Source of the DNA: an uncultured archaeon | Lineage (GTDB): Archaea > Asgardarchaeota > Lokiarchaeia > Sigyniarchaeales > SOKP01 | Length of the DNA stretch: 54,462 nt | Assembly (NCBI GenBank): GCA_964583985.1 | Contig: CAZOYD010000019.1 | Location: forward strand, 1-54,462 | Direction: 5' to 3' | Part shown: positions 1-54,462 of the stretch, piece by piece | Numbering within the stretch: position 1 is the first letter of the stretch | Layout: each line of letters starts with the position of its first letter | Translations under genes and position numbers: made by a program | The notes under the pieces: model-generated | Databases searched by the model: none | Told to the model about the DNA's origin: nothing | The model's input: only the letters and a program-made list of their open reading frames with translations

Positions 1-162
1 TCCAGTCACGCCGACCGAAGCCGATACTGGTGTACTTAAGTGAGGTCGAAACCAGTTATTGGTGCCATATCATCACGTGTGGATGAGATGTTTTTCTCAA
101 CCAATAACTTATCGATGATCTGAGGGTTAATGGTTTAACCTAATTTTTAAAATTCATCGACG
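1..162 (-). ncRNA. Putative structured RNA or long structured leader, truncated by the window edge; family unidentified
   Basis: GC-richer than its surroundings. Two UUCG tetraloop hairpins on the minus strand (loops at 16-19 and 47-50), a 10-bp stem 54-63/100-109, and stems 2-6/26-30 and 112-118/154-160. TATA-like TTTTTAAT lies upstream on the minus strand. Confidence 0.45.
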
Positions 163-440
163 AAATATAACAATCTTTATTACATTAAAAATTTTATGGT
201 CGTATTCCATAAACTTTAAAAGGCGAAGGAGGACCTTTACATTCTTTTCTTGTGGTGTTAATAATAGAAGAATCGATTATTTTTTTTTTACTTTTATTTA
301 GAGTGAAAGAATTTTAATAAAAGTAAATAATTGAGTAATATTATAAATCAATTCTAAATTCATCTTAAATAATTCAGATTTTTTAACTAATTTAATATAT
401 AAATTTAAATTCTAAAAAAAACGTTAACGAAGGTGGGCGC

Positions 441-1310
441 GTGGTGGATAATATTTTAATTGGAACATCTGGTTGGGGGTATAAAGAATGGGTTGGTCCT
501 TTTTATCCAAAGAGTTTGAAAAAAGAAGATTTTTTGATTTATTATTCCGAAATTTTCTATACTTGCGAAATTAACACAACTTTTTATCACATGCCATCTG
601 AGTGGATGGTAAAGAATTGGGTGAATAAAACGCCGAACAATTTCCTTTTTTCAATAAAAATACCTCAATCTATAACTCATGATAGTAAATTATCTTTGGA
701 TCTTTGTAGTGAAGATTTAATTAAATTTTTAAAATTAATGAATCCTTTTGCAGAAGCGAATAAGTTACTAGCTTTGTTAATTCAACTACCCCCTACATTT
801 AAAAAAGAAAAACATTTCGATCTTTTAAAGAATTTCATTGATAATTGGCCAACTAATCCAAAGGAAGATGGGTATTACTTATGTATTGAATTTCGGCACA
901 ATTCCTGGATGGATGATGAAGTTTTTGATTTTTTAAGAAAAAACAAATTAGTTTATTGTGGGGTTATTGAACCACTATTACCCCCAAGAATGGATGTCAC
1001 TAATGATGATTTTGCCTATATTCGATTTCATGGTTATGGAGAGAACCCTTGGTTCAATTATCTGTTTTCTGATCAAGAAATTCAGCAATGGACTCAATCT
1101 ATATTAAAAGTAGTTCCGAAAGTTAAAAAAATCGGTATTTATTTTAATAACCATTATTCTGGATATGCTGTAAAAAACTCAATAATGTTGATGAACGCAT
1201 TAGGTATTAGTCCAAAAAATGATCCAAAGAAAGTGAATCTTTTAGATGTTAAAAAAAAATCGGGGATCGTTTCTAAAAATCAAACAAGCTTAAAAAATTT
1301 CCTAACCTAA
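441..1310 (+). CDS. DUF72 (YecE-like) TIM-barrel protein
   Basis: IGTSGW, EINTTFY, IEFRHNSW, YIRFHG and YFNN motifs; SD-like AAGGTGG before GTG. Confidence 0.9.
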   Translation: MVDNILIGTSGWGYKEWVGPFYPKSLKKEDFLIYYSEIFYTCEINTTFYHMPSEWMVKNWVNKTPNNFLFSIKIPQSITHDSKLSLDLCSEDLIKFLKLMNPFAEANKLLALLIQLPPTFKKEKHFDLLKNFIDNWPTNPKEDGYYLCIEFRHNSWMDDEVFDFLRKNKLVYCGVIEPLLPPRMDVTNDDFAYIRFHGYGENPWFNYLFSDQEIQQWTQSILKVVPKVKKIGIYFNNHYSGYAVKNSIMLMNALGISPKNDPKKVNLLDVKKKSGIVSKNQTSLKNFLT

Positions 1311-1329
1311 TCTTTATGTTGAATTATCA

Positions 1330-2343
1330 ATGAATATAGTAAATTCATCTAATATTAAATTGAGATTTGGGTTTATCGGCGCGGGTTCTATAGGTAGTTT
1401 ATTTGGTGGTTTATTAGCATCAGTAAAATATGAAAAATATTCTATTGAGATCGTGTTTTTTTGCAGAGAAGAACATTGTTCCGAGATTATGAAAAATGGT
1501 TTAGAAATCCAGACAAGTGGAAAGACCTTGAAAGTTAGAAATATAATTGCATATGAAAACCTCAAACCAATTGAAAAAATCTTGAATGAGGACCCTCATT
1601 ATCACTTTGACTTTCTTATTATTTCTACTAAAACCCCTGATTTAGAAAAATCTTTAATTCAATTTAAAAATATCATTGATTCATGTAATTGGGTGATAAT
1701 ATTACAAAATGGAATAGGTAATAAGGAAATAGTAAGTAAGTTCTGTGAAAAAGAAAAAATAATAAGAATAATTACCTCTCACGGGGCGTTTATTAAGAAC
1801 CCGGGTCAAGTTTATCACGCTGGAATTGGATTTATTAAAATTGGTTTTTGCTTTATTAAATCAAGTAAAATAAAAGGCAAACCAGCTTACAGTGCGCTAG
1901 AATTATTAAGATATTTACTCAATTCAAGTGGTTTAAAAACTGAGATTGTGGATGATATAAATATGTATTGTTGGGAAAAAGTGCTTGTTAATATAGGAAT
2001 TAATGCATTGGGAGCAATTACACGATTAAAAAATGGTCAGTTATTAGAAAATGAGAAGTTAAAAAATGTAATGAAAGAACTAGTATTGGAAGCATTAATA
2101 ATGGCAGAGAAGCGAAAAATTAAACTACCTCCAAAAGATTATGTTGGAATAATGTATCAAGTAGCAGAAAAAACTAGTAATAACCTAAATTCTATGCTTC
2201 AGGACGTATTAAAAAATAAGATTACTGAAATAGATTTTATAAATGGCAAAATCGTTCAATTTGCAGATGAATTAAATTTTAATGTACCTTTTAACAAAAT
2301 TATTACAATTCTCATTAAAGGTTTGGAGAAATCATATGTCTGA
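1330..2343 (+). CDS. panE: Ketopantoate (2-dehydropantoate) reductase
   Basis: GAGSIG Rossmann motif, LQNGIG, WEKVLVN, SMLQD, TEIDFING. Confidence 0.9.
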   Translation: MNIVNSSNIKLRFGFIGAGSIGSLFGGLLASVKYEKYSIEIVFFCREEHCSEIMKNGLEIQTSGKTLKVRNIIAYENLKPIEKILNEDPHYHFDFLIISTKTPDLEKSLIQFKNIIDSCNWVIILQNGIGNKEIVSKFCEKEKIIRIITSHGAFIKNPGQVYHAGIGFIKIGFCFIKSSKIKGKPAYSALELLRYLLNSSGLKTEIVDDINMYCWEKVLVNIGINALGAITRLKNGQLLENEKLKNVMKELVLEALIMAEKRKIKLPPKDYVGIMYQVAEKTSNNLNSMLQDVLKNKITEIDFINGKIVQFADELNFNVPFNKIITILIKGLEKSYV

Positions 2344-2345
2344 TA

Positions 2346-2873
2346 TTATTTAGCTTTGCAAACCATGTAATACGCATTTTCACCATCTCGATAATACTTA
2401 TATTTAATGCTTTGAGATGAGAAGTTATATTTTTTATACAGGTTTATTGCAGCATAATTACTAACGCGGACTTCTAAAACAAATTCATCTATAATTTTTT
2501 TCTTGATTTCTTCCATTGATTTTGTAAGAAGAGCTTTTGCTATTCCCAATCGTCTATATCCCTTAACAACAGCTATAGACACTAGGTGCCCTTTATTAGA
2601 TATTTTCAAACTATCAATAGCAGGGACTTTTTCCACTCGCCACATTATATATCCTACAACATTACCGTCAATATCAACGGCTATTAAAAAAGATTCATTA
2701 AAATTATCCAGAATGCTTTTATAAAAAAAATAAGGATAATCTTCTGGTAACTCTTTCTCATTTATTTCAATTACGCCTTCTAAGTCTTCTAAATTACAGC
2801 GTCTAATTATAATTGAATTATTTCCATTAATATCATTGAAATTCATGGTTCTTGTATCTTTATCTGTTCCCAT
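2346..2873 (-). CDS. N-terminal acetyltransferase, Ard1/Naa10/RimI family
   Basis: LPEDY, GHLVSIAV, YRRLGIA, LEVRVSN..AI.LY, YYRDGENAY. Confidence 0.9.
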   Translation of the reverse strand: MGTDKDTRTMNFNDINGNNSIIIRRCNLEDLEGVIEINEKELPEDYPYFFYKSILDNFNESFLIAVDIDGNVVGYIMWRVEKVPAIDSLKISNKGHLVSIAVVKGYRRLGIAKALLTKSMEEIKKKIIDEFVLEVRVSNYAAINLYKKYNFSSQSIKYKYYRDGENAYYMVCKAK

Positions 2874-2965
2874 CGTTCTTCGTTTTTGTACTTTAGTTAT
2901 AATAGACTAAGAAGTCAGCTATATTAGATAATATTTTAGATTCTTTTAAGCTTTTTTAAATAATT

Positions 2966-3769
2966 CTATTTATATAAAATGCTAAAAGCCTTCTCTTTCT
3001 GTAAATTAATATATTTAATTACGAAATCCAGAACATTTTGAATATTCTTTTTATTATTAAACTCATCCACTATCTTTTTTAACTGTTCTTTGGCATAATT
3101 TTTATATTTTAAAGCAATTTTCGTCATTATTGGAAGTGTGCGTATAATATTATCAACAATGGTAATATCCGCCCAAATAGCAGTCCTGCTTAATGGATTT
3201 AGATCCACAGAAATAACAGTTTTCCCTAATTTTTTCAATGCTTCTGTTCTATCTCCGTCTTCTAAAGGAATGAATACGACATCACTTATTTTAATTCCTT
3301 TTGGATCCACATTTCTTCGATTACTCGATAATTCTTCAATCTCGACCATAATGCTTTCATCAGTTCCAAGAATATTCTTACCACCCGCTTCTTCTAATAA
3401 TTTTTTTATTGCATTTACCCTACCCTTTTTTCTATAAAATATATTTATTTCTAAAGGAGCATTAACCGTATTTGAGAGTATTACTAAATCTTCTGGACAT
3501 AAAGCAGCTACGTTACCATTCACACTTATTACAGGATGTTGAGCTAGAAGTAATTGAGCAACTGCTGCATTAATGGCGTGTATTGCAAAATCGTTTGTTT
3601 TTTCACCTAAAATATAATCAAAACATTCACCTCGGCCATGAGCGATTAATCCCGCTTCTGCAACTACTAAATTTTTCATACCTTCAATAATTTTATGACG
3701 ATATAATAAACTAGTGATACGAGGATGATCCTTTGGAATTTTAACATAGTTATTTTCTTTATCTCCCAT
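2966..3769 (-). CDS. pps: Archaeal phosphopantothenate synthetase (PPS)
   Basis: IPKDHPR, GLIAHGRGE.FDY, SVNGN, VPLEDGDR-like, DLNPLSRT. Confidence 0.92.
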   Translation of the reverse strand: MGDKENNYVKIPKDHPRITSLLYRHKIIEGMKNLVVAEAGLIAHGRGECFDYILGEKTNDFAIHAINAAVAQLLLAQHPVISVNGNVAALCPEDLVILSNTVNAPLEINIFYRKKGRVNAIKKLLEEAGGKNILGTDESIMVEIEELSSNRRNVDPKGIKISDVVFIPLEDGDRTEALKKLGKTVISVDLNPLSRTAIWADITIVDNIIRTLPIMTKIALKYKNYAKEQLKKIVDEFNNKKNIQNVLDFVIKYINLQKEKAFSILYK

Positions 3770-3855
3770 TAAATTACCAACTCAATTGCATTTGTACTAT
3801 ATATGTATTGAATATAACGAAAAACTATTAATCTTTTGATTCGTTTAATATATAG

Positions 3856-5133
3856 TTGATAAGCATGAGCATGGAAGAAAAGAAGAAGGGAAATGATCTT
3901 CAACGTTTCAAGGTTAAGCGGATATTAGAAACGTTGAGGTCTAAGAAAGGTTTCCATACAGAATTAATTTCTTTGTATATCCCTCATGATCGCAAGCTTT
4001 CTGATGTTACTAATTATTTGAAAAATGAAGTTAGTGAAAGTCAAAATATAAAATCGAAATTAACTCGAAAAAATGTATTAGATGGAATATCAACCTTACA
4101 AGGAATGTTAAAAAATTATAATGACGTTCCTGATAATGGAATCGTAATGTTTGCCGGCGCCATACCCCAAAATAACACGCCAGGCACGGAACGAATGGAA
4201 AAATATATTATTGATCCTCCTGAGAAAGTAAAAACTTTTAGATACCATTGTGCTAGTGAGTTTTTAACTTGGCCTTTAGAAGAAATGTTGGAAACAAAAG
4301 AAACATATGGATTATTAGTGATAGGACGAAAGGAATCGGCAGTAGGATATTTAAGAGGTAATCACATGGAGATAGTAAGAGAATTTACATCAAATATCCA
4401 TGGAAAGCATAGAGCTGGAGGTCAATCACAAAAGAGATTTGAACGTTTAATTGAAGAGGGAGAGATTAGCTTCTATAGACATATTTCTAGTGAAGTTAAT
4501 GGATTATTTTTGGGAATGGAGCAATTAGAAGGCATTTTTATTGGAGGCCCTGGCCAATCAAAAGAGAAATTTGTTACTGATGAAAGCTTAGATTATAGAT
4601 TACGAGAAAAAATTCTCGATGTAGTAGATTTAGGATATGGAGGAATAGAAGGATTAAGAGCTTTGGTTGATAAAATAAAAGATCAGATTGAAAATGTGAA
4701 ATATGTCAGAGAACAAAACATATGGAATAATTTTATGAAGCAAATCACTAGTGATACAGGAATGGCGCTATATGGACAAGAAGAAGTTGAACAAGCTTTA
4801 AATTTAGGAGCGGTAGACACGTTAATAATGTCTGAAAAATTAGAATTATATAAACTTAAGAGAGAATGCTCGAATTGTCAATATGTTGACTATATAACCT
4901 CAAAACAAGTAAATATGGATGAAATAAATGAAAATATTGAAATATGTCCAAATTGTAATTCAAACTCATTTAGTACGACAGAATTTTACTCGATCATTGA
5001 ATATCTTGGGGATATCGCAGAATCCTTAGGAAGCACTGTAGAGATTTTATCTGCTGAAACTGAAGGAGGAGAAACCCTTAAAAGTACATTTGGAGGAATT
5101 GTAGCTACTCTTCGATATAAAATTGATTATTAA
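3856..5133 (+). CDS. prf1: Peptide chain release factor aRF1
   Basis: TELISLY, NIKS, YHC, GGQS motifs; C-terminal CxxC...CxxC insertion; FGGIVATLRY. Confidence 0.97.
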   Translation: MISMSMEEKKKGNDLQRFKVKRILETLRSKKGFHTELISLYIPHDRKLSDVTNYLKNEVSESQNIKSKLTRKNVLDGISTLQGMLKNYNDVPDNGIVMFAGAIPQNNTPGTERMEKYIIDPPEKVKTFRYHCASEFLTWPLEEMLETKETYGLLVIGRKESAVGYLRGNHMEIVREFTSNIHGKHRAGGQSQKRFERLIEEGEISFYRHISSEVNGLFLGMEQLEGIFIGGPGQSKEKFVTDESLDYRLREKILDVVDLGYGGIEGLRALVDKIKDQIENVKYVREQNIWNNFMKQITSDTGMALYGQEEVEQALNLGAVDTLIMSEKLELYKLKRECSNCQYVDYITSKQVNMDEINENIEICPNCNSNSFSTTEFYSIIEYLGDIAESLGSTVEILSAETEGGETLKSTFGGIVATLRYKIDY

Positions 5134-5143
5134 TTGAATTATT

Positions 5144-6118
5144 ATGATGCTTAGTGAAATATTACTAAATATGAAAATGGTTTTATTTGGTGGAAAAGGA
5201 GGGGTCGGTAAAACGACATGTGCTTCGAGTTCCGCAATTTGGGCAGCAGAACATGGTAGAAATACGCTTATAATAAGCACTGATCCTGCTCATTCGTTAG
5301 GTGATAGTTTAGGAGTTAGTTTGCCTCCTGGAATTCCTACACCCATTCCAGAAATTACGAATCTAACTGCTTTAGAAATAAATCCTCAAGTTGATATAGT
5401 AGATTTTGAAGGATTTACAAATATAAACCCAATTGAAGATATGGGTTTTTCTAATTTACCCTTTATGGAGAATTTAGCTGATTTATCATCATTGAATCCT
5501 CCAGGAATAGATGAAACCTTAGCATTATTAAAAGTTCTTGAATTTATTGAAACAGAACATGATTACGATTTGATTATATTTGACACGGCACCTACAGGTC
5601 ATACTCTCCGGTTTTTAAGTCTTCCTCAAACTTTATCAGGTTGGATAGGGAAATTACTAAAAATGAAAATGAAACTTGGAAATATGTTTGGAGCAATAAA
5701 AAGCATATTTGGAGGGGAAAGTAAGAAAGAAGATAAATCATTTGAGATATTAGAACGTTTAAATGAAGCGATTCAACGTGCTAAAGAGGATTTAACAGAT
5801 CCACTTAAAACATCCTTTGTTGTCGTTATGATTGCAGAAGAAATGGCGCTATTAGAAACGGAGCGTCTAATAATTGAATTAGAAAATTACCACATTCCAA
5901 ATTCAAATATTATAATAAATCAATTATATGAAGATAACATGGAGTTATGCGAATTTTGTAAATCCCGAAGGCGAATGCAACAAAAAAATCTAATTAACAT
6001 TAAGGAACATTTTATTAAGAAATGGAATAAGCTTTTAATAGAGATACCTTTGTTTCCAGACGAAATTAGAGAATATATACCATTGCATAGGCTTTCAAAT
6101 TATTTATTAAAAGAGTAA
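5144..6118 (+). CDS. ArsA/GET3 (TRC40) family ATPase
   Basis: GGKGGVGKTT, STDPAHSL, DTAPTGHTLRFL, Met-rich insert, CEFC. Confidence 0.92.
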   Translation: MMLSEILLNMKMVLFGGKGGVGKTTCASSSAIWAAEHGRNTLIISTDPAHSLGDSLGVSLPPGIPTPIPEITNLTALEINPQVDIVDFEGFTNINPIEDMGFSNLPFMENLADLSSLNPPGIDETLALLKVLEFIETEHDYDLIIFDTAPTGHTLRFLSLPQTLSGWIGKLLKMKMKLGNMFGAIKSIFGGESKKEDKSFEILERLNEAIQRAKEDLTDPLKTSFVVVMIAEEMALLETERLIIELENYHIPNSNIIINQLYEDNMELCEFCKSRRRMQQKNLINIKEHFIKKWNKLLIEIPLFPDEIREYIPLHRLSNYLLKE

Positions 6119-6894
6119 GCTGGAATATTCGTTTGATTTATATTGATTTTTATCAAATCTAATAAACCATTGAGTAAATTGAATTCTATTTCAGGACTAT
6201 AAGTCTTTGAATCATTTAAAAAAGATGAAATAAGATTTTCTATTACCGAATTATTCATTTTTTTATGTTTTAGGTCTTTTTCAATTCCCATATTTTTTAT
6301 TGCATAGTATAGCTCAATTTCCTCATTGGGAATTTTCATTAGGGGTGTGATTGTTTTAATGTGATCATCTTGATAATATATACATTGATATGGATCTTTA
6401 TTTAATATTAATTGATTTAGATAAATATTTGATATATTGGTCAGATTGTGCTCTAGCGCAAGAATATTGCCTCCAAAATCATTAAAAGCAATTTTTAATA
6501 ATTGTAGTAAAAATGATTCATCTTTATTTATCTCATTTGAATTTACAATCACATGTTCAATAGATAGTTTATCACATAAATCTCTTGTTAGTTTAATTGG
6601 ATTTCCTTGATCAATTGATAAAGCTATGATTGAATTTGTTTTGTAGAAATTTTCTTGAGCTTTCTTTAGATTATAAAGGAGTGTTATTGAATTTTTACTC
6701 TCTGATAATGCTACAATGATAACATCATTTGGGTTCAACATATTATATTTTTTAATTGTTTTTGAGATAATTTTTTCAATACTCATTAAAAAACAATTAG
6801 AACAAAGAGATTGACCTGAATGTCTTCTTTGTATTATAGAAGATTTATTACACTTGAAACATTTTTCTGCGGTGCGGAAATTTATCACCATCAA
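6100..6894 (-). CDS. TtuA/NcsA/CTU-family tRNA thiolase homolog with a degenerate PP-loop
   Basis: N-terminal CxxC..CxxC zinc finger, KTIKKYNML..D.I.VALS; SESKNS replaces SGGKDS; I.PL..IP..EI. Confidence 0.7.
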   Translation of the reverse strand: MMVINFRTAEKCFKCNKSSIIQRRHSGQSLCSNCFLMSIEKIISKTIKKYNMLNPNDVIIVALSESKNSITLLYNLKKAQENFYKTNSIIALSIDQGNPIKLTRDLCDKLSIEHVIVNSNEINKDESFLLQLLKIAFNDFGGNILALEHNLTNISNIYLNQLILNKDPYQCIYYQDDHIKTITPLMKIPNEEIELYYAIKNMGIEKDLKHKKMNNSVIENLISSFLNDSKTYSPEIEFNLLNGLLDLIKININQTNIPAYSFNK

Positions 6895-6906
6895 TAATAA
6901 TATGAT

Positions 6907-8697
6907 TTAGAGCCAAAAAAGATTAAATCCAAATTTAACAAAGGATAATGCGAAATTGGAAATTATCAATATCAAAGCGATGGCACGTATAAAATTCAAG
7001 ACAATTCGTTTATTCCTTCTTTTCTCATCGTATAAATATTCATATGAAATTTCAAAGATCGTATTTTTTTTAATAGTTGAGGTTGTAGGGAGTTTTATCT
7101 TAACCGCATCTTTAAATCCATCACCGATCGAATCAAATAACTCATAATTTTCCTTACCAAGGATTATTTCACTTTCGTTTTCTTTTTCATTTTTATCCTT
7201 TATCAAAATTTTTACTTCATTTATTGTTTCAATTCGATATTCTGATAATTTACAATCAGGTTCATCCGTTTTATATAAAAAACGATCAATTTTTCTTTTT
7301 TTAGCACTAAACGAACTTCCAAAAATACTATTTATAAGTTCTTTCATAACTCTATCACCATCAAAAATAGGAAGCGGCATCATATTAAATAACGTTAGGC
7401 TAAAACCGATTATGAACAACCAAGAGATTTCTTTTAACCAAAAATCGGGCCAATTAGCAGTTAAAAACTTAGCAAAATCGTTTTTATACATCCAGTATAA
7501 AATAGTTTGTACTCCTACAAATACTCCCACCACCTCAGGTTTTATTATATAGCGTTGATGTGTAGTACTATTTAAATCAAGTGCTTTAAGGTTGAATTGG
7601 GTTAAATAAATCTCCAAAGTATTTCCAGAAGTGCGATTTATTGCTGTTCCATTTATATAATTTATTAAAATATCAGTTTCTTTATCATCAGTATAATTAT
7701 ACGTGATTTTTATTTCATAATCAGAAGTATATTCATATTCAATACCGAGGTCGTATCGAGGACCTAATATGACTTCTTTCTCGGAGGTTGTATCGCTATA
7801 AGGGTTGTAAATTTTCATAGTTAAATTATCTCCTACCGAACATTTAACCCGTGTTTGATTTTCTAAGATAGATGATAAGTCTATTCCTTGATAATTATCT
7901 AGAGATACATATTGAGAATCTAATTCTCCTTCTTTTTTAATTGCAACAATTGCATCTCCATAAATTAAAATTCCATCATTAAATCCCCCTTCTTCAGGAC
8001 TCAATACGGTATACACTTGAGAAACTTGCGAAAAGAAAGGTGATGTTAGAATTGGAAATATGAGCAAGAGTAAAAGGGCTATACCTGCGACTATTGAGTT
8101 GACATATGTTCCAGCTGCAGCAATTCGTAATCGGGTATTTCTATGAAATTTTGCGGAACTTAACGATCGTTCATCAACTTCTACGAAAGCTCCAAATCCC
8201 ACCAAATAAAAAAGTCCAACGCCTAAAACTCCTGTAGATTTTATTTCAACACCATCAATTGCTGCTGATATCCCATGAGCAAATTCATGTGTAGTTAAAA
8301 TTAACAAGAGGGGCAACAACATGTAAAAAAAGACGGGAAGATCAATCGTTACTCCTGGGATAAGAGGTACAATGGCATTTTCAATGCTTGGTGCGAATAT
8401 TAGATTAATTACATTAGTAAAAAAGAAAAAAAACCCATAAATTGTAAAACCAAAAGAAACAAAAATACCAATATTCCAAAAAATCCTCCAAAATTTGGGT
8501 TTTCTTCTTGATATTTTGACGATGAAATTATTTAATTTTTTAGTTTTAAAAAGAGCGAGAAGCGGGAAAAAGATGCTGTATGCATCTTTTTTATTTCTTA
8601 ATAATAATACTAAAATTAAGATAAAAATCCAAAAAGCTAATGAAATTAAAAACCATGGATTTAAGAGGAAATCTGCTATAAAATTATTTAATAACAT
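6907..8697 (-). CDS. Site-2 protease, M50 family membrane zinc metalloprotease
   Basis: HEFAH, GAFVE, IAAAG, NMMPLPIFDG; multiple TM segments; start chosen at ATG 8697. Confidence 0.92.
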   Translation of the reverse strand: MLLNNFIADFLLNPWFLISLAFWIFILILVLLLRNKKDAYSIFFPLLALFKTKKLNNFIVKISRRKPKFWRIFWNIGIFVSFGFTIYGFFFFFTNVINLIFAPSIENAIVPLIPGVTIDLPVFFYMLLPLLLILTTHEFAHGISAAIDGVEIKSTGVLGVGLFYLVGFGAFVEVDERSLSSAKFHRNTRLRIAAAGTYVNSIVAGIALLLLLIFPILTSPFFSQVSQVYTVLSPEEGGFNDGILIYGDAIVAIKKEGELDSQYVSLDNYQGIDLSSILENQTRVKCSVGDNLTMKIYNPYSDTTSEKEVILGPRYDLGIEYEYTSDYEIKITYNYTDDKETDILINYINGTAINRTSGNTLEIYLTQFNLKALDLNSTTHQRYIIKPEVVGVFVGVQTILYWMYKNDFAKFLTANWPDFWLKEISWLFIIGFSLTLFNMMPLPIFDGDRVMKELINSIFGSSFSAKKRKIDRFLYKTDEPDCKLSEYRIETINEVKILIKDKNEKENESEIILGKENYELFDSIGDGFKDAVKIKLPTTSTIKKNTIFEISYEYLYDEKRRNKRIVLNFIRAIALILIISNFALSFVKFGFNLFWL

Positions 8698-8765
8698 AAA
8701 ATATTTTTTTTTGTTCTCTAATATCAAGTTAAATAAAGTAATAAAATTAAGTTTATTCTTTTAAT

Positions 8766-9464
8766 CTAGATATCATTCACTTTTTTTAAGATCCAATTTT
8801 CAACTAAAAAAGATTGTGATAGCATCGGTTTAGGATCATATTGAGAATGAATGCAGGATTTGGGAATCCAAGATTTTTGACCTTCATCAATTTCGAGTAA
8901 TATTGCTTTATTTGTTTCTCCAGTTATTTTTCCGTTAACTTCTGTCATTGATTTTAAGATTGTCTCCTCGATAGAGGTTTTTTTTGATAATTCTCCTAAT
9001 TCTTCTTCAAAATCTTCTTCAAATTGTTCTTCAATGGCATCAGGTTTTTGAGAGGGTTTATAAGATGTAGCATTAATGATTTTTTCGTGCATTATATGGG
9101 TTAGTAGTAAAGTTAAAATTTCTATTTGACCTGAATGTAACATTTTTGAATAATTTCCAATATTTATCCATAATATTTCGGCATTTTCATCCTCCCAACT
9201 CACAGATAATTTAGTGATTGCATCATTAAACTTGTGATTTCCCTGCCAATTAAATTTTCTTCTATTTAATACTTGTAATATCATAGCAATCTCTTCTAAG
9301 GAACATTTTATCGTTTTTCCTTCATTAGATGATAGTTTTTCCCATACTCCACTTGAATTTTTTTTAATGCATTGAATAAAAATATATGGTTCGAATTTTG
9401 AAGAACTACGAACAATTAATCCAATATTTTGCCCAAAAAAACTTTTTGAATGAGAATCTGCCAT
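8766..9464 (-). CDS. Hypothetical protein, possible Whirly/PC4-like nucleic-acid-binding fold
   Basis: Long ORF with two beta-rich + helix units, an acidic linker and a C-terminal ETNKAILL..WIPKS domain. Confidence 0.6.
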   Translation of the reverse strand: MADSHSKSFFGQNIGLIVRSSSKFEPYIFIQCIKKNSSGVWEKLSSNEGKTIKCSLEEIAMILQVLNRRKFNWQGNHKFNDAITKLSVSWEDENAEILWINIGNYSKMLHSGQIEILTLLLTHIMHEKIINATSYKPSQKPDAIEEQFEEDFEEELGELSKKTSIEETILKSMTEVNGKITGETNKAILLEIDEGQKSWIPKSCIHSQYDPKPMLSQSFLVENWILKKVNDI

Positions 9465-9605
9465 GATAAATTTTCTTGATTTTTAGAGTTATATTCAATA
9501 AAAATTAAAAAATAGCACGAAATATATAAAAAATGGTAAAAAATTAAAATAGAGAGAATATTTAAGATATTAATAAATTTTTAAAATTTCATAGGAATTA
9601 AAAAG

Positions 9606-9744
9606 AGCGGGGTGGGCTAGCCTGGTTTATGCCGCAGGGCTCATAAAGGGAAATAATATTTTCCCTTTAAGAAACCCTGAGATCGTTCGTTCAAACGCTT
9701 GAATTCTACTGTTGTCCAGCAAGCTGAAAATCGAACCCCCGCTA
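9606..9744 (+). tRNA. Initiator tRNA-Met (CAT) with two introns (37/38: 9646-9673; 59/60: 9696-9730)
   Basis: AGCGGGG/CCCCGCT acceptor with A1-U72, GGG/CCC in the anticodon stem, CAT at 9642-9644; both inserts fold as BHB-like hairpins. Confidence 0.93.
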
Positions 9745-9840
9745 TTTTTCCTTTTTTTTTTCTTACTCAACATAAAATTCTAAATTAATGCTAATCTTAT
9801 TCATATTATTCCTTAATTAAGTATAAGAAGCATAATAACA

Positions 9841-10578
9841 ATGGCTGAAACAAGTCAATATATTAGATTTCCCGCTATTAGATGCTGGATTAGCCATATA
9901 ATAGAAGCATGTTATGACGAAATAGAAGGTGTATTCCATACAATCTTCGGAAGAGTTAAACGTGTTCGTCTTATTGCCACAATTAGGGATAAATATGAAT
10001 TTTCTAATTTCGATAGCGAAACAACCTCTAATATTAATTTAGAATTAGATGATGGAACTGGGTTGATACGTGCTTCTAAATGGAAGGTTGTGCCTGAAGA
10101 AATCGGGATATATGGAACAGGTAATTTAGCATATTTAATTGGTGTGTTACAATATCGAGAAGGAACTCCTACTCTAAGGATTGAAATTATGAAGATCATT
10201 AGCGATCCAAATGAATTATTACTTCATGACGCTAAAATAATCAAAAAAATAAAATCAGGAGATACTATAGAAATCCCAAAATTAGAACCAAATTTAAATG
10301 AGATTGGTAATGATTTTGGTGAGTATGATGATAAATCAACTCTTACTCTACGGCAACCTCAAAAAGCTCTAATAGATAATAATACAGAGGATTCGATAAA
10401 AGATAGGATTTTTTCTATTATTGAAGAAAACTCCCATAACGGAAAGGATACTCACCTAAAGGAATTGAAGATAAAAATGAATATTACGGAAAATAAATTA
10501 AAACACTATATTAGAGATTTAGAACAAGCCTCTAAGATTTACATGTCAGATGAAAATGTCTACCAAAGTTATGATTAA
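9841..10578 (+). CDS. RPA32/RPA2-like ssDNA-binding subunit (OB fold + C-terminal winged helix)
   Basis: VKRVRLIATI, LDDGTGLI OB-fold motif; C-terminal wHTH (IRDLEQASKIY). Confidence 0.75.
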   Translation: MAETSQYIRFPAIRCWISHIIEACYDEIEGVFHTIFGRVKRVRLIATIRDKYEFSNFDSETTSNINLELDDGTGLIRASKWKVVPEEIGIYGTGNLAYLIGVLQYREGTPTLRIEIMKIISDPNELLLHDAKIIKKIKSGDTIEIPKLEPNLNEIGNDFGEYDDKSTLTLRQPQKALIDNNTEDSIKDRIFSIIEENSHNGKDTHLKELKIKMNITENKLKHYIRDLEQASKIYMSDENVYQSYD

Positions 10579-10640
10579 AAATAGAAAAATTATTTTTGAA
10601 AGAATAATTATTATAATATAAAAAAAAATTGCTGAGAACG

Positions 10641-11054
10641 ATGGATTTAAACGATTATGAGAAACTTTTGGATGGAGCTTATGAAAAAATTCCAGAAAAT
10701 GTAAAAAAGTCTTCAAGATTCGAAATTCCTAAAGTAGAACTAAGAATTGAATCACGAAATACTTATATTACTAATTTAAATAAAATTATTAATACGCTAA
10801 ATAGAGATAGAAGGCATTTTTTGGGAATTTTCCTTAAAAAAGCAGGTACCATGGGAGAGATTCGTGGACAACAATTATTCATGAAAGGGATTCATAAAGA
10901 GCAAGCACTAAACCGTTTAATAGACCAATATACAAAAATGTATGTTCTATGCAAGATATGTAAAAAACCAGACACTGAAATTCAACGTGAAAATAAAAAA
11001 ATTTTTCTTAAATGTACTGCCTGTGGTGCAAGGGAAGAGATAAAAGAAAAGTAG
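10641..11054 (+). CDS. eif2b: Translation initiation factor 2 beta subunit (aIF2-beta)
   Basis: YEKLLD.AY, RFEIP, C-terminal CKICKKPDT...CTACGA zinc ribbon. Confidence 0.95.
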   Translation: MDLNDYEKLLDGAYEKIPENVKKSSRFEIPKVELRIESRNTYITNLNKIINTLNRDRRHFLGIFLKKAGTMGEIRGQQLFMKGIHKEQALNRLIDQYTKMYVLCKICKKPDTEIQRENKKIFLKCTACGAREEIKEK

Positions 11055-11064
11055 TTTTAGGATT

Positions 11065-11373
11065 TTGTATACGATAATGAAAGTATATTTAAAGTTACAC
11101 TATAAAAATGAAATCGAAACTGTAGCTTGTTGTGATGAATCACTTCTTAAAAAGGTGTTTAATGAGGGAAATCTAAGAATTGAGATTACTGAGCAATTTT
11201 TTGGTGGCTCTTTATTAGATATTGATGAGGCAATAGAAATTTTAATGCAAGCACAATATTTTAATATTGTAGGAAAAAACATTATTGAAAAAGCGATTTC
11301 ATATAAATTACTTCCAAAAGAAGGAGTACGTACCATAAATGGTATACCAATGGCTATGAAGATGATGTTTTAA
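11065..11373 (+). CDS. DUF424 family protein
   Basis: VACCDESLL, FFGG, NIVG; typical position after aIF2-beta. Confidence 0.85.
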   Translation: MYTIMKVYLKLHYKNEIETVACCDESLLKKVFNEGNLRIEITEQFFGGSLLDIDEAIEILMQAQYFNIVGKNIIEKAISYKLLPKEGVRTINGIPMAMKMMF

Positions 11374-12296
11374 TGCCTCATAAGTTTTGTGCTATATGTG
11401 GTAAGGATATAGATGATAATGCACCTCATTTTGGGATGTGTTTTGAATGTTATTTAAATGAACATCCTTTATTCGAATTAGATAAACTATTTCATATAAA
11501 AGTATGTCTTGATTGTGGGAGATACTCGAAAAGAGAAAATTGGTTTGATAACATCTCCGGAGATATTAATGACGCAATTAATGATTCTTTGCATAGGTTT
11601 CTATTAAAATCAGTTAATAAAAATGAACTTATCGAGTTTGAAATTATATTAGATGAGAATTCTTTCAATTATTCTTCAAAAGATCTATTAGTATCTTTAG
11701 ATGTAAAAATTAAAGGATGGCTTAAAGAAAATCAAAATATATTTCATAAGGAAGATATTGCAGTGAGAATTGATTATGAATTATGTAAGAATTGTAGCAA
11801 TTTAAGAGGGGGAATGCATTTTTTATCAATTTTACAGATTAGGGTTTCTGATCCTTTCCATCTAAACATTGTAGAAAATGTGGTAGATGAAACCTATGCA
11901 TATGCAGAAAAAATTTTTCAGAAGGATGATCGTCAATACATATCAAAATTGGTTGAACATAAGAATGGGGTTGATTTATTACTTAGTACTAATGAATTGA
12001 TGAAACATGTTGTTTCTTATCTTAAATCTAAGTACTATTTTGAATTAAAAAGAACTAAAAAGCTAGTTGGAAGGGATGTACAAAAAGGGAGAAATATATA
12101 TAGATTAAAGAATCTAATTCGACTGTTACCTTTTAAGAAAAATGACACAATTATGATTGATGATGATCTTTTTCATATCGAGAGTATTTCCAAAAACAAA
12201 GTGATTCTTCGAGATCAATCAGATAACAGATTGATAAAAAATTTTGCATATTTCTTCAATGAGAAAATAAAGATTAGATTGCGAGATGATAATTGA
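11373..12296 (+). CDS. nmd3: Nmd3-like large-subunit biogenesis factor
   Basis: FCAICG..MCFEC, CLDCG, LCKNC..GG...ILQIR, NGVD, KLVG. Confidence 0.88.
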   Translation: MPHKFCAICGKDIDDNAPHFGMCFECYLNEHPLFELDKLFHIKVCLDCGRYSKRENWFDNISGDINDAINDSLHRFLLKSVNKNELIEFEIILDENSFNYSSKDLLVSLDVKIKGWLKENQNIFHKEDIAVRIDYELCKNCSNLRGGMHFLSILQIRVSDPFHLNIVENVVDETYAYAEKIFQKDDRQYISKLVEHKNGVDLLLSTNELMKHVVSYLKSKYYFELKRTKKLVGRDVQKGRNIYRLKNLIRLLPFKKNDTIMIDDDLFHIESISKNKVILRDQSDNRLIKNFAYFFNEKIKIRLRDDN

Positions 12297-12299
12297 ATT

Positions 12300-13139
12300 T
12301 TGAAAGATAATACCGAAGATCCCCTTGAAAAAGAAGAATTTGATGAGGATGATTTGGAGAATGAATTTGATAGTGATATCGATAATATGGAAAAAAGAAC
12401 TTTAGATTCAAAGAGAATGAGAAATATCGATCAAACAAAGAAAACAGCAGTTATAGAATCAGTATTAGATGAACGTACACGTGAATTACTAAGTAAACTC
12501 TTAATTAATGGTCCCTTGGATAGTATAACGGGGATTATTTCTGCAGGAAAGGAAGCGAATGTTTATCTCGGATATGATCAAAAGCATAAAGAGGTTGCAG
12601 TAAAAATCTATAAAATTGATAGTAATACTTCCAAATGGATGAAAAATTATATTATTGGAGATCCACGTTTTAAAAAAGTTCCTCATAATATATCTAAAAT
12701 CATTTTTTTATGGGCTAGTAAAGAGTACAAAAATTTAAAGCGAGCGCATAGAGTGGGTTTATCAGTTCCAGAACCGATTCTTGTTAAGAATAACATATTA
12801 ATCATGGAATACATAGGATTTGAATCCATCCCTGCTCCAAAATTAAAGGATATAAAACACCCAAAAGAATTAGAGATTTTATTTGATGAAATTCTTAAAT
12901 TTATAAAAGACTTATATCAGAATGCTAGATTAGTTCACGGGGATTTATCTGAGTTTAATATATTATATCATAATCAAAAACCCGTAATAATTGATATCTC
13001 TCAAGCTGTAGACATTCAGCATCCTAAAGCAGAGATTTATTTAGTAAGGGATATTAAAAATATTTTTACTTATTTTTGCAAGCAAGGACTAACTCTTCCA
13101 GATCCAAAATCATTTTATTATGAAGTAATAGATATATAA
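12300..13139 (+). CDS. rio1: RIO1 kinase/ATPase
   Basis: ISAGKEANVY, YIIGDPRF, WASKEYKNL, LVHGDLSEFNIL, IDISQAV. Confidence 0.95.
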   Translation: MKDNTEDPLEKEEFDEDDLENEFDSDIDNMEKRTLDSKRMRNIDQTKKTAVIESVLDERTRELLSKLLINGPLDSITGIISAGKEANVYLGYDQKHKEVAVKIYKIDSNTSKWMKNYIIGDPRFKKVPHNISKIIFLWASKEYKNLKRAHRVGLSVPEPILVKNNILIMEYIGFESIPAPKLKDIKHPKELEILFDEILKFIKDLYQNARLVHGDLSEFNILYHNQKPVIIDISQAVDIQHPKAEIYLVRDIKNIFTYFCKQGLTLPDPKSFYYEVIDI

Positions 13140-13155
13140 AATTAATTAGATTCAT

Positions 13156-13746
13156 ATGTATATATTAAAAACAAAAATAAGTAATAATATGAAAATAGGA
13201 AAAAGTCGAATAGCAGTTATCATCGGAAAAAATGGTGAAACAAAACACCAAATTGAAGAAATATTAGGAGTAAATATAGATCTAGATAGCACAACTGGAT
13301 ATTGTGAAATCAATGCAAATATTGAAGCTCCTAATTATGATCCTATGAATGTGTTCATAGCAGAAAAAACTCTTAATGCGATTAATAGGGGTTTTAATCC
13401 AATAAAGGCACTAAAATTGCTTGAAGAGGGATATGATCTAGAGATATTCAATCTCCAAAATATATTAGGAAGATCAGAAAAAAAAATTAAGCGCATGAAG
13501 GGAAGAATTATTGGAAGAAATGGTGAAATGAGACAAGCAATAGAAAGATATGCAAATTGTTTCATATCTGTCTTTGGAAAAACAATATCTATCATTGCTG
13601 ATTACAATAGTTTACAAATTGCAAGAAAATCAGTGAGTATGTTATTGAATGGTATGCCTCATCATACGGTAATGAAATTTTTAGAAACTAGATATAATGA
13701 GAAGAAAAAAGAAGAATTTCGACAATTATATAAACCAGAGTTTTAA
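13156..13746 (+). CDS. KH-domain rRNA processing protein (aDim2/Pno1/Krr1)
   Basis: IIGKNG, AINRGF, KGRIIGRNG, G.PH; follows RIO1. Confidence 0.9.
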   Translation: MYILKTKISNNMKIGKSRIAVIIGKNGETKHQIEEILGVNIDLDSTTGYCEINANIEAPNYDPMNVFIAEKTLNAINRGFNPIKALKLLEEGYDLEIFNLQNILGRSEKKIKRMKGRIIGRNGEMRQAIERYANCFISVFGKTISIIADYNSLQIARKSVSMLLNGMPHHTVMKFLETRYNEKKKEEFRQLYKPEF

Positions 13747-13783
13747 CATAATGTTAATGGGATTGAATCATACCCATATTTAT

Positions 13784-14164
13784 CTAATGTATCTCATCTG
13801 GATTACTTGTATCAATTACTTTTCTCGAAAAAGAAGAGACAACATCCTTTCCATAAATAACTTCTTTTAATTCTTTTAATAGGTTCTGTAAACCATAAAT
13901 AAAATCCCGTGAATACAAGTCAGAATGCTTTTCGATTCCCTTACTATCATAAGATACTTCAAAACTTTTAATTGAGAAATAATTGCAATTATATGGTTTG
14001 AAAATTACAATTAAACGAGGGTAGCTAGCCTTTTCCATAAGATATGAGGCCCAACCTTCGATGTAGAAATTTATTTTAATTGAAAATAAGTCTTTCCATA
14101 TTTCGAGTTTTTCCATAAATGTATTTATTTGAATTTGAGTAATAGAATCATATTTTTTTTCCAT
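13784..14164 (-). CDS. Hypothetical protein
   Basis: 126-aa ORF downstream of ftsZ, no recognised motif. Confidence 0.6.
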   Translation of the reverse strand: MEKKYDSITQIQINTFMEKLEIWKDLFSIKINFYIEGWASYLMEKASYPRLIVIFKPYNCNYFSIKSFEVSYDSKGIEKHSDLYSRDFIYGLQNLLKELKEVIYGKDVVSSFSRKVIDTSNPDEIH

Positions 14165-14209
14165 AGAATAATTTTAAAAAGTAGGTTTAAAAAGTAGTGC
14201 GAAAAAGAT

Positions 14210-15316
14210 TTAATCAAAAGCAATTTCTCCGATATTGAAGATATCATCAGATAATCCAACTTTTTGTTTGGAGAATGATCTATTTTGTGTAGGTTCTATT
14301 ATTTGGGAGTCCTTTCCAAAAATTTGAGGTGATTTAATTCCTGTAATAAGTAGCATTACGCGTAGATATCCATCATATTCATCATTTACTCTTGCACCCC
14401 ATATAACCATTGAATCATTCACATCCATTTTTTCAGAGATTTTTTTTGCAACAGAATTGGCTTCTGCTAGAGTCATATCATTTCCCCCCGTGATATGAAT
14501 TAATGCTCCTTTAGCACCATCAATACTTACATCAAGTAAGGGTGAATTAAGTGCATCCTCAATAGCGTCTTCAACTCTATTTTGCTTTTCCCCAGATTCT
14601 CCTACACCAACAATAGCAACACCTCCAGTACTTAATATTGTTCTTACATCTGCAAAGTCAAGGTTAATAAGGGACGGCAAAGATATTGTTTCTGTTATAC
14701 CTTTAACCATCGTAGCAAGAACTTCATCTGCTACACTAAAAGCTTCTATAATCGGTAGATCTGGAGCAATTTCTAGTAGCCTATTATTATCGATTACTAC
14801 TAAAGTATCAGCATATTTCCTCAATTCATTTAAACCAATTTGTGCTTTGTCAATGCGTCCAATTTCGGTTTCAAATGGTAAAGTAACTACACCCACAACA
14901 ATTGCTCCTTCTAATTTAGCAATTTCAGCAACAATAGGAGCGCTTCCAGTGCCTGTTCCTCCGCCCTCACCACACGTAATAAAGACCAAATTTGAATCTC
15001 TTAGGATTTTTGTCAGATCTTCTCTAGATTCTTCAGCAGCGGCTCTCCCAATTTCAGGGTTTCCTCCCGCACCTAATCCACGAGTAAGATTTTTTCCAAT
15101 TAGAATTTTAATGTGAGATTCAACAGCATCTAAATGTTGGCAATCGGTATTAACGGCGACGCATTTAGCACCTTTGATTCCGATTTTCATTAATCTATTG
15201 ATAGTATTGTTCCCAGCACCACCACAACCTATGATTTTTATATTAGCGTGTCCAAATATGTTTTTGTTAGGTCTTACTACTTCTCTTTTTCTCGCTGTTT
15301 TAATAAACGATTCCAT
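14210..15316 (-). CDS. ftsZ: Cell division protein FtsZ
   Basis: GCGGAGNN, NTD, GLGAGG, GGGTGTG, NLDFAD. Confidence 0.97.
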   Translation of the reverse strand: MESFIKTARKREVVRPNKNIFGHANIKIIGCGGAGNNTINRLMKIGIKGAKCVAVNTDCQHLDAVESHIKILIGKNLTRGLGAGGNPEIGRAAAEESREDLTKILRDSNLVFITCGEGGGTGTGSAPIVAEIAKLEGAIVVGVVTLPFETEIGRIDKAQIGLNELRKYADTLVVIDNNRLLEIAPDLPIIEAFSVADEVLATMVKGITETISLPSLINLDFADVRTILSTGGVAIVGVGESGEKQNRVEDAIEDALNSPLLDVSIDGAKGALIHITGGNDMTLAEANSVAKKISEKMDVNDSMVIWGARVNDEYDGYLRVMLLITGIKSPQIFGKDSQIIEPTQNRSFSKQKVGLSDDIFNIGEIAFD

Positions 15317-15420
15317 CTAATTTCAACCGAATGAATCAATATTATATTATAGAAATAATATATGTTGAAAATTAGAATGAATATAATATGCTAATATTAC
15401 CAATATAATATATTACAACA

Positions 15421-16641
15421 TTATTGGAGCGAAAAATCATGATCAATTGCAGGATCAAAAATTTTTTTGATATTTGTTCCAGTCACGAGAAAAATAGGAG
15501 GAAGTGAATAAGGGAAGCGATTTGAAAAAGTTAAAGCATACGCACCTACGTTCATTATGATTATGATATCTCCTTCATCTAAGGATTTTGTAAAATAATA
15601 ATCCTTTACAAGAATATCTTGATCAGTTGGGATGATTCCCGCTATGGAGGTTTTGACTTTATGAGAAGCATTTATTTTTGATGCATTATAGAATCTTAAG
15701 GAGCATCGTGCAAATTTTGGGCAAATATTATTTCCAATATTTAAAAAAATCCAGCGATCCTCTGTTGTTTTAATTATTTCAGTTAGAAAGATACCAGCAT
15801 CTCCAACAAAATATCTCCCGGGTTCAAAATAGATCTGATTCACATTTATTTTCAGCAATTCCAAATATTCTTTTAGTTTTAGCGCAATTTTTTTTAATTG
15901 TTTTTCAGGGATAACAACTGCTTCAGGAAAGCCTCCACCTAAATTAATATTTTCTACTTTTATCCCTGAAAGGCTTAATTGTTTATAAGCAAGTGCTAGA
16001 CGTTCTAAGTTAATTCTAAATTGTTCAAAATTATTCATTTGAGTCGCACGGTGGGATAAAATAGTTTTTAAAAATACATTTTTGCATTCATATAAGATTT
16101 TTTTCAATTTTGACAATACTTGATTATCTAATACAATCCCTAATTTACTACTATATTTTTGTGAATTAATTCTTAAGCATAAATCTTGAAATTTCCCATA
16201 TCTTTCAGATATTTCATTAACTCTCTTTATATCGTTAATATTGTAAATAATAATTTCTCGTACCTCATTAATCACACACATCTCAATCAATTGATCGGGT
16301 AAATATGGCCCTCCAGCAATGATATTGTGAGGAGAATATCCTAATTTTAAAGCGAGTTTAAATTCTGGTATTCCAACAATTTCAGCGCCAACTCCTTCAG
16401 ATTTTATTATATTACAAACGGCTGGTAAATAATTTGCTTTAAATGAATAAAATCCTTGATAATTGGTAAATACGGAGCTAAATATCTTGTTAAATGTACG
16501 TATATTATCTCTAATTTTATTTTCCAGTATGACCATAAGAGGAGTATTAGAATCCTTTAAGAGAGTTTTAATCGATACAGAATCAAAAAAAATAGTATTT
16601 TCATTGTTATATACATATTTATTACCAGCAATCGTTTTCAA
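15421..16641 (-). CDS. PLP-dependent group IV (LysA/ODC-like) decarboxylase homolog
   Basis: YSFKAN (PLP Lys), INLGGGF, EPGRYFV, GAY; lacks the usual CESGD-type motif. Confidence 0.75.
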   Translation of the reverse strand: MKTIAGNKYVYNNENTIFFDSVSIKTLLKDSNTPLMVILENKIRDNIRTFNKIFSSVFTNYQGFYSFKANYLPAVCNIIKSEGVGAEIVGIPEFKLALKLGYSPHNIIAGGPYLPDQLIEMCVINEVREIIIYNINDIKRVNEISERYGKFQDLCLRINSQKYSSKLGIVLDNQVLSKLKKILYECKNVFLKTILSHRATQMNNFEQFRINLERLALAYKQLSLSGIKVENINLGGGFPEAVVIPEKQLKKIALKLKEYLELLKINVNQIYFEPGRYFVGDAGIFLTEIIKTTEDRWIFLNIGNNICPKFARCSLRFYNASKINASHKVKTSIAGIIPTDQDILVKDYYFTKSLDEGDIIIIMNVGAYALTFSNRFPYSLPPIFLVTGTNIKKIFDPAIDHDFSLQ

Positions 16642-17936
16642 TTAATATCACTCCAACTCTCAATTAAATTATCATATACATTCTTTGTTTTAATCGCAAT
16701 ATTCCTCCATGAATGGTAATTTTCTACTTTCATTTTTCCTTGTTCACCAAGGTTTTTTCTTAATTTCTTGTTTTTTAGAAGTTTTACTACTTTATCTGCG
16801 ATACTTTGAGGATCATCAAACTCAACTAGCAACCCATCTTTATTTTCTTGTATTACATCTGGTGTTGCGCCAATATTTGCACCGATCACTGGTTTGCCTG
16901 CTGACCAGGCTTCTAAGAAAGCTATACCGTATGCATCGCTTCGACTTGGCATTAGATAAAGATCACTTTCCATAAACGCAGCAATTTTATTTTTATCAAA
17001 ATATCCCGTTAAATTATCTGGCGAAAGATTTATCATTCTAGCATTTATATTTTTCTTTATCTTTGCAAATTCACGATTGAAAGCGATAGTTGAAGGTCCG
17101 ATAAAAGTAAAATATACTTTATTATATTTTTCTAAGATTAGAGGGATTGCTTGTAAAATGGAAATTGCTCCCTTCTCAAAATTCTTATATCCACAAAACA
17201 AAACCAATTTATAATTTCTCTCTCGCTTATTAAAGTAGTGTTCTTTAAAGTTAAAAGATCCTTTTGATGTAATGAACTTATCAAAATCCACACCCATTGG
17301 AATGGTAGTGATTCTAGATTTTTCCAATTTTAAATTATTGATGAGATAAGCTCTTTCTAATGAAGTACAAGTTATGAGCATATCAAATTTACTTAAAATA
17401 GTGATCAATTTAGAATTCAAATATCTAGGATTAGAAAAATGAAAAAAAGGTGTACAAACAACTGGTTTTTCAAGAATCTTTCCGATTAATAATGAAACTA
17501 CTAAGTTAAAATAGGGAAAAAAAGTTGTATGAATGATATCATAGTTTTTATGTTTACAATTAAGGAAATTGTCAACCATTTCCTTGAGATAAGGCCCATT
17601 TTTTAAAAATTGGCTGAGTGTTTCATTTGAAAGTTGAAGAGTCGCTACGTTGGGGATTCTTTTTAAATCTTGCAAAATTTTTTCAATATCTTCTTCATAA
17701 TTAACGGGAAACCGACATATATCCACATTATTAACAGTAGAAAAAAATTTATTTGTTCTATTAATAATTTTCCCAGTAGGATCTCTTAAAGCTTTGAAAT
17801 CTAATGCGTTAGATGTTATTATGTCTACATTACAATTATAATCCTTTTTATATATTTCTGCTAATCTTTGAATATAAAGCTCAGCTCCTGAGATTGCTGG
17901 GAAATATCTTGTTGGTAAATAAAGAATTGAATTCAA
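16638..17936 (-). CDS. GT4 family glycosyltransferase
   Basis: FPAISGAE, IPMGVD, KG, PSRSDAYGIAFLEAW..GKPVI. Confidence 0.9.
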   Translation of the reverse strand: MNSILYLPTRYFPAISGAELYIQRLAEIYKKDYNCNVDIITSNALDFKALRDPTGKIINRTNKFFSTVNNVDICRFPVNYEEDIEKILQDLKRIPNVATLQLSNETLSQFLKNGPYLKEMVDNFLNCKHKNYDIIHTTFFPYFNLVVSLLIGKILEKPVVCTPFFHFSNPRYLNSKLITILSKFDMLITCTSLERAYLINNLKLEKSRITTIPMGVDFDKFITSKGSFNFKEHYFNKRERNYKLVLFCGYKNFEKGAISILQAIPLILEKYNKVYFTFIGPSTIAFNREFAKIKKNINARMINLSPDNLTGYFDKNKIAAFMESDLYLMPSRSDAYGIAFLEAWSAGKPVIGANIGATPDVIQENKDGLLVEFDDPQSIADKVVKLLKNKKLRKNLGEQGKMKVENYHSWRNIAIKTKNVYDNLIESWSDIN

Positions 17937-17978
17937 ATCTATGATCCTAAATATAAATAATAATTATTAATATATGAG

Positions 17979-18380
17979 ATGCAAGTGTCAAAAGATTTGT
18001 TATTTGAATTGCAAACCTTAATAGTAAAAAAAGGTATTATAGATGATGAAATCATCAATTTTGTTAATTCCCATTTTATTATTGACTTTGAAAAAGTATT
18101 AGAAAGTTTTAGCAGGGGTGTAATAAAAAATATATTTAAACCTTCTGAGAGAATAACTTGGATTGTAAAAGGAGAAAGAAAGGAAAAGCATTTAGTGTAT
18201 CCAAAAATTTATTGCTCTTGCCAAGAATTTTATAAAAATGTTGTAATTAAAAGAAAAAGAAATTATTGTAAACATATTATTGCACAAATCTTCAGTGAAT
18301 CATTGGGAGAATATAAGATCCAAGAAGTAGAAGATAAGAAGTATTACATCTTGGTAAAAGAACTAGTCTCAAAATTCTAA
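17979..18380 (+). CDS. SWIM zinc-finger protein
   Basis: YCSCQEF...YCKHIIA. Confidence 0.85.
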   Translation: MQVSKDLLFELQTLIVKKGIIDDEIINFVNSHFIIDFEKVLESFSRGVIKNIFKPSERITWIVKGERKEKHLVYPKIYCSCQEFYKNVVIKRKRNYCKHIIAQIFSESLGEYKIQEVEDKKYYILVKELVSKF

Positions 18381-19004
18381 AATTTCTGCTCTTTTTAGAG
18401 ATTCTTCAATCATTTCAGATATATTGTAGAGCAGTTCAGATTTCGTAATTTCATGTTTTTTCGCATGCGTTTCGGGATATATTGGATTGAATTTACAGGA
18501 TGCAGATTTCAATGATGTAATTTTATATAATCCCAATTTTTTATTTAGATCTATAACTTCTAATTTATCCCATCCAATTAACGGTCTAATTACTATGAAA
18601 TTTCGAAGTAAATCATTATATTCAATAAGATTATCAAGAGTTTGACTTGCTTGTTCACCAAGAATATCTCCAGTGACGATTAGGTTTGTACCTTCTCGTT
18701 TGCCAATTTCTTCAGCAATACGCAACATCATTCTTTTACATAATATACACGTTAATTTTCTTTCACAATTTTGTTGGAAAATATTTAGATTGGGATTATG
18801 ATTGATAAAATAGACTTTTACGCTATGATCAATTTGATTTTTTAGTTTTTTAAGTATATTGATGATTTTTAATTTTAAAGAGTTTTCATTATCATCTGAA
18901 GTTAAAAATGAAAGAAAAATGGGTTCAAAACCATTTTTAGCAATTAAATATGCTGCTACTGGACTATCTAATCCCCCTGAAAATAACGATATAAACTTTT
19001 TCAT
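18369..19004 (-). CDS. ThiI/TtuI-type 4-thiouridine synthase catalytic domain (no THUMP domain)
   Basis: SGGLDSPVA, CILCKRMM, TGD.LGEQASQTL.N, RPLIG.DK. Confidence 0.85.
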   Translation of the reverse strand: MKKFISLFSGGLDSPVAAYLIAKNGFEPIFLSFLTSDDNENSLKLKIINILKKLKNQIDHSVKVYFINHNPNLNIFQQNCERKLTCILCKRMMLRIAEEIGKREGTNLIVTGDILGEQASQTLDNLIEYNDLLRNFIVIRPLIGWDKLEVIDLNKKLGLYKITSLKSASCKFNPIYPETHAKKHEITKSELLYNISEMIEESLKRAEILEF

Positions 19005-19018
19005 AATGATCTCATCAT

Positions 19019-19621
19019 TTATTTTACAATTATTTCCTCTCGTTCCCATTTTTTTAGATAATTATTAAAATCCTTAATGTTTAATTCTCTAGGTATCTCT
19101 ATTTTCCCTTCACATTCTAATTCTCGAATTTTAAATTGCAACCTTTTATTCTTTCTGAAGAATTTTTCAGCTTTAGGAAATTCATCTTTAAATATATTTT
19201 TTAGGGCGTCTAAATCAATGTTTAACAATTGATCATAGTTATCAATTATAAAATTGCACAGAGGATCGATTGAAATCTTAAAATTAAATGCATCAATGCG
19301 CGTTAAAGAGAGAGGATAAGCTTGACAGGCGTATGGTTTTTCATTGTGAATTGAACATCCAACGTTTGTTTGATAAAATGGACACCTTTTATTCTGATTA
19401 TTTAATAATATTCTATAAGTTAAGACTAATATTTTTTTATTTTTAACGTCTGGAAACACAAGATCTTCAATAACTTGAAAAATATATCCCCGTTTTTTAG
19501 CTATTGAAATTAGTTTAGTCACTTCTTCGGGATATAATGGGATTCTTTTTGATCCTGCGTGCTCCGTAATTTCATAACAACAAGTTCCACATTGCATACA
19601 TGTAAACTTAAATGTTGTCAT
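19019..19621 (-). CDS. YkgJ/FliB-like Zn/Fe-chelating (CxxCxxCC) protein
   Basis: FTCMQCGTCC, CPF, CSIH..KP.AC.AYP; start set at ATG 19621. Confidence 0.88.
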   Translation of the reverse strand: MTTFKFTCMQCGTCCYEITEHAGSKRIPLYPEEVTKLISIAKKRGYIFQVIEDLVFPDVKNKKILVLTYRILLNNQNKRCPFYQTNVGCSIHNEKPYACQAYPLSLTRIDAFNFKISIDPLCNFIIDNYDQLLNIDLDALKNIFKDEFPKAEKFFRKNKRLQFKIRELECEGKIEIPRELNIKDFNNYLKKWEREEIIVK

Positions 19622-19803
19622 TTGTTTTTTTTTATTTTTTATGATTAAACAGAACCAAAGATTATGATATACATAAATAAGTGATAATATGAATATATTA
19701 CTTTTACAATAAATCACGTGTCTATTAGGATAACACACGATTTTTAAAAAGAAGACTTTCAATGATATATTATAGTATAAGTAGTAATAATAGGTAAAAA
19801 AAA

Positions 19804-20619
19804 TTGACAGAATCGGGAATTAGAATTATTAAACATGCTGAAGTATCAAAAGAAGATTTAATTAATCCAATATGCATTTTAGGGATGCCGGGCATCGCAG
19901 ATATTGGAAAATTTGCTTTAGATTCCTTAATTGGACAATTAGATGCTAAAAATTTTATGGATTTTATTTTTGATGACTATCCTGCAGGTGCTATAGTAGA
20001 TGATAGCATGCTTTCAGCTCCTAAAGCAGAAATATTAGTTTGGAAAGATCCTGATGAGATACGAGATATTTTATTAATAACTGCTGATGCTCAGAGTTTA
20101 ACTCCAAAAGGAATATATCGAATCTCTAATTTCCTTGCTGAAATTATTCATCAATATGATATAAAATTAATCATTGCATTAGGAGCATATCCATTAAATA
20201 ATAGGAAACTAAATCAGAAAAAAACTAAAATCTATGCAAGCTCAACGAATCGTGATTTATTAGAAAAATTTTTATTAAATAACAACTGTGAAAAAATTCA
20301 AAAAGGAGTTATTATTGGTGCTAATGGACTAATTCCAACTTTAGCTAAAGCACGATTTAATATTGATGGATTAGTTTTATTAGCTGAAACAGATAATATT
20401 GCAATGATTAATGAAGATGTTACTGATTTAAAAGCTTCAATTACTTTACTGGAATTAATAAAGAAATCTTTTACACTACCAATAAAGAAGAGCTATTCAT
20501 TAGAAAATATTGATGATATTACTAAAAACCTCCAAAATAAAAGAGACGAGTTAGAGAAAGATCTTGATACTTTTCAATTTGTTGATGCTGAAGATAAAAG
20601 AAAATCATTATATATCTAA
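19804..20619 (+). CDS. PAC2-family proteasome assembly chaperone
   Basis: GMPGIADIGK, IIALGAY, IIGANGL; C-terminal LYI HbYX-like tail. Confidence 0.85.
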   Translation: MTESGIRIIKHAEVSKEDLINPICILGMPGIADIGKFALDSLIGQLDAKNFMDFIFDDYPAGAIVDDSMLSAPKAEILVWKDPDEIRDILLITADAQSLTPKGIYRISNFLAEIIHQYDIKLIIALGAYPLNNRKLNQKKTKIYASSTNRDLLEKFLLNNNCEKIQKGVIIGANGLIPTLAKARFNIDGLVLLAETDNIAMINEDVTDLKASITLLELIKKSFTLPIKKSYSLENIDDITKNLQNKRDELEKDLDTFQFVDAEDKRKSLYI

Positions 20620-20705
20620 ATTTAATCTATTCCACCTATTTATTGGGAGTAAACTAAATAATTTTTATACGAAAAATTTATTATCTACGATTTATTATAA
20701 TTATT

Positions 20706-20855
20706 ATGAATTATGTATGCGCAAGAAAAGCATGCGGAAAAGAAGTTTCCAAGCAAGAGTTAAATGCGCTTCCAGGAATAAAATGTTCTCATTGTGGTTT
20801 TCGGATTCTTTATAAAAAACGTCCTGATGTAATAAAAAGGATTAAAGTGCGTTAA
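20706..20855 (+). CDS. rpo12: RNA polymerase subunit Rpo12 (RpoP)
   Basis: Manual translation MNYVCARKACGKEV...IKCSHCGFRILYKKRPDVIKRIKVR; below the ORF-track cutoff. Confidence 0.92.
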   Translation: MNYVCARKACGKEVSKQELNALPGIKCSHCGFRILYKKRPDVIKRIKVR

Positions 20856-21774
20856 AATTTGCTTGAATGTGATTTACAAGTTCCTTATATCTATTTCTTA
20901 TAGTTGCTTCAGTCACACCTGCTGCTAATGATATTTCTTTTTGAGTTCTTCGTTCACCTTCTTGCATCGCGGCTACATATAACGCAGCACCAGCTAAACC
21001 AGTTGGTGCTTTACCAGCAGTGATTTGGTATTTCTTTGCCAACTTTAATAATTCTGCAGCCCTATTCTGGGTACGTCCTGATAGATTTAGTTCAGCACAA
21101 AACCTCGGGATGAAAGTTGTAGGAGAAGGAACATTTATATTGATTTTTAATTCTTGAAGGATTAACCTATAGCAACGTGCTATTTTTTTCCTATCTACTA
21201 ATGCAAATTCTAAAAAATCATCTAATGTTTTAGGAATCTTATTTAATTTACACGATAGATATATTGATGCTATTAACATAGCCTCTATAGATCTTCCACG
21301 GATTAAATTTTTATTAGCCATTTTACGATAAATATGTGCTGCAGATTCTTTCAATTCTTTTGATAAATTTAATTGCGATGAAAATCTATCTAATTCATTC
21401 ATAGCATAGGCCAAATTGCGATCGAGAGATTTATTTGTACGAGTTCTAACATGCCATTTTCTTAGACGATATACTTCTGCTTTCATCTTTGGGCTAATGT
21501 TTTTTCCAAAAGCATCTTTATTTGTCCAACCAATCATAGTACTGAGCCCCTTATCATGAAGAGTCAATGTAGTTGGAGCTCCTACTCTTACTTTTTTAGA
21601 GGCTTCTTCTGATGAAAAAGCTCTCCATTCTGGACCCGAATCAATAAGTCTTTGATCCAATACTAACCCACATACAACACAAGCAATCTCACCACGAGCC
21701 TCATCAGAGATTAAATTCTTGTTTCCACATTCTGGGCATAAATTTGAATTATTTACCGTCATTGACAGATCCAA
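20842..21774 (-). CDS. tfb: Transcription initiation factor IIB (TFB)
   Basis: CPECG..RGEIAC..CG, GPEWRAF, LHDKGLST, GRS, GKAP.GLA, VTEATIRNRYKEL. Confidence 0.97.
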   Translation of the reverse strand: MDLSMTVNNSNLCPECGNKNLISDEARGEIACVVCGLVLDQRLIDSGPEWRAFSSEEASKKVRVGAPTTLTLHDKGLSTMIGWTNKDAFGKNISPKMKAEVYRLRKWHVRTRTNKSLDRNLAYAMNELDRFSSQLNLSKELKESAAHIYRKMANKNLIRGRSIEAMLIASIYLSCKLNKIPKTLDDFLEFALVDRKKIARCYRLILQELKININVPSPTTFIPRFCAELNLSGRTQNRAAELLKLAKKYQITAGKAPTGLAGAALYVAAMQEGERRTQKEISLAAGVTEATIRNRYKELVNHIQANFNAL

Positions 21775-21942
21775 AATTGGCTACCCTTAACTTTTTCAAT
21801 TCCTTAATTTCTATAATCAATATCGAACATTTAAATATTTGCGTTTTTGAGAATTATCAGTTAATAATTTTCTTAAACAAGATTTTATTATCTAAACAAA
21901 TTATGAAAAAATTTTAATAGGATCAAATTTTCAATCAATATA

Positions 21943-22392
21943 ATGCGACATTTTTATAAAAGCCACGGAAAACACTGCTATCTACGCTCATTTAAAACAT
22001 CTTGTCCAAAATGTAAAGCTGACGTATTGTATTGGGAATGTAATCATGGGAGTAAAATTTTTTTTGAATATCCTCCTTATGGGAAATTGATAAAGCATTT
22101 TTGTCGGCAAAATTTAGAGAAAAATCAAAGATCAGATCCATTTCAAGTTATAATAAAAAAACCAATTGGTCTTTTGGAGAACGCAAGAACAAGCTGTCCT
22201 GTTTGTGGAAAATTATTTCAAAATGATAAGCACTTGAAAGATCACATCAATCAGATGAAAAAAAATGATGATAACCATAAAGACTTTTTAGAAGATCAGT
22301 ATATTTTTGAGAATAATTTCAATTCATACCCTCAAAAAGATACTAATGACTATCCCAAATTTGGTAGAATAATTCTTAAGAAGCGAAAATGA
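21943..22392 (+). CDS. Zinc-binding hypothetical protein with a C2H2 finger
   Basis: CPKC...ECNHGSKIFF...KHFC and CPVCGKLF.....L..H. Confidence 0.7.
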   Translation: MRHFYKSHGKHCYLRSFKTSCPKCKADVLYWECNHGSKIFFEYPPYGKLIKHFCRQNLEKNQRSDPFQVIIKKPIGLLENARTSCPVCGKLFQNDKHLKDHINQMKKNDDNHKDFLEDQYIFENNFNSYPQKDTNDYPKFGRIILKKRK

Positions 22393-22507
22393 GAGTTTTT
22401 CTTTTCCATAAATTTTAATATAAAATTCATAATTATATTTATAATAGATATTATTAACAAAATATCCTATTTAAAGAAAGAAATAAATCATATATCGGGT
22501 AAAAAAA

Positions 22508-23110
22508 ATGCCTTTAGATCCAGCAACCGCTGTTTTCAATTTACTTCAGAAAGATCCCAGTATTATTGCTGCTGCAGTTGTTAAAGGAAGAGATATAATA
22601 TATTCAACTGATAATTGGGATATTAGTGCTGATGTGGGAAAGATTGTTTCTAGTTGGAATAGCATGAACGCTCAATTTGTTTTGATTTCTGGTGTTAAAT
22701 ATTCTGTTCTTCAATGCACAACTGAAAGATTAGTCGCTACTTCAATCAGAGGAGAAGGTCATATCATTGGAGCAAAGGATGAAGAACATCAATTAATCGT
22801 GTATTTAGAACCCGATGGTGAACCTATGGGAGCTACGATGGATACGTCTAGAGCAATATCGGATATGAATACATCAAAACAAACATATATAGATCCAAAT
22901 GCACCATTAGGAAGCACGGAGGTTTCTCAACCCTTATCTACTAACATTGATCCTCAATTAAAGGGGGAAATACAATCTTTTTTAGAGTGGATAAAAGATG
23001 GAGAGGGTCTTACAGGATATATCAATTATTATATGCAACAAAATAATGCACAAATTATATCTGAACTCTCAAGAATCTATATTGAACTAAGGCAAATATT
23101 TGGTGTGTAG
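22508..23110 (+). CDS. Asgard profilin-like protein with a C-terminal extension
   Basis: IIAAAVV..IIYSTDNW, GVKYSVLQCTTERLVATS..GEGHIIGAK resemble Loki profilins. Confidence 0.75.
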   Translation: MPLDPATAVFNLLQKDPSIIAAAVVKGRDIIYSTDNWDISADVGKIVSSWNSMNAQFVLISGVKYSVLQCTTERLVATSIRGEGHIIGAKDEEHQLIVYLEPDGEPMGATMDTSRAISDMNTSKQTYIDPNAPLGSTEVSQPLSTNIDPQLKGEIQSFLEWIKDGEGLTGYINYYMQQNNAQIISELSRIYIELRQIFGV

Positions 23111-23159
23111 TTTTTTTCAATGGAAATATCTTATATTTATAATGTTTCTGTCTTTTATT

Positions 23160-23567
23160 ATGAATGATACAAAGAATTTAAAATCTGAAAAATTAAAAGA
23201 AGATTTAAAGAATAAATCAAAAGAAGATTTGGATTTAGAGATTCCTGAAATTCCAGAGGCTCCTAAGAAAAAAGATAAGATAAATCTTGATTCTCCAGGA
23301 TTATCAGTCGATTTATTAGGTAAAATTAAGAAACTAGAACAAAAAAACATAAAAGTTGTTTTAGTTAATTGTGAAAGGTGCAATGAAGTCATTCCAGTCC
23401 CAATTCCAAAAAATATTATTAAAAAGTCAGAACTACCTGTAGTTCCTATTAGTTTCATTCATAAAAACCCAAAAAGAAAAGATATTCATTGTATTACACT
23501 TCATATTGACCATGATTTTGACATCAGGAGGCAAAGAATTTCTGATGTAATAATAGAATCAGATTAA
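23160..23567 (+). CDS. Hypothetical protein with a C-terminal CxxC...H...H metal-binding domain
   Basis: NCERC..IPVPIP...IH....HCITLHIDHDFDIR. Confidence 0.65.
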   Translation: MNDTKNLKSEKLKEDLKNKSKEDLDLEIPEIPEAPKKKDKINLDSPGLSVDLLGKIKKLEQKNIKVVLVNCERCNEVIPVPIPKNIIKKSELPVVPISFIHKNPKRKDIHCITLHIDHDFDIRRQRISDVIIESD

Positions 23568-23696
23568 ATCGTCTCATTCTCATTACTAGTAGTTGCCCAT
23601 TTTGTATTTATATTAAGGTTAAAAGATTTAAAAAGGTGATAAATACTATATATTTAGATATACAATTAATTTTCAATATAGGGAGCGTGAAAAATA

Positions 23697-24500
23697 ATTT
23701 CGGGGTATATTGGTAAGAAAATTCGGTTGGAAAGAATAATTAATAGAGAAACGAATAAAACCGTAATTGTTCCAATGGATCATGGTTTAACAGATGGACC
23801 GATTAAGGGAATAGATTGCAAGATTGGAGAGATGGTCAATAAAATCGCTTTAGGGGGTGCAAATGCAGTCCTTGGTCATATTGGAATCCCTCTCCACGCA
23901 CATAGGGGATACGGTCCTGATATTGGATTGATTCTTCATTTATCGGGTTCAAATTCTTTAAGTCCTGATGCAAATTATAAGGTTTTAATAAACTCGGTTT
24001 TAGAAGCTGTAAGATTTGGATCAGATGGAGTTTCTTTACATATAAATATAGGAACTAAATCAGATCCTGAAATGCTAGAAACACTTGGTAGAGTTTCTCA
24101 AGAATGCCGAGAATATGGAATGCCACTAATTGCAATGATGTATCCACGAGGACAAAACATTAAAAATGAATATGATGTTGGTGTGGTAAAGATAGTTGCT
24201 CGAGTCGCAGCAGAATTAGGTGCAGACCTAGTAAAAACAAATTGGCCAGGCGATCCCGATTCATTTAAGCAAGTTGTTGATGGTTGTATGGTGCCAGTTA
24301 TAATAGCAGGTGGCGAAAAAACGGGAATTAAAGAGATCATGGAAATTACTAAACAATCTATTGAAGTTGGTGGTGCTGGTGTTGCATATGGGAGAAATGT
24401 TTTTCAAGCAAAGAATCCAACAAATGTGGTAAAAGCATTATGTTTGATTGTGCATAAAAATTACGATGTCACTGAGGCAATGAAAGAGTCAGGATTATAA
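23697..24500 (+). CDS. DhnA-type class I aldolase, likely 2-amino-3,7-dideoxy-D-threo-hept-6-ulosonate (ADH) synthase; predicted ATT start
   Basis: GKKIRLERI, IVPMDHG, LILHLS, MMYPRG, AELGADLVKT, AGG, GRNVFQ; first TTG at 23727 falls inside the conserved N-terminus. Confidence 0.85.
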   Translation: MSGYIGKKIRLERIINRETNKTVIVPMDHGLTDGPIKGIDCKIGEMVNKIALGGANAVLGHIGIPLHAHRGYGPDIGLILHLSGSNSLSPDANYKVLINSVLEAVRFGSDGVSLHINIGTKSDPEMLETLGRVSQECREYGMPLIAMMYPRGQNIKNEYDVGVVKIVARVAAELGADLVKTNWPGDPDSFKQVVDGCMVPVIIAGGEKTGIKEIMEITKQSIEVGGAGVAYGRNVFQAKNPTNVVKALCLIVHKNYDVTEAMKESGL

Positions 24501-24559
24501 CGATTGGGAGTTGATGATTAATACAACCTATATCAGAGAGAATTTTACTAATTAATGAT

Positions 24560-24877
24560 GTGTGTTTTTATATTTCTCTTTTTAAATTGCACAAGAGTTA
24601 CTTATTATTATTGTCTGATCAAAAAGAAATGGGTATTGGGAGTGTTACGCTAAGTAGCCCCTCGCATATCGACGGAGTCAAAACATCCTCTTCTTCTTAT
24701 ACTCTATTTGGAATTCAGAACAAAATTATAAACAAAGTAGTTGTAGAACGTGTAGCTAATTTATTGAACACTCCAGTCTTAATGTTATCATTCTTTAAAA
24801 ATAAAATAGTTGAAGAAGATTTCATTAAGCCAATAATGAATTGTCTTAACGAAATGGTCTCATTATTAATTAATTAA
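24560..24877 (+). CDS. PAC4-like proteasome assembly chaperone; may start at ATA 24521
   Basis: GSVTLSSP...YTLFG...ERVANLLNTPVL pattern resembles PAC4/PSMG4. Confidence 0.5.
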   Translation: MCFYISLFKLHKSYLLLLSDQKEMGIGSVTLSSPSHIDGVKTSSSSYTLFGIQNKIINKVVVERVANLLNTPVLMLSFFKNKIVEEDFIKPIMNCLNEMVSLLIN

Positions 24878-24932
24878 AATTTCTAATTGTCAAGATTATT
24901 CAAAATTTTTACGCTTATAACTATAATTAAGA

Positions 24933-25054
24933 TGCAGGGAAGGGGATTTGAACCCCTGTAGACCTATGTCAATGGATCTTGAGTGTGGTTAAAAGAAGGA
25001 TAAGAGCCCCTTCCTTTATTTGTCCACCGCCGTTGACCGCTTGGCTATCCCTGC
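24933..25054 (-). tRNA. tRNA-Leu (CAA) with an intron at about 32/33 (24983-25021)
   Basis: GCAGGGA/TCCCTGC acceptor, long variable arm, CAA at 24979-24981, GTGG/CCAC BHB helix. Confidence 0.9.
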
Positions 25055-25160
25055 CAGATATTTCAAAGGCTAAATAATTTGATATAATGAAAATTCATTA
25101 TTAATCTTTTCAATAAATCGTTTCTGTATAAATGAGCATGTTTATTTCTGTTTGATAATT

Positions 25161-25391
25161 TTATGCTCCCATAAACAACGTAAAAATTATCAAAACACCT
25201 AGCATTGAAAACATTATAACCATTTGAATTCTATTTTTTTTCTTGCTTTTCTTTTCTTTTGCTAAATAATTATCCCGACAGGCTTGACTACAAAATTGTT
25301 TATCAGCGGGCATAGCTTTGCGACAAACAGGACAATGACTATGAGGACCCCACTTTTTTTTTATCTGATCTTTCCATGACGATTGAGACAT
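25161..25391 (-). CDS. DUF2116 family zinc-ribbon membrane protein
   Basis: PHSHCPVC.K.....FCS..C plus a C-terminal TM helix. Confidence 0.85.
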   Translation of the reverse strand: MSQSSWKDQIKKKWGPHSHCPVCRKAMPADKQFCSQACRDNYLAKEKKSKKKNRIQMVIMFSMLGVLIIFTLFMGA

Positions 25392-25458
25392 TTTCTCTTC
25401 CTTTTTAATTCTTAGAATAATAAATTAAGATAAATAAATTAATTTTTCGAATTGAAAA

Positions 25459-26172
25459 TCAATTTGAAATTATAGTACCAACAAAATCAGATTTACCATC
25501 CCATAATTTCTTGAATTCGCTTAAATCTGTTCCAGAGACAACCTTTACATTTAATTTACTTCTTTTCATTATTTGCAGGGAGACGGCATCAAATATTCGA
25601 TATTCTCCAGCAGAAGCTTGATTTTCATTAGAATCTTTTAAAATTAAAATTTGTAATTTTTCGAGAGGTAAATTTTTAATTAACTTAGCATCATTAAATT
25701 TATTTGGATCTTTATCAAATATCCCAGCAACATCAGTGAGAATGATTACTTGGTCTGCATCGATGAACTCAGCTACCTCTAATGCAACTGAGGTCGTTGA
25801 TTGCCCTGGTTGTATACCACCCATAATAATTATCTTATTAAACAAGAGAGCTCGTGCTAATTCTCCAAATTTTTTAGGAATTTCTGGATACGCTATGCTA
25901 CCGAACATTTCCATTAATAATCGAGCATTAATGTGAGATATTTTAATCCCCATAATATCTTTTGATGTTTCGTTCGAATGTACAGATCCTATCGCAGAAA
26001 TATAGCTTCTTGCTATTTTACCTCCACCACATATTATGATTATCTTATCATAACGTTGGTTAGCCTTAATTATGTTACAAAATTGAATTATTTGTTGTAT
26101 ATTGATTTTGAAATCTTCTGAAAATATGATTGACCCGCCAATTTTTATTACAATATTTTTCATAATAATCAA
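25459..26172 (-). CDS. pyrH: Uridylate kinase
   Basis: KIGGS, GGG..AR, MGG..PGQST, VAGIF.KDP, D. Confidence 0.93.
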   Translation of the reverse strand: MIIMKNIVIKIGGSIIFSEDFKINIQQIIQFCNIIKANQRYDKIIIICGGGKIARSYISAIGSVHSNETSKDIMGIKISHINARLLMEMFGSIAYPEIPKKFGELARALLFNKIIIMGGIQPGQSTTSVALEVAEFIDADQVIILTDVAGIFDKDPNKFNDAKLIKNLPLEKLQILILKDSNENQASAGEYRIFDAVSLQIMKRSKLNVKVVSGTDLSEFKKLWDGKSDFVGTIISN

Positions 26173-26226
26173 ATTAGATTTTTCTTTTATTTATTAATAT
26201 ATAGATGATTAGTTAAATTAAGTTAT

Positions 26227-27201
26227 TTGAGTTACATGTCTAATAGAGAGGTAAAAGTTGTCGTAAAAGTGCCACACCGCATTTCAGGATTTTTTGAAAT
26301 TGTCGATAAGTTAAATGGGGTTGAAATAAAAGATCCTCAATTAATTGGTTCACGGGGTGCGGGATTTAATATCAAGCATTTCGGAATAACTGAAATAACA
26401 AGGCAAGATCCAAAAGATCCCTCTTATTCTACGTGTCAAATCTTCATAAATGGTACAGAATTAAATGAAAAAGCCGAAACAACGCATTTTATTTTCAACT
26501 ATTTAAAACAGTATTTTCCAAAAGCGTCTCACGTGATTATTGAGCACAATTTTGATTTACCCGTTGGTTGTGGATATGGAGCAAGCGGTTCTGGAGCCTT
26601 AGGTGTTGTATATGGACTAAATTCTCTTTTAAAATTGAATATTTCAGATTTTGAGAAAGGTAAGATCGCCCATATTGCGGAGGTTTCTAATAAAACAGGT
26701 TTAGGAACAATTTGTGGTCAATTAGGGGGTGGTATGTGCATTTTAAAAGAACCAGGTTATCCTTGTATCTCAGAAAGGATTCAGTTTCCATCGGATTTAA
26801 GTGTAATCTGTGGTTCCTTTGGAATGATTCCTACGAAATCAATATTGAATGATCCAAATTTAAATTTGAACATAAAAAATGCAGGTAAAGATGCATTGAT
26901 TAAATTACTTCATAATCCAACTATTTATACATTTATGAATGCTTCAATTGAATTTGTGCAAAAAACCCATATTCTTGAGATTTTGCATCTTAATTCTACC
27001 CGAGATTTAATTGAAGATTTAAATAAATTAAAAATTATAGGTGCTAGTATGAATCAATTGGGAAAATCAGTATATGCAGTATGCAATAAAAAGAATGAAG
27101 CTGAAGTAATTGATGTGTTTGCAAACTATTTACCAAAAATAAGCATAATAAAATCAAGTATTTATGAGGATAAAACTATTAATTTTATAAGTAAAAATTA
27201 G
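26227..27201 (+). CDS. pok: Pantoate kinase (GHMP family)
   Basis: PHRISGFF, GSRGAG, PVGCGYGASG, AHIAEV...TGLG, SMNQLG. Confidence 0.9.
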   Translation: MSYMSNREVKVVVKVPHRISGFFEIVDKLNGVEIKDPQLIGSRGAGFNIKHFGITEITRQDPKDPSYSTCQIFINGTELNEKAETTHFIFNYLKQYFPKASHVIIEHNFDLPVGCGYGASGSGALGVVYGLNSLLKLNISDFEKGKIAHIAEVSNKTGLGTICGQLGGGMCILKEPGYPCISERIQFPSDLSVICGSFGMIPTKSILNDPNLNLNIKNAGKDALIKLLHNPTIYTFMNASIEFVQKTHILEILHLNSTRDLIEDLNKLKIIGASMNQLGKSVYAVCNKKNEAEVIDVFANYLPKISIIKSSIYEDKTINFISKN

Positions 27202-28019
27202 GATTCTCTAGAGGCATTTAGAAGTTTAGATTTTATAGCTGCAGCCTCCACAGCTCTAATTAGAGTTGCTCTTAATTTTGCGGACTCGATTTCATGAATA
27301 GCGGTGATTGTTGTTCCACCTGGAGTTGCAACCATATCCTTCAATTCTCCAGGATGCTTTCCTGTTTCTAATAATAATTTTGCTGAACCCATAACTGTTT
27401 GCGCTGCTAATTTTTGTGAAATTGCTCGAGGTAGCCCCATCTTTACTCCTCCATCTGCTAAAGCTTCAATTATTATAAAGACATAAGCAGGTCCACTACC
27501 AGATAGACCAGTCACTGCATCTAAGTGAATTTCTTCTAATTCCACAACTAATCCCACAGATTCGAATAATTTCTTGGTAAAATCAAATTCTATCTCGTTT
27601 ATGTATTCATTTGATGCGATAGCAGTCGCTGCGGCTCCAATAATACATGGAGTGTTTGTCATAATTCTTATTAAACCGATAGGTTTATTGATAAATTTAA
27701 AAATATGTTCAAAAGACACCCCTGCGGCAATAGAAATTATTGTTTGATCCTCTGAAATTACTGTATTAATTTCTTTTAAAATATTATTTATGACTTGGGG
27801 AATAACAGCTATTAAAATAAAACGGGATCTTTTGACCAAATCTAAATTATTTTTTGCAATTTCAACATTTAATGCTTTAGAAATGTCCTTTAAACGAGTC
27901 TCATCAATGTCATAAATAAGGATTGAATCGTTTTTAACCGTATTCGTATTAACAAAACGTTTTAATAATGCTGAACCAATTTTGCCAATTCCAATGATTC
28001 CTAATTCTTTTTCAAACAT
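27198..28019 (-). CDS. proC: Pyrroline-5-carboxylate reductase
   Basis: GIGKIG, ISIAAG, RIMTNTP, TGLSGSGPAY, ALADGGV..GL, V.TPGGTT. Confidence 0.95.
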   Translation of the reverse strand: MFEKELGIIGIGKIGSALLKRFVNTNTVKNDSILIYDIDETRLKDISKALNVEIAKNNLDLVKRSRFILIAVIPQVINNILKEINTVISEDQTIISIAAGVSFEHIFKFINKPIGLIRIMTNTPCIIGAAATAIASNEYINEIEFDFTKKLFESVGLVVELEEIHLDAVTGLSGSGPAYVFIIIEALADGGVKMGLPRAISQKLAAQTVMGSAKLLLETGKHPGELKDMVATPGGTTITAIHEIESAKLRATLIRAVEAAAIKSKLLNASRES

Positions 28020-28080
28020 ATTTAAAAATTAATACTGATACCAAAATAAGTTTATGATTCGTTTTAATATTTGAGATGGA

Positions 28081-28578
28081 TTAATAAAAACTATTATCAA
28101 TAAAATCTGCATCTCTGATGCCAAAATCAGTCCAAATATTTCGTTCTAATAAGATTTTATTTCGAAAATTCTCCTTTTCATAGAAATTATATTTTTGAAA
28201 AAATCTAATACCTTCTATATAATGTTGAGGTAATTCTATATGAATGATTGCGATCCCATCTTCCTTCTGTAGATTTATAAATTTATCTAATAAAAAATGA
28301 CCAATCTTATTATTTCTAAATTTGGGGGTTACGAAAATTAGTTTTAAAGAGGTCGTGGGAAGGAGATTTATTATCGGATCATCATTATTACATTTCTTAT
28401 CGGCAATGAGGATACCAACTAACAAATCATCTTGTAAAGCAGCTAAGATGATATAACTTTCATTATTATAGTTATCTGAAAATCCATCAATAAAGTCAAT
28501 AAATTCTTTTGCACACAATCTTAAATCTATTAATGACAAATTTGTTGAAGACACTAGAGTGATTTCTAAATCTTTCAT
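28081..28578 (-). CDS. GNAT family acetyltransferase
   Basis: IFVTPKFRNNKIG..LL motif A; FFQKYNF. Confidence 0.75.
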   Translation of the reverse strand: MKDLEITLVSSTNLSLIDLRLCAKEFIDFIDGFSDNYNNESYIILAALQDDLLVGILIADKKCNNDDPIINLLPTTSLKLIFVTPKFRNNKIGHFLLDKFINLQKEDGIAIIHIELPQHYIEGIRFFQKYNFYEKENFRNKILLERNIWTDFGIRDADFIDNSFY

Positions 28579-28585
28579 TATGTAT

Positions 28586-29332
28586 TCAAATATCTACCTG
28601 GTATAATTGATTTTTTAAATCCTCAATCATATGAGATCTTATTTTACCTTTTTGTCTATCGAAATTATCGCATACAATGCTTCTTACTCCAATGATGTCT
28701 GGTGAAATTTTTTTGATTTTTGAAATTGATTCCTTCATTAAATTGCCAGCTAAAGCGACCTCAAGATTTTCATTTTTTGATATTTTTTTGAACTCCATCA
28801 ATTGTTCAACGTTTAAAAAATCAAATAATCCTTTTCCATCTTTTATAAATGTATCAAGCATTGCTATATCAGATCCCGATTTAGCGGCAATTATAGGGAT
28901 AGATAAAAAATCAGGAGACGTCTTTATTCTTTTATAGTCGGCGTAGCCTGCTGCTACTACCTTAATTTCTTTATTATAGTTTTTCACTGCTTTTACTACT
29001 TTTTCCATTAGATCAATTCCTTCTTCAACATTTTTAGGTCCTTTTAACCCAACTTTGATAATATCCGCACCAGAAACTGCTGCACCTAATGCAGCTAAAG
29101 ATGCTGAACCTGGCAGATAGGGAAAGTCTCCTATCGTAGCACTCAGCTTCTGTGAGCTACTTTGTGGAATCAATCCTTTCATTTGATTAATAATCCACGG
29201 AAAATTAGCACCTAATGAACCTTCATCGGGATTTTTGCAATCCACATAATCAACTCCCGAGTTGACAGTTATTCTTGCTTCTTCAATATTTTTAGGGCTT
29301 ACTAATAATTTTATTTTTTGCGCCATTGTCAA
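28586..29332 (-). CDS. mfnB: (5-formylfuran-3-yl)methyl phosphate synthase (methanofuran biosynthesis)
   Basis: LLVSP, D.KNP.EGSLGA, SATIGD, IKVGL, MLDT.IKDG, ALAG, IIGVRS. Confidence 0.92.
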   Translation of the reverse strand: MTMAQKIKLLVSPKNIEEARITVNSGVDYVDCKNPDEGSLGANFPWIINQMKGLIPQSSSQKLSATIGDFPYLPGSASLAALGAAVSGADIIKVGLKGPKNVEEGIDLMEKVVKAVKNYNKEIKVVAAGYADYKRIKTSPDFLSIPIIAAKSGSDIAMLDTFIKDGKGLFDFLNVEQLMEFKKISKNENLEVALAGNLMKESISKIKKISPDIIGVRSIVCDNFDRQKGKIRSHMIEDLKNQLYQVDI

Positions 29333-29624
29333 TCCTATTTTATGTGACTTCCTAAAAAACTCATATTGTGAATTGCTTAATTAATTTTTTATTTTCAATC
29401 TTTTAAATTAACAGTTAATAATAATCACATTTTAAATACCGTTATAAATTTAAATTTTAGGAGAATAATAAAAAATTATGTATTAGAGATTGTCAACTCT
29501 CTTTTCTTTCCCCAGAGAATTTTCAATTAGATAATCTTAAGACCTCAATTGTATTTTTAATCGTGATATAAAAGTTTAAATTAAATAATTATTATTAAAT
29601 ATCAAAAAAAATGATGATTTAATT

Positions 29625-30155
29625 TTGTCACCCAAAGAAATCACTAAATTAGATATAACTAACCAAGTATTTAAAGAACCGATTGAAGTTATCAAACAAT
29701 TATCTGCTAATCTTGAAGGTTTAAAATATACTAAAGTAATACAGACTTTTGTCTTGGAGGATCGCAGATTAAGCCTTTCTATAGAAAGTGAAGGCGCAGG
29801 AGAATTCAAGGGAAAAGTAGTATGGATTGGTAATACAAAAGATGAAAGTGCTGGTACTATTTTCTGCATAGATAATAAATCGGAATTGAAACAAATAACC
29901 CCAACAGCAGAAAACACGGAAACTGTAATATTAGATATTAAAAAAGAATTAATCAAGGTTACAACTTCTTCCAAGACAAATTGTGCCGTATGTGGAAAAA
30001 GAATTGAAATTTTTGATGAAGTTGTTGGATGTCCTTTATGTGAAACTAAAGCTCATAAAGATCACATGATTGATTGGGTGAGAATGAAACACTCTTGTCC
30101 TGTATGCAAAAAATCATTAAATGTTTCAAGTACTGGTGTTATATTTATAGATTAG
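29625..30155 (+). CDS. Protein with a C-terminal RING-like zinc finger
   Basis: CAVC...CPLC...AH..H...W......CPVC. Confidence 0.7.
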   Translation: MSPKEITKLDITNQVFKEPIEVIKQLSANLEGLKYTKVIQTFVLEDRRLSLSIESEGAGEFKGKVVWIGNTKDESAGTIFCIDNKSELKQITPTAENTETVILDIKKELIKVTTSSKTNCAVCGKRIEIFDEVVGCPLCETKAHKDHMIDWVRMKHSCPVCKKSLNVSSTGVIFID

Positions 30156-30884
30156 GTCTCTTAATTTTTGTATGTTTATGGTTCCATCATAAAGAGCAGT
30201 TCCTATTAATACTCCAGAAAATTGGTTATCATAATATGCTTGAATATCTGATAAATTCTTTATTCCACCTCCTACATATATTTCTCCGTTAAATTGATTT
30301 CGTATATCAAGATATAGTGGTGAAATTCCTCCCAACTTCTGTCCAACTCGGAATAAATCGAGGAGTATAATTTTGTAAACCCCTAAATCCCCTATTTTTT
30401 TCACAATATCAGGAATAGAGTTAAACTTTAATTCATTGATTTGTGTAATAACTTTCTCTAAATACATATCAATACTTACTATTATTTTTTCCTTTCCTAT
30501 TACACGTAATGTGCTTTCAATTACATCTAAATTCTCTAACGTCTCTAATCCAATTATGATATCCTCAATTCCAAGTTTAAGTATTGCATTAGTATCTTCT
30601 TCAGTTGAAATACCTGAATCTAGCATAATTTTAATATCATATTTATGCAGCAGCATTAAAATAATTTCTGAGTTTAATTGATTTCTCATAATAGCATCCA
30701 AATCTGCAATATAAAACTCATTAAACGTATATTTATTATGAAGGGTTTCAATAATATCGTTTGGGTCACTAGTTCTAAACATATAAGATTTTAACGGGGC
30801 GTATTGACTTCTTTTTCCCTTAATAGCATGAACACATATAGAATTGAGGATGTCCAATACAGGAATTATTTCAAAATTGCTCAT
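30126..30884 (-). CDS. HisA/HisF-related TIM-barrel protein (C1-cofactor associated)
   Basis: IIPVLDI...CVHA.KG.R..Y.P, YIADLDAI, GLET, SID, LDL..VG, GGGI. Confidence 0.85.
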   Translation of the reverse strand: MSNFEIIPVLDILNSICVHAIKGKRSQYAPLKSYMFRTSDPNDIIETLHNKYTFNEFYIADLDAIMRNQLNSEIILMLLHKYDIKIMLDSGISTEEDTNAILKLGIEDIIIGLETLENLDVIESTLRVIGKEKIIVSIDMYLEKVITQINELKFNSIPDIVKKIGDLGVYKIILLDLFRVGQKLGGISPLYLDIRNQFNGEIYVGGGIKNLSDIQAYYDNQFSGVLIGTALYDGTINIQKLRDLIYKYNTST

Positions 30885-31046
30885 GTTTACGACAAATTTA
30901 AATTTATTTTAAGATAAATTACCGATATGAAATACTCTTGTTTTTTATAAATATTCATTAATTAGATATTAATAAATTACTTTTTTAAGAATATAATTTA
31001 AAAAGATCCATACATATCTAATAAAAGTTATATTTAACGTGATAAT

Positions 31047-32753
31047 ATGTCAACAGAATCATATATTAATAAAATTATGGATGAAACTGGATTATCTCGA
31101 AAAGACATTCAAGATCTAGTGGATGAAAAGAAAGCAGAATTAAAAGGATTAATTACTGATGATGGAGCACTACTTCTTATAGCTAAAGAGTTAAAGGTAG
31201 AGGTTAAAAAAGAGAATAAAGACACTATCAATAACTTTGAAGTTAAGATCTCTGATGTTTCCCTTGGGATGAAAAATATTGTTTTGGTAGGAAGGATCAA
31301 AGAAGTTAATAAAATATTCAATTTTACCAGAAGTGATGGAAGCGAGGGATATGTTGGTTCATTTTTGATCCAAGACGAATCAGGAGAGATTCGCATTGTA
31401 TTATGGGATGATGATACTAACATTTTAAGAGATGAAAATTTTGTTTCAAATGAAGTTGTAAAAATTATCAATGGGTACACCAAAGAAGGTCGTTTTCAGG
31501 ATTTAGAAATACATGTTGGAAGGTTTGGAAAAATTATTTTATGCCCAGAAGATATTGAATATAATAAAATTCCTAAAATAAAGCAAACCTTTACAAAAGT
31601 AGGGGATATCACTCCTAACTTCAAATCATATTCAATTAAAGGACAAGTAGTTAGCCTTACTCCAGCAAAAGAATTTGTTAGAAGTGATGGAAACACAGGA
31701 AAAGTTGGAACTCTTAATATTATGGATTCAACAGGGATAATTAGAATTATTTTTTGGAATGAAGATGTTGATAAAATTCAAGGAATCAAAGAAGGAGATT
31801 GTATTTCTATTACTCAACTTTCTCCACGCGAAAGTAAATTAAACTCAAAAACAATTGAGCTTTCGGCATCATCTAATACTATTATAAAGAAGATTAAAGG
31901 AAACTTTCAATATGAGGCAAAATTAGCTAAACACATAAAGGAACTCCAAGAAATAGATAATTTAATATCTTTTAAAGGAGTATTAACTTCTATTAGAGAT
32001 ATAAGAAAGGTTGCTCTTAAATCAGGAGAGGATGTGTCTGTAATCGATTTTGAAGTAAGTGATAATACGGGTTCAATTCGAGTCACCGCATGGAGAGATC
32101 TTGCGGAAAATTTGGCGGAAAAATTAACAAACGGTATGACGGTGTTGGTATCAAATGTAAAACTTAAGTATAATGAAAAATTTGACAGAAAAGAGGCTAT
32201 TTTCAATAATTTCTCTGAAATTGAGAAGATTAATGAGAAAATTGAATTTAACCAGAAAATTAGCTCAACAAGCACAAATTCAAAATTAAAATTTACAGAA
32301 ACAAAAATTGAATCAATTAATTCAATGGGGTTTTTTGAGATAAAAGGAAGCATTATAAAGGAAATTGATCTATCTAAAAAAGACTTGTTCATATATGATG
32401 CTTGTCCAATCTGCTTTAAAAAAGATACAAATTGTAAATGTAAGAAAAAGGAAGATCCTGAAAAAAGAATGATATTAAAAGTAATTCTGGATGATGAAAG
32501 TGGAACAATTAAAACTAGTTTTTTTGGACAACAAGCTGAAGAGTTGATTGGTAAAAAAGCAAGTGAGATCGCAAAGATGGAAGATATAGATAATATATTA
32601 AAAGATTTGGAAGGGCGTAGTTTGATTGTACGTGGAAAAGCGTCATTAAATGATTTTAATGATATGAATAATTATGAATTAAGTGTTGTTGATTTTCAAT
32701 TTACTGATCCTAAAGAGGAACTTAATTATCTAATGGAAGAACTAAATTCTTAA
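31047..32753 (+). CDS. Replication protein A large subunit (RPA1-like, multiple OB folds)
   Basis: Repeated D.SG/TG.IR...W OB motifs, N-terminal helical domain, CPIC...CKC zinc site. Confidence 0.9.
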   Translation: MSTESYINKIMDETGLSRKDIQDLVDEKKAELKGLITDDGALLLIAKELKVEVKKENKDTINNFEVKISDVSLGMKNIVLVGRIKEVNKIFNFTRSDGSEGYVGSFLIQDESGEIRIVLWDDDTNILRDENFVSNEVVKIINGYTKEGRFQDLEIHVGRFGKIILCPEDIEYNKIPKIKQTFTKVGDITPNFKSYSIKGQVVSLTPAKEFVRSDGNTGKVGTLNIMDSTGIIRIIFWNEDVDKIQGIKEGDCISITQLSPRESKLNSKTIELSASSNTIIKKIKGNFQYEAKLAKHIKELQEIDNLISFKGVLTSIRDIRKVALKSGEDVSVIDFEVSDNTGSIRVTAWRDLAENLAEKLTNGMTVLVSNVKLKYNEKFDRKEAIFNNFSEIEKINEKIEFNQKISSTSTNSKLKFTETKIESINSMGFFEIKGSIIKEIDLSKKDLFIYDACPICFKKDTNCKCKKKEDPEKRMILKVILDDESGTIKTSFFGQQAEELIGKKASEIAKMEDIDNILKDLEGRSLIVRGKASLNDFNDMNNYELSVVDFQFTDPKEELNYLMEELNS

Positions 32754-32813
32754 TATTTTGAGAATATAAATTATATTTATTTTAGTTATATATTTCATTA
32801 AATAATAAAATAT

Positions 32814-33767
32814 TTGTCTGAGATTATGAACCAGATTGATATTGTGGGTTTAGGAGAGGTAGTTGTCGATTGGGTTGCTGAAATTCCGCATTTTCCAAAA
32901 CCAGATGAAAAAATTAATGCACTTAGCGAAAATGTTTTTCCAGGGGGAGTAACTGCTAATTATTTAGTCGCAATATCGAGATTGGGAGGAAAAACTGGTT
33001 TTCTAGGTGCTGTAGGAAGTGACTCATACGGGGAATTTCTCATTTCTGACTTTAACAAAGAAAAAGTTAATACAAATTGGATTATAAAAAAAAAAGATAA
33101 AAAGACTCCAATAAATTTTATCATTATCGTAAAAGGAGAGAAGTCAATAATACAATCACCTCATATGTTAACAACTAAATTTGAAATTGCCGATCTTGAT
33201 GAATTTTCAATTAGCAATTCAAAATTATTGCATACTACTATGATCCATCAAGATGTTACAGAAAAGGCAATTGAAATTGCAAAAAAGAATGATATAATCG
33301 TTAGTATCGACTTAGAATCGCAAATTGCTCAAAGGGGATGGATAAATCTAAAAAAAATGATTTTAAAAGCAGATATCATAATTCCAAATAAAGAAGGGGC
33401 AAAAAAAATAACAAATAGTAAAACACCTCAAGAAGCAGCTAAAATTTTGATTAAAAAAGGGATTCCTATTGTAATTATTACTATGGGGAACAAAGGAGCA
33501 TTAATTACAACTAAAAATTATCAAAAAATGATTCCAGCCTATAACATTAAAAATATTGTTGATACAACTGGTGCAGGAGATACTTTTAATGGTGCATTTA
33601 CATTAGCTTATTGGATCAAGAAGTGGTCATTAGAAAAATCATGCAGATATGCAAATGCTGCCGCCGCACTTAAAATTCAAGAATTGGGGGCTCGATCTGG
33701 AATGCCTAATGAAATGGCCATTACTAAATTTTTAAAAGAAAATGATGAGTCTTTTATTGATAGTTAA
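32814..33767 (+). CDS. PfkB/ribokinase family carbohydrate kinase
   Basis: PGG..AN, G.VGSD.YG, PN..E-like, DTTGAGDTF, AN.AAA. Confidence 0.92.
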   Translation: MSEIMNQIDIVGLGEVVVDWVAEIPHFPKPDEKINALSENVFPGGVTANYLVAISRLGGKTGFLGAVGSDSYGEFLISDFNKEKVNTNWIIKKKDKKTPINFIIIVKGEKSIIQSPHMLTTKFEIADLDEFSISNSKLLHTTMIHQDVTEKAIEIAKKNDIIVSIDLESQIAQRGWINLKKMILKADIIIPNKEGAKKITNSKTPQEAAKILIKKGIPIVIITMGNKGALITTKNYQKMIPAYNIKNIVDTTGAGDTFNGAFTLAYWIKKWSLEKSCRYANAAAALKIQELGARSGMPNEMAITKFLKENDESFIDS

Positions 33768-34202
33768 CTAGGAGTAAATTAGACTGATCTTTTTAACATT
33801 ATTCTGATTAATGATTATTTGATCAAATCTTTTCAATATTCCATCATATTGAATTTCATTATAGTTTTGATTAAATGGCCAGAAACCTATCAAGACTTCT
33901 CCTAATTTTTTATTATTACCTATTAAATATCCTTCCTTTTTTTCATTTTTACATACTAACAAAATAACGATATAATAATTAAATGAGAGAGGATTATTAT
34001 TTGCCCCCATAATAATAACTTCTTCTATATTCTGGAAATTAATTAAATCTTCATCAAAATCTCTCAAATTCTTTATTGATGTAATATAATGAGTCATATT
34101 GAGATTTTTATCTGAGATTACACTATTAAAGGTTAAAGATAATGAAGATTCTTGCATTTCACCAATACCTCTAAATATAACTTTATAAAATACTATATTC
34201 AT
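33768..34202 (-). CDS. Hypothetical protein
   Basis: 144-aa ORF filling the intergenic space. Confidence 0.55.
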   Translation of the reverse strand: MNIVFYKVIFRGIGEMQESSLSLTFNSVISDKNLNMTHYITSIKNLRDFDEDLINFQNIEEVIIMGANNNPLSFNYYIVILLVCKNEKKEGYLIGNNKKLGEVLIGFWPFNQNYNEIQYDGILKRFDQIIINQNNVKKISLIYS

Positions 34203-34268
34203 TTAAATCTAACTCGTTAATTAGTAATTATGAATATTTGATTAATCGAAGTCACGGTATTATTAATA

Positions 34269-34610
34269 TTAATTCCGATAAGATTGTTTTATCTGATCTT
34301 GAATGAGGATATTTTCTTCAGGAAATCCTTGATCCATCAAAAACTTTTTCATTTTTAGCTTATGATCTCCCTGTAGTTCAATTTCGTTATTTCTTACTGT
34401 TCCTCCTGATGCACATTTATGCTTTGCTTTTTTCAAAATATCTTTTAAATTTGCATCAAAATTACCTTCGAAAGTTATAACAGTAACGACACGCCCCCAT
34501 TTCCGCTTATCATTAGAAATAATTATTTGCTGCTCATTGGCGCTTAAACTATCACATATACATAGTTCTTTTGGAAAACTACATATCGGACAAATCTCGT
34601 CGTCTTTAAT
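34269..34610 (-). CDS. sui1: Translation initiation factor aIF1 (SUI1); predicted ATT start
   Basis: Manual translation (I/M)KDDEICPICSFPKELCIC...KRKWGRVVTVI...KCASGGTVRNNEIELQGDH; absent from the ORF track because it lacks an N-terminal NTG. Confidence 0.92.
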   Translation of the reverse strand: MKDDEICPICSFPKELCICDSLSANEQQIIISNDKRKWGRVVTVITFEGNFDANLKDILKKAKHKCASGGTVRNNEIELQGDHKLKMKKFLMDQGFPEENILIQDQIKQSYRN

Positions 34611-34818
34611 GTTCTTTCTTCACAACCTTTTTTATTAAAATCTTATAAAATTTAAGTGCTAAAATTTAATAGACCTAAATCTTATAAAAATCTTTTTTAT
34701 TTCGTTGATTAATTAAAAAGATAAATTTTTATTTATGAACCTAGTTTTGTAATTTAGCTATTGAGATAAAAAAGATATTCTATAAAACTATCAACAATCA
34801 ACTTTAAAGTGTGTAATT

Positions 34819-35343
34819 ATGCATAACTCTTGGATTTTTAAAGTCATCATTGCGGGTGCTGGAGGAGTTGGTAAGACGGCGATGGTTACTAGATATTGTA
34901 CAGGAAAGTTCCAAGATGGATATAAAATGACGATTGGGGCTGGATTTAACACCAAATCTGAGGTTTTAGATACGGGAGAAACTGTAAAGATGCAATTATG
35001 GGATTTTGCGGGAGAAAAACGATTTAGAGAATTACTTCCTGACTATTGTAAGGGCGCCAGTGGGGCATTTATATGTTTTGACTTGACAGACTATGATACT
35101 TTTCGTGATGTCCCAGAGTGGCTAAAAATTATTCGTCAAAAAGCAGGGTTCATTCCAATAATATTATTAGGAATGAAATGGGATCTGAAAAATCATGAAG
35201 TTGAACAAGAAGTTGCTCATGATTATGCTGAGAAAGCTAAATGCAATCAATGTGTGTTTTGTTCCTCAAAGGAAGATTTAAATATTGTCGAGTCATTTCA
35301 AGCTATGTCTAAATGGCTTATTTATTACGCATCTCAAGATTAA
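34819..35343 (+). CDS. Rab/Ras-like small GTPase
   Basis: FKVII.GAGGVGKT, TIG..F, QLWDFAGE.RF, MKWD, SSK. Confidence 0.9.
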   Translation: MHNSWIFKVIIAGAGGVGKTAMVTRYCTGKFQDGYKMTIGAGFNTKSEVLDTGETVKMQLWDFAGEKRFRELLPDYCKGASGAFICFDLTDYDTFRDVPEWLKIIRQKAGFIPIILLGMKWDLKNHEVEQEVAHDYAEKAKCNQCVFCSSKEDLNIVESFQAMSKWLIYYASQD

Positions 35344-35496
35344 AATTAATTTTGTAAAAAACTTATTAGAAAGAATCTAATTTTAAATACTATATCATAT
35401 CGAAAAACCTAAAAAGGAATGTTAATAACAATAATTATTCGAGATGTATTCTTCATTGCACCTCTAAATATGATAATGGGATTTAACTAAAAAGAT

Positions 35497-35665
35497 GCCT
35501 CGGTAGCTCAGTTAGATAGGGCAGAGCAACGTTTCGGTGTGCTAGGCAAAGTAGAGCACTCGGCTTAAGTAATGAAATTTTCATTATTTCCGGAAGTTAA
35601 CCGAGCGGTCGCATGTTCGATCCATAAGATCTTCGATATCCGAAGACCTGGAAAAGCCCGGGGCG
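35497..35665 (+). tRNA. tRNA-Asn (GTT) with three introns (~18/19: 35516-35550; 33/34: 35566-35595; 63/64: 35626-35655)
   Basis: Removing three hairpin inserts gives a 74-nt cloverleaf: GCCTCGG/CCGGGGC, GCTC/GAGC, CTCGG/CCGAG, GCATG/CATGC, G73. Confidence 0.85.
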
Positions 35666-35818
35666 TTAAATTCCTCTTTCCAGTTCCTAGATCCTACTGT
35701 TATATCTTTTTATTCTTCCACTTAAGTTAAATTGTAGTTTGGGAAATAAAATTTGACCGAATAATCCTTAGATCATCCCAAAGTCTAAAATTCTCTTTCA
35801 AAAATAAAAAGAGATTAG

Positions 35819-35953
35819 TGCTCCCGCCGGGATTCGAACCCGGTTAATGATACAGAGCGAAAAGATCTGTATTGTCGCCAGGGTGAAAGCCTAGTATGCC
35901 AAGCCCTTTCTTCTACATAGAATGAAAAATTGGCCGGACTACACTACGGGAGC
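35819..35953 (-). tRNA. tRNA-Glu (TTC) with two introns (21/22: 35900-35929; 48/49: 35844-35873)
   Basis: GCTCCCG/CGGGAGC acceptor, TTC at 35885-35887, BHB-like junctions. Confidence 0.9.
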
Positions 35954-36086
35954 ATAAATTTAGATTAGCTTTTTCTGTTGATCAAAACAATCTAAACATA
36001 ACTTTCTAATTAATGCTTGATTTTAAATTTTATTATAATGGAGTTAGAATCCAAAAAAAACGTAATCTATTGTTAGAAGAGAAATA

Positions 36087-36171
36087 TGCGGGAAGAGGGA
36101 TTTGAACCCCCGAACTCCTACGAGACTGGATTCTAAGTCCAGCGCCTTTAACCAGACTTGGCAATTCCCGC
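36087..36171 (-). tRNA. tRNA-Leu (TAG), intronless
   Basis: GCGGGAA/TTCCCGC acceptor, CTGGA-CTTAGAA-TCCAG, long variable arm. Confidence 0.95.
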
Positions 36172-36346
36172 GTAAATATATAAAAGCATTGTAATTAGGA
36201 AAACTATATTATATTCAAAATTATGAAACTTAAATAAATTTTTCACATATGGAAAACTATTATGATAGATAAAAATAAAAAAGAGAAATATTTAAGATTA
36301 AATAATAGAGTTATTAAAACAACCAGATAGCTTATTGGTCTATTCT

Positions 36347-37345
36347 ATGAGTGTTCGAGAATCTTTAATTAAGTATTTGACATCAATATTACGTTCTTCA
36401 CAAGGAACTATCTTAGTAGTTCTATGTGATTTAGATGGTCTTTCAATAGCTAAAATAGGCCGTAAAAGTGATATTGATATTAATCCAAACCAAATCACTA
36501 GTTTAGCTTCAGCAGCATTTTCAGCAAGTGGGGAAAATTGGGAAGATCTAAACATAAAGGACCAAGTAATATCATTTTCATATTTTGATAAAATCTGTTT
36601 AATTACGATCAGGATAAATGATACTCTATTAACTATTGCCCATGATTATCATAAGGAATGGCCTTTAGATGCTGATAACTTAGCGAGTTCAATGTATTAT
36701 TTAAAACAAAAATTGAGTGAGTTTTTTGGTAACTTTGCAGAAACAGAAAATGAACTTGAATTATTCTCAAATAGAGTAAGGAGTGCAATATACCTATTTG
36801 GAATGGGTTCAGAAGTTCCATTTGTATCATACGCACCAGAGAATTATGATGAAACAAATCTCTTGCCTGCAATAAGCTATGTATTAAACTCAATACAAAA
36901 TCCTATTTTTATAAGATATAGTCTCGTAAGCCCAGCAGGTTTAACTATAGATGCCCGTGAGGTGAGTGGTCAAAATTTACCTATTTCTGTGGAAGCTTTT
37001 TCAGCAAATGCGAATGTAGGGTTTCAAAAAATGAAAGAAGAATCCGAAGGTAGCTCTCTAGGAGATTTACTTAGTTATATCACAATCTCTGGTAATGATC
37101 CAGAAAATTTCTATGGAATCATTACTTGTCATGCGGGTCTTTTAAAATACTCCAAGTTAGAAGAAATGTCTAGTTCTGAAAATATATCTTTTATCGGTTT
37201 ATTCACTTTGACTTATGGAGGGATACCAATAATATGTGAGTCTAGAAATGTAATATTTTCCATTTTATCTATTATTGGGTCTGAACCAACAACAGATAAC
37301 TTTATAAGAGCAGTTAATGTATTAACTAGTTTTAAATATGAATGA
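36347..37345 (+). CDS. Tandem roadblock/LC7-like domain protein
   Basis: VVLCDLDGLSIA...ITSLASAAF; second repeat SLVSPAGLTI...FSA. Confidence 0.75.
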   Translation: MSVRESLIKYLTSILRSSQGTILVVLCDLDGLSIAKIGRKSDIDINPNQITSLASAAFSASGENWEDLNIKDQVISFSYFDKICLITIRINDTLLTIAHDYHKEWPLDADNLASSMYYLKQKLSEFFGNFAETENELELFSNRVRSAIYLFGMGSEVPFVSYAPENYDETNLLPAISYVLNSIQNPIFIRYSLVSPAGLTIDAREVSGQNLPISVEAFSANANVGFQKMKEESEGSSLGDLLSYITISGNDPENFYGIITCHAGLLKYSKLEEMSSSENISFIGLFTLTYGGIPIICESRNVIFSILSIIGSEPTTDNFIRAVNVLTSFKYE

Positions 37346-37823
37346 AATACAGGGAATACCCAGTGAAAGAATGAATACTAATTCAGTCATCCCTCATTTA
37401 TATTGTCTTCATTTAAATGAATGTGATCCAAAAAAATGTACTGCCCTGAAACTGAAAAGGTTTAATTTAATTAAAATAATCTCAAAAATTAGAAGAGATT
37501 TGCGAAATGCTATTGTACTGACGCCATTATCACAAAGATTAATCTCTATAGAAGATAAATCTATTATTAAAAACTATGGCATAATTGTTATAGATTGTTC
37601 TTGGAAACATCTTTTCAATTTAAATTTAGATAAAACCAGCAAGGATCGAAAATTACCCCCTTTAATAGCAGCTAATCCCGTTAATTATGGCAAATGGGAA
37701 AAACTAAGCTCTGTTGAAGCTTTAGCTGCTGCTCTTTATATTACAGGTAACAATGAAGATGCTGATTTGATATTATCAAAATTTACGTGGGGAATTCAAT
37801 TTAAAAATTTAAATGGTTTTTAA
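37338..37823 (+). CDS. tsr3: rRNA aminocarboxypropyltransferase Tsr3
   Basis: CDPKKCTALKL, DCSW, RKLP.L.AANPVNYG...KLSSVEA, F.WG. Confidence 0.95.
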   Translation: MNEIQGIPSERMNTNSVIPHLYCLHLNECDPKKCTALKLKRFNLIKIISKIRRDLRNAIVLTPLSQRLISIEDKSIIKNYGIIVIDCSWKHLFNLNLDKTSKDRKLPPLIAANPVNYGKWEKLSSVEALAAALYITGNNEDADLILSKFTWGIQFKNLNGF

Positions 37824-37863
37824 AAATAAGAAAATAAGAATAATTAAAAAAAAATCTCAAAAT

Positions 37864-39468
37864 TTATTCTTCTCCACCCTTAGGAGAACCAGAAGATGCT
37901 ATAACATCATCAATTTTCAAGATCATAGACGCTACTTCAGTAGCAGATTGAAGAGCTTGTGTTAATATTGTTAGAGGTTCAATTACTCCCAATTTGATCA
38001 TATTATCTGGTTTTCCCGTATCAATATTGATACCGTATGACTGTCCATTTTCCTCTTCATGTTTTGAGCGTAATTCTACTACTAAATCAACAGGATTATA
38101 TCCTGCATTCTCAACTAATGTTTTAGGGATAATTTCTAAAGCATTGGCGTAAATTTCAATAGCTAATTGCTCTCTACCTCCAATTGAACGAGCAAATGTT
38201 CTTAATCGTTTTGCTAATTCAATTTCCGAAGCACCACCACCAGGTAAAATAAATGGAAATTCTATAGCGGCTTTAACAACAGATAATGCATCATGTAGCA
38301 TTCTTTCAGCTTCATCAACGACATGTTCAATACCTGCTCTAATTAAGATACTAACAGCTTTAGGATCTGAACATTCAGAAACAAAAATCATACTATCATC
38401 CCCAATTTTCTTTTCTTCTACTTTTCCTGCTTTTCCAATATCAGAGTTTGTAATTTCGAAAAGATTATTAACAATTTTGGCATTAGTAGCTCTTGCGAGT
38501 TTTTCCATATCTGATTTTTTTACTCTGCGAACAGCAAGAATGTTTTCTTGAGCGAGAAAATTCTGAGCTTTATCATCAATCCCTTTTTGACAAAACACAA
38601 TGTTAGCTCCTACTTCCTTCAATTTTAGAACCCTTTTTTTAAGCATACTGGATTCTTCTTCTAGAAATTTATTGAGTTGATCAGGATTTTGGACTCTGAT
38701 TTCAGCATCAAATTCAGTTTTTTCTATTTCTAAAGATGAGCTAATTAAAGCAATTTTCGCATTCTTGATAGACTTGGGCATCATGGGGTGAACTACTTCT
38801 TTATCAACAATAACACCCTCAATAATGGAGGTATCAAAAAGACTCTTACCCGCTTTCTTTATGATTTGAATTTGATCTAAATCAATACTAATGTTTTCGC
38901 CACGCTTTTCTTTAACTTGATTAACTGCCTTAACTGCAATGTAAGCAAAATTATTTTTTACTCCTGTAATTAGCTTACTATTCATCGATGTTTCTGCGAC
39001 ATTTAAAAGCATTTTTTCATCATTTATATCGATTTTTTGAGCAAGATCTTTTAATATTTTTTTACTTTCTATTAGAGCTTTTCGATATCCTCTCATAATG
39101 ATAGTGGGATGAACGGATTGTTCCATTAGTTCTTGCGCAAGATTTAGTAGTTCGCCAGAAATTATAACACTTGTAGTTGTACCATCCCCAACTTTATCAT
39201 CTTGTGTTTTAGCAACCTCCACTATCATTTTAGCCGCTGGATGTTCAACATCGATTGTATCTAAGATTGTTGCGCCATCATTTGTTATGGTAACATCCCC
39301 TAATGAATCAACTAGCATCTTATCCATTCCTTTAGGACCAAGTGTAGTTCTCACAGCTTCTGCAACTGCTTTTGCAGCTGCTATGTTGTTTTTTTGGGCA
39401 TCTTTTCCCTGCTTTCTTTCAGTTCCTTCTTTAAGTATTATAATAGGAACACCAGTTAATTGTGCCAT
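37864..39468 (-). CDS. ths: Thermosome subunit (group II chaperonin)
   Basis: [40 protein letters not shown]. Confidence 0.97.
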
Positions 39469-39569
39469 TTATTGTTCACTTTTTTAGGTTGAAATATTTT
39501 AAGTATATATATAGATCTCTAAGTCATAAAATTAAAAAAGTTTACGAAAAACGAATATAAATCCAATAT

Positions 39570-41447
39570 TTGTCGAAACTTGTGTGGTTTTTAACGGTTA
39601 GTCAAAATTTTAATCTGATGATTATAATATTTTTTATTTTGAGTTTAATTTGTTTGATAAATAGTATTATTTATTGGTTTTATAAAAAAAGAGGATATTC
39701 ATTAACGATCTATTCCATCTGCTTAATTTTAAATTTCATATTAACTCTTGGGTTCTTTGTTTGTAATTTATACTTTTTTATCAAGACAAACCCTGCTGAT
39801 ATCTTCATTAAATTTAATGATATTGTTGGTTTTATCTTTGTCTTTAATATATCTGTAATATGTTTAGGAATATCAATTATTATTTTTTTATTAAGTTTAT
39901 TAAAATCTTCGAAATTTATCTTGGATTTGAATTTCCCTTCATTTATACAAGCAAAACAAGGAAATATTAAAATAGGTCGTGTTGTTAGACAAAAAGGTTT
40001 AAAATATTTCTATCATTTATCAATAAAAGACTTAGAAAAGCACGTTTTTGTTTGTGGTTCAACTGGAACAGGAAAAAGTAACTTTTTACAATATTTTTTA
40101 ATTAACTTCAAAAAAAATTTTAATGTACCCTTTTTTCTTGTTGAATTTAAGGGAGAGTATCATTTTTTGCAAAAAATGATTGAGGATTTGGTTGTTTTAT
40201 GGCCAGGAGAGAATTTTTCAATTAATATTTTTGATCCTGATGGAGTAGATCCCTTGATTCATGCAGAGAGAATTTTTGATATTTTTAAAAGCGGAAAATT
40301 TCTAGACGAAAGTTCAGAGTATTCACCACAAATGGAAAAGGTATTAATCGAAATATTATCAATAACATGTGAAGATAAAAAATATCAGAGTTGGCAGGGA
40401 TTTGAGAGGTGTTGTCAGATTTATCTTGATGAAAATCAGAAATCCATTCCTATGTTGAAACAAACATTAATCAGTGTAAATAACAGAGTAAGAAGATTTT
40501 CCCAAGGACCGTTAAAAGCTCTATTCGAACCAAATGATAACATATCACTTAATTTTTTATTTAGGATGAATGTTATCTTAGATTTGAGTTCGATAATCCG
40601 TTTAGGCGGAGAAAAAGAGGATGCACTTTTTTTTTTAAATATGATTCTTAAATATCTTTGGGATAAGAATTTAGCAAAGGGGGCCAGTGATTATGAAGGA
40701 ATTAAACATCTAACTATTATTGAAGATGCTCAGTATTTTGCTCCACAGGGATTAATTAAAAAATCAAAATTAACTTCTTATTTAGAAGATATAGCACTTT
40801 TGCAAAGAGGGACTGGGGAATGTTTAATTACTTTAGCTACTCGTCCAGATATAAGTAAAGAAATCCTTGCTAATAATGGAATTGTATTGACTTTTAAAAA
40901 TCATATTGAAAAGGAAATAATGTGTGAACTCTTAAATTTAGATATAGAAAAAAAAAACTATTTATCCGCATTAGATGAAGGAACATGTATTATTCGTGTT
41001 AATTCATTAAAAGATCCTTTCATTTTGCATATCCCATTGATTAAACGTGAAAATCTAACCGTATTTGAAATCAAGAAGGAAAATCAGCAAGCTATAAAAA
41101 AAATTAAGAATGCTTTTTTAAATGAAGTTAATGAAAATCAAGATAATAAATTAAACGAGGAAAATTTAAATTATTTTGGGAAAATTTTATCTAAATTAAA
41201 ATCAGCAATTGATATTCTCCAAAAACTAATAAAAAAAAAAACCCATGAAAAAATCAAAAATGTAAATAAAAATAGTAGAATTTTTAAAACTACAGATATA
41301 AAAGATTCGAAGGCTTTAGAAGGTTTCAAAGAATTAATTATTAAATTATATGAGTCAGAGGAAAAGAAAAAATTTTTAGACACGCGAAACCTATTACATA
41401 ATAATGACAATTATAATAGGCATCGTTGGAAAACCAAGTGCGGGTAA
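39570..41447 (+). CDS. HerA/FtsK-like (DUF87) ATPase with N-terminal TM helices
   Basis: Three hydrophobic segments, KHVFVCGSTGTGKS, IIEDAQ, ATRP, IL.N. Confidence 0.8.
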   Translation: MSKLVWFLTVSQNFNLMIIIFFILSLICLINSIIYWFYKKRGYSLTIYSICLILNFILTLGFFVCNLYFFIKTNPADIFIKFNDIVGFIFVFNISVICLGISIIIFLLSLLKSSKFILDLNFPSFIQAKQGNIKIGRVVRQKGLKYFYHLSIKDLEKHVFVCGSTGTGKSNFLQYFLINFKKNFNVPFFLVEFKGEYHFLQKMIEDLVVLWPGENFSINIFDPDGVDPLIHAERIFDIFKSGKFLDESSEYSPQMEKVLIEILSITCEDKKYQSWQGFERCCQIYLDENQKSIPMLKQTLISVNNRVRRFSQGPLKALFEPNDNISLNFLFRMNVILDLSSIIRLGGEKEDALFFLNMILKYLWDKNLAKGASDYEGIKHLTIIEDAQYFAPQGLIKKSKLTSYLEDIALLQRGTGECLITLATRPDISKEILANNGIVLTFKNHIEKEIMCELLNLDIEKKNYLSALDEGTCIIRVNSLKDPFILHIPLIKRENLTVFEIKKENQQAIKKIKNAFLNEVNENQDNKLNEENLNYFGKILSKLKSAIDILQKLIKKKTHEKIKNVNKNSRIFKTTDIKDSKALEGFKELIIKLYESEEKKKFLDTRNLLHNNDNYNRHRWKTKCG

Positions 41448-42615
41448 ATCCACTTTTTTAAATGCGGCTTGTTTAACTAATGCTAAAGTGAGTGAGATTC
41501 CTTTTACAACGATTAATCCAAATAATGGTGTAGCCTATGTTAGAGTCAATTGTGTTTGTAAGGAGTTAAATCTGATTGATAATCCACAAAATTCAAAGTG
41601 TATCGAAGGAAATCGTTTTATTCCTATCAATCTGATGGATGTTGCAGGACTTGTACCTGATGCACATAAGGGAAAAGGGTTAGGTAATCGCTTTTTGAAT
41701 GATTTAAGTAAAGCTGATGTGCTAATTCACATATTAGATGTCACAGGATCTTTAGATAAGATGGGGAAAAGAACTAATGACGGATTTAATGATCCATATG
41801 AAGATATTATCTTTTTAGAATCTGAAATAAATTTATGGTTCAAACAAATTTTGGAGAGGGAAGATTGGAATAAATTCGTAAAATCTGTTGCTCGAGAAAA
41901 AGGAAAATTCATAAATGAACTATATAATCGATTATCAGGAATAAAAATTAGAAAGTCGGACATAAAAAAGGCACTTAATAATTCAAATTTAGAAGATATA
42001 AGTCCATCATCTTGGTCTGAAGATAATTTACTTCTTTTTGCAAAAGAATTAAGAGAGATATCAAAACCAATTTTAATCGTAGCAAATAAAATTGATAAGA
42101 GCAATGGAAGAGAAAGATTTAATGAATTAAAAAAAAAGTATGACGGTCCTATATTTCCTTGTAGCGCTCTTGCAGAACATGTATTAAGAAAATTCGAGGA
42201 AAAAGGTATCTTGAGTTATATTCCAGGATCCAATAATTTTCAAATAAATCAAAAAGAAAAACTTTCTCAAAAAGAACAAGAAATATTAAATAATATAAAA
42301 GAAAAGATTCTAAATATCTATAACAGTACTGGTGTTCAAGATATTTTGAATTATGCCATATTTAATCTATCAAATCAAATTTATGTTTACCCCGTTTCTG
42401 ATTTGAATAATTATACAGATAATGATAATAATATTCTACCTGACGCGATATTAGTAAAGAATGGTACACATTTGAAAGATTTTGTACGGGATAAAATTCA
42501 TTCTGAATTAGCAGAACATTTTATGTTTGGTATTGATGCGAGAACTAAAAAACGAATAGGAGAAAACTACGTTCTTAAAAATAAGGATATTATTAAAATT
42601 GTAACTTCAAAATAA
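41404..42615 (+). CDS. ychF: YchF/OLA1-related archaeal translation-associated GTPase
   Basis: GKPSAGKST, PFTTI.PN, DVAGLVP.AH.G.GLGN.FL, ANKID, TGS-like C-terminus. Confidence 0.92.
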   Translation: MTIIIGIVGKPSAGKSTFLNAACLTNAKVSEIPFTTINPNNGVAYVRVNCVCKELNLIDNPQNSKCIEGNRFIPINLMDVAGLVPDAHKGKGLGNRFLNDLSKADVLIHILDVTGSLDKMGKRTNDGFNDPYEDIIFLESEINLWFKQILEREDWNKFVKSVAREKGKFINELYNRLSGIKIRKSDIKKALNNSNLEDISPSSWSEDNLLLFAKELREISKPILIVANKIDKSNGRERFNELKKKYDGPIFPCSALAEHVLRKFEEKGILSYIPGSNNFQINQKEKLSQKEQEILNNIKEKILNIYNSTGVQDILNYAIFNLSNQIYVYPVSDLNNYTDNDNNILPDAILVKNGTHLKDFVRDKIHSELAEHFMFGIDARTKKRIGENYVLKNKDIIKIVTSK

Positions 42616-42618
42616 GAT

Positions 42619-42768
42619 TTATTCTTCTCTAGAAGTTGTTAAAATGTAAGCTAATATTATAGACATCAAAATAACTCCTATGAGAACAATGAGGAAATTG
42701 AAAGTATCTTGCTCTGAAGTTTGAAAAATAAATAGTAAGATTAATGTGATAAAGCTGTAACTTTTCAT
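42619..42768 (-). CDS. Putative small membrane protein (49 aa)
   Basis: Manual translation MKSYSFITLILLFIFQTSEQDTFNFLIVLIGVILMSIILAYILTTSREE; SD-like AGGAATGA upstream. Confidence 0.5.
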   Translation of the reverse strand: MKSYSFITLILLFIFQTSEQDTFNFLIVLIGVILMSIILAYILTTSREE

Positions 42769-42885
42769 AAATATCATTCCTAAGAGATGATGAGTAATTA
42801 AAGTGTTCTTATTTTAAATAATTTTCAGTTATAGGATTAAAAAATTTATTATCGCTTTTTTAACGAACTATTTAGAAATTTTAAG

Positions 42886-42986
42886 TGGACCTGACGGGAA
42901 TTGAACCCGTGACCTCTTGAGTGCAAGTTTCGCCTATTAAGTTATACACTTAAGAATCAAGCGATCTGCTACTGATCTACAGGCCC
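42886..42986 (-). tRNA. tRNA-Ala (TGC) with an intron at about 30/31 (42929-42957)
   Basis: GGGCCTG/CAGGTCC with G3:U70, TGC at 42923-42925, CGCT/GGCG BHB helix. Confidence 0.9.
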
Positions 42987-43114
42987 CATAATTTATTCAA
43001 ATTGATTAAATAAGTGATAAATTCATTATAAAATTTATTGCCTTTCTAAAATTTAAGATAATGATTGAAAGAAAAAGAAGGTAAATTATGAACATCTGTA
43101 AATTAAATAATAAA

Positions 43115-44605
<1,491 letters not shown>

Positions 44606-44945
44606 AAAATTGGAATCTGTCACAAACGGCTTTAAAACTTTTAAAAATTATTACATTATTTTTTTTGGGAGTTATTAATTATTCTTTCTTCAGTTATAAT
44701 CTTTAAAATTATAACTACATTTTTTATATCACATCAATGACGCAACTCTTCATTTAACGGAACTTTGCCGTAATCCAAGCTCACACCGGTAATGATGTGA
44801 TTCGTTATATTTCTATAAAGAAGAGATTCATTTTAAATTTTGCCATTTTTTCGCAGTATAGGGTTTTAGTTTTTAATTTTCGTAGTTTAAAAACTTACTT
44901 AATAAATCAGTATTACAAATTTAATGATTGAACAGGAAGATAAAA

Positions 44946-45947
44946 ATGGAATTAAAAGAAAAGATATGTATTCACTTAGATCAAATTAAGCAACTTAAAG
45001 GTGTTGAAAATGCTGTTCTGACTCAACGAGATGGTAATCCCATTCAATCAGCAGGTGTCTGGTTTTCTAAAGATGAAATTTTTAATGTTAGTTCTGCCGC
45101 AAGTGCTATTTTCAATGTAGGAATTCACCTCCATCCTAATGATCTGAAATATATATTGATAGAAGGTAAAAAAGCAAAGATATTGATTGCTCCCTTAAAT
45201 AGTCCATTACACCATTCATTGAACAAAATATTAGAACAACAAGGTATATTTGATAACAAACATGAATATTTCATCGCTATTACAGCTCAACCTAATACAA
45301 ATCTTGGAGGAATTTTTTTACAAACTAATGAATGTTTGAAAAAAATTAAGACCACTCTTATAACCTCAGGAGAATCATTTAAACCACCTTTAGTACAATT
45401 TAATGAAGAGAAAATTCAAGATATTATTCGTGGTTTTGATGTTAAAGAAAATGCAGGTTTTGATATGCAAGTCAACTCCTTTTCACTTAGCTTATCTGAA
45501 TACATCTCTGTAGAGTTAAGAAAAATACTTAATAACTTTTCAGTTGCTGTTCCTGATATGTCACATGCTTATATCACACTTGAAGGAGGATTCATCGCAT
45601 CACAGATTTTAAATAGAAGAAATCTGTTTTATAATAATTTAGATAATATTTCTGCAATGAGCTATTCGTTATTTCAAACAGCAAATCGTTGTGCGTGGCT
45701 CTTAAAGAAGATGAATGCCGAAACAATCTTATTAGATTGTGAAAATACTTTTCAATTCATCTATGGTCTTGGAAACGCAATTTTTAGCACTGAAATTGGG
45801 AAAGCAAGACAAAAATTAGGTTTAATTAGATTGATACTCCCACAATTCTCAAAAAAAATCAGTTATCTCATTAAGGAAGCTTCTCAAATTCAAGATCATA
45901 AATCATTCGATATTAAATCATTATTAGGAGAGCTGGTAATTAAGTAA
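44946..45947 (+). CDS. Tandem roadblock/LC7 (MglB-like) domain protein
   Basis: GVENAVLTQRDGNPI...VSSAASAI...ILIEG; second repeat AYITLEGGFIAS...ISAMSYSL. Confidence 0.8.
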   Translation: MELKEKICIHLDQIKQLKGVENAVLTQRDGNPIQSAGVWFSKDEIFNVSSAASAIFNVGIHLHPNDLKYILIEGKKAKILIAPLNSPLHHSLNKILEQQGIFDNKHEYFIAITAQPNTNLGGIFLQTNECLKKIKTTLITSGESFKPPLVQFNEEKIQDIIRGFDVKENAGFDMQVNSFSLSLSEYISVELRKILNNFSVAVPDMSHAYITLEGGFIASQILNRRNLFYNNLDNISAMSYSLFQTANRCAWLLKKMNAETILLDCENTFQFIYGLGNAIFSTEIGKARQKLGLIRLILPQFSKKISYLIKEASQIQDHKSFDIKSLLGELVIK

Positions 45948-45961
45948 AACAAGGTGACTAT

Positions 45962-46858
45962 ATGGATTTTTTTAATGTGTTAGAAGATTTAAAGAAATCA
46001 GATTCATCATTAATTTTTTATTGTTTATTGAATCGAATTCCTATAATTATAACTGGAGAGGATTCAGAAATAATCGATAATTATTTAATCGATCTATCGG
46101 AATTGATGCATTTTCGAAAAGAGATTGTTTTTTATACTGATTTTATTTCAAATTCAGAATATCAGGAGCTTTTACAAAATGAAGCAATTGATTATAACTC
46201 TCAAAGGACTCAAATAAGGTCTTCTTGCGATGTATCTGGTAAATCTTTGATAGAAATTGATCAATTTAATTCATGGATCATAGGTTTTGAACTTGAAAAT
46301 AATAAGCTTAAACTCGAGAATTTTATAAAATTTATAAAAGAAAAAGTAAATGTTTTCTTGAATATTATGATTTACTCAAAATCCATATCAATAATTACGA
46401 TAGGATTAGATTTAAAACAATTAGATCTTACATTTGAGCAAAATATATTACAAAAAATTTCTCGAGACACGGAAAAATCTATAGTAAAAATGAAAAGAGT
46501 TCTTTTAGAGAAAACTAAACCTGAGAAACTTGATAAAGACCTTATAAAAACTTTACTCGACTTTGAGGTTGAAAAGAAAGAATTAAAGAAAAATATTTTA
46601 AAAAATGAAATACAAAAATTCTATTCCGGTTCTAAGAGAGCCTTTTTTATCTTATCAAAACTTAATTTATTAAATAGTTTTGAGATGAATGTGCGAATAG
46701 GAAGCAAATCGCTACTAGAAATAATTGATTATGATGAAGCTTCAATCGGAAGAATGGTTTCTTTTATAGAAAAGGAATGGGGAGAGGATTTTTCAGATTT
46801 ATTTGAAAATGGAAAAAAAGTTAATGCATTAGATAGTATGCAATCATTGTGGGGTTAG
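45962..46858 (+). CDS. Hypothetical protein, DENN-core-like
   Basis: IFYCLLNRIPIIITGED..I...L..L..L and SWIIGF resemble cDENN motifs; lies between roadblock and GTPase genes. Confidence 0.5.
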   Translation: MDFFNVLEDLKKSDSSLIFYCLLNRIPIIITGEDSEIIDNYLIDLSELMHFRKEIVFYTDFISNSEYQELLQNEAIDYNSQRTQIRSSCDVSGKSLIEIDQFNSWIIGFELENNKLKLENFIKFIKEKVNVFLNIMIYSKSISIITIGLDLKQLDLTFEQNILQKISRDTEKSIVKMKRVLLEKTKPEKLDKDLIKTLLDFEVEKKELKKNILKNEIQKFYSGSKRAFFILSKLNLLNSFEMNVRIGSKSLLEIIDYDEASIGRMVSFIEKEWGEDFSDLFENGKKVNALDSMQSLWG

Positions 46859-46866
46859 TGATAAAA

Positions 46867-47457
46867 ATGATATATGACTTTGAAAATAAGACATTACAAG
46901 TAAAAATTGTTTATTATGGTCCAGCGATGTCAGGCAAAACCACGACTATTAAACATTTATTTTCACATTTTAGTAGAGAGAATGAATTAGAATCGATTGA
47001 TAGCTCAGTTGGGAGAACGCTATTTTTTGATTTTGGAGTTTTAAATTTTCGAGGGGCTGAATGGGGATTAAAATTTTTAATTTATTCTGCTACGGGCCAA
47101 GATTTCTATGCTAGTACTCGCCCAGCAACACTTAATGGAGTTGATGGGATAATATTTGTTGTTGATTCTCGAACGATTTGTTTAAAGCATAACCTAAGAT
47201 CATGGAAAGAATTAAATACTATGCTTGGTTCGGAGTTTTTCAATATACCGATGGTAATATCCATGAATAAATATGATATAAATGATGATATTATTATGAA
47301 TGAAACCGATTTTAAAGATCATATAGATATCGACGCGTTTAAAAATGTGTCCGTTCAAAAAACAGCGGCTATTAGGGGATACGGGATAATTGAATCATTT
47401 AATCAAATGATTAAATTTATTTTTCCTCAATTGACCTTAAATATGAACACAAATTAA
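46867..47457 (+). CDS. MglA-like small GTPase
   Basis: KIVYYGPAMSGKTT, RTLFFDF, Y.ATGQ.FY..TR, GVDGIIFVVDS, NKYD. Confidence 0.9.
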   Translation: MIYDFENKTLQVKIVYYGPAMSGKTTTIKHLFSHFSRENELESIDSSVGRTLFFDFGVLNFRGAEWGLKFLIYSATGQDFYASTRPATLNGVDGIIFVVDSRTICLKHNLRSWKELNTMLGSEFFNIPMVISMNKYDINDDIIMNETDFKDHIDIDAFKNVSVQKTAAIRGYGIIESFNQMIKFIFPQLTLNMNTN

Positions 47458-47458
47458 A

Positions 47459-47641
47459 TTATTTTTCAATTTTTTGGTACATATTTTTAGAAATTCGTTT
47501 TATATAACCTTGTTTATAAAATTGCTTTAATAAATTCCTTACTTTCCGAACTTCTTGCGCATCGATTCCTAGAGCATCCATTAATTGGAAAATCGAAAAT
47601 TGGTTAGTTAATTCATTCTTGACGGTATTATAAGTTCCCAA
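47459..47641 (-). CDS. Small winged-helix-like protein
   Basis: FSIFQLMDALG...VRNLLKQFYKQGYIKRISKNMY. Confidence 0.65.
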   Translation of the reverse strand: MGTYNTVKNELTNQFSIFQLMDALGIDAQEVRKVRNLLKQFYKQGYIKRISKNMYQKIEK

Positions 47642-47924
47642 TATGTTTCCCTTTTTAACATATATTAAAAGTATTAAGAATAATGTTATAAAATATAAAT
47701 AAATTTTTAAAATTTGAAAAAGTATATTAAGAAAACTTTAATGGTTTTTATAATCCTCAAAGTAACTATAATTTATCATTCCTACGTTTTAGGTCATCTA
47801 ATTATACAGTTTTCATTGGATTTTTACAACCTAAGGGAATTCCTCAAATAAAATTATATTACTAATTTAAAAAGCTAAATATATTTTTCTATCTGTCATT
47901 TTACCCTATTTAGCAGAAATTATA

Positions 47925-48680
47925 TCAAAACTTAGGGCTCTCTTTCCTAAAACTATCTCCTATAGGTGCTTTTCCATCTCCATATATTTGATATAGCCCG
48001 ATTCTCCTTGCACATTCACTAAAACTGCGATAAACCTCTCTTTGTTTATCATATAATGCACAAGATTTATATATTATCGGATTCCATGTAGATAATTCAT
48101 GATCTGGATTGTACCATAACTTTTCTTCCTTTAATATTTGCTTAAAATCTTCTTCTCCAATTACTTCGTTTAAATCCTGTTTATTTAACATTATAACGAG
48201 AGGAATTTGTTTAATTAATCTGCACTCTGGAGATTTTCTTCCCCCGTATTGCGAAACTCCAGATAATTTCTGATCATTTAGCTCCTTTTCTTCTACGAAT
48301 GTGGTAACTTTTTTCAATTCTTTAAGTGATTCAATATTGTCTTCAAAAAAGTGAGTTTGAGAATCAACAACGAATATCACTCCATCAGTTCCTTTAAAAA
48401 TTCGTTCTCTCAAAGGGGAAAATCGACTTTGTCCGGCTACAGTATATACATGATAAAAAACCTTGTTTTGTTTAGTAGATTGAAAAAATCCTCGATCAAA
48501 ATATAATGTAGAACCACTAGCCATACAAATTTTTTTTAATTCTGCAACAGGAGTTATATCTTTATCTTGTTCTCTTGTGAGTCTATATAATGTATCTACG
48601 ATTGTTGTTTTCCCTGATCCTCCCATACCCCAGTAGAGGATTTTAATGTATATCTTATGATCTGGCAGAAATCTAACCAT
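47925..48680 (-). CDS. MglA/Arf-like small GTPase with an internal insertion
   Basis: KILYWGMGGSGKTT, TLYFD, YTVAGQ, GTDGVIFVVDS, NKQD, SCA. Confidence 0.88.
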   Translation of the reverse strand: MVRFLPDHKIYIKILYWGMGGSGKTTIVDTLYRLTREQDKDITPVAELKKICMASGSTLYFDRGFFQSTKQNKVFYHVYTVAGQSRFSPLRERIFKGTDGVIFVVDSQTHFFEDNIESLKELKKVTTFVEEKELNDQKLSGVSQYGGRKSPECRLIKQIPLVIMLNKQDLNEVIGEEDFKQILKEEKLWYNPDHELSTWNPIIYKSCALYDKQREVYRSFSECARRIGLYQIYGDGKAPIGDSFRKESPKF

Positions 48681-48983
48681 TAAAGCGCCTCTCTTAAATA
48701 ATATTTTATTAATTAAATAACCTAATATTAGATTTTTAAAATCAAAATAAATCTTTAATAATAAGTTCCTTTAAACTATATCATTTGATATTATTAAATA
48801 ATAATAGAATTAAACATTTATAACTCTTTTTTAGAAAACTCTGTTCATTAATTAATTGGAAAAGAACTTTTTATTTCTTTCTTTAAGATATTACACGCGA
48901 ACAATTCGTTATCTAATAACCTTTTTAGAAGCGGTTTGAATAATTTAAAGAGTAGTTGATTTTTTAGGTTTCAATTCCTTTCC

Positions 48984-49220
48984 TTAGAAGTTGACTAAAT
49001 AATTTCCCTTCCTAATATGATAATTACACCATATAATCAGTTGATTATACCTCTCTCCATAAAATTGTTCACGTATGATGACATTAATGATATCTGAATA
49101 CATAATTGGACGATTTTCATTAGTAATTTTCTTTAATTGGTTACATAATTCCTTTAATAGGTCTATATTTTTTCTTGGAATGTTTTCTATAAATTTTACT
49201 GTTTCAGAAATTCTTCTCAT
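48984..49220 (-). CDS. Small hypothetical protein
   Basis: 78-aa ORF with SD-like GGAGTTA upstream. Confidence 0.55.
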   Translation of the reverse strand: MRRISETVKFIENIPRKNIDLLKELCNQLKKITNENRPIMYSDIINVIIREQFYGERYNQLIIWCNYHIRKGNYLVNF

Positions 49221-49460
49221 AAAAGATTAACTCCATTCAAAAAATTCTATATTAAATTATTCATAATCAAAGATCTTTTAAGCTGAATAATATAAAGCCC
49301 ATTTTTTTTATTTTCAGCTAACCCTCTCTGATAGTGTAGAGATTTTCATTCCATTCATAAGTATTGTAGGTTCTCATATTTGAAACTTTGGTATGGATTA
49401 TTCAAATAAAAGTTTTTAATATTCGTTACTTCAAACCCTACAAATTTAAGGTGGTTAATT

Positions 49461-50501
49461 ATATTAAATGAAACTTTCAATCATAAAAATTTTAAAGAAT
49501 TATGTCCAGAATGCAATGGAAATATTATAAATAATAGTTATGAAATGATATGCAAAGAATGTGGATTGGTTTTAGAGAAATTGTTTAAGGAATCTTCCTA
49601 TATTTTTAACAATAGTGATGTAAAAAGTAATATAAATAAACAATTTGTAGCTTTAGGGAATAGAGCTGATTTTGTAGGAGGATTGGGAACATTTATAGAT
49701 TATGAGAATTCAAAATACCTTAAGGATAAATTTGGTAAATTACTACCTCCTCAAGAGCAAAAATTATACAGGAGACTTAAGAAAAATTATGCTCAGTTTC
49801 TAAGGATTAAAAACCATGAAACAGAATATAGAATTTTTAATATTTTAAATAAGATTGCACTATATCTTAATTTAAATAGAAATATTCGAAACAATGCAGC
49901 TTATTACTACAAGAAAATAATAAAAAACGAGGAAAAAATAATAAATAACATTTCATTAATTGCTTTTTGTATTTTTTATGCTGCTAGAAAAGAGCAACAT
50001 AACGCACCGTTAACGATTAATGAAATTTCTCATGCCTTTCAAAATTTTGGACATCGCGTTAATCCGAGGTTAATTTTAAGAGATGGTATAAAATATAAAA
50101 AATTTTTGAATAATTACACAATACCACATAAAAGCGAAGATTATTTAATAAGGTTAATTAATGAAATTAATAACCATAAAGATCTTGAAACACGTATCCG
50201 AAGTAAAGGAGTATGTTGGTCAAAAGAACAGTTTGAAAACCATTTAACAAATAAATGCCGAGAGGTGTTAAAAAAATTATCAGTTTGGCATCGTGGAGGT
50301 AGAAATCCATTCATTTTAGCAGGAGCAATTATATATTTAGCTGATAAACTTCTAGCAAGAGAATTCAATCAAAAAGCGATTTTAACACAAAAATTAATTT
50401 CAGAAGCGACCAACATAGCAGAATACTCGATAAGAGATCATTATGTTAATTTATTAAAACCAATTTTTATGAGCAGAGAAAAGCAATTTTCCTCCAATTG
50501 A
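49461..50501 (+). CDS. Divergent TFB/TFIIB paralog; predicted ATA (or ATT 49458) start
   Basis: CPECNG...ICKECGLV zinc ribbon, cyclin repeats, GRNP..LAGA.IY, LTQ..ISEA...EYSIR..Y. Confidence 0.85.
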   Translation: MLNETFNHKNFKELCPECNGNIINNSYEMICKECGLVLEKLFKESSYIFNNSDVKSNINKQFVALGNRADFVGGLGTFIDYENSKYLKDKFGKLLPPQEQKLYRRLKKNYAQFLRIKNHETEYRIFNILNKIALYLNLNRNIRNNAAYYYKKIIKNEEKIINNISLIAFCIFYAARKEQHNAPLTINEISHAFQNFGHRVNPRLILRDGIKYKKFLNNYTIPHKSEDYLIRLINEINNHKDLETRIRSKGVCWSKEQFENHLTNKCREVLKKLSVWHRGGRNPFILAGAIIYLADKLLAREFNQKAILTQKLISEATNIAEYSIRDHYVNLLKPIFMSREKQFSSN

Positions 50502-50724
50502 ATTTCTCTATTTTTAAATAACAATTTAAACAAAGTTATTTTATGAAATTAGGATTAAATTCGTAGTAGTATGAGTTTAAATAAATTCTTTGGAGTTGAT
50601 ATCTTGATATGCTCCTCAAAATTAAAGAAAAAATTTGAAAGTCCTAAAATCGTTATTTTATTAAAATTTAATAAATTATTAAAATAATTATCAAAAAATA
50701 TACTATGATTTAACTATTTGAATG

Positions 50725-50831
50725 GCTTCCGTAGTGTAGTCCGGTCAATATTATCCTTAAACTTCTTTCGGAAAGACTAAGCATGCGAGGTTCTCACCCT
50801 CGTGACCCGGGTTCGAATCCCGGCGGAAGCA
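50725..50831 (+). tRNA. tRNA-Glu (CTC) with an intron at 21/22 (50749-50780)
   Basis: GCTTCCG/CGGAAGC acceptor, CTC at 50793-50795, GGTC/GACT BHB helix. Confidence 0.92.
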
Positions 50832-50866
50832 TTAAGACTAATCCTTATTCATTAATCAATAATTTT

Positions 50867-51253
50867 TTAAATCCTTTCATAAATATCCAAAAGTTTTTGT
50901 AATATATTTAAATAGGGATCGATATTTATCATCGGATTTTCAATTTTTATGATTTCAGAAATTTCTTGTATTTTTAAGGAAATAATTTTTTTTAGATTAA
51001 AAAAGGTTATATTATCAATTGTTCTATCTAAATCAATATTTTCATTCTTGGATTTGTTGTCTAAATTTATTGATTCATTCAAAACTTTATCATCATCAAA
51101 TATTACGGGTCTATCACATATTGGACAAAACATTTCACCATTTTTTTTTTTAAAAATAGGATTATTGCATACAGGACATGATAAATTAAGCATTTTATGA
51201 CCCAATCTCAATAGGTTTGCCATTTTTTTTGTATCTTGTTGAATATTTCTCAC
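50867..51253 (-). CDS. SSSCA1/autoantigen p27-family zinc-ribbon protein
   Basis: KMANLLRLGHKML..SCPVC..P.F....G..FCPIC. Confidence 0.88.
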   Translation of the reverse strand: MRNIQQDTKKMANLLRLGHKMLNLSCPVCNNPIFKKKNGEMFCPICDRPVIFDDDKVLNESINLDNKSKNENIDLDRTIDNITFFNLKKIISLKIQEISEIIKIENPMINIDPYLNILQKLLDIYERI

Positions 51254-51310
51254 ATCTCTAAATTTTTATTTTATAATATAGTGAAAAGGAAAATTAGCGA
51301 GGTAAAAGAT

Positions 51311-51505
51311 TTATTCTTTTTCTCTTATCTTCAATAAAGTTACTATGTATCCGGAAATCCGATTTCGTAAATGCTTTGAATCAGCTTCAATATATTTATC
51401 CAATAATCTCTTATTAGCCTCAAAATCTGTTGTAAAAACATCGGGATACTTATTAATTAACTCTTTTGAAACATTTTTAATTAAAATCGTTCTTACTTTT
51501 CCCAT
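51311..51505 (-). CDS. rps17e: 30S ribosomal protein S17e
   Basis: MGKVRT..IK, FTTDFE.NK, SKHLRNRISGYI. Confidence 0.97.
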   Translation of the reverse strand: MGKVRTILIKNVSKELINKYPDVFTTDFEANKRLLDKYIEADSKHLRNRISGYIVTLLKIREKE

Positions 51506-51613
51506 AATCTCATCTCAAGTTTTATTTATTAATCTACTTTAAATAGTCATTTCTAAAATAAATTTTTTTTGGATTTTGTATGACTTTTTATAATTTAGTG
51601 TGAAAAAAAATAT

Positions 51614-52819
51614 GTGGTTAGAAAAAGTATAATTTTGGTTCTCTTATGTATCGTGTTAGTTTTTTTGTTTTTTCCTCAATTCACATTTGGTTGGCCTTCT
51701 TGGGATATAATCTCCCTTCAATCAGATAAAGAGAACTACTATAACTATGAAAATATAGAAATTAATGCGTCGTGGAATTTATATTATGAAGAACAAGATT
51801 TTGTTTTCGTGCAAATTCATCTTATGAATGAATCTGAGGAAATTCTTTGGAAGTCACCAAAATATAATAATTCGGGATATAATGAAGATAATTGGATGAT
51901 TCATATCCCTAATTTGAATATCAAAATCAAAAATGACTCCATTTGTCTGTTTGTTAAATTTTGGATTTCTTTCAATGACCATGTCTCTTCAGGAGATATT
52001 TATGATCTTGAATTCCTCACTATAAATATAATAAAAGCAAATGTTACATGTGAGTTAAGTGGATTCAAAAACTCGATAATTTATGGTGAAGAAATTTCCT
52101 TACTAGCTAAATTCTATGAAACTAATAATAATTTACTTTTAATTAATAATACAATTAGGTTCAAAATTGAATGGGAGTTAGTAGTTTTATATCAATATGA
52201 TTTTAAGACAAATAATTCCGGGATTATTAAAACAAATATATCATCTGTCTCTCATTTATCTGTTGGGATGAACAATTTGAAATTTATAATAATAGGTAAT
52301 GAAATGTATAACAATTGTCAATTTTCTTATAAATTAAGGGTTGAAAAGATACCAATTTCTGGAGAAATCATTAGCGTTAATGGAATTGATAAAAACCAAG
52401 GAATAATTGAGGTCCAAAGTCATTTTTATTACAGTTTCAATCATAGTATCATTCCCTTACATAATTCTTTAGTTTCTGCGCAACTATATCAAGGAAATTC
52501 ACTAAAATATTCGAAATTCTTGAATACAAGCACTTTAGGGAAAACTTTGTTTACATTTTCGCTCGGATCGATTAATCTAGACAATAATAGTACGGAGGTA
52601 AATATTACGATTATTTACAATGGTAATGAATATCTACATAGTAAAATAGTTTCAAAAATTATTGATGTGGATGAGTTTATTTATCAAAATGTTTTAGATA
52701 CAATGGAACTTTTATATTTATCTAGTTTCTTCTCTTCAATTATTGTAATCGGTTTAATGATTACTAAAAAGAGAAGGGGGAGAGATAAAAATTTGGCAGA
52801 CCTTTATATTAGAATCTAA
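51614..52819 (+). CDS. Surface/secreted beta-rich protein with a signal peptide and C-terminal TM anchor
   Basis: N-terminal signal, many N-x-S/T sequons, Ig-like Y.GN..Y patterns, TM followed by KKRR. Confidence 0.75.
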   Translation: MVRKSIILVLLCIVLVFLFFPQFTFGWPSWDIISLQSDKENYYNYENIEINASWNLYYEEQDFVFVQIHLMNESEEILWKSPKYNNSGYNEDNWMIHIPNLNIKIKNDSICLFVKFWISFNDHVSSGDIYDLEFLTINIIKANVTCELSGFKNSIIYGEEISLLAKFYETNNNLLLINNTIRFKIEWELVVLYQYDFKTNNSGIIKTNISSVSHLSVGMNNLKFIIIGNEMYNNCQFSYKLRVEKIPISGEIISVNGIDKNQGIIEVQSHFYYSFNHSIIPLHNSLVSAQLYQGNSLKYSKFLNTSTLGKTLFTFSLGSINLDNNSTEVNITIIYNGNEYLHSKIVSKIIDVDEFIYQNVLDTMELLYLSSFFSSIIVIGLMITKKRRGRDKNLADLYIRI

Positions 52820-53010
52820 CTTATAAATCATATTAACCGACAAAAAAAAATTGCATGCGGTATTTACTGTATTCTTCATAGCACGATAAAGTATTGAATT
52901 ATAATGGTTAATTTTTTCATATTTAAGTTTATACTTTAAATCATAATATAAAAAATTATGACTCTGTTTTTGATTATAAACAATCACCGTCTTAATTCTA
53001 ATATTAAATT

Positions 53011-54231
53011 TTGCGGTTGAGCATTATGATGATTGATTACTTTGATGAATTATTAAAACAACCTTCCCTATTCAAGGATGAAAGTAAGCTTGATATAAAC
53101 TTTGTACCAAATAAATTACTCCATAGAGAAAAAGAATTATATTTATTATCCCAACTTTTCTTAGTTCTAATTACAAGTCCAAATTCAACATCTAGGAAAA
53201 TTTTAATAACAGGAAAAACAGGTGTGGGAAAAACTGCTACAGTGAAATACTTTGGAAATATGATAGTCGAAGCAGCACTAAAAAGACATGTGCTTATAAA
53301 ACACATTCATATAAATTGTCGTAAAGAAAGAACAAGTTATAAAGTGTTAATTAAAATTGTTGGGATTATAAACACTAACTTTCCAAAAAGGGGATTCTCA
53401 CCTCAGGAATTGTTGGAAATCATATTAGAAAATCTTAATAATCACGAGTCTCACTTATTAATTGTTTTAGATGAACTTAGCTATTTAATCAATGAAGGAG
53501 GAGATCTTATTTATTCTTTGACGAGACTAAACGAGGACTCTGTAAATTTAAAACAAAGAGTTTCAATAATCGGGATTGTAAGAGATATTACCTGTCTAAG
53601 CAAATTAGATGCTAGTACAATGAGCACACTTCAAAGAAATATAATTGAATTTAAAAATTATTCAAAAGAAGAGGTTTTTGATATTTTAAAATATAGATCA
53701 CATATTAGTCTAATAGAAAATGCAATCTCTGATGATTTAATGGAATCTGTCACAGATTTAGTCCATAGTAAAGGTGATATTAGATATGGTCTGAATCTGA
53801 TATGGCGAGCGTGTAAGATTGCTGAAAGAAAGCATTTACGACAAATTAATGCAGAATGCATACGTTTAGGTAATCAAGATTTAATTCCATTTTCTGTTCA
53901 AGATATATTGATTTATTTAAATGAACAAAAATTAATCTTTCTCATTTCAATAATTCGAGGATTGAAGCAAAGTGGGAAAACTCAAATTTCTATTATGGAA
54001 GTCATTAACACCTACAAAATGATTTGTGAAAACTTGGATATCAGCTGTCGCTCATATTCTCAATTATGGAATTATCTGCAAGAATTCAAACGAGATAATT
54101 TCATTACAGTTCTAGTCAAAAGTGAATCTTTTAAAGGCAGAAAAGGATTAATTGAAATACCAGAATTTTCATTGATTAAACTTGAAGCTGAGATTACAAG
54201 AATTTTAAAGTCTAAGGGAATTTTATTATGA
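53011..54231 (+). CDS. cdc6: Orc1/Cdc6 family AAA+ replication initiator (likely start ATG 53026)
   Basis: F.P..L.HRE.E, GKTGVGKT, HINC, IVLDE, F..YS.EE...IL, GDIR. Confidence 0.95.
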   Translation: MRLSIMMIDYFDELLKQPSLFKDESKLDINFVPNKLLHREKELYLLSQLFLVLITSPNSTSRKILITGKTGVGKTATVKYFGNMIVEAALKRHVLIKHIHINCRKERTSYKVLIKIVGIINTNFPKRGFSPQELLEIILENLNNHESHLLIVLDELSYLINEGGDLIYSLTRLNEDSVNLKQRVSIIGIVRDITCLSKLDASTMSTLQRNIIEFKNYSKEEVFDILKYRSHISLIENAISDDLMESVTDLVHSKGDIRYGLNLIWRACKIAERKHLRQINAECIRLGNQDLIPFSVQDILIYLNEQKLIFLISIIRGLKQSGKTQISIMEVINTYKMICENLDISCRSYSQLWNYLQEFKRDNFITVLVKSESFKGRKGLIEIPEFSLIKLEAEITRILKSKGILL

Positions 54232-54462
54232 TATTAAGTCATGAAAACAATATAGAAAATCTATTTGGTTCTCGTGCTAAAATTAAGATTTTGAAAACAT
54301 TAGCTGCAAATAATGAACTTTCTATAACTCAAATAATTAGAAATACTAAATTAAACCATTCAAGTGTAACATCTCATTTGAACCATCTAAAATTACTTAA
54401 TTTAGTGCAAGAAAAAAATTTTGGGCGGATTAAGATTTTCAGATATAAAAATGAAAATTTAA
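54228..54462 (+). CDS. ArsR-like winged-helix regulator (3'-truncated)
   Basis: ATGA overlap with cdc6; MILSHENNIENLFGSRAKIKILK.L...ELSITQI....LNHSSV..HL..L. Confidence 0.8.
   Translation, partial: MILSHENNIENLFGSRAKIKILKTLAANNELSITQIIRNTKLNHSSVTSHLNHLKLLNLVQEKNFGRIKIFRYKNENL

Follow-up and report, generated by a model that had tools for sequence, protein, structure and literature searches.

About four in every hundred genes of an uncultured Lokiarchaeia archaeon, and of the family to which it belongs, very probably start at ATT, ATA or ATC (together ATH, or AUH in the mRNA) behind a strong Shine-Dalgarno (SD) motif. The pattern is confirmed in the DNA, and from it we infer initiation at those codons; non-NTG initiation in this family is considered highly likely. 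The window, that is, the whole stretch of DNA that was analysed, comprises 54,462 nt of the forward strand of contig CAZOYD010000019.1 (assembly GCA_964583985.1), and its host (GTDB lineage Archaea; Asgardarchaeota; Lokiarchaeia; Sigyniarchaeales; SOKP01) has a genome of 32% GC. Genes are termed NTG-less when they are without ATG, GTG or TTG at the N-terminus. A previous sequence-only reading had proposed SD-led initiation at AUU and AUA in three genes of the window and probably in a fourth, which ortholog anchoring and SD spacing support, for AUC as well. The reading preferred here, SD-compensated near-cognate initiation in one Lokiarchaeia family with the factor aIF1 as probable self-regulating sensor, is judged fairly likely as a whole.

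Start codons of four genes in the window

In all four genes, no ATG, GTG or TTG occurs upstream of the conserved N-terminal residues, as had been claimed, and the ATT or ATA occupies the position of the orthologs' ATG or TTG. Their SD motifs pair with the 3' tail of the 16S rRNA (anti-SD; 43116..43126, minus strand; Rfam RF01959 at 43116-44604) with duplex energies of -12.1 (ADH synthase), -10.6 (PAC4-like gene), -7.6 (aIF1) and -10.2 kcal/mol (TFB paralog, for ATA 49461); the corresponding median of ATG starts is -3.5.

The ADH synthase gene (23697..24500, plus strand; 267 aa; DeoC/LacD aldolase family, Pfam PF01791, named from cluster members) begins at ATT 23697, 6 nt past an SD motif (23681..23690, plus strand) that contains an in-frame TGA (23688-90), and its earliest TTG (23727) lies within the conserved IGKKIRLER motif. 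This start is ATT or ATA in 16 of the 17 genus genomes, TTG in one, and ATG in other families. The small PAC4-like gene (24521..24877, plus strand; 118 aa; PF16093 at E=0.022, a weak match below the cut-off) begins at ATA 24521, after two consecutive in-frame TGA codons and behind an SD motif at 24506..24514 (plus strand). All 14 relatives with a match carry ATG at the equivalent or adjacent codon, and the ATA, which recurs in two independent assemblies and in a second strain, is confined to the window species. The TFB paralog (49461..50501, plus strand; PF00382, PF08271) could begin at ATA 49461 or at ATT 49458; relative to its SD motif (49448..49454, plus strand), the former (spacing 6) is a better fit than the latter (spacing 3). 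Its earliest ATG (49545) falls within the Zn ribbon, its orthologs have ATG or TTG mostly 13-15 codons above the first Cys, and a second copy of the paralog, on contig C45, is also NTG-less. The in-frame stops said to bound the four N-termini are present as described in the ADH synthase, PAC4-like and aIF1 genes, but that of the TFB paralog lies 16-17 codons upstream and is not adjacent. The codons of the ADH synthase, PAC4-like and TFB genes are repeated on contigs from JGI 3300031364, 3300031692 and 3300031699, and in the second strain (97-98% amino acid identity).

Start codons across the genome and the family

Among ortholog-anchored genes, an ATH start with an SD was found in 19/446 host genes (4.3%, CI 2.7-6.6%) and in 25/540 genes of relatives; by ortholog comparison, these genes have the near-cognate codon at the orthologous Met and no canonical alternative. 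Genome-wide, 43 ATH codons were observed at an SD spacing of 5-7, versus 5 expected, and the proportion at this spacing was 43/1135 for ATH versus 15/3328 for control codons (p=7e-15; kinship makes the p-values overstated). The spacing mode is 6 nt for ATH (27/62) and for ATG, and control codons show no peak; CTG (3/32) and ACG (3/36) also occur at the right spacing, in small numbers. When ATG and ATH orthologs were paired, the ATH member had the stronger SD in 19 of the 21 pairs (p=2e-4, kinship ignored); TTG pairs had the stronger SD on the TTG side in 33/45, and ATG/ATG pairs were symmetrical (175:148). ATH accounts for 19/143 of the SD-led starts. ATG makes up 80% of all starts, ATH is as frequent as GTG (19 each), and TTG reaches about 10%. 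This lowers the high TTG share of the ORF list and corrects the earlier remark that TTG starts look frequent; several TTGs called in the window sit 2-6 codons above the likely ATG. NTG-less ribosomal-protein genes amount to 4/37 copies in the family versus 2/190 elsewhere.

The relaxed start-codon selection previously attributed to the lineage is supported, the lineage being the family only: in 400 kb of the closed sister-family genome G031, the ATH excess is absent (1/105 vs 2/358, a comparison of low power). One CTG start was observed in G031. The idea that the window is a special cluster was rejected, four of about 55 genes having a probability of P=0.09-0.24 at a rate of 3-4.5%; the window samples a pattern that runs through the whole family. 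By extrapolation, each genome would contain roughly 100-200 ATH-start genes.

The start of RpoN in 26 family genomes is ATG in 10, TTG in 4 and non-NTG in 12, with SD energies of -7.1 to -15.1 in the non-NTG copies and +0.7 to -7.2 in the ATG copies, and the codon switches within genera (g12, g55, g56). Most ATH genes alternate in this way between ATG, TTG and ATH from species to species; the start is fixed only in aIF1 and, at genus level, in ADH synthase.

The aIF1 gene and its putative feedback

The aIF1/SUI1 gene (34269..34610, minus strand; 113 aa; PF01253 above cut-off) encodes a start-codon fidelity factor according to its SUI1 profile match, with Zn knuckle and loop 1 intact. Its frame is bounded by a TGA (34622-20) located in a conserved imperfect SD (34620..34628, minus strand), 9 nt above ATT 34610, and the earliest TTG is codon 61 of the frame. 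This SD is identical in 17/17 genus genomes and contains an in-frame GTG in 4 of 49 family sequences. The start is ATT in 47/49 family-level sequences and ATA in 2/49, an invariance overstated because kin are not independent, and only 52% of the remaining Ile codons of the gene are ATT; the ATT start is also repeated on 20 metagenome contigs. A five-codon out-of-frame GTG micro-ORF (34606..34623, minus strand) begins inside the SD and its TAA overlaps the ATT; this geometry recurs in relatives, and the micro-ORF may have arisen as a side effect of the SD.

Elsewhere, aIF1 starts at ATA or CTG in six other Asgard families (11 genomes), and 0/86 ribosomal-protein genes of these genomes are NTG-less: the weak start stands out there, whereas inside the family it is seen against a background of ~4%, though a labile one. 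Hence the start of aIF1 is weak and conserved (49/49 in the family, and in six other Asgard families), though not pan-archaeal. A pan-archaeal non-AUG start was indeed rejected, 80 mostly Bathyarchaeia loci comprising 73 ATG, 6 TTG and one without NTG, and many Asgard families retain ATG. The many archaea in which aIF1 begins at ATG show that this gene can do without a non-AUG start. In Promethearchaeales, aIF1 has a lower Pfam score.

By analogy, aIF1 is probably autoregulated like bacterial IF3. In the proposed mechanism, the SD:anti-SD helix would position the triplet at the P site, for pairing of two of its three bases with the canonical Met-tRNAi. With an mRNA that begins at AUU, at long spacing from a moderate SD, aIF1 would limit its own synthesis and would settle at a stringency still passing AUU; genes with a stronger SD would pass the bar thus set. 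At 32% GC, ATG-to-ATH changes could spread to fixation almost neutrally, or because they lower output at little cost, in genes with a strong SD whatever their function. Feedback of aIF1 on its own start is modestly favoured, but it would not alone yield the spread of ATG-to-ATH changes, since other lineages have a non-NTG aIF1 without laxity in ribosomal-protein genes. Tuning of AUH genes by the aIF1 level is plausible. The wider proposal, that the aIF1 loop completes the IF3/eIF1 scheme in the third domain and that more than 100 SD-led AUH genes, among them those for RNA polymerase and ribosomal subunits, respond jointly to aIF1, is tentative and on the whole doubtful.

In Sulfolobus, aIF1 rejects AUU in vitro, and both IF3 and eIF1 autoregulate via weak starts (PMC4705826). 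The bacterial IF3 gene infC (AUU/AUC/AUA, autoregulated; PMC4705826, PMC5499595) resembles aIF1 as a fidelity factor's gene with a conserved non-canonical start behind an SD; however, aIF1 has the SUI1 fold and is no IF3 homolog, its feedback is putative, and it lies within an AUH background of ~4%, whereas the bacterial case concerns a handful of genes. The factor eIF1 (PMC4705826) is orthologous to aIF1, and a weak own start would sense stringency in both, through AUG in a poor Kozak context and scanning in eIF1 but through a near-cognate codon placed by an SD in aIF1. In Staphylococcus aureus, starts at AUU/AUA with an extended SD reach 10-30% of the output from AUG, and S. aureus cvfC1, ccpN, citZ and infC, as well as Escherichia coli pcnB, likewise combine a strong SD with AUU or AUA, some being conserved and some lineage-specific (PMC13009471). 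The four S. aureus sites rest on ribosome profiling and reporters, whereas the Asgard cases were deduced from sequence and include RNA polymerase and ribosomal subunits. Archaeal starts are described as AUG/GUG/UUG, and Lokiarchaea are said to have few SD sites (PMC7531240, PMC12993045); ribosome profiling of Haloferax yielded near-cognate candidates as alternative start sites, which were not retained because they might be false positives (PMC7531240, PMC7261190). Non-AUG tolerance is common to these archaea and the Asgard family, but reviews name only AUG, GUG and UUG, whereas in the family essential genes appear to have AUH as their sole available start. No report of AUH starts in archaea, including Asgard, or of aIF1 autoregulation was found in the literature searched, subscription journals being outside its coverage. 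With the aIF1 leader it is simple to test whether aIF1 controls start-codon choice as well as its own level, for which evidence is so far in vitro only, and these data bear on how start-codon fidelity became looser or stricter in the lineage most closely related to eukaryotes.

Alternative explanations and consequences for annotation

The initiator tRNA-Met gene (9606..9744, plus strand; two introns; located by blastn from a relative's tRNAi) is canonical, with A1-U72, three G-C anticodon-stem pairs and a CAU anticodon; no altered initiator tRNA gene was found. This gene was missed by Rfam and ARAGORN. No changes were seen by eye in the 16S decoding landmarks, aIF1 loop 1 or aIF1A, and the source of the family's laxity was found neither there nor in tRNAi. 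Animal mitochondria have a modified initiator tRNA anticodon. A changed decoder of that sort, in which a modified tRNAi anticodon or mRNA editing would make AUH a cognate start, would agree with the use of all three third-position variants and with ATH being as common as GTG, but it is very unlikely given the canonical tRNAi gene, the need of ATH for a strong SD, as for a weak codon, the similar per-opportunity rates of CTG and ACG (small numbers) and the 80% of starts that are still ATG. An artefact or another route (sequencing errors, pseudogenes, a downstream NTG start, or a start at the GTG within the SD followed by a +1 frameshift) is slightly less probable still. Every GGTGA-type SD does carry a GTG, but a frameshift would not be expected to select for ATH at the Met position, and downstream starts would remove the Zn knuckles of aIF1 and TFB and the N-terminus of RpoN. 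The earlier view that sequencing errors are unlikely is borne out by the recurrence of the codons in independent assemblies, among orthologs and in dozens of genomes.

General laxity without feedback, with a tolerant ribosome or factors and the aIF1 ATT frozen for another reason (constant low output, overlapping micro-ORF), could account for the NTG-less ribosomal-protein genes of the family, for CTG and ACG at the right spacing and for the lower Pfam match of Promethearchaeales aIF1. It is nevertheless improbable, as aIF1 is singled out in lineages free of such laxity (0/86) and feedback of the corresponding kind has been proven for IF3 and eIF1 (PMC4705826). An equally small chance is given to a true regulon, in which AUH starts would be selected on a defined set of genes to follow the aIF1 level or the nutrient state. 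The sequence-only reading had suggested a regulon, and some observations agree with it: ADH synthase retains ATH in 16/17 genus genomes, 15 pairs have ATH in both genomes (some being false anchors), information genes are affected (RpoN, Rpo4, uS4, uS8, uS14, eS19, Lsm, TFB) and the AUA of S. aureus ccpN responds to the medium (PMC13009471). However, the set also includes ferredoxin, a Rag-type GTPase, ThiS, OsmC, CutA, FtsX, an M50 peptidase, an aminotransferase and a 3-hydroxyacyl-CoA dehydrogenase, the PAC4-like ATA is restricted to the window species, and codons switch within genera, as in RpoN. The absence of a common function and the switching of most start codons between species argue against a regulon, which is not supported; under SD-compensated initiation, the ATH genes are likely to be mostly passengers.

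Because of an ATH start behind an SD, common gene finders shorten these proteins, so that the family's deposited proteins are missing Zn knuckles, P-loops and first strands at the N-terminus, with consequences for domain assignment and for protein expression. The predicted truncation was found in the deposited proteins of the host genome, with 241 instead of 267 aa for ADH synthase and 318 instead of about 346 for the TFB paralog; the prediction that genes would be missed holds only in part, an ADH synthase ortholog (NCBI MBY9002545.1) being annotated from ATT, read as Met.

Genes of the window without an NTG start codon

Four genes of contig C19, which belongs to a genome bin of 3.8 Mb with 32% GC and whose close homologs carry the labels Promethearchaeota or Ca. 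Lokiarchaeota, had been proposed to start at ATT or ATA: those for an ADH synthase (ATT at 23697), a PAC4-like protein (ATA at 24521), the start-codon checking factor aIF1 (ATT at 34610, minus strand) and a TFB paralog (ATA at 49461). Indeed, each frame, including that of the PAC4-like gene, is closed by a stop codon and is devoid of ATG, GTG or TTG (NTG) above the conserved residues. At the orthologous Met, the ADH synthase gene has ATT or ATA in 16 of 17 genomes of the genus, TTG in the remaining one; other families have ATG. In the PAC4-like gene, ATA stands where ATG is present in all 14 relatives with a match, and the TFB orthologs start with ATG, TTG or ATH (ATT, ATA or ATC), an in-frame GTG within the SD (pairing with the 16S tail) of two of them being a formal alternative start. 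Sequencing errors, judged unlikely by the sequence-only reading, are indeed improbable: the codons of three genes (ADH synthase, PAC4-like, TFB) recur in independent assemblies and a second strain, and the ATT of aIF1 was found again in 20 metagenome contigs. The anticipated truncation by gene callers was confirmed in part, the proteins of this genome being deposited in truncated form, but the ATT of one ortholog is already read as Met in the NCBI annotation.

A second copy of the TFB paralog (L085, contig C45; 88% identity), likewise without NTG and with a similar tRNA nearby, would be explained by a duplication or by the presence of another strain in the bin (contamination 5.25%). Hydrogenase-, heterodisulfide reductase- and SelD-like genes with conserved in-frame TGA codons, together with a tRNA-Sec (contigs C23, C24, C60, C11 and C27:19492-19584), point to selenocysteine use, which is known for Lokiarchaeota. 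An apparent transporter gene with an in-frame TGA (contig C84, minus strand, near ORF offset 712), replaced by CGT in the G008 ortholog, is probably a broken gene.

Frequency of ATH starts and SD compensation

In the genome-wide tabulation of ortholog-anchored starts, ATH with an SD was found in 19 of 446 genes of this genome (4.3%, CI 2.7-6.6%) and in 25 of 540 genes from four genus relatives (1.56 Mb), a class set by an SD filter that may include a few false calls. Start shares were 80% ATG, 10% TTG, 5% GTG and 5% ATH. An ortholog-free scan (SD spacing 5-7) retrieved 43 of 1135 ATH codons versus 15 of 3328 control codons; this excess was repeated in all three relative sets but was not seen in the closed genome of a sister family, of which 400 kb were scanned. 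The most frequent distance between SD and ATH is 6 nt, the same as for ATG. In 171 of the 280 anchored ATG starts of this genome the SD is weak or missing, but a TGA peak at -9 persists, a degenerate vestige of GGTGA.

For 21 ATG/ATH ortholog pairs, picked with no SD filter, pairing to the 16S tail is stronger on the ATH side in 19 (median 3.7 kcal/mol), whereas SD strength is symmetrical in ATG/ATG pairs. The start of the RNA polymerase subunit RpoN, whose first Met position is fixed by the protein, is ATG in 10, TTG in 4, ATH in 10, ACG in one and GTT in one of 26 family genomes; an adjacent ATH could serve instead in the last two. Its SD is -7.1 or stronger in 12/12 non-NTG starts and weaker than -7.1 in 9/10 ATG cases, p-values being only indicative because the compared genomes are kin. 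The codon pattern is real and family-wide and, like the SD compensation, is shown by these sequence comparisons; initiation at the ATH codons is very probable.

The ATH genes include those for ferredoxin, Rag-type GTPases, ThiS, RpoN, Rpo4, OsmC, CutA, FtsX, an M50 peptidase, an aminotransferase, a DEAD_2 helicase, Lsm, uS4 and eS19. The earlier suggestion of a regulon was not borne out: these functions are mixed and the start codon of most of the genes changes between species, a pattern better explained by tolerance together with drift.

The start codon of aIF1

The aIF1 gene differs from these labile genes: an unchanged SD and an in-frame TGA, then ATT, are present in 17/17 genus genomes, and of 49 sequences from across the family 47 have ATT and 2 have ATA. 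The SD in the window is moderate (-7.6, 9 nt spacing). Other Asgard families were represented by 70 loci, chosen without regard to codon: ATA or CTG is required in 11 genomes from six families, some seven are ambiguous, and ATG, GTG or TTG serves in the remainder. None of 86 ribosomal-protein gene copies in those 11 genomes lacks NTG; overall, NTG-less copies number 4/37 inside the family versus 2/190 outside. Of 80 loci, mostly from Bathyarchaeia and Methanomethylicia, 73 have ATG and 6 have TTG as the start of aIF1; the single NTG-less case is Baldrarchaeum, an Asgard.

CTG starts of aIF1 occur in two other Asgard families, f6 and f9 (L169, L172, L215, L216, L218), and divergent second copies in G088, G007 and G005 (L206, L207, L208) have ATA/ATT behind a GAGGTG-type SD. 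Six TACK loci (L351, L375, L380, L382, L396, L412), five of them named Methanomethylicia/Methanosuratincola, have TTG behind an AGGTGA SD, unlike Bathyarchaeia, with ATG without clear SD. An out-of-frame GTG micro-ORF (34606-34623, minus strand) inside the aIF1 SD, its stop overlapping the ATT, has the same geometry in relatives and could simply result from the SD sequence.

A possible mechanism of AUH initiation

Most likely, the SD would hold the 30S with its P site at the triplet some 6 nt downstream, two of whose three bases could pair with Met-tRNAi. AUU is rejected by aIF1 in vitro, and IF3 and eIF1 regulate their own synthesis via weak starts (PMC4705826). By analogy, aIF1 feedback through its own AUU start is probable: with AUU behind a moderate SD, the aIF1 level would be kept where AUU still passes, and we infer that genes with a stronger SD could then drift to AUH. 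The closest known cases are infC (PMC5499595) together with pcnB and those S. aureus genes that combine AUU/AUA with an extended SD (PMC13009471). Reviews of archaeal initiation give AUG, GUG and UUG as the only starts and describe SD as rare in Lokiarchaea (PMC7531240, PMC12993045); in the literature searched, subscription journals being outside its coverage, no paper reports AUH starts in Asgard archaea or aIF1 autoregulation.

An altered initiator tRNA is an unlikely cause of the family's laxity, the gene sequence in the window (9606-9744, plus strand) being canonical. This gene has two introns, at 37/38 and in the T-loop (T-loop only in the G016 ortholog), and was not detected by Rfam or ARAGORN. 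Nothing unusual was seen by eye in 16S landmarks, aIF1 loop 1 or aIF1A. A tRNA-Leu(CAA) gene (24933-25054, minus strand), with an intron right before the anticodon loop, was likewise called by neither program, and an intron-containing tRNA with an apparent TGC (Ala) anticodon (42886-42986, minus strand) directly follows the 16S gene.

Follow-up and report, generated by a model that had tools for sequence, protein, structure and literature searches.

IF3 and eIF1 each hold down their own production by means of a weak start (PMC4705826). The gene for bacterial IF3, infC, has an AUU start, and its translation is under autocontrol (Butler et al. 1987, cited in PMC4705826); eIF1/SUI1 is autoregulated by an AUG in poor context (Ivanov et al. 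2010, cited in PMC4705826 and PMC6237735). Archaeal aIF1 proteins, namely those of M. jannaschii (4MO0), P. abyssi and S. solfataricus, have been shown to proofread initiation. The S. solfataricus factor rejects non-AUG initiation complexes (PMC4705826, PMC6237735), including those on AUU; in its presence the initiation complex binds AUG mRNA and not AUU mRNA in vitro (PMC4705826). aIF1 also favours and stabilises mRNA led by a Shine-Dalgarno (SD) sequence on the 30S subunit (PMC6237735). Hence, feedback by a start-codon proofreader is established for bacteria (IF3) and eukaryotes (eIF1); in the literature searched, which excluded most subscription papers, we found no report of an archaeal aIF1 gene that starts at a codon other than AUG, nor of one that is autoregulated.

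We analysed a 54,462-nt stretch of DNA from an uncultured member of the Lokiarchaeia (contig CAZOYD010000019.1), here called the window. The following features, all on the minus strand, are used below.

34269 to 34610, minus strand: aIF1/SUI1 gene, 113 codons and a TAA stop, taken to begin at ATT (from domain matches and dN/dS)
34608 to 34610, minus strand: putative AUU start codon (ATT in 27 of 27 genus orthologs)
34620 to 34628, minus strand: SD-like motif AGGTTGTGA, 9 nt 5' of the ATT and including an in-frame TGA (from 16S pairing)
34434 to 34436, minus strand: earliest standard start codon in frame, a TTG at codon 59 of 113 (position varies among orthologs)
34554 to 34592, minus strand: four-cysteine zinc knuckle, codons 7-19 (motif as in PMC6237735)
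34606 to 34623, minus strand: out-of-frame 5-codon GTG micro-ORF (probable by-product)
34681 to 34698, minus strand: predicted promoter with a purine-rich BRE and a TATA box (block conserved in a 31-genome upstream alignment)
43116 to 43127, minus strand: 3' end of the 16S rRNA with a canonical anti-SD (same window)

We found that the product of this ORF, which ends at the TAA at 34271-34269, carries a SUI1 domain (PF01253, 64.1 bits against a cut-off of 25.5, E 1.6e-17) and matches the NCBIfam profile NF002096 (113.8 bits, cut-off 98); a search for IF3 domains in Pfam and NCBIfam gave no match at E <= 0.001. M. jannaschii aIF1 (4MO0) matches at E 8e-25 and its residue 3 pairs with residue 5 here; hence, the ATT sits at the expected N-terminus. 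The product belongs to the same family as the three archaeal factors named above and has their zinc knuckle and basic loop. The N-terminal four-cysteine knuckle, found in 64% of archaeal aIF1 (PMC6237735), is formed by Cys 7, 10, 17 and 19, with Ser-Phe in place of the usual Gly-Leu. KRKWGR aligns with the 30S-binding basic loop 1 (R31, Y32 and K34 in P. abyssi aIF1; PMC6237735) and retains its basic-aromatic-Gly-basic character, though the residues are not identical. The gene is the sole aIF1/SUI1 copy in a genome scored 100% complete. Its neighbourhood (window positions 32814-35343) is kept within the genus: a divergent Ras-family GTPase gene lies upstream in 24 of 27 loci, and downstream lie a 144-aa gene without a Pfam match and a convergent pfkB kinase gene in all 27.

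The initial annotation had claimed that this gene starts at AUU, that an in-frame TGA precedes the knuckle, that NTG is absent over about half the protein and that ATT 34610 lies 9 nt after an SD-like motif. All four points held. The start is strongly supported by family-wide comparison (below), the TGA at 34622-34620 closes the frame four codons 5' of the ATT, the first in-frame NTG is the TTG beginning at 34436, and the coordinates of the spacer were confirmed. Since the first in-frame ATG, GTG or TTG comes so late, a standard ORF scan (60 aa) omits the gene. Translation from that TTG would delete the zinc knuckle, and in genus orthologs the first NTG of the frame is codon 16, 41, 59, 72, 91, 94 or one beyond 100; hence, the TTG, whose position is not conserved, is not the real start. 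Codons 2-58, which lie 5' of it, are under purifying selection (dN/dS 0.063). A look-up of the truncated 55-residue product returned no record, which carries no weight, because the reference sequence has Leu as its first residue and genomes close to this one may be missing from what was searched. The SD, the in-frame TGA, the 9-nt spacer and ATT AAA are identical in all 27 genus orthologs having the 5' end, and the start ATT stays fixed while Ile codons 29, 31, 58 and 77 swap among ATT, ATC and ATA across the genus. Comparison of these orthologs shows that full-length aIF1 requires a non-standard start, for which the ATT is the SD-positioned candidate, and translation very probably begins at AUU 34610.

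The SD-like motif is predicted to form a duplex of -7.9 kcal/mol with the 3' end of the genome's own 16S rRNA, whose complete gene lies in the window (43116-44604, minus strand). This value is attained by 8% of 791 confident ATG starts and by 0.45% of 3542 background ATH triplets. The motif is invariant across the genus, and GTGA-to-ATG spacing in this genome runs from 4 to 11 nt. Despite the canonical anti-SD, a clear SD precedes only about 28% of the ATG-start genes. From standard archaeal TATA spacing, transcription would start near 34659 and give a leader of about 50 nt, with the SD inside it. The BRE/TATA block is better conserved than a TA-rich stretch at -30 to -22.

It is improbable that ribosomes enter the frame in some other way, that is, through GTG 34623 with frameshifting or reinitiation, through TTG 34625 with UGA read as selenocysteine, at the ATT of codon 6, or on a leaderless message. 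The GTG has in its favour that its 5-codon ORF is intact in 29 of the 31 loci having this SD and that GTG is in frame in genus g20 and in second aIF1 copies; however, it is not preceded by an SD (-1.8 kcal/mol), its peptide is variable, and it is broken in one relative (G035). The genome encodes tRNA-Sec, but UGA readthrough from TTG-TGA is ruled out by a further in-frame TAA or TAG that many relatives carry after the TGA and ahead of the ATT. Codon 6 is, like the start, an invariant ATT in the genus, yet it aligns with the aliphatic residue that precedes the first Cys in all archaeal aIF1. A leaderless start at the ATT is disfavoured by the strong SD and by the conserved BRE/TATA, which lies about 75 nt upstream rather than the roughly 26 nt of a leaderless message. 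We give practically no credence to an assembly error or a decaying gene, because frame and codon are identical in dozens of independently assembled genomes and the gene is a single copy in a complete genome with a dN/dS of 0.06. The same agreement among genomes disposes of the 1-nt error that would bring GTG 34623 in frame, which the initial annotation had named as fatal to its claim.

The GTG micro-ORF described earlier is present, with five codons and a TAA (34608-34606) that overlaps the ATT. In G035 only two of its codons remain, in another relative (G188) it is longer, and in genus g20 and the second copies it is absent or in a different frame. The SD supplies its start and ATT-AAA its stop; hence, it is probably a by-product that stands outside the mechanism. 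As a candidate regulator it is disfavoured, since it varies, is broken where noted and has no SD of its own, and is missing where the SD differs. We also considered a 12-bp hairpin predicted in aIF1 codons 9-18 (window 34558-34586, minus strand; -8.4 kcal/mol). In this genome, where it was chosen after the fact, it gave p of about 0.01 against synonymous shuffles; over 56 distinct family sequences the median p was 0.18, with almost no two-sided changes. We do not accept it as part of the mechanism, since it is maintained in only part of the family. Eight of the nine nucleotide-invariant codons in the genus fall within codons 1-14, where pS is 0.23 against 0.63 downstream.

Across the family we found ATT at the aligned start of 67 copies, ATA of 6, ATC of 3, GTG of 1 and ATG of none (77 copies from 12 genera, which are kin and not independent); family f21 (4 loci, uncallable) and one masked locus (L425) were excluded from the survey. 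Since the genomes are kin, the shared weak start may be one origin kept by selection. ATT is retained in genera in which the SD sequence has been replaced. Within the SD region, 13 of the 77 copies have an in-frame GTG that could serve instead and in one copy is itself the aligned start, and two second copies additionally have an open upstream ATG. Such second aIF1 copies, about 60% identical, occur in several family genomes with ATT or ATA at the aligned start (L032-L035, L404, L412, L415 and L418), and each may be a paralog or lie on a contaminating contig. With ATT, ATC and ATA interchanging and ATG never at the aligned start, selection appears to hold the codon weak rather than fixed. Orthologs uniformly starting at ATG, the other finding that was to have undone the AUU claim, are thus not seen within the family.

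How unusual such a start is depends on the genome around it. An unambiguous ATG in the relative is matched by ATA, ATT or CTG in this genome in 3 of 188 genes, and the reciprocal count, of relatives with a non-standard start (SD-led ATH, ACG or CTG), is 4 of 208. All seven of these genes have an SD of -5 kcal/mol or stronger, versus about 28-30% of ATG genes. A second screen gave about eight credible non-standard starts among 538 ortholog pairs, and a few more genes seem to need something other than NTG as their start, here as well as in a relative. Among the genes that the two screens brought up are those for eL42, CutA1, a ribbon-helix-helix protein, an M50 peptidase and an Arf-like GTPase. 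By these comparisons the lineage tolerates SD-led ATT/ATA-type starts on roughly 1.5-2% of its genes. Hence, an AUU start is unexceptional here in itself; what is exceptional is that it is locked across the family.

Several other loci also appear to open on non-standard codons. Apparent ATA, ATT or CTG starts were seen on genes for an AN1-zinc-finger M50 peptidase, a ribbon-helix-helix protein, an Arf-like GTPase, CutA1, a methyltransferase and a CoA-ligase-like protein (L275, L277, L278, L281, L282 and L283, on contigs C1, C85, C11, C22 and C2). In the window, the conserved N-terminus of a DeoC/LacD-family aldolase (23691-24500, plus strand) opens at ATA/ATT close behind a TGA that is in frame and forms part of an SD-like motif, its first NTG being codon 13 of the frame, and the aldolase of relative G016 looks similar in its start arrangement. 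A gene of about 89 aa without a Pfam match (L276, contig C1 75895-76185, plus strand) has an apparent ATC start both here and in G016. A Ras-family GTPase frame (L279, contig C1 34081-34635, plus strand) is interrupted by stop codons just before the P-loop GKT, possibly through a frameshift, a broken gene or an assembly error.

Two genes of this kind could be followed among relatives. RpoN/Rpo10 (L160, contig C6, near 27113, plus strand) begins at ATA behind the motif AGGATGTGA; within the genus its starts are ATG in 22 copies, ATA in 4, ATT in 2 and ACG in 2 (n = 30), with a median SD of about -8.5 in the non-ATG copies versus -0.8 in the ATG copies. Ribosomal protein eL42 (L44e; L384/L280, contig C2, 15028-15310, minus strand) begins at ATT in this genome, and its starts across the family are ATG in 16, TTG in 11 and ATT in 3 (n = 30). 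Since the non-ATG genes carry the stronger SDs, the lineage appears to trade start codon for SD strength. L37e starts at ATG in 28 of 30 Asgard genomes; the 30-genome panel was picked mostly for non-ATG aIF1 and measures gene specificity, not frequency. In five family genomes, the genes for aIF1A, aIF2-alpha, aIF2-beta and aIF6 start at ATG 16 times and at TTG 4 times (20 genes), versus ATT, ATT, ATC, ATA and ATT for the aIF1 of the same genomes. The weak codon is thus conserved and specific to the fidelity factor, with ATG in 0 of 77 aIF1 copies versus 16 of 20 other factor genes, 22 of 30 RpoN and 16 of 30 eL42 genes, all counted among kin that are not independent. Hence, among the genes compared within the family, only aIF1 is locked to a weak codon by these start calls.

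The initial annotation had envisaged an archaeal circuit and a tabulation of aIF1 start codons across Asgard. We ran the tabulation, and it agrees with the proposal in the family and disagrees in several other Asgard families, which use ATG. A first survey of Lokiarchaeia covered 16 genera, of which 9 have ATT, ATA or ATC, 4 have TTG or GTG and 3 have ATG. The start is CTG or GTG in Thorarchaeia, ATA in Baldrarchaeia, and ATA, ATT, TTG or CTG in three unnamed Asgard families; Odinarchaeia and most Jordarchaeia are among those that start aIF1 at ATG. Outside Asgard, where the sampled genes differ in starting mostly at ATG, the starts were ATG in 63 of 69, TTG in 5 and CTG in 1, counted within the 80 best matches and not as a census. 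By these calls a weak aIF1 start belongs to several Asgard lineages and not to all archaea, and an archaea-wide scope for the circuit is not borne out. In family f10, genus g49 (under the Heimdallarchaeota record L316), GTG is the start in 10 of 10 aIF1 loci (L055, L056, L058, L065, L068-L070, L080, L081 and L086); the two that were scored have no SD (0.2 and -0.4 kcal/mol), possibly another route to a weak start.

The gene resembles infC in that a fidelity factor's SD-led mRNA appears to start at AUU, with no NTG before codon 59, and the same feedback is predicted for it. It differs in that the feedback is proven for infC while we infer it for aIF1, and in that its host has ATH starts on a small share of other genes as background. 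The protein is a SUI1-family homolog of eIF1, and both genes have a poor initiation signal on their own mRNA; however, the eIF1 gene retains its AUG, in a context that is poor for scanning ribosomes, whereas aIF1 here has dropped AUG and strengthened the SD, so that a poor-context AUG reached by scanning is not found. By this comparison the aIF1 gene would work like infC and involve an eIF1 homolog, but by defining features it belongs to neither.

On the reading we lean towards, and consider reasonably probable, the AUU start has been selected for negative autoregulation of aIF1. The gene would be transcribed from the conserved BRE/TATA promoter with its short leader, and the SD would dock the 30S subunit and set AUU in the P site. 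Initiation there would yield the full-length zinc-knuckle aIF1, a step for which comparative support is strong. Abundant aIF1 would then make initiation on its own mRNA poor, and scarce aIF1 would let it rise; the resulting negative feedback would set start-codon stringency. That this aIF1 rejects non-AUG complexes is assumed by homology. The preference of aIF1 for SD-led mRNA could offset repression, and AUU is possibly just mildly weak, with a low feedback gain, because the same cell apparently also translates a ribosomal protein from AUU.

The AUU may instead be real and yet no feedback device, either a fixed dimmer or an inherited state, acquired early and kept because constant low expression suits the gene or because AUU is hardly weak here. 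We consider this somewhat unlikely. The background is on its side: the roughly 1.5-2% of genes with ATH or CTG starts all have strong SDs, and the RpoN contrast points to a general exchange of codon for SD; in addition, one scored Lokiarchaeia aIF1 gene that starts at ATG has no SD (-2.5). Against it, RpoN and eL42 mostly keep ATG or TTG in the family, whereas aIF1 never shows ATG and yet shifts to ATC and ATA. Low expression is attainable by an ATG without an SD, as in most genes here (median -3.1), and if this aIF1 rejects AUU, some feedback is automatic. The gene-specific controls thus plausibly favour autoregulation through the AUU start.

For annotation, gene callers limited to ATG, GTG and TTG would truncate or miss aIF1, RpoN and eL42, and we estimate, by extrapolation from the sample, that at least 50 other genes per family genome are likewise affected. 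For evolution, the Asgard case would pair a eukaryote-type protein with a bacterial-type signal (SD plus AUU), and it bears on whether eIF1 autoregulation predates eukaryotes.

More tentatively, though it is a possibility we take seriously, the lineage may live under a relaxed regime in which SD-led AUU, AUA and ACG genes form an aIF1-tuned group, with the AUU of aIF1 as its set-point, and the device may span Asgard lineages. If so, the group would take in a few percent of the genes, those for a ribosomal protein and an RNA polymerase subunit among them, and the aIF1 AUU would keep stringency low, so that they can still be translated. Several Asgard lineages would then run the same device with different weak codons; hence, feedback by a fidelity factor would extend to all three domains of life and, within the archaea, to the nearest kin of eukaryotes.

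Follow-up and report, generated by a model that had tools for sequence, protein, structure and literature searches.

Background

The tRNA genes most like the one analyzed here come from other Asgard archaea. In the Atabeyarchaeia and Freyarchaeia, 92-95% of tRNA genes are interrupted (Valentin-Alvarado et al. 2024, PMC11291895), and the main text of a more recent preprint (Goswami et al. 2026, 10.64898/2026.10.13.758758) reports up to five inserts per gene, D-arm inserts that are systematically missed, and two paralogues of the tRNA splicing endonuclease (EndA) in most genomes. That main text focuses on the Jordiarchaeia and Atabeyarchaeia (Freyr-/Jordiarchaeaceae), gives a median of about 0.9 inserts per gene for other families, and does not name the Loki-type lineage. 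The endonuclease of Asgard archaea is reported to be of the (αβ)2 type, with an L1 insert that confers broad substrate specificity (Kaneta et al. 2018, PMC5829648).

Outside the Asgard archaea, comparable genes occur in the Thermoproteales, for which 'a maximum of three introns' per tRNA gene and relaxed bulge-helix-bulge (BHB) motifs have been on record since 2007-2008 (Sugahara et al. 2007, 2008; reviews PMC4033280, PMC4090602), and in the red alga Cyanidioschyzon merolae and cryptophyte nucleomorphs, whose tRNA genes carry two or three short BHB-dependent introns in the D-, anticodon- and T-arms (PMC3728597; PMC4090602).

Here a further gene of this kind is described, from a stretch of 54,462 nucleotides (termed the window) that makes up positions 1 to 54,462 of contig CAZOYD010000019.1 in assembly GCA_964583985.1 of an uncultured archaeon. 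Judged from its sequence and from comparison with its relatives, the locus at window 35497-35665 is a real tRNA-Asn(GUU) gene in four pieces, belonging to a Loki-type Asgard (Promethearchaeota) archaeon. Like the multi-intron genes described in the main texts of PMC11291895 and 10.64898/2026.10.13.758758, it has an Asgard host, several short non-canonical introns of the BHB type, a D-arm intron that software misses, a T-arm intron with a good motif and two EndA paralogues in the same genome. Heavily interrupted Asgard tRNA genes carry at least two inserts of at least 10 nt, with a D-arm insert missed by standard annotation; the window gene has three inserts of 30-35 nt and goes uncalled by ARAGORN and Rfam. 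Multi-intron Asgard tRNAs having already been published in 2024 and 2026, the gene is a confirmation and an extension of that work rather than a discovery, although neither the gene, nor its intron positions, nor the allelic series to which it belongs is described in the main text of the 2024 paper or of the 2026 preprint.

With the Thermoproteales the locus shares up to three introns, with BHB or relaxed BHB motifs, at non-canonical sites, as well as, by prediction for the window's genome, a broad-specificity (αβ)2 endonuclease with an L1, or Crenarchaea-specific, loop (PMC4090602, PMC4033280). The Thermoproteales, however, are a different phylum, and the relatives of the window gene are Asgard, so that it is not a member of that group. 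Moreover, the sites that a review of the Thermoproteales names are 3/4, 20/21, 22/23, 25/26, 29/30, 30/31, 45/46, 53/54, 56/57, 59/60 'etc.', and neither 33/34 nor 63/64 is among these named examples (PMC4090602). Thermoproteales introns also recur in nearly identical form across tRNA genes, whereas no significant copy of any of the three window introns was found elsewhere in the genome, which thus gives no sign of recent transposition. The algal and cryptophyte genes, for their part, are eukaryotic nuclear or nucleomorph genes served by an endonuclease of other composition, and there is no evidence of common descent.

Methods

Relatives of the gene were collected in two surveys: a BLAST search of 40 related genomes, and a scan, covering one genome per prokaryote species, for an exact pattern describing exon 3, which demanded that positions 34-58 be uninterrupted and which yielded at least 80 contigs. 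Loci were aligned to the 74-nt spliced sequence using a gap model that is blind to splicing motifs. A few of these alignments are imperfect: L039 and L052 have misplaced 3' ends; genes called as interrupted at '28/29' have their inserts in the part of the D-arm that the 22/23 intron occupies, in some cases with the 22/23 core; and several 22/23 introns can be placed 2 to 6 bases further on by the aligner.

For an intron bounded by cuts after bases x and y, the BHB geometry used here is one in which exon bases x-5 to x-2 pair with intron bases y-5 to y-2 (the central helix), each cut lies within a 3-nt bulge, 3' of its second base, and an intron-internal helix starts from x+2 and y-6. The register test applies this geometry to the homology-defined junctions of the relatives and counts a motif as present when at least three central pairs and at least four inner pairs form.

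Results and discussion

Anatomy of the gene and its spliced product

The gene lies on the forward strand and, unspliced, is 169 nt long, with four exons and three introns. Exon 1 (35497-35515) supplies tRNA positions 1-18, that is, the 5' strands of the acceptor stem and D-stem and the D-loop up to G18, and exon 2 (35551-35565) supplies positions 19-33, comprising the remainder of the D-arm, the 5' strand of the anticodon stem, C32 and U33; both were delimited by the spliced, motif-free alignment and a cloverleaf check. Exon 3 (35596-35625), which was delimited by the exact-pattern scan as well, supplies positions 34-63: the anticodon GUU, the 3' strand of the anticodon stem, the variable loop, the 5' strand of the T-stem, the T-loop, and C61, A62 and U63. 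Exon 4 (35656-35665), again placed by alignment and cloverleaf, supplies positions 64-73, namely G64 and C65, the 3' strand of the acceptor stem and the discriminator G73; no CCA is encoded in the DNA 3' of it. Between these exons lie intron 1 (35516-35550; 35 nt) in the D-loop at position 18/19, with a junction fixed by the intron-free relatives L014, L086 and L040; intron 2 (35566-35595; 30 nt) at 33/34, immediately 5' of the anticodon, placed by a BHB scan, by folding and by covariation among relatives; and intron 3 (35626-35655; 30 nt) at 63/64 in the 3' strand of the T-stem, placed by a BHB scan, by relatives interrupted at the same site and by covariation. In tRNA numbering, none of the three is at the canonical position 37/38.

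Once the introns are cut out, 74 nt remain, which ARAGORN calls as tRNA-Asn(GTT). All 21 stem pairs form (20 Watson-Crick and one G·U), and the conserved bases are all present: U8, A14, G18 and G19, A21, U33, the TTCGA start of the T-loop, C61 and G73. An earlier note on this DNA, made from the letters alone, had proposed a three-intron tRNA-Asn with introns of 35, 30 and 30 nt, none of them canonical; the comparative alignment and the cloverleaf bear this out, and all three junctions that it claimed agree with the presence and absence of introns in the 76 aligned relatives listed. The interrupted gene, furthermore, is identical letter for letter in contigs of four separate salt-marsh metagenome runs, and it is therefore not an assembly artefact.

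The unspliced locus receives no call from ARAGORN, with or without its intron mode, nor from Rfam. Its genome is a 3.8-Mb archaeal draft of 31.7% G+C in 138 contigs that is scored 100% complete. The earlier note had asked whether this is the genome's only Asn tRNA: no second Asn gene was found among the 138 contigs by BLAST with 26 diverse mature Asgard Asn sequences, by a structural scan of the whole assembly for a GUU anticodon arm together with a T-arm, or by the locus search, and the window locus is apparently the organism's sole tRNA-Asn gene. Asn decoding would thus rest on a gene that is invisible to ordinary finders, and annotation pipelines would report tRNA-Asn as missing.

Relatives and recurrent intron sites

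In the BLAST survey, 13 of the 23 other genomes belonging to the genus proved to contain the locus, and their patterns of interruption vary widely. The titles of the contigs (at least 80) that contain exon 3 all read Promethearchaeota, Promethearchaeia, Hod-, Hermod- or Thorarchaeota, or 'uncultured archaeon'; a taxonomy check established that the Promethearchaeota of NCBI are the Loki-type phylum of the Asgard kingdom. Among the matches listed are 76 distinct, well-aligned genes. Six of these lack introns, 23 carry a single one and three carry two; three introns occur in 30 genes and four in 14. The same positions are interrupted repeatedly among the 76: 33/34 is interrupted in 44, 59/60 in 36, 63/64 in 29, 22/23 in 24 and 18/19 in 17. 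Hence position 63/64, which the earlier note did not recall as common, is no rarity within Asgard archaea, being used by 29 of the 76 tRNA-Asn genes among the matches listed. Because orthologues carry from zero to four introns, they form a natural series for the study of intron gain, loss and sliding in the closest prokaryotic relatives of eukaryotes.

Uninterrupted relatives are especially informative as to the junctions. ARAGORN calls both L086 and L040 as tRNA-Asn, and they are identical to the window's spliced sequence at 70 and 69 of 74 positions, respectively; the four differences from L086 amount to two compensatory pairs, G-C to C-G at 6:67 and U-A to C-G at 28:42. A relative of the same genus, L014, lacks both the D-loop and the anticodon-loop insert, and its D-loop reads AGCTAGGTA, which fixes the boundary of intron 1 as AGTTAG | ... 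| GTAGAGC. This boundary had been proposed as the least certain of the three, and it was right: intron-free relatives have the D-loop AGYTAGGTA, and AA|G stands directly 5' of GTAGAGC in all 17 relatives, among the matches listed, that have an 18/19 intron. The exact three-site layout of the window gene is found also in L077, L021 and L080, the first of which (from a Promethearchaeota metagenome-assembled genome) has a precursor identical in sequence to that of L002, a locus from the window's genus.

Other arrangements were encountered in the course of these comparisons. Eight relatives (L049, L055, L030, L023, L037, L059, L060 and L097) have 60-nt inserts at 63/64 that consist of two 30-nt hairpin units, and which probably represent one intron nested in or adjoining another. 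L072 (JARRLT010000199.1) contains two tRNA-Asn-like genes, on opposite strands and about 500 nt apart, with different T-loop inserts. In two metagenome runs a contig joint skips 35517-35595; it probably derives from a relative with other introns.

Splicing motifs

The motif of intron 2 has a central helix with four of four pairs, TCGG at 35560-35563 pairing with CCGG at 35590-35593, its bulges are CT|T and AA|G (exactly the core that the earlier note had set out for the 33/34 junction), and its inner helix has 10 bp (35567-35576 with 35580-35589). The central helix of intron 3 has three of four pairs (U59-A, C60-G and C61-G, with an A58·A mismatch), bulges AT|A and AA|G, and an inner helix of 2+6 bp around a 5-nt loop. 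For intron 1 the central helix again has three of four pairs, two of them wobbles (G15-C, U16·G and U17·G), with bulges AG|A and AA|G and an inner helix of 3+3 bp. The outer, exon-exon helix is absent from all three, which are accordingly of the relaxed, HBh' form. Given three of four central pairs in introns 1 and 3 and an outer helix in none, an enzyme of broad specificity would be needed. Its three relaxed motifs, which lie in the D-loop, anticodon and T-stem and differ stepwise in quality, make the gene a clean substrate, validated by comparison, on which to test the Asgard endonuclease.

When the sequence is scanned by itself, chance BHB candidates arise within the same 200 nt whose scores equal those of the true motifs; a scan of this sort is thus not decisive on its own, and the proof has to be comparative. 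Among the matches listed, the homology-defined junctions carry an in-register BHB in 95% of the relatives at 33/34 (n = 41), in 95% of those with an intron of at most 45 nt at exactly 63/64 (n = 21), in 83% at 22/23 (n = 24) and in 59% at 18/19 (n = 17). When both junctions are moved by 2-4 nt these figures drop to 0-11%, and when the intron is shuffled, to 0-2%; specifically, both controls give 0% at 63/64, and shuffling gives 2% at 18/19. The 3' bulge AA|G occurs, again among the matches listed, in 17 of 17 genes at 18/19, in 39 of 41 at 33/34 and in 17 of 21 at 63/64.

Covariation points the same way. All four positions of the 33/34 central helix are paired in each of the 39 distinct relatives among the matches listed, and exon base 28 covaries with its intron partner (C-G in 34, U-A in three and U·G in two); the first four positions of the inner helix are 97-100% paired, through three to six types of pair. 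The helices of intron 3 are likewise supported by covariation in relatives. In a co-occurring strain variant, seen in metagenome contigs, there are nine differences within introns and only two within exons, the latter constituting the compensating pair 28:42. In the predicted minimum-energy fold, the motifs of introns 2 and 3 (the latter in a 28-nt register discussed below) coexist with the acceptor stem; the intron 1 motif is missing from that fold.

Alternative readings of the locus

The D-arm might be interrupted elsewhere. Intron 1 contains AGAGCA (35523-35528), a copy of the 3' strand of the D-stem, and the same hexamer recurs exactly 30 nt further on (35553-35558), 30 nt being the size of the other two introns. 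The first GAGC (35524-35527) could then be the true D-stem strand, with a 30-nt intron between the repeats and a 79-nt tRNA as the product; consistent with this, some relatives (L054/L010 type) have a junction whose position can shift by 10 nt with no effect on the product. Inspection of the sequence between the AGAGCA repeats, however, reveals no BHB in any register, and none is among the top scan candidates. The product would have a D-loop of 14 nt, which is outside the normal range, whereas splicing at 18/19 would give a 9-nt D-loop, AGUUAGGUA, and intron-free relatives have a 9-nt D-loop that corresponds to the end of exon 1 joined to the start of exon 2. In L021, L080, L030 and L097 the upstream AGAGCA copy has decayed to the point where it could not form a D-stem, and yet the gene is otherwise intact. 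Together with the invariance of AA|G before GTAGAGC in the 17 relatives with an 18/19 intron, these observations make a D-arm interruption between the repeats very improbable, and intron 1 is taken to lie at 18/19.

The failure of standard tRNA finders to make any call at the locus could also mean that it is a decaying pseudogene, the inserts being junk that is never removed. Against this, no other Asn gene was found in the assembly, whose completeness is scored at 100%; its exons are nearly invariant across many genomes while the introns diverge, tRNA stems and intron helices alike being preserved by compensatory changes; and the same three-intron layout has been kept in other species (L077, L021 and L080). 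We therefore give the pseudogene reading hardly any weight and treat the locus as a functional gene.

A similarly small chance attaches to excision of intron 3 in the alternative register at 35627-35654, in which each cut falls one base inward, the intron measures 28 nt and two extra A residues are left in the T-stem. This register is thermodynamically preferred: it has four of four central pairs (UCCA/UGGA) and appears in both the minimum-energy and the centroid folds. In its product, though, T-stem pairs 49:65 and 50:64 could not form, and uninterrupted orthologues read CCAUGC, with no extra bases. Moreover, it is the 63/64 register that keeps a BHB in 95% of the 21 relatives, as against 0% for shifted registers, and in the close relative L077/L002 the 63/64 register itself attains four of four central pairs. 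The 30-nt intron at 63/64 is accordingly retained.

A canonical 37/38 intron with a UAA anticodon was also considered and is rejected, its central helix being unpaired, a long variable arm lacking and the feature not conserved; the resemblance of the unspliced gene to one with a TAA anticodon, to which the earlier note had drawn attention, is a coincidence, since the first intron bases vary among relatives (CT|A, CT|C and CT|T) and there is no BHB at 37/38, either on inspection of the sequence or among the top scan candidates.

Splicing machinery and proposed mechanism

The genome encodes two EndA paralogues, of 207 and 205 aa, which are 28% identical and each of which contains both Pfam endonuclease domains. 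The first is colinear over its full length with the Aeropyrum pernix and Sulfolobus tokodaii catalytic subunits (E = 1e-36 and 9e-34), and this alignment spans a loop Lys in a KPR motif, the loop being what we take to be the Crenarchaea-specific, or L1, loop, and a His, presumably the catalytic one, in place of which entry 3ajv has Ala. The second lacks the Tyr and His of the aligned catalytic sites, having a Phe and no His there, as expected of a structural β subunit; the first would be the α subunit. An RtcB ligase is encoded as well.

The following mechanism may be proposed. The gene would be transcribed as a 169-nt precursor containing the three short, non-canonical introns, each of which would fold locally into a relaxed bulge-helix-bulge. 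In every case a run of four exon bases, its last base two before the 5' cut, would pair with a run of four intron bases placed likewise relative to the 3' cut, and an intron-internal hairpin would close the 5' bulge. A heteromeric (αβ)2 endonuclease would then cut at six sites, and RtcB would join the four exons into the 74-nt tRNA. The cutting and joining themselves we infer from sequence. With this qualification, window 35497-35665 is very probably a functional, and apparently the only, tRNA-Asn(GUU) gene of its genome, from which introns at 18/19, 33/34 and 63/64 would be spliced by EndA and RtcB.

The earlier note had argued that an ordered path of refolding and splicing is likely to be needed, partly in view of a decoy GAGC in the D-loop intron. 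Nothing in the window gene demands an obligatory order, since each of the three motifs is local, none overlaps another, and the minimum-energy fold accommodates two of them alongside the acceptor stem, that of intron 3 in the 28-nt register. Certain relatives have a different arrangement: in ten four-intron alleles (L046, L048, L067, L087, L033, L034, L078, L088, L090 and L100) the introns at 59/60 and 63/64 are separated by an exon of only 4 nt, CCAU. In 10 of these 10 alleles, the 63/64 central helix draws on the final bases of the 59/60 intron upstream of it and has one pair more while that intron is present, and in 7 of the 10 the outer helix of the 59/60 intron grows from 3 to 5 bp after removal of the 63/64 intron. 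This suggests that in these relatives the 63/64 intron would be cut before the 59/60 intron.

Probable intron sliding and a possible mobile element

The GAGC of the D-loop intron is indeed present, as the earlier note had observed, but the alignment reads it as a fossil rather than as a decoy that calls for ordered refolding. From the alignment of D-arms, the 18/19 introns of 30-35 nt are homologous to 22-nt introns at 22/23 in other species, the two having in common a core, GAGCA(C)CG..UCGGUGUGC. In addition, the 18/19 form carries about eight 3'-terminal bases by which GUAG is re-created in front of AGCAC. An intermediate form (L054/L010), whose junction can slide by 10 nt, retains an intact upstream copy of GUAGAGCAC; in other genes this copy has decayed to varying degrees, as it has in that of the window, which also has a 5-nt insertion. 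The intronic GAGC is thus best read as a former strand of the D-stem that intron sliding would have left behind.

A further observation concerns the T-arm in a congener. The tRNA-Asn of L003 (1-1720, reverse strand; corresponding to G006:C200), and likewise that of L070, has introns of the window type at 18/19 and 33/34 but a 59/60 intron in place of the one at 63/64, and the 59/60 intron and a new 3' exon are followed by an insertion of 1.38 kb. In L003, 1,382 nt past the 3' end of the gene, a second copy of exon 4 begins, with a 63/64-type intron before it and the same flank after it. The inserted DNA has a single ORF, of 422 aa (L003 178-1446, forward strand, i.e., opposite to the tRNA-Asn), in which PHROGs profiles recognize a winged-helix tail and two to three HNH-endonuclease modules (E = 3e-16 and 2e-12); it has no Pfam match. 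The insertion looks like a homing-type element that would have entered the T-loop with its own cassette of an intron plus a 3' exon, in which case it would have displaced a window-like 63/64 intron and exon 4 by 1.38 kb downstream in L003 and L070. Such an HNH element could explain the swapping of T-arm introns; it occurs once among the approximately 80 loci listed.

Taken jointly, the two processes would account for the window intron at 18/19 as having slid from a 22-nt intron at 22/23, with GUAG re-created, and for T-arm introns as being exchanged by a 1.4-kb multi-HNH element that enters the T-loop with a 59/60 intron and a new 3' exon cassette. This joint scenario is offered tentatively, the odds being somewhat against its holding in both parts. 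If true and general, it would provide a concrete route for the arrival and turnover of archaeal tRNA introns, a matter that the 2026 preprint leaves open.

Other tRNA genes in the window and genome

Over the whole genome ARAGORN reports 22 tRNA genes and Rfam 26, and many of the calls are 100-135 nt long; multiple introns probably conceal about half of the tRNA genes to be expected. Next to the tRNA-Asn gene, at window 35819-35953 on the reverse strand, is a tRNA-Glu(UUC) gene with two 30-nt non-canonical inserts, one in the 3' strand of the D-stem (about 22/23) and the other where the variable loop meets the T-stem (about 47/48), which ARAGORN miscalls as tRNA-Ala(ggc) with one intron. Also on the reverse strand, a 16S rRNA gene (43116-44604) is followed by an intron-containing tRNA gene at 42886-42986 (ARAGORN: Lys(ctt), with a 29-nt intron); no 23S rRNA gene was detected within the 54-kb window, so that the rRNA genes appear to be unlinked. 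Finally, the locus at 50725-50831 on the forward strand receives conflicting ARAGORN calls, namely a 71-nt tRNA-Glu(ctc) or a tRNA-Ser(act) with a 17-nt intron, and that at 24933-25054 on the reverse strand is called as a 122-nt 'Leu(caa)' with an intron; both are probably further interrupted tRNA genes.

Follow-up and report, generated by a model that had tools for sequence, protein, structure and literature searches.

A conserved roadblock, DENN and MglA-type GTPase operon in Asgard archaea as a candidate self-contained switch

The locus on contig 19

The window analysed here is the whole of contig 19, a stretch of 54,462 nucleotides from an assembly of 3.8 Mb, and it is low in G+C (~29%) and encodes an archaeal 16S rRNA gene together with a TFIIB-like gene recognized through Pfam. 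Next to the 16S rRNA gene lie three small protein-coding genes on the plus strand, and homologues of this trio are found in metagenome-assembled genomes labelled Lokiarchaeota or Promethearchaeota and in other Asgard groups. The features discussed in this article are as follows:

43116-44604, minus strand: archaeal 16S rRNA gene
44886-44893, plus strand: candidate archaeal TATA box TTTAAAAA, read from the sequence, ~53 nt upstream of the gene 1 ATG
44946-45947, plus strand: gene 1, tandem roadblock protein (two MglB-like domains), 333 aa
45962-46858, plus strand: gene 2, predicted stand-alone DENN-fold protein, 298 aa
46867-47457, plus strand: gene 3, MglA group-1-like small GTPase, 196 aa (202 aa if begun at GTG 46849)
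47459-47641, minus strand: 60-aa ORF, possibly winged-helix-like, with weak Pfam hints (MCM_C wHTH 0.048, AbiEi_4 0.15)
47925-48680, minus strand: second MglA-like GTPase, convergent with the trio, 251 aa

An earlier note on this DNA had described three closely spaced, co-oriented genes, and this is how the reading frames fall: 14 nt separate genes 1 and 2, with a GGTGA Shine-Dalgarno-like motif before the gene 2 ATG, and gene 3 has two possible starts, GTG 46849, which would give a 10-nt overlap with gene 2, and ATG 46867, which lies 8 nt past the gene 2 stop codon, the latter being more likely because most orthologues begin at the ATG position. Gene 1 has an alternative TTG start at 44928, the orthologues agree with ATG 44946, and an AGGAAG Shine-Dalgarno-like motif stands ahead of the gene at 44934-44939. 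The candidate TATA box may serve as the promoter of the operon, and the block TTTTCGTAGTTTAAAAA is conserved in four Lokiarchaeial loci. Since each of the three proteins has hundreds of full-length, intact homologues, the trio consists of real genes and not of chance ORFs.

The three proteins and their relatives

Gene 1 encodes two MglB-like roadblock domains joined in one chain as a pseudo-dimer, occupying residues ~1-142 and ~181-314 and followed by a short conserved C-terminal helix (~323-330). Pfam Robl_LC7 recognizes the N-terminal half only (residues 11-86, E 2e-7), and the AlphaFold2 model (25-row alignment; pLDDT 79.7, pTM 0.80) repeats the alpha-beta-beta-alpha-beta-beta-beta-alpha pattern at residues 3-140 and 185-313. 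When the model was compared exhaustively with known structures using VIA-align, the N-terminal half matched M. xanthus MglB (Z 13.0, rmsd 1.9 over 121 aa) as well as Streptomyces and MK-D1 roadblock proteins (Z 13.4 and 13.3), and the C-terminal half matched T. thermophilus MglB (Z 12.3, rmsd 1.8 over 130 aa) and p14/MP1 (Z 9.6); a Foldseek search agrees with these roadblock matches. The family profile tells the same story at the level of sequence, with the N-terminal half finding a Thorarchaeota roadblock protein (E 3e-7) and the C-terminal half finding MK-D1 Roadblock3 (E 3e-8), MglB (E 3e-3) and CvnB5, all within E 3e-8 to 4e-3, and hhalign pairs the N-terminal with the C-terminal half in register (E 1.3e-4 over 118 columns). 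Gene 1 therefore belongs to the Roadblock/LC7/MglB superfamily by both fold and family-level sequence match, and the fused roadblocks proposed in the earlier note are borne out by model, structural matches, profile and hhalign alike.

Gene 2 has no Pfam match in the scan of the window proteins, its homologues are all named "hypothetical" in the databases, and scanning ten divergent homologues and eight longer ones with Pfam returned nothing informative. The AlphaFold2 model (46-row alignment) is nevertheless confident (pLDDT 90.6, pTM 0.86) and divides into a cDENN-like alpha/beta part (~1-150) and a helical dDENN-like part (~155-275): strands at 28-32, 53-57, 83-87 and 105-110 alternate with helices in strand-helix units spanning 28-126, with a hairpin (132-147) and then long helices (157-273) after them. 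This corresponds to what defines the DENN superfamily, namely an alpha/beta three-layer sandwich built on a central parallel sheet of ~5 strands and followed by an all-helical dDENN. When the model was aligned exhaustively to 48,161 PDB representatives with VIA-align, the top six were all DENN proteins and all spanned approximately residues 1-275, led by the C-terminal domain of FLCN (3v42_B; Z 12.9, rmsd 3.6 over 186 aa) and 6nzd_H (Z 12.7) and continuing with DENND10 (Z 11.8), SMCR8 (11.1), C9orf72 (10.6) and DENND1A (9.9). The cDENN-like motifs that had been called by eye in the middle gene thus correspond to a DENN fold in a confident model, but of the checks suggested at the time, Foldseek comparison of 45962-46858 gave no significant DENN match, since its search of the PDB returned nothing at E <= 1e-3 and just weak rows of P-loop ATPase domains; the relationship emerged only in the exhaustive VIA-align search. 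At the level of sequence, weak matches to Pfam Folliculin_C occur in 3 of 46 family members (best E 4.8e-4, below the curated cut-off).

The model also indicates what gene 2 lacks. Tripartite DENN proteins carry an N-terminal longin/uDENN domain in the same chain, and here that domain is absent, as the cDENN helix and strand stand at the very start of the chain; looking for longer relatives with a fused domain turned up none, which is weak evidence. Gene 2 is therefore best described, on the strength of its model, as a predicted DENN-fold protein consisting of cDENN and dDENN without a longin domain. Two other trails were followed and set aside. Ferritin-type PDB matches were the sole matches obtained with the gene 2 family profile and were judged spurious, as they come from a Lys/Glu-rich helical stretch, and a Folliculin_C search of 120 Asgard genomes hit solely sub-threshold ORFs of ~330 aa from two other families, without a flanking roadblock gene; these belong to a DENN-like family that is either paralogous or more distant and lies outside this operon.

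For gene 3, the best solved relatives are the MglA proteins of T. thermophilus (E 7e-26) and M. xanthus (E 3e-24), far ahead of Arf1 (4e-7) and a Thorarchaeota Rab (2.5e-4), and on this PDB ranking a Rab-like or Rag-like identity was rejected. Nor does the protein have the build of a Rag-type GTPase, in which a G domain is joined to a C-terminal roadblock and the chains form heterodimers: it is single-domain and has no Pfam Gtr1_RagA match. The motifs GPAMSGKT, GRT(L/M)F(F/C)D, ATGQ and NKxD are invariant across 16 orthologues from several families, and the arginine of GRT, adjoining the G2 threonine, aligns with Arg53 of both T. thermophilus and M. xanthus MglA, so that the intrinsic arginine and GQ described in the earlier note have withstood comparison. 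In the classification of MglA proteins, group 1 has an intrinsic arginine adjacent to the G2 threonine, groups 2-5 are without it, and the group 1 G3 motif is TVPGQ, with threonine replacing the aspartate of DxxGQ (Wuichet and Sogaard-Andersen, 2014). Gene 3 has this arginine in 16/16 orthologues; its G3 motif reads (S/T)ATGQ, a serine or threonine preceding ATGQ, which keeps a hydroxyl residue for the aspartate as well as the glutamine while Ala-Thr replaces Val-Pro; and coupling to a roadblock (MglB) gene, another feature of group 1, is found in 77 of 80 loci (the best 80 of 443). The intrinsic arginine marks gene 3 as group-1-like by the criteria of Wuichet and Sogaard-Andersen, and as read from its sequence it is an MglA group-1-type GTPase with a predicted arginine finger of its own and a predicted catalytic glutamine. 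Asgard genomes were already known to encode MglA-type GTPases.

Conservation of the trio across Asgard archaea

How widely the three genes travel together was approached from two sides, through gene 2 and through the GTPase. The gene 2 profile finds a match in 110 of the 200 genomes sampled from the phylum, and in 64 of the 85 high-quality ones; in some families nearly every genome has one, and in others none does. In 14 of the 15 genomes taken from other Asgard families the three genes follow one another on a single strand as roadblock-DENN-GTPase, with gene 2 identities of 23-49%, and the exception is a divergent paralogue. The search through the GTPase only, a pattern scan in which each species was represented by one genome, yielded 443 loci, and when the best 80 of these were examined the full trio stood in order in 77; one of the other three is ended by a contig edge, one is a lone GTPase, and in one (L109) the roadblock gene is followed directly by the GTPase gene with no DENN gene between them, and the DENN protein is therefore dispensable in at least one lineage. 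A lack of co-conservation had been named beforehand, alongside a middle protein without the DENN fold, as an outcome that would undo the proposal. Neither came about: the best structural matches of gene 2 are DENN proteins, and these counts show the trio to be inherited as a unit across several Asgard families.

The operon is also not new to the literature. Liu et al. (bioRxiv 10.1101/2020.10.19.343400; Nature 2021) describe an operon "conserved in most Asgard archaea" in which a DENN-domain protein and a small GTPase are encoded together with a member of the roadblock superfamily; they state that the GTPase is not a Rag and propose, from computational analysis, a folliculin-like GEF or regulator. 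Matched by gene content, the trio in the window is probably this published operon: three gene products, wide Asgard conservation and the hypothesis of a folliculin-like regulator are common to both. The two accounts differ in that the paper has a Rab-like GTPase and a LAMTOR1-like first protein, whereas here the GTPase is clearly closest to MglA group 1 and the first protein is made of fused MglB-like roadblocks. The module and its folliculin analogy are thus already known from comparative genomics since 2020/21, and DENN domains are listed among Asgard eukaryote-like proteins in later papers; what the present analysis adds is that the GTPase is MglA-type and not Rab-like, that the roadblock protein is a fused pseudo-dimer, and that in Lokiarchaeales the operon stands back-to-back with the 16S rRNA gene. 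A search of the literature found no experimental study of the trio. Since small GTPase genes of MK-D1 are generally not in operons with roadblock genes (Tran et al., 2024), the trio is an exception worth attention.

A GTPase switch and its alternatives

What might such a unit do? In the reading that I consider somewhat more probable than all others together, the conserved Asgard operon would encode a self-contained switch in which the tandem roadblock protein is platform and GAP for the GTPase and the DENN protein has an opposing or modulating activity, most likely nucleotide exchange. The roadblock half of this proposal is made because of the MglA-MglB precedent, where MglB is a roadblock-dimer GAP/GEF of MglA that binds one MglA and activates the arginine and glutamine of MglA itself (including Tran et al., 2024; Wuichet and Sogaard-Andersen, 2014). 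By analogy the tandem roadblock would bind one GTPase, as the MglB homodimer binds MglA asymmetrically at 2:1, only here at 1:1 because both roadblocks are in one chain, and the pair would stimulate hydrolysis by positioning the arginine and glutamine of the GTPase itself. The DENN half rests on the DENN precedents, exchange being envisaged as in DENND1-Rab35, and the DENN and roadblock proteins together may form a roadblock/longin plus DENN module from separate chains, with the roadblock replacing the missing longin domain. In favour of the switch, besides the folds and motifs, are the tight coupling of the genes, with gaps of 14 and 8 nt and Shine-Dalgarno-like motifs, and the conservation of the trio. 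What counts against the switch is that gene 2 has no significant sequence match to DENN families, that Foldseek recovered no DENN structures and that L109 has no DENN gene; a prediction of the three-chain complex, with the chains' own alignments and the DENN protein as partner, scored 0.00 and 0.28 against a mark of 0.32 and weighs neither way. A GAP role for the roadblock protein and a GEF role for the DENN protein are what I infer from these precedents, and the second has to be worded with particular care, as in FLCN-FNIP2 and C9orf72-SMCR8 the catalytic (GAP) element belongs to the longin domain while the DENN domains serve mainly for dimerization, and a DENN fold alone therefore does not imply GEF activity.

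The operon can be set beside several known systems. With MglA-MglB of M. xanthus and T. thermophilus it shares the GTPase features (P-loop, arginine by the G2 threonine, a hydroxyl residue for the G3 aspartate, and glutamine) and a roadblock-fold regulator encoded in the same operon, and differs in that a single chain carries both roadblocks, which have diverged from one another, that a DENN-fold gene stands between the roadblock and GTPase genes, that the G3 motif is (S/T)ATGQ in place of TVPGQ, and that the host is an archaeon. With FLCN-FNIP/Rag-Ragulator and C9orf72-SMCR8 it shares the bringing together of roadblock/longin, DENN and small GTPase folds, the C-terminal domain of FLCN itself being the best structural match of gene 2; unlike those assemblies, its DENN protein lacks a longin domain, its GTPase is single-domain, MglA-type and without the C-terminal roadblock of Rag/Gtr, the operon has no FNIP-like second DENN, and no LAMTOR1-type membrane anchor was identified in it. 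The Rab GEFs of DENND1 type (uDENN-cDENN-dDENN) have the same cDENN plus dDENN architecture, as the DENND1A match reflects, but in gene 2 the uDENN/longin part is missing and a separate gene encodes a roadblock pair instead.

The same components could also be wired differently. The tandem roadblock might be the GEF or platform, acting like the roadblock/longin heterodimers of Ragulator, Mon1-Ccz1 and TRAPP or through its C-terminal helix as MglB does, leaving the DENN protein as scaffold, effector or GAP cofactor. This redistribution of roles is less likely. In its favour, Mon1/Ccz1 and LAMTOR chains are also among the structural matches of the gene 1 model, MglB itself has dual GAP/GEF activity, the DENN domains of FLCN and SMCR8 are non-catalytic, and gene 1 ends in a short conserved helix. 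What tips the balance toward roadblock-stimulated hydrolysis is gene 3, which has the MglA-type arginine and glutamine that in MglA are activated by a roadblock-dimer GAP.

A different objection concerns the fold of gene 2, which might instead be an alpha/beta domain of the P-loop-NTPase kind (GspE/FlaI/RecA type) that has degenerated and carries a helical tail, its likeness to DENN being convergent. Secretion and archaellum ATPases do come next after the DENN proteins in the VIA-align ranking (Z 9.7-8.4), and the P-loop rows from Foldseek and the want of a significant Pfam DENN match lean the same way. These ATPases, however, cover residues 1-220 at most, where all six of the best matches are DENN proteins covering both the alpha/beta and the helical part; no Walker A motif follows strand 1 (PIIITGEDSE); the few weak Folliculin_C matches are at the level of sequence; and secondary ATPase matches are to be expected, given the minimal P-loop-NTPase-like topology of the DENN core (Zhang et al., 2012). 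I consider convergence very improbable for this protein, and that the three genes are mere neighbours without a shared function can be given hardly any credence at all, as the arrangement of the genes is the same, in order and strand, across several Asgard families at protein identities of 23-49%, the trio is intact in nearly all of the best 80 of 443 loci, and the packing of the genes suits translational coupling.

Because the GTPase is of MglA type, the operon is linked directly to the bacterial MglAB switch, and in eukaryotes membrane traffic and nutrient signalling both depend on the partnership of DENN, roadblock/longin and small GTPase. With each of the three encoded as a small protein of its own, the archaeal operon offers a tractable system for studying what such regulators did before eukaryotes, and with operon and folliculin analogy already published, the value that remains lies in the biochemistry (GAP, GEF and stoichiometry). 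It is tempting to go further and to see in the trio a surviving precursor of the eukaryotic longin-DENN regulators from before their fusion, with an MglB-type roadblock pair and a DENN domain on separate chains acting on an MglA-type GTPase, and at the same time a growth- or nutrient-linked switch with its expression tied to ribosome synthesis. If true, this would be a prokaryotic counterpart of folliculin-Rag logic that goes beyond a shared set of folds, but this is a long shot. The growth-linked part stems from the Lokiarchaeales, where the operon is back-to-back with the 16S rRNA gene and an MglA paralogue without the arginine finger lies beside the trio, and where it could on that account be such a switch.

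This paralogue, the convergent GTPase at 47925-48680, has M. xanthus MglA as its best PDB match (E 1.6e-15), carries serine in place of the intrinsic arginine (GSTLYFD) and contains an insert of ~35 aa. Of 80 related loci (the best 80 of 443), 72 have a GSTLYFD orthologue on the opposite strand. The paralogue accompanies the operon only in Lokiarchaeales, is missing beside the trio in the remaining Asgard families, and does not count as a member of the core trio. The 60-aa ORF between the two GTPase genes has a homologue in 76 of the same 80 loci (again the best 80 of 443) and is likewise conserved beside the trio in Lokiarchaeales.

A 16S rRNA gene beside the operon

The operon of tandem roadblock gene (gene 1), DENN-fold gene (gene 2) and MglA-like GTPase gene (gene 3) lies next to the 16S rRNA gene, and the window also holds two tRNA matches:

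43116-44945, back-to-back region from the 16S rRNA gene to gene 1
42886-42986 and 36087-36171 (-), tRNA matches of 101 and 85 nt

Gene 1 follows about 340 nt downstream of the 5' end of the 16S rRNA gene, and the same back-to-back layout of operon and 16S rRNA gene was found at every Lokiarchaeales locus checked (11/11: L028, L043, L044, L047, L053, L054, L062, L070, L083, L085 and L092). It was seen in none of five other scanned loci, namely L116 and four loci belonging to other Asgard families. Between the two genes runs a strongly conserved block (around 44680-44810) that is probably the pre-16S 5' leader, and many contigs break within the 16S gene, directly upstream of the operon. As far as the window reaches, there is no 23S rRNA behind the 16S gene, and the rRNA genes therefore appear to be unlinked. 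Both tRNA matches probably contain introns, since 101 and 85 nt exceed the length of a plain tRNA.

The downstream neighbors and a second copy of the block

Past the operon, two opposite-strand neighbors recur:

47459-47641, minus strand, 60-aa ORF, 1 nt past the stop of the operon GTPase
47925-48680, minus strand, second MglA-like GTPase, convergent to the operon

Among the best 80 of 443 related loci, the 60-aa ORF, which gives only faint hints of a winged helix, is kept in 76 and the second GTPase in 72. The latter reads GSTLYFD, placing a Ser at the position of the MglA arginine finger (as it does every time the gene is kept), has TVAGQ and carries an insert of about 35 aa ahead of NKxD; it could be another client of the same regulators as the operon GTPase.

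The whole block, meaning the trio, the 60-aa ORF and the second GTPase, occurs twice in the assembly, and the second copy (L036:392-4125, on contig 45, which begins about 390 nt upstream of its gene 1) shares 85-94% protein identity with that of the window. This is either a true duplication tied to a second rRNA locus or the product of two co-binned strains, the estimated contamination of the assembly being 5.25%.

Variant, mislabeled and related loci

In one Promethearchaeota MAG (L109:1653-3348) the GTPase gene begins 25 nt after the tandem roadblock gene and no DENN gene intervenes; here the module takes a two-gene form, MglB2-MglA. The archaeal operon also appears in three records labeled as bacterial MAGs (L042, L101 and L111; GTPase identity 60-91%), which are probably mis-binned or mislabeled. 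Candidatus Nanopelagicaceae SMAG_U14091 accounts for two of these contigs and Patescibacteria AMOR_Bin_1762 for the third.

Two Asgard families without the gene 2 family carry ORFs, each about 330 aa long, that match Pfam Folliculin_C weakly (E 1e-4 to 9e-3), at these positions:

G026:C1:769767-769934
G074:C1:869242-869409
six others (L037-L041)

No tandem roadblock gene lies beside these ORFs, and the profile of gene 2 also gives a weak hit to one of them (small search, E 1.5e-5).
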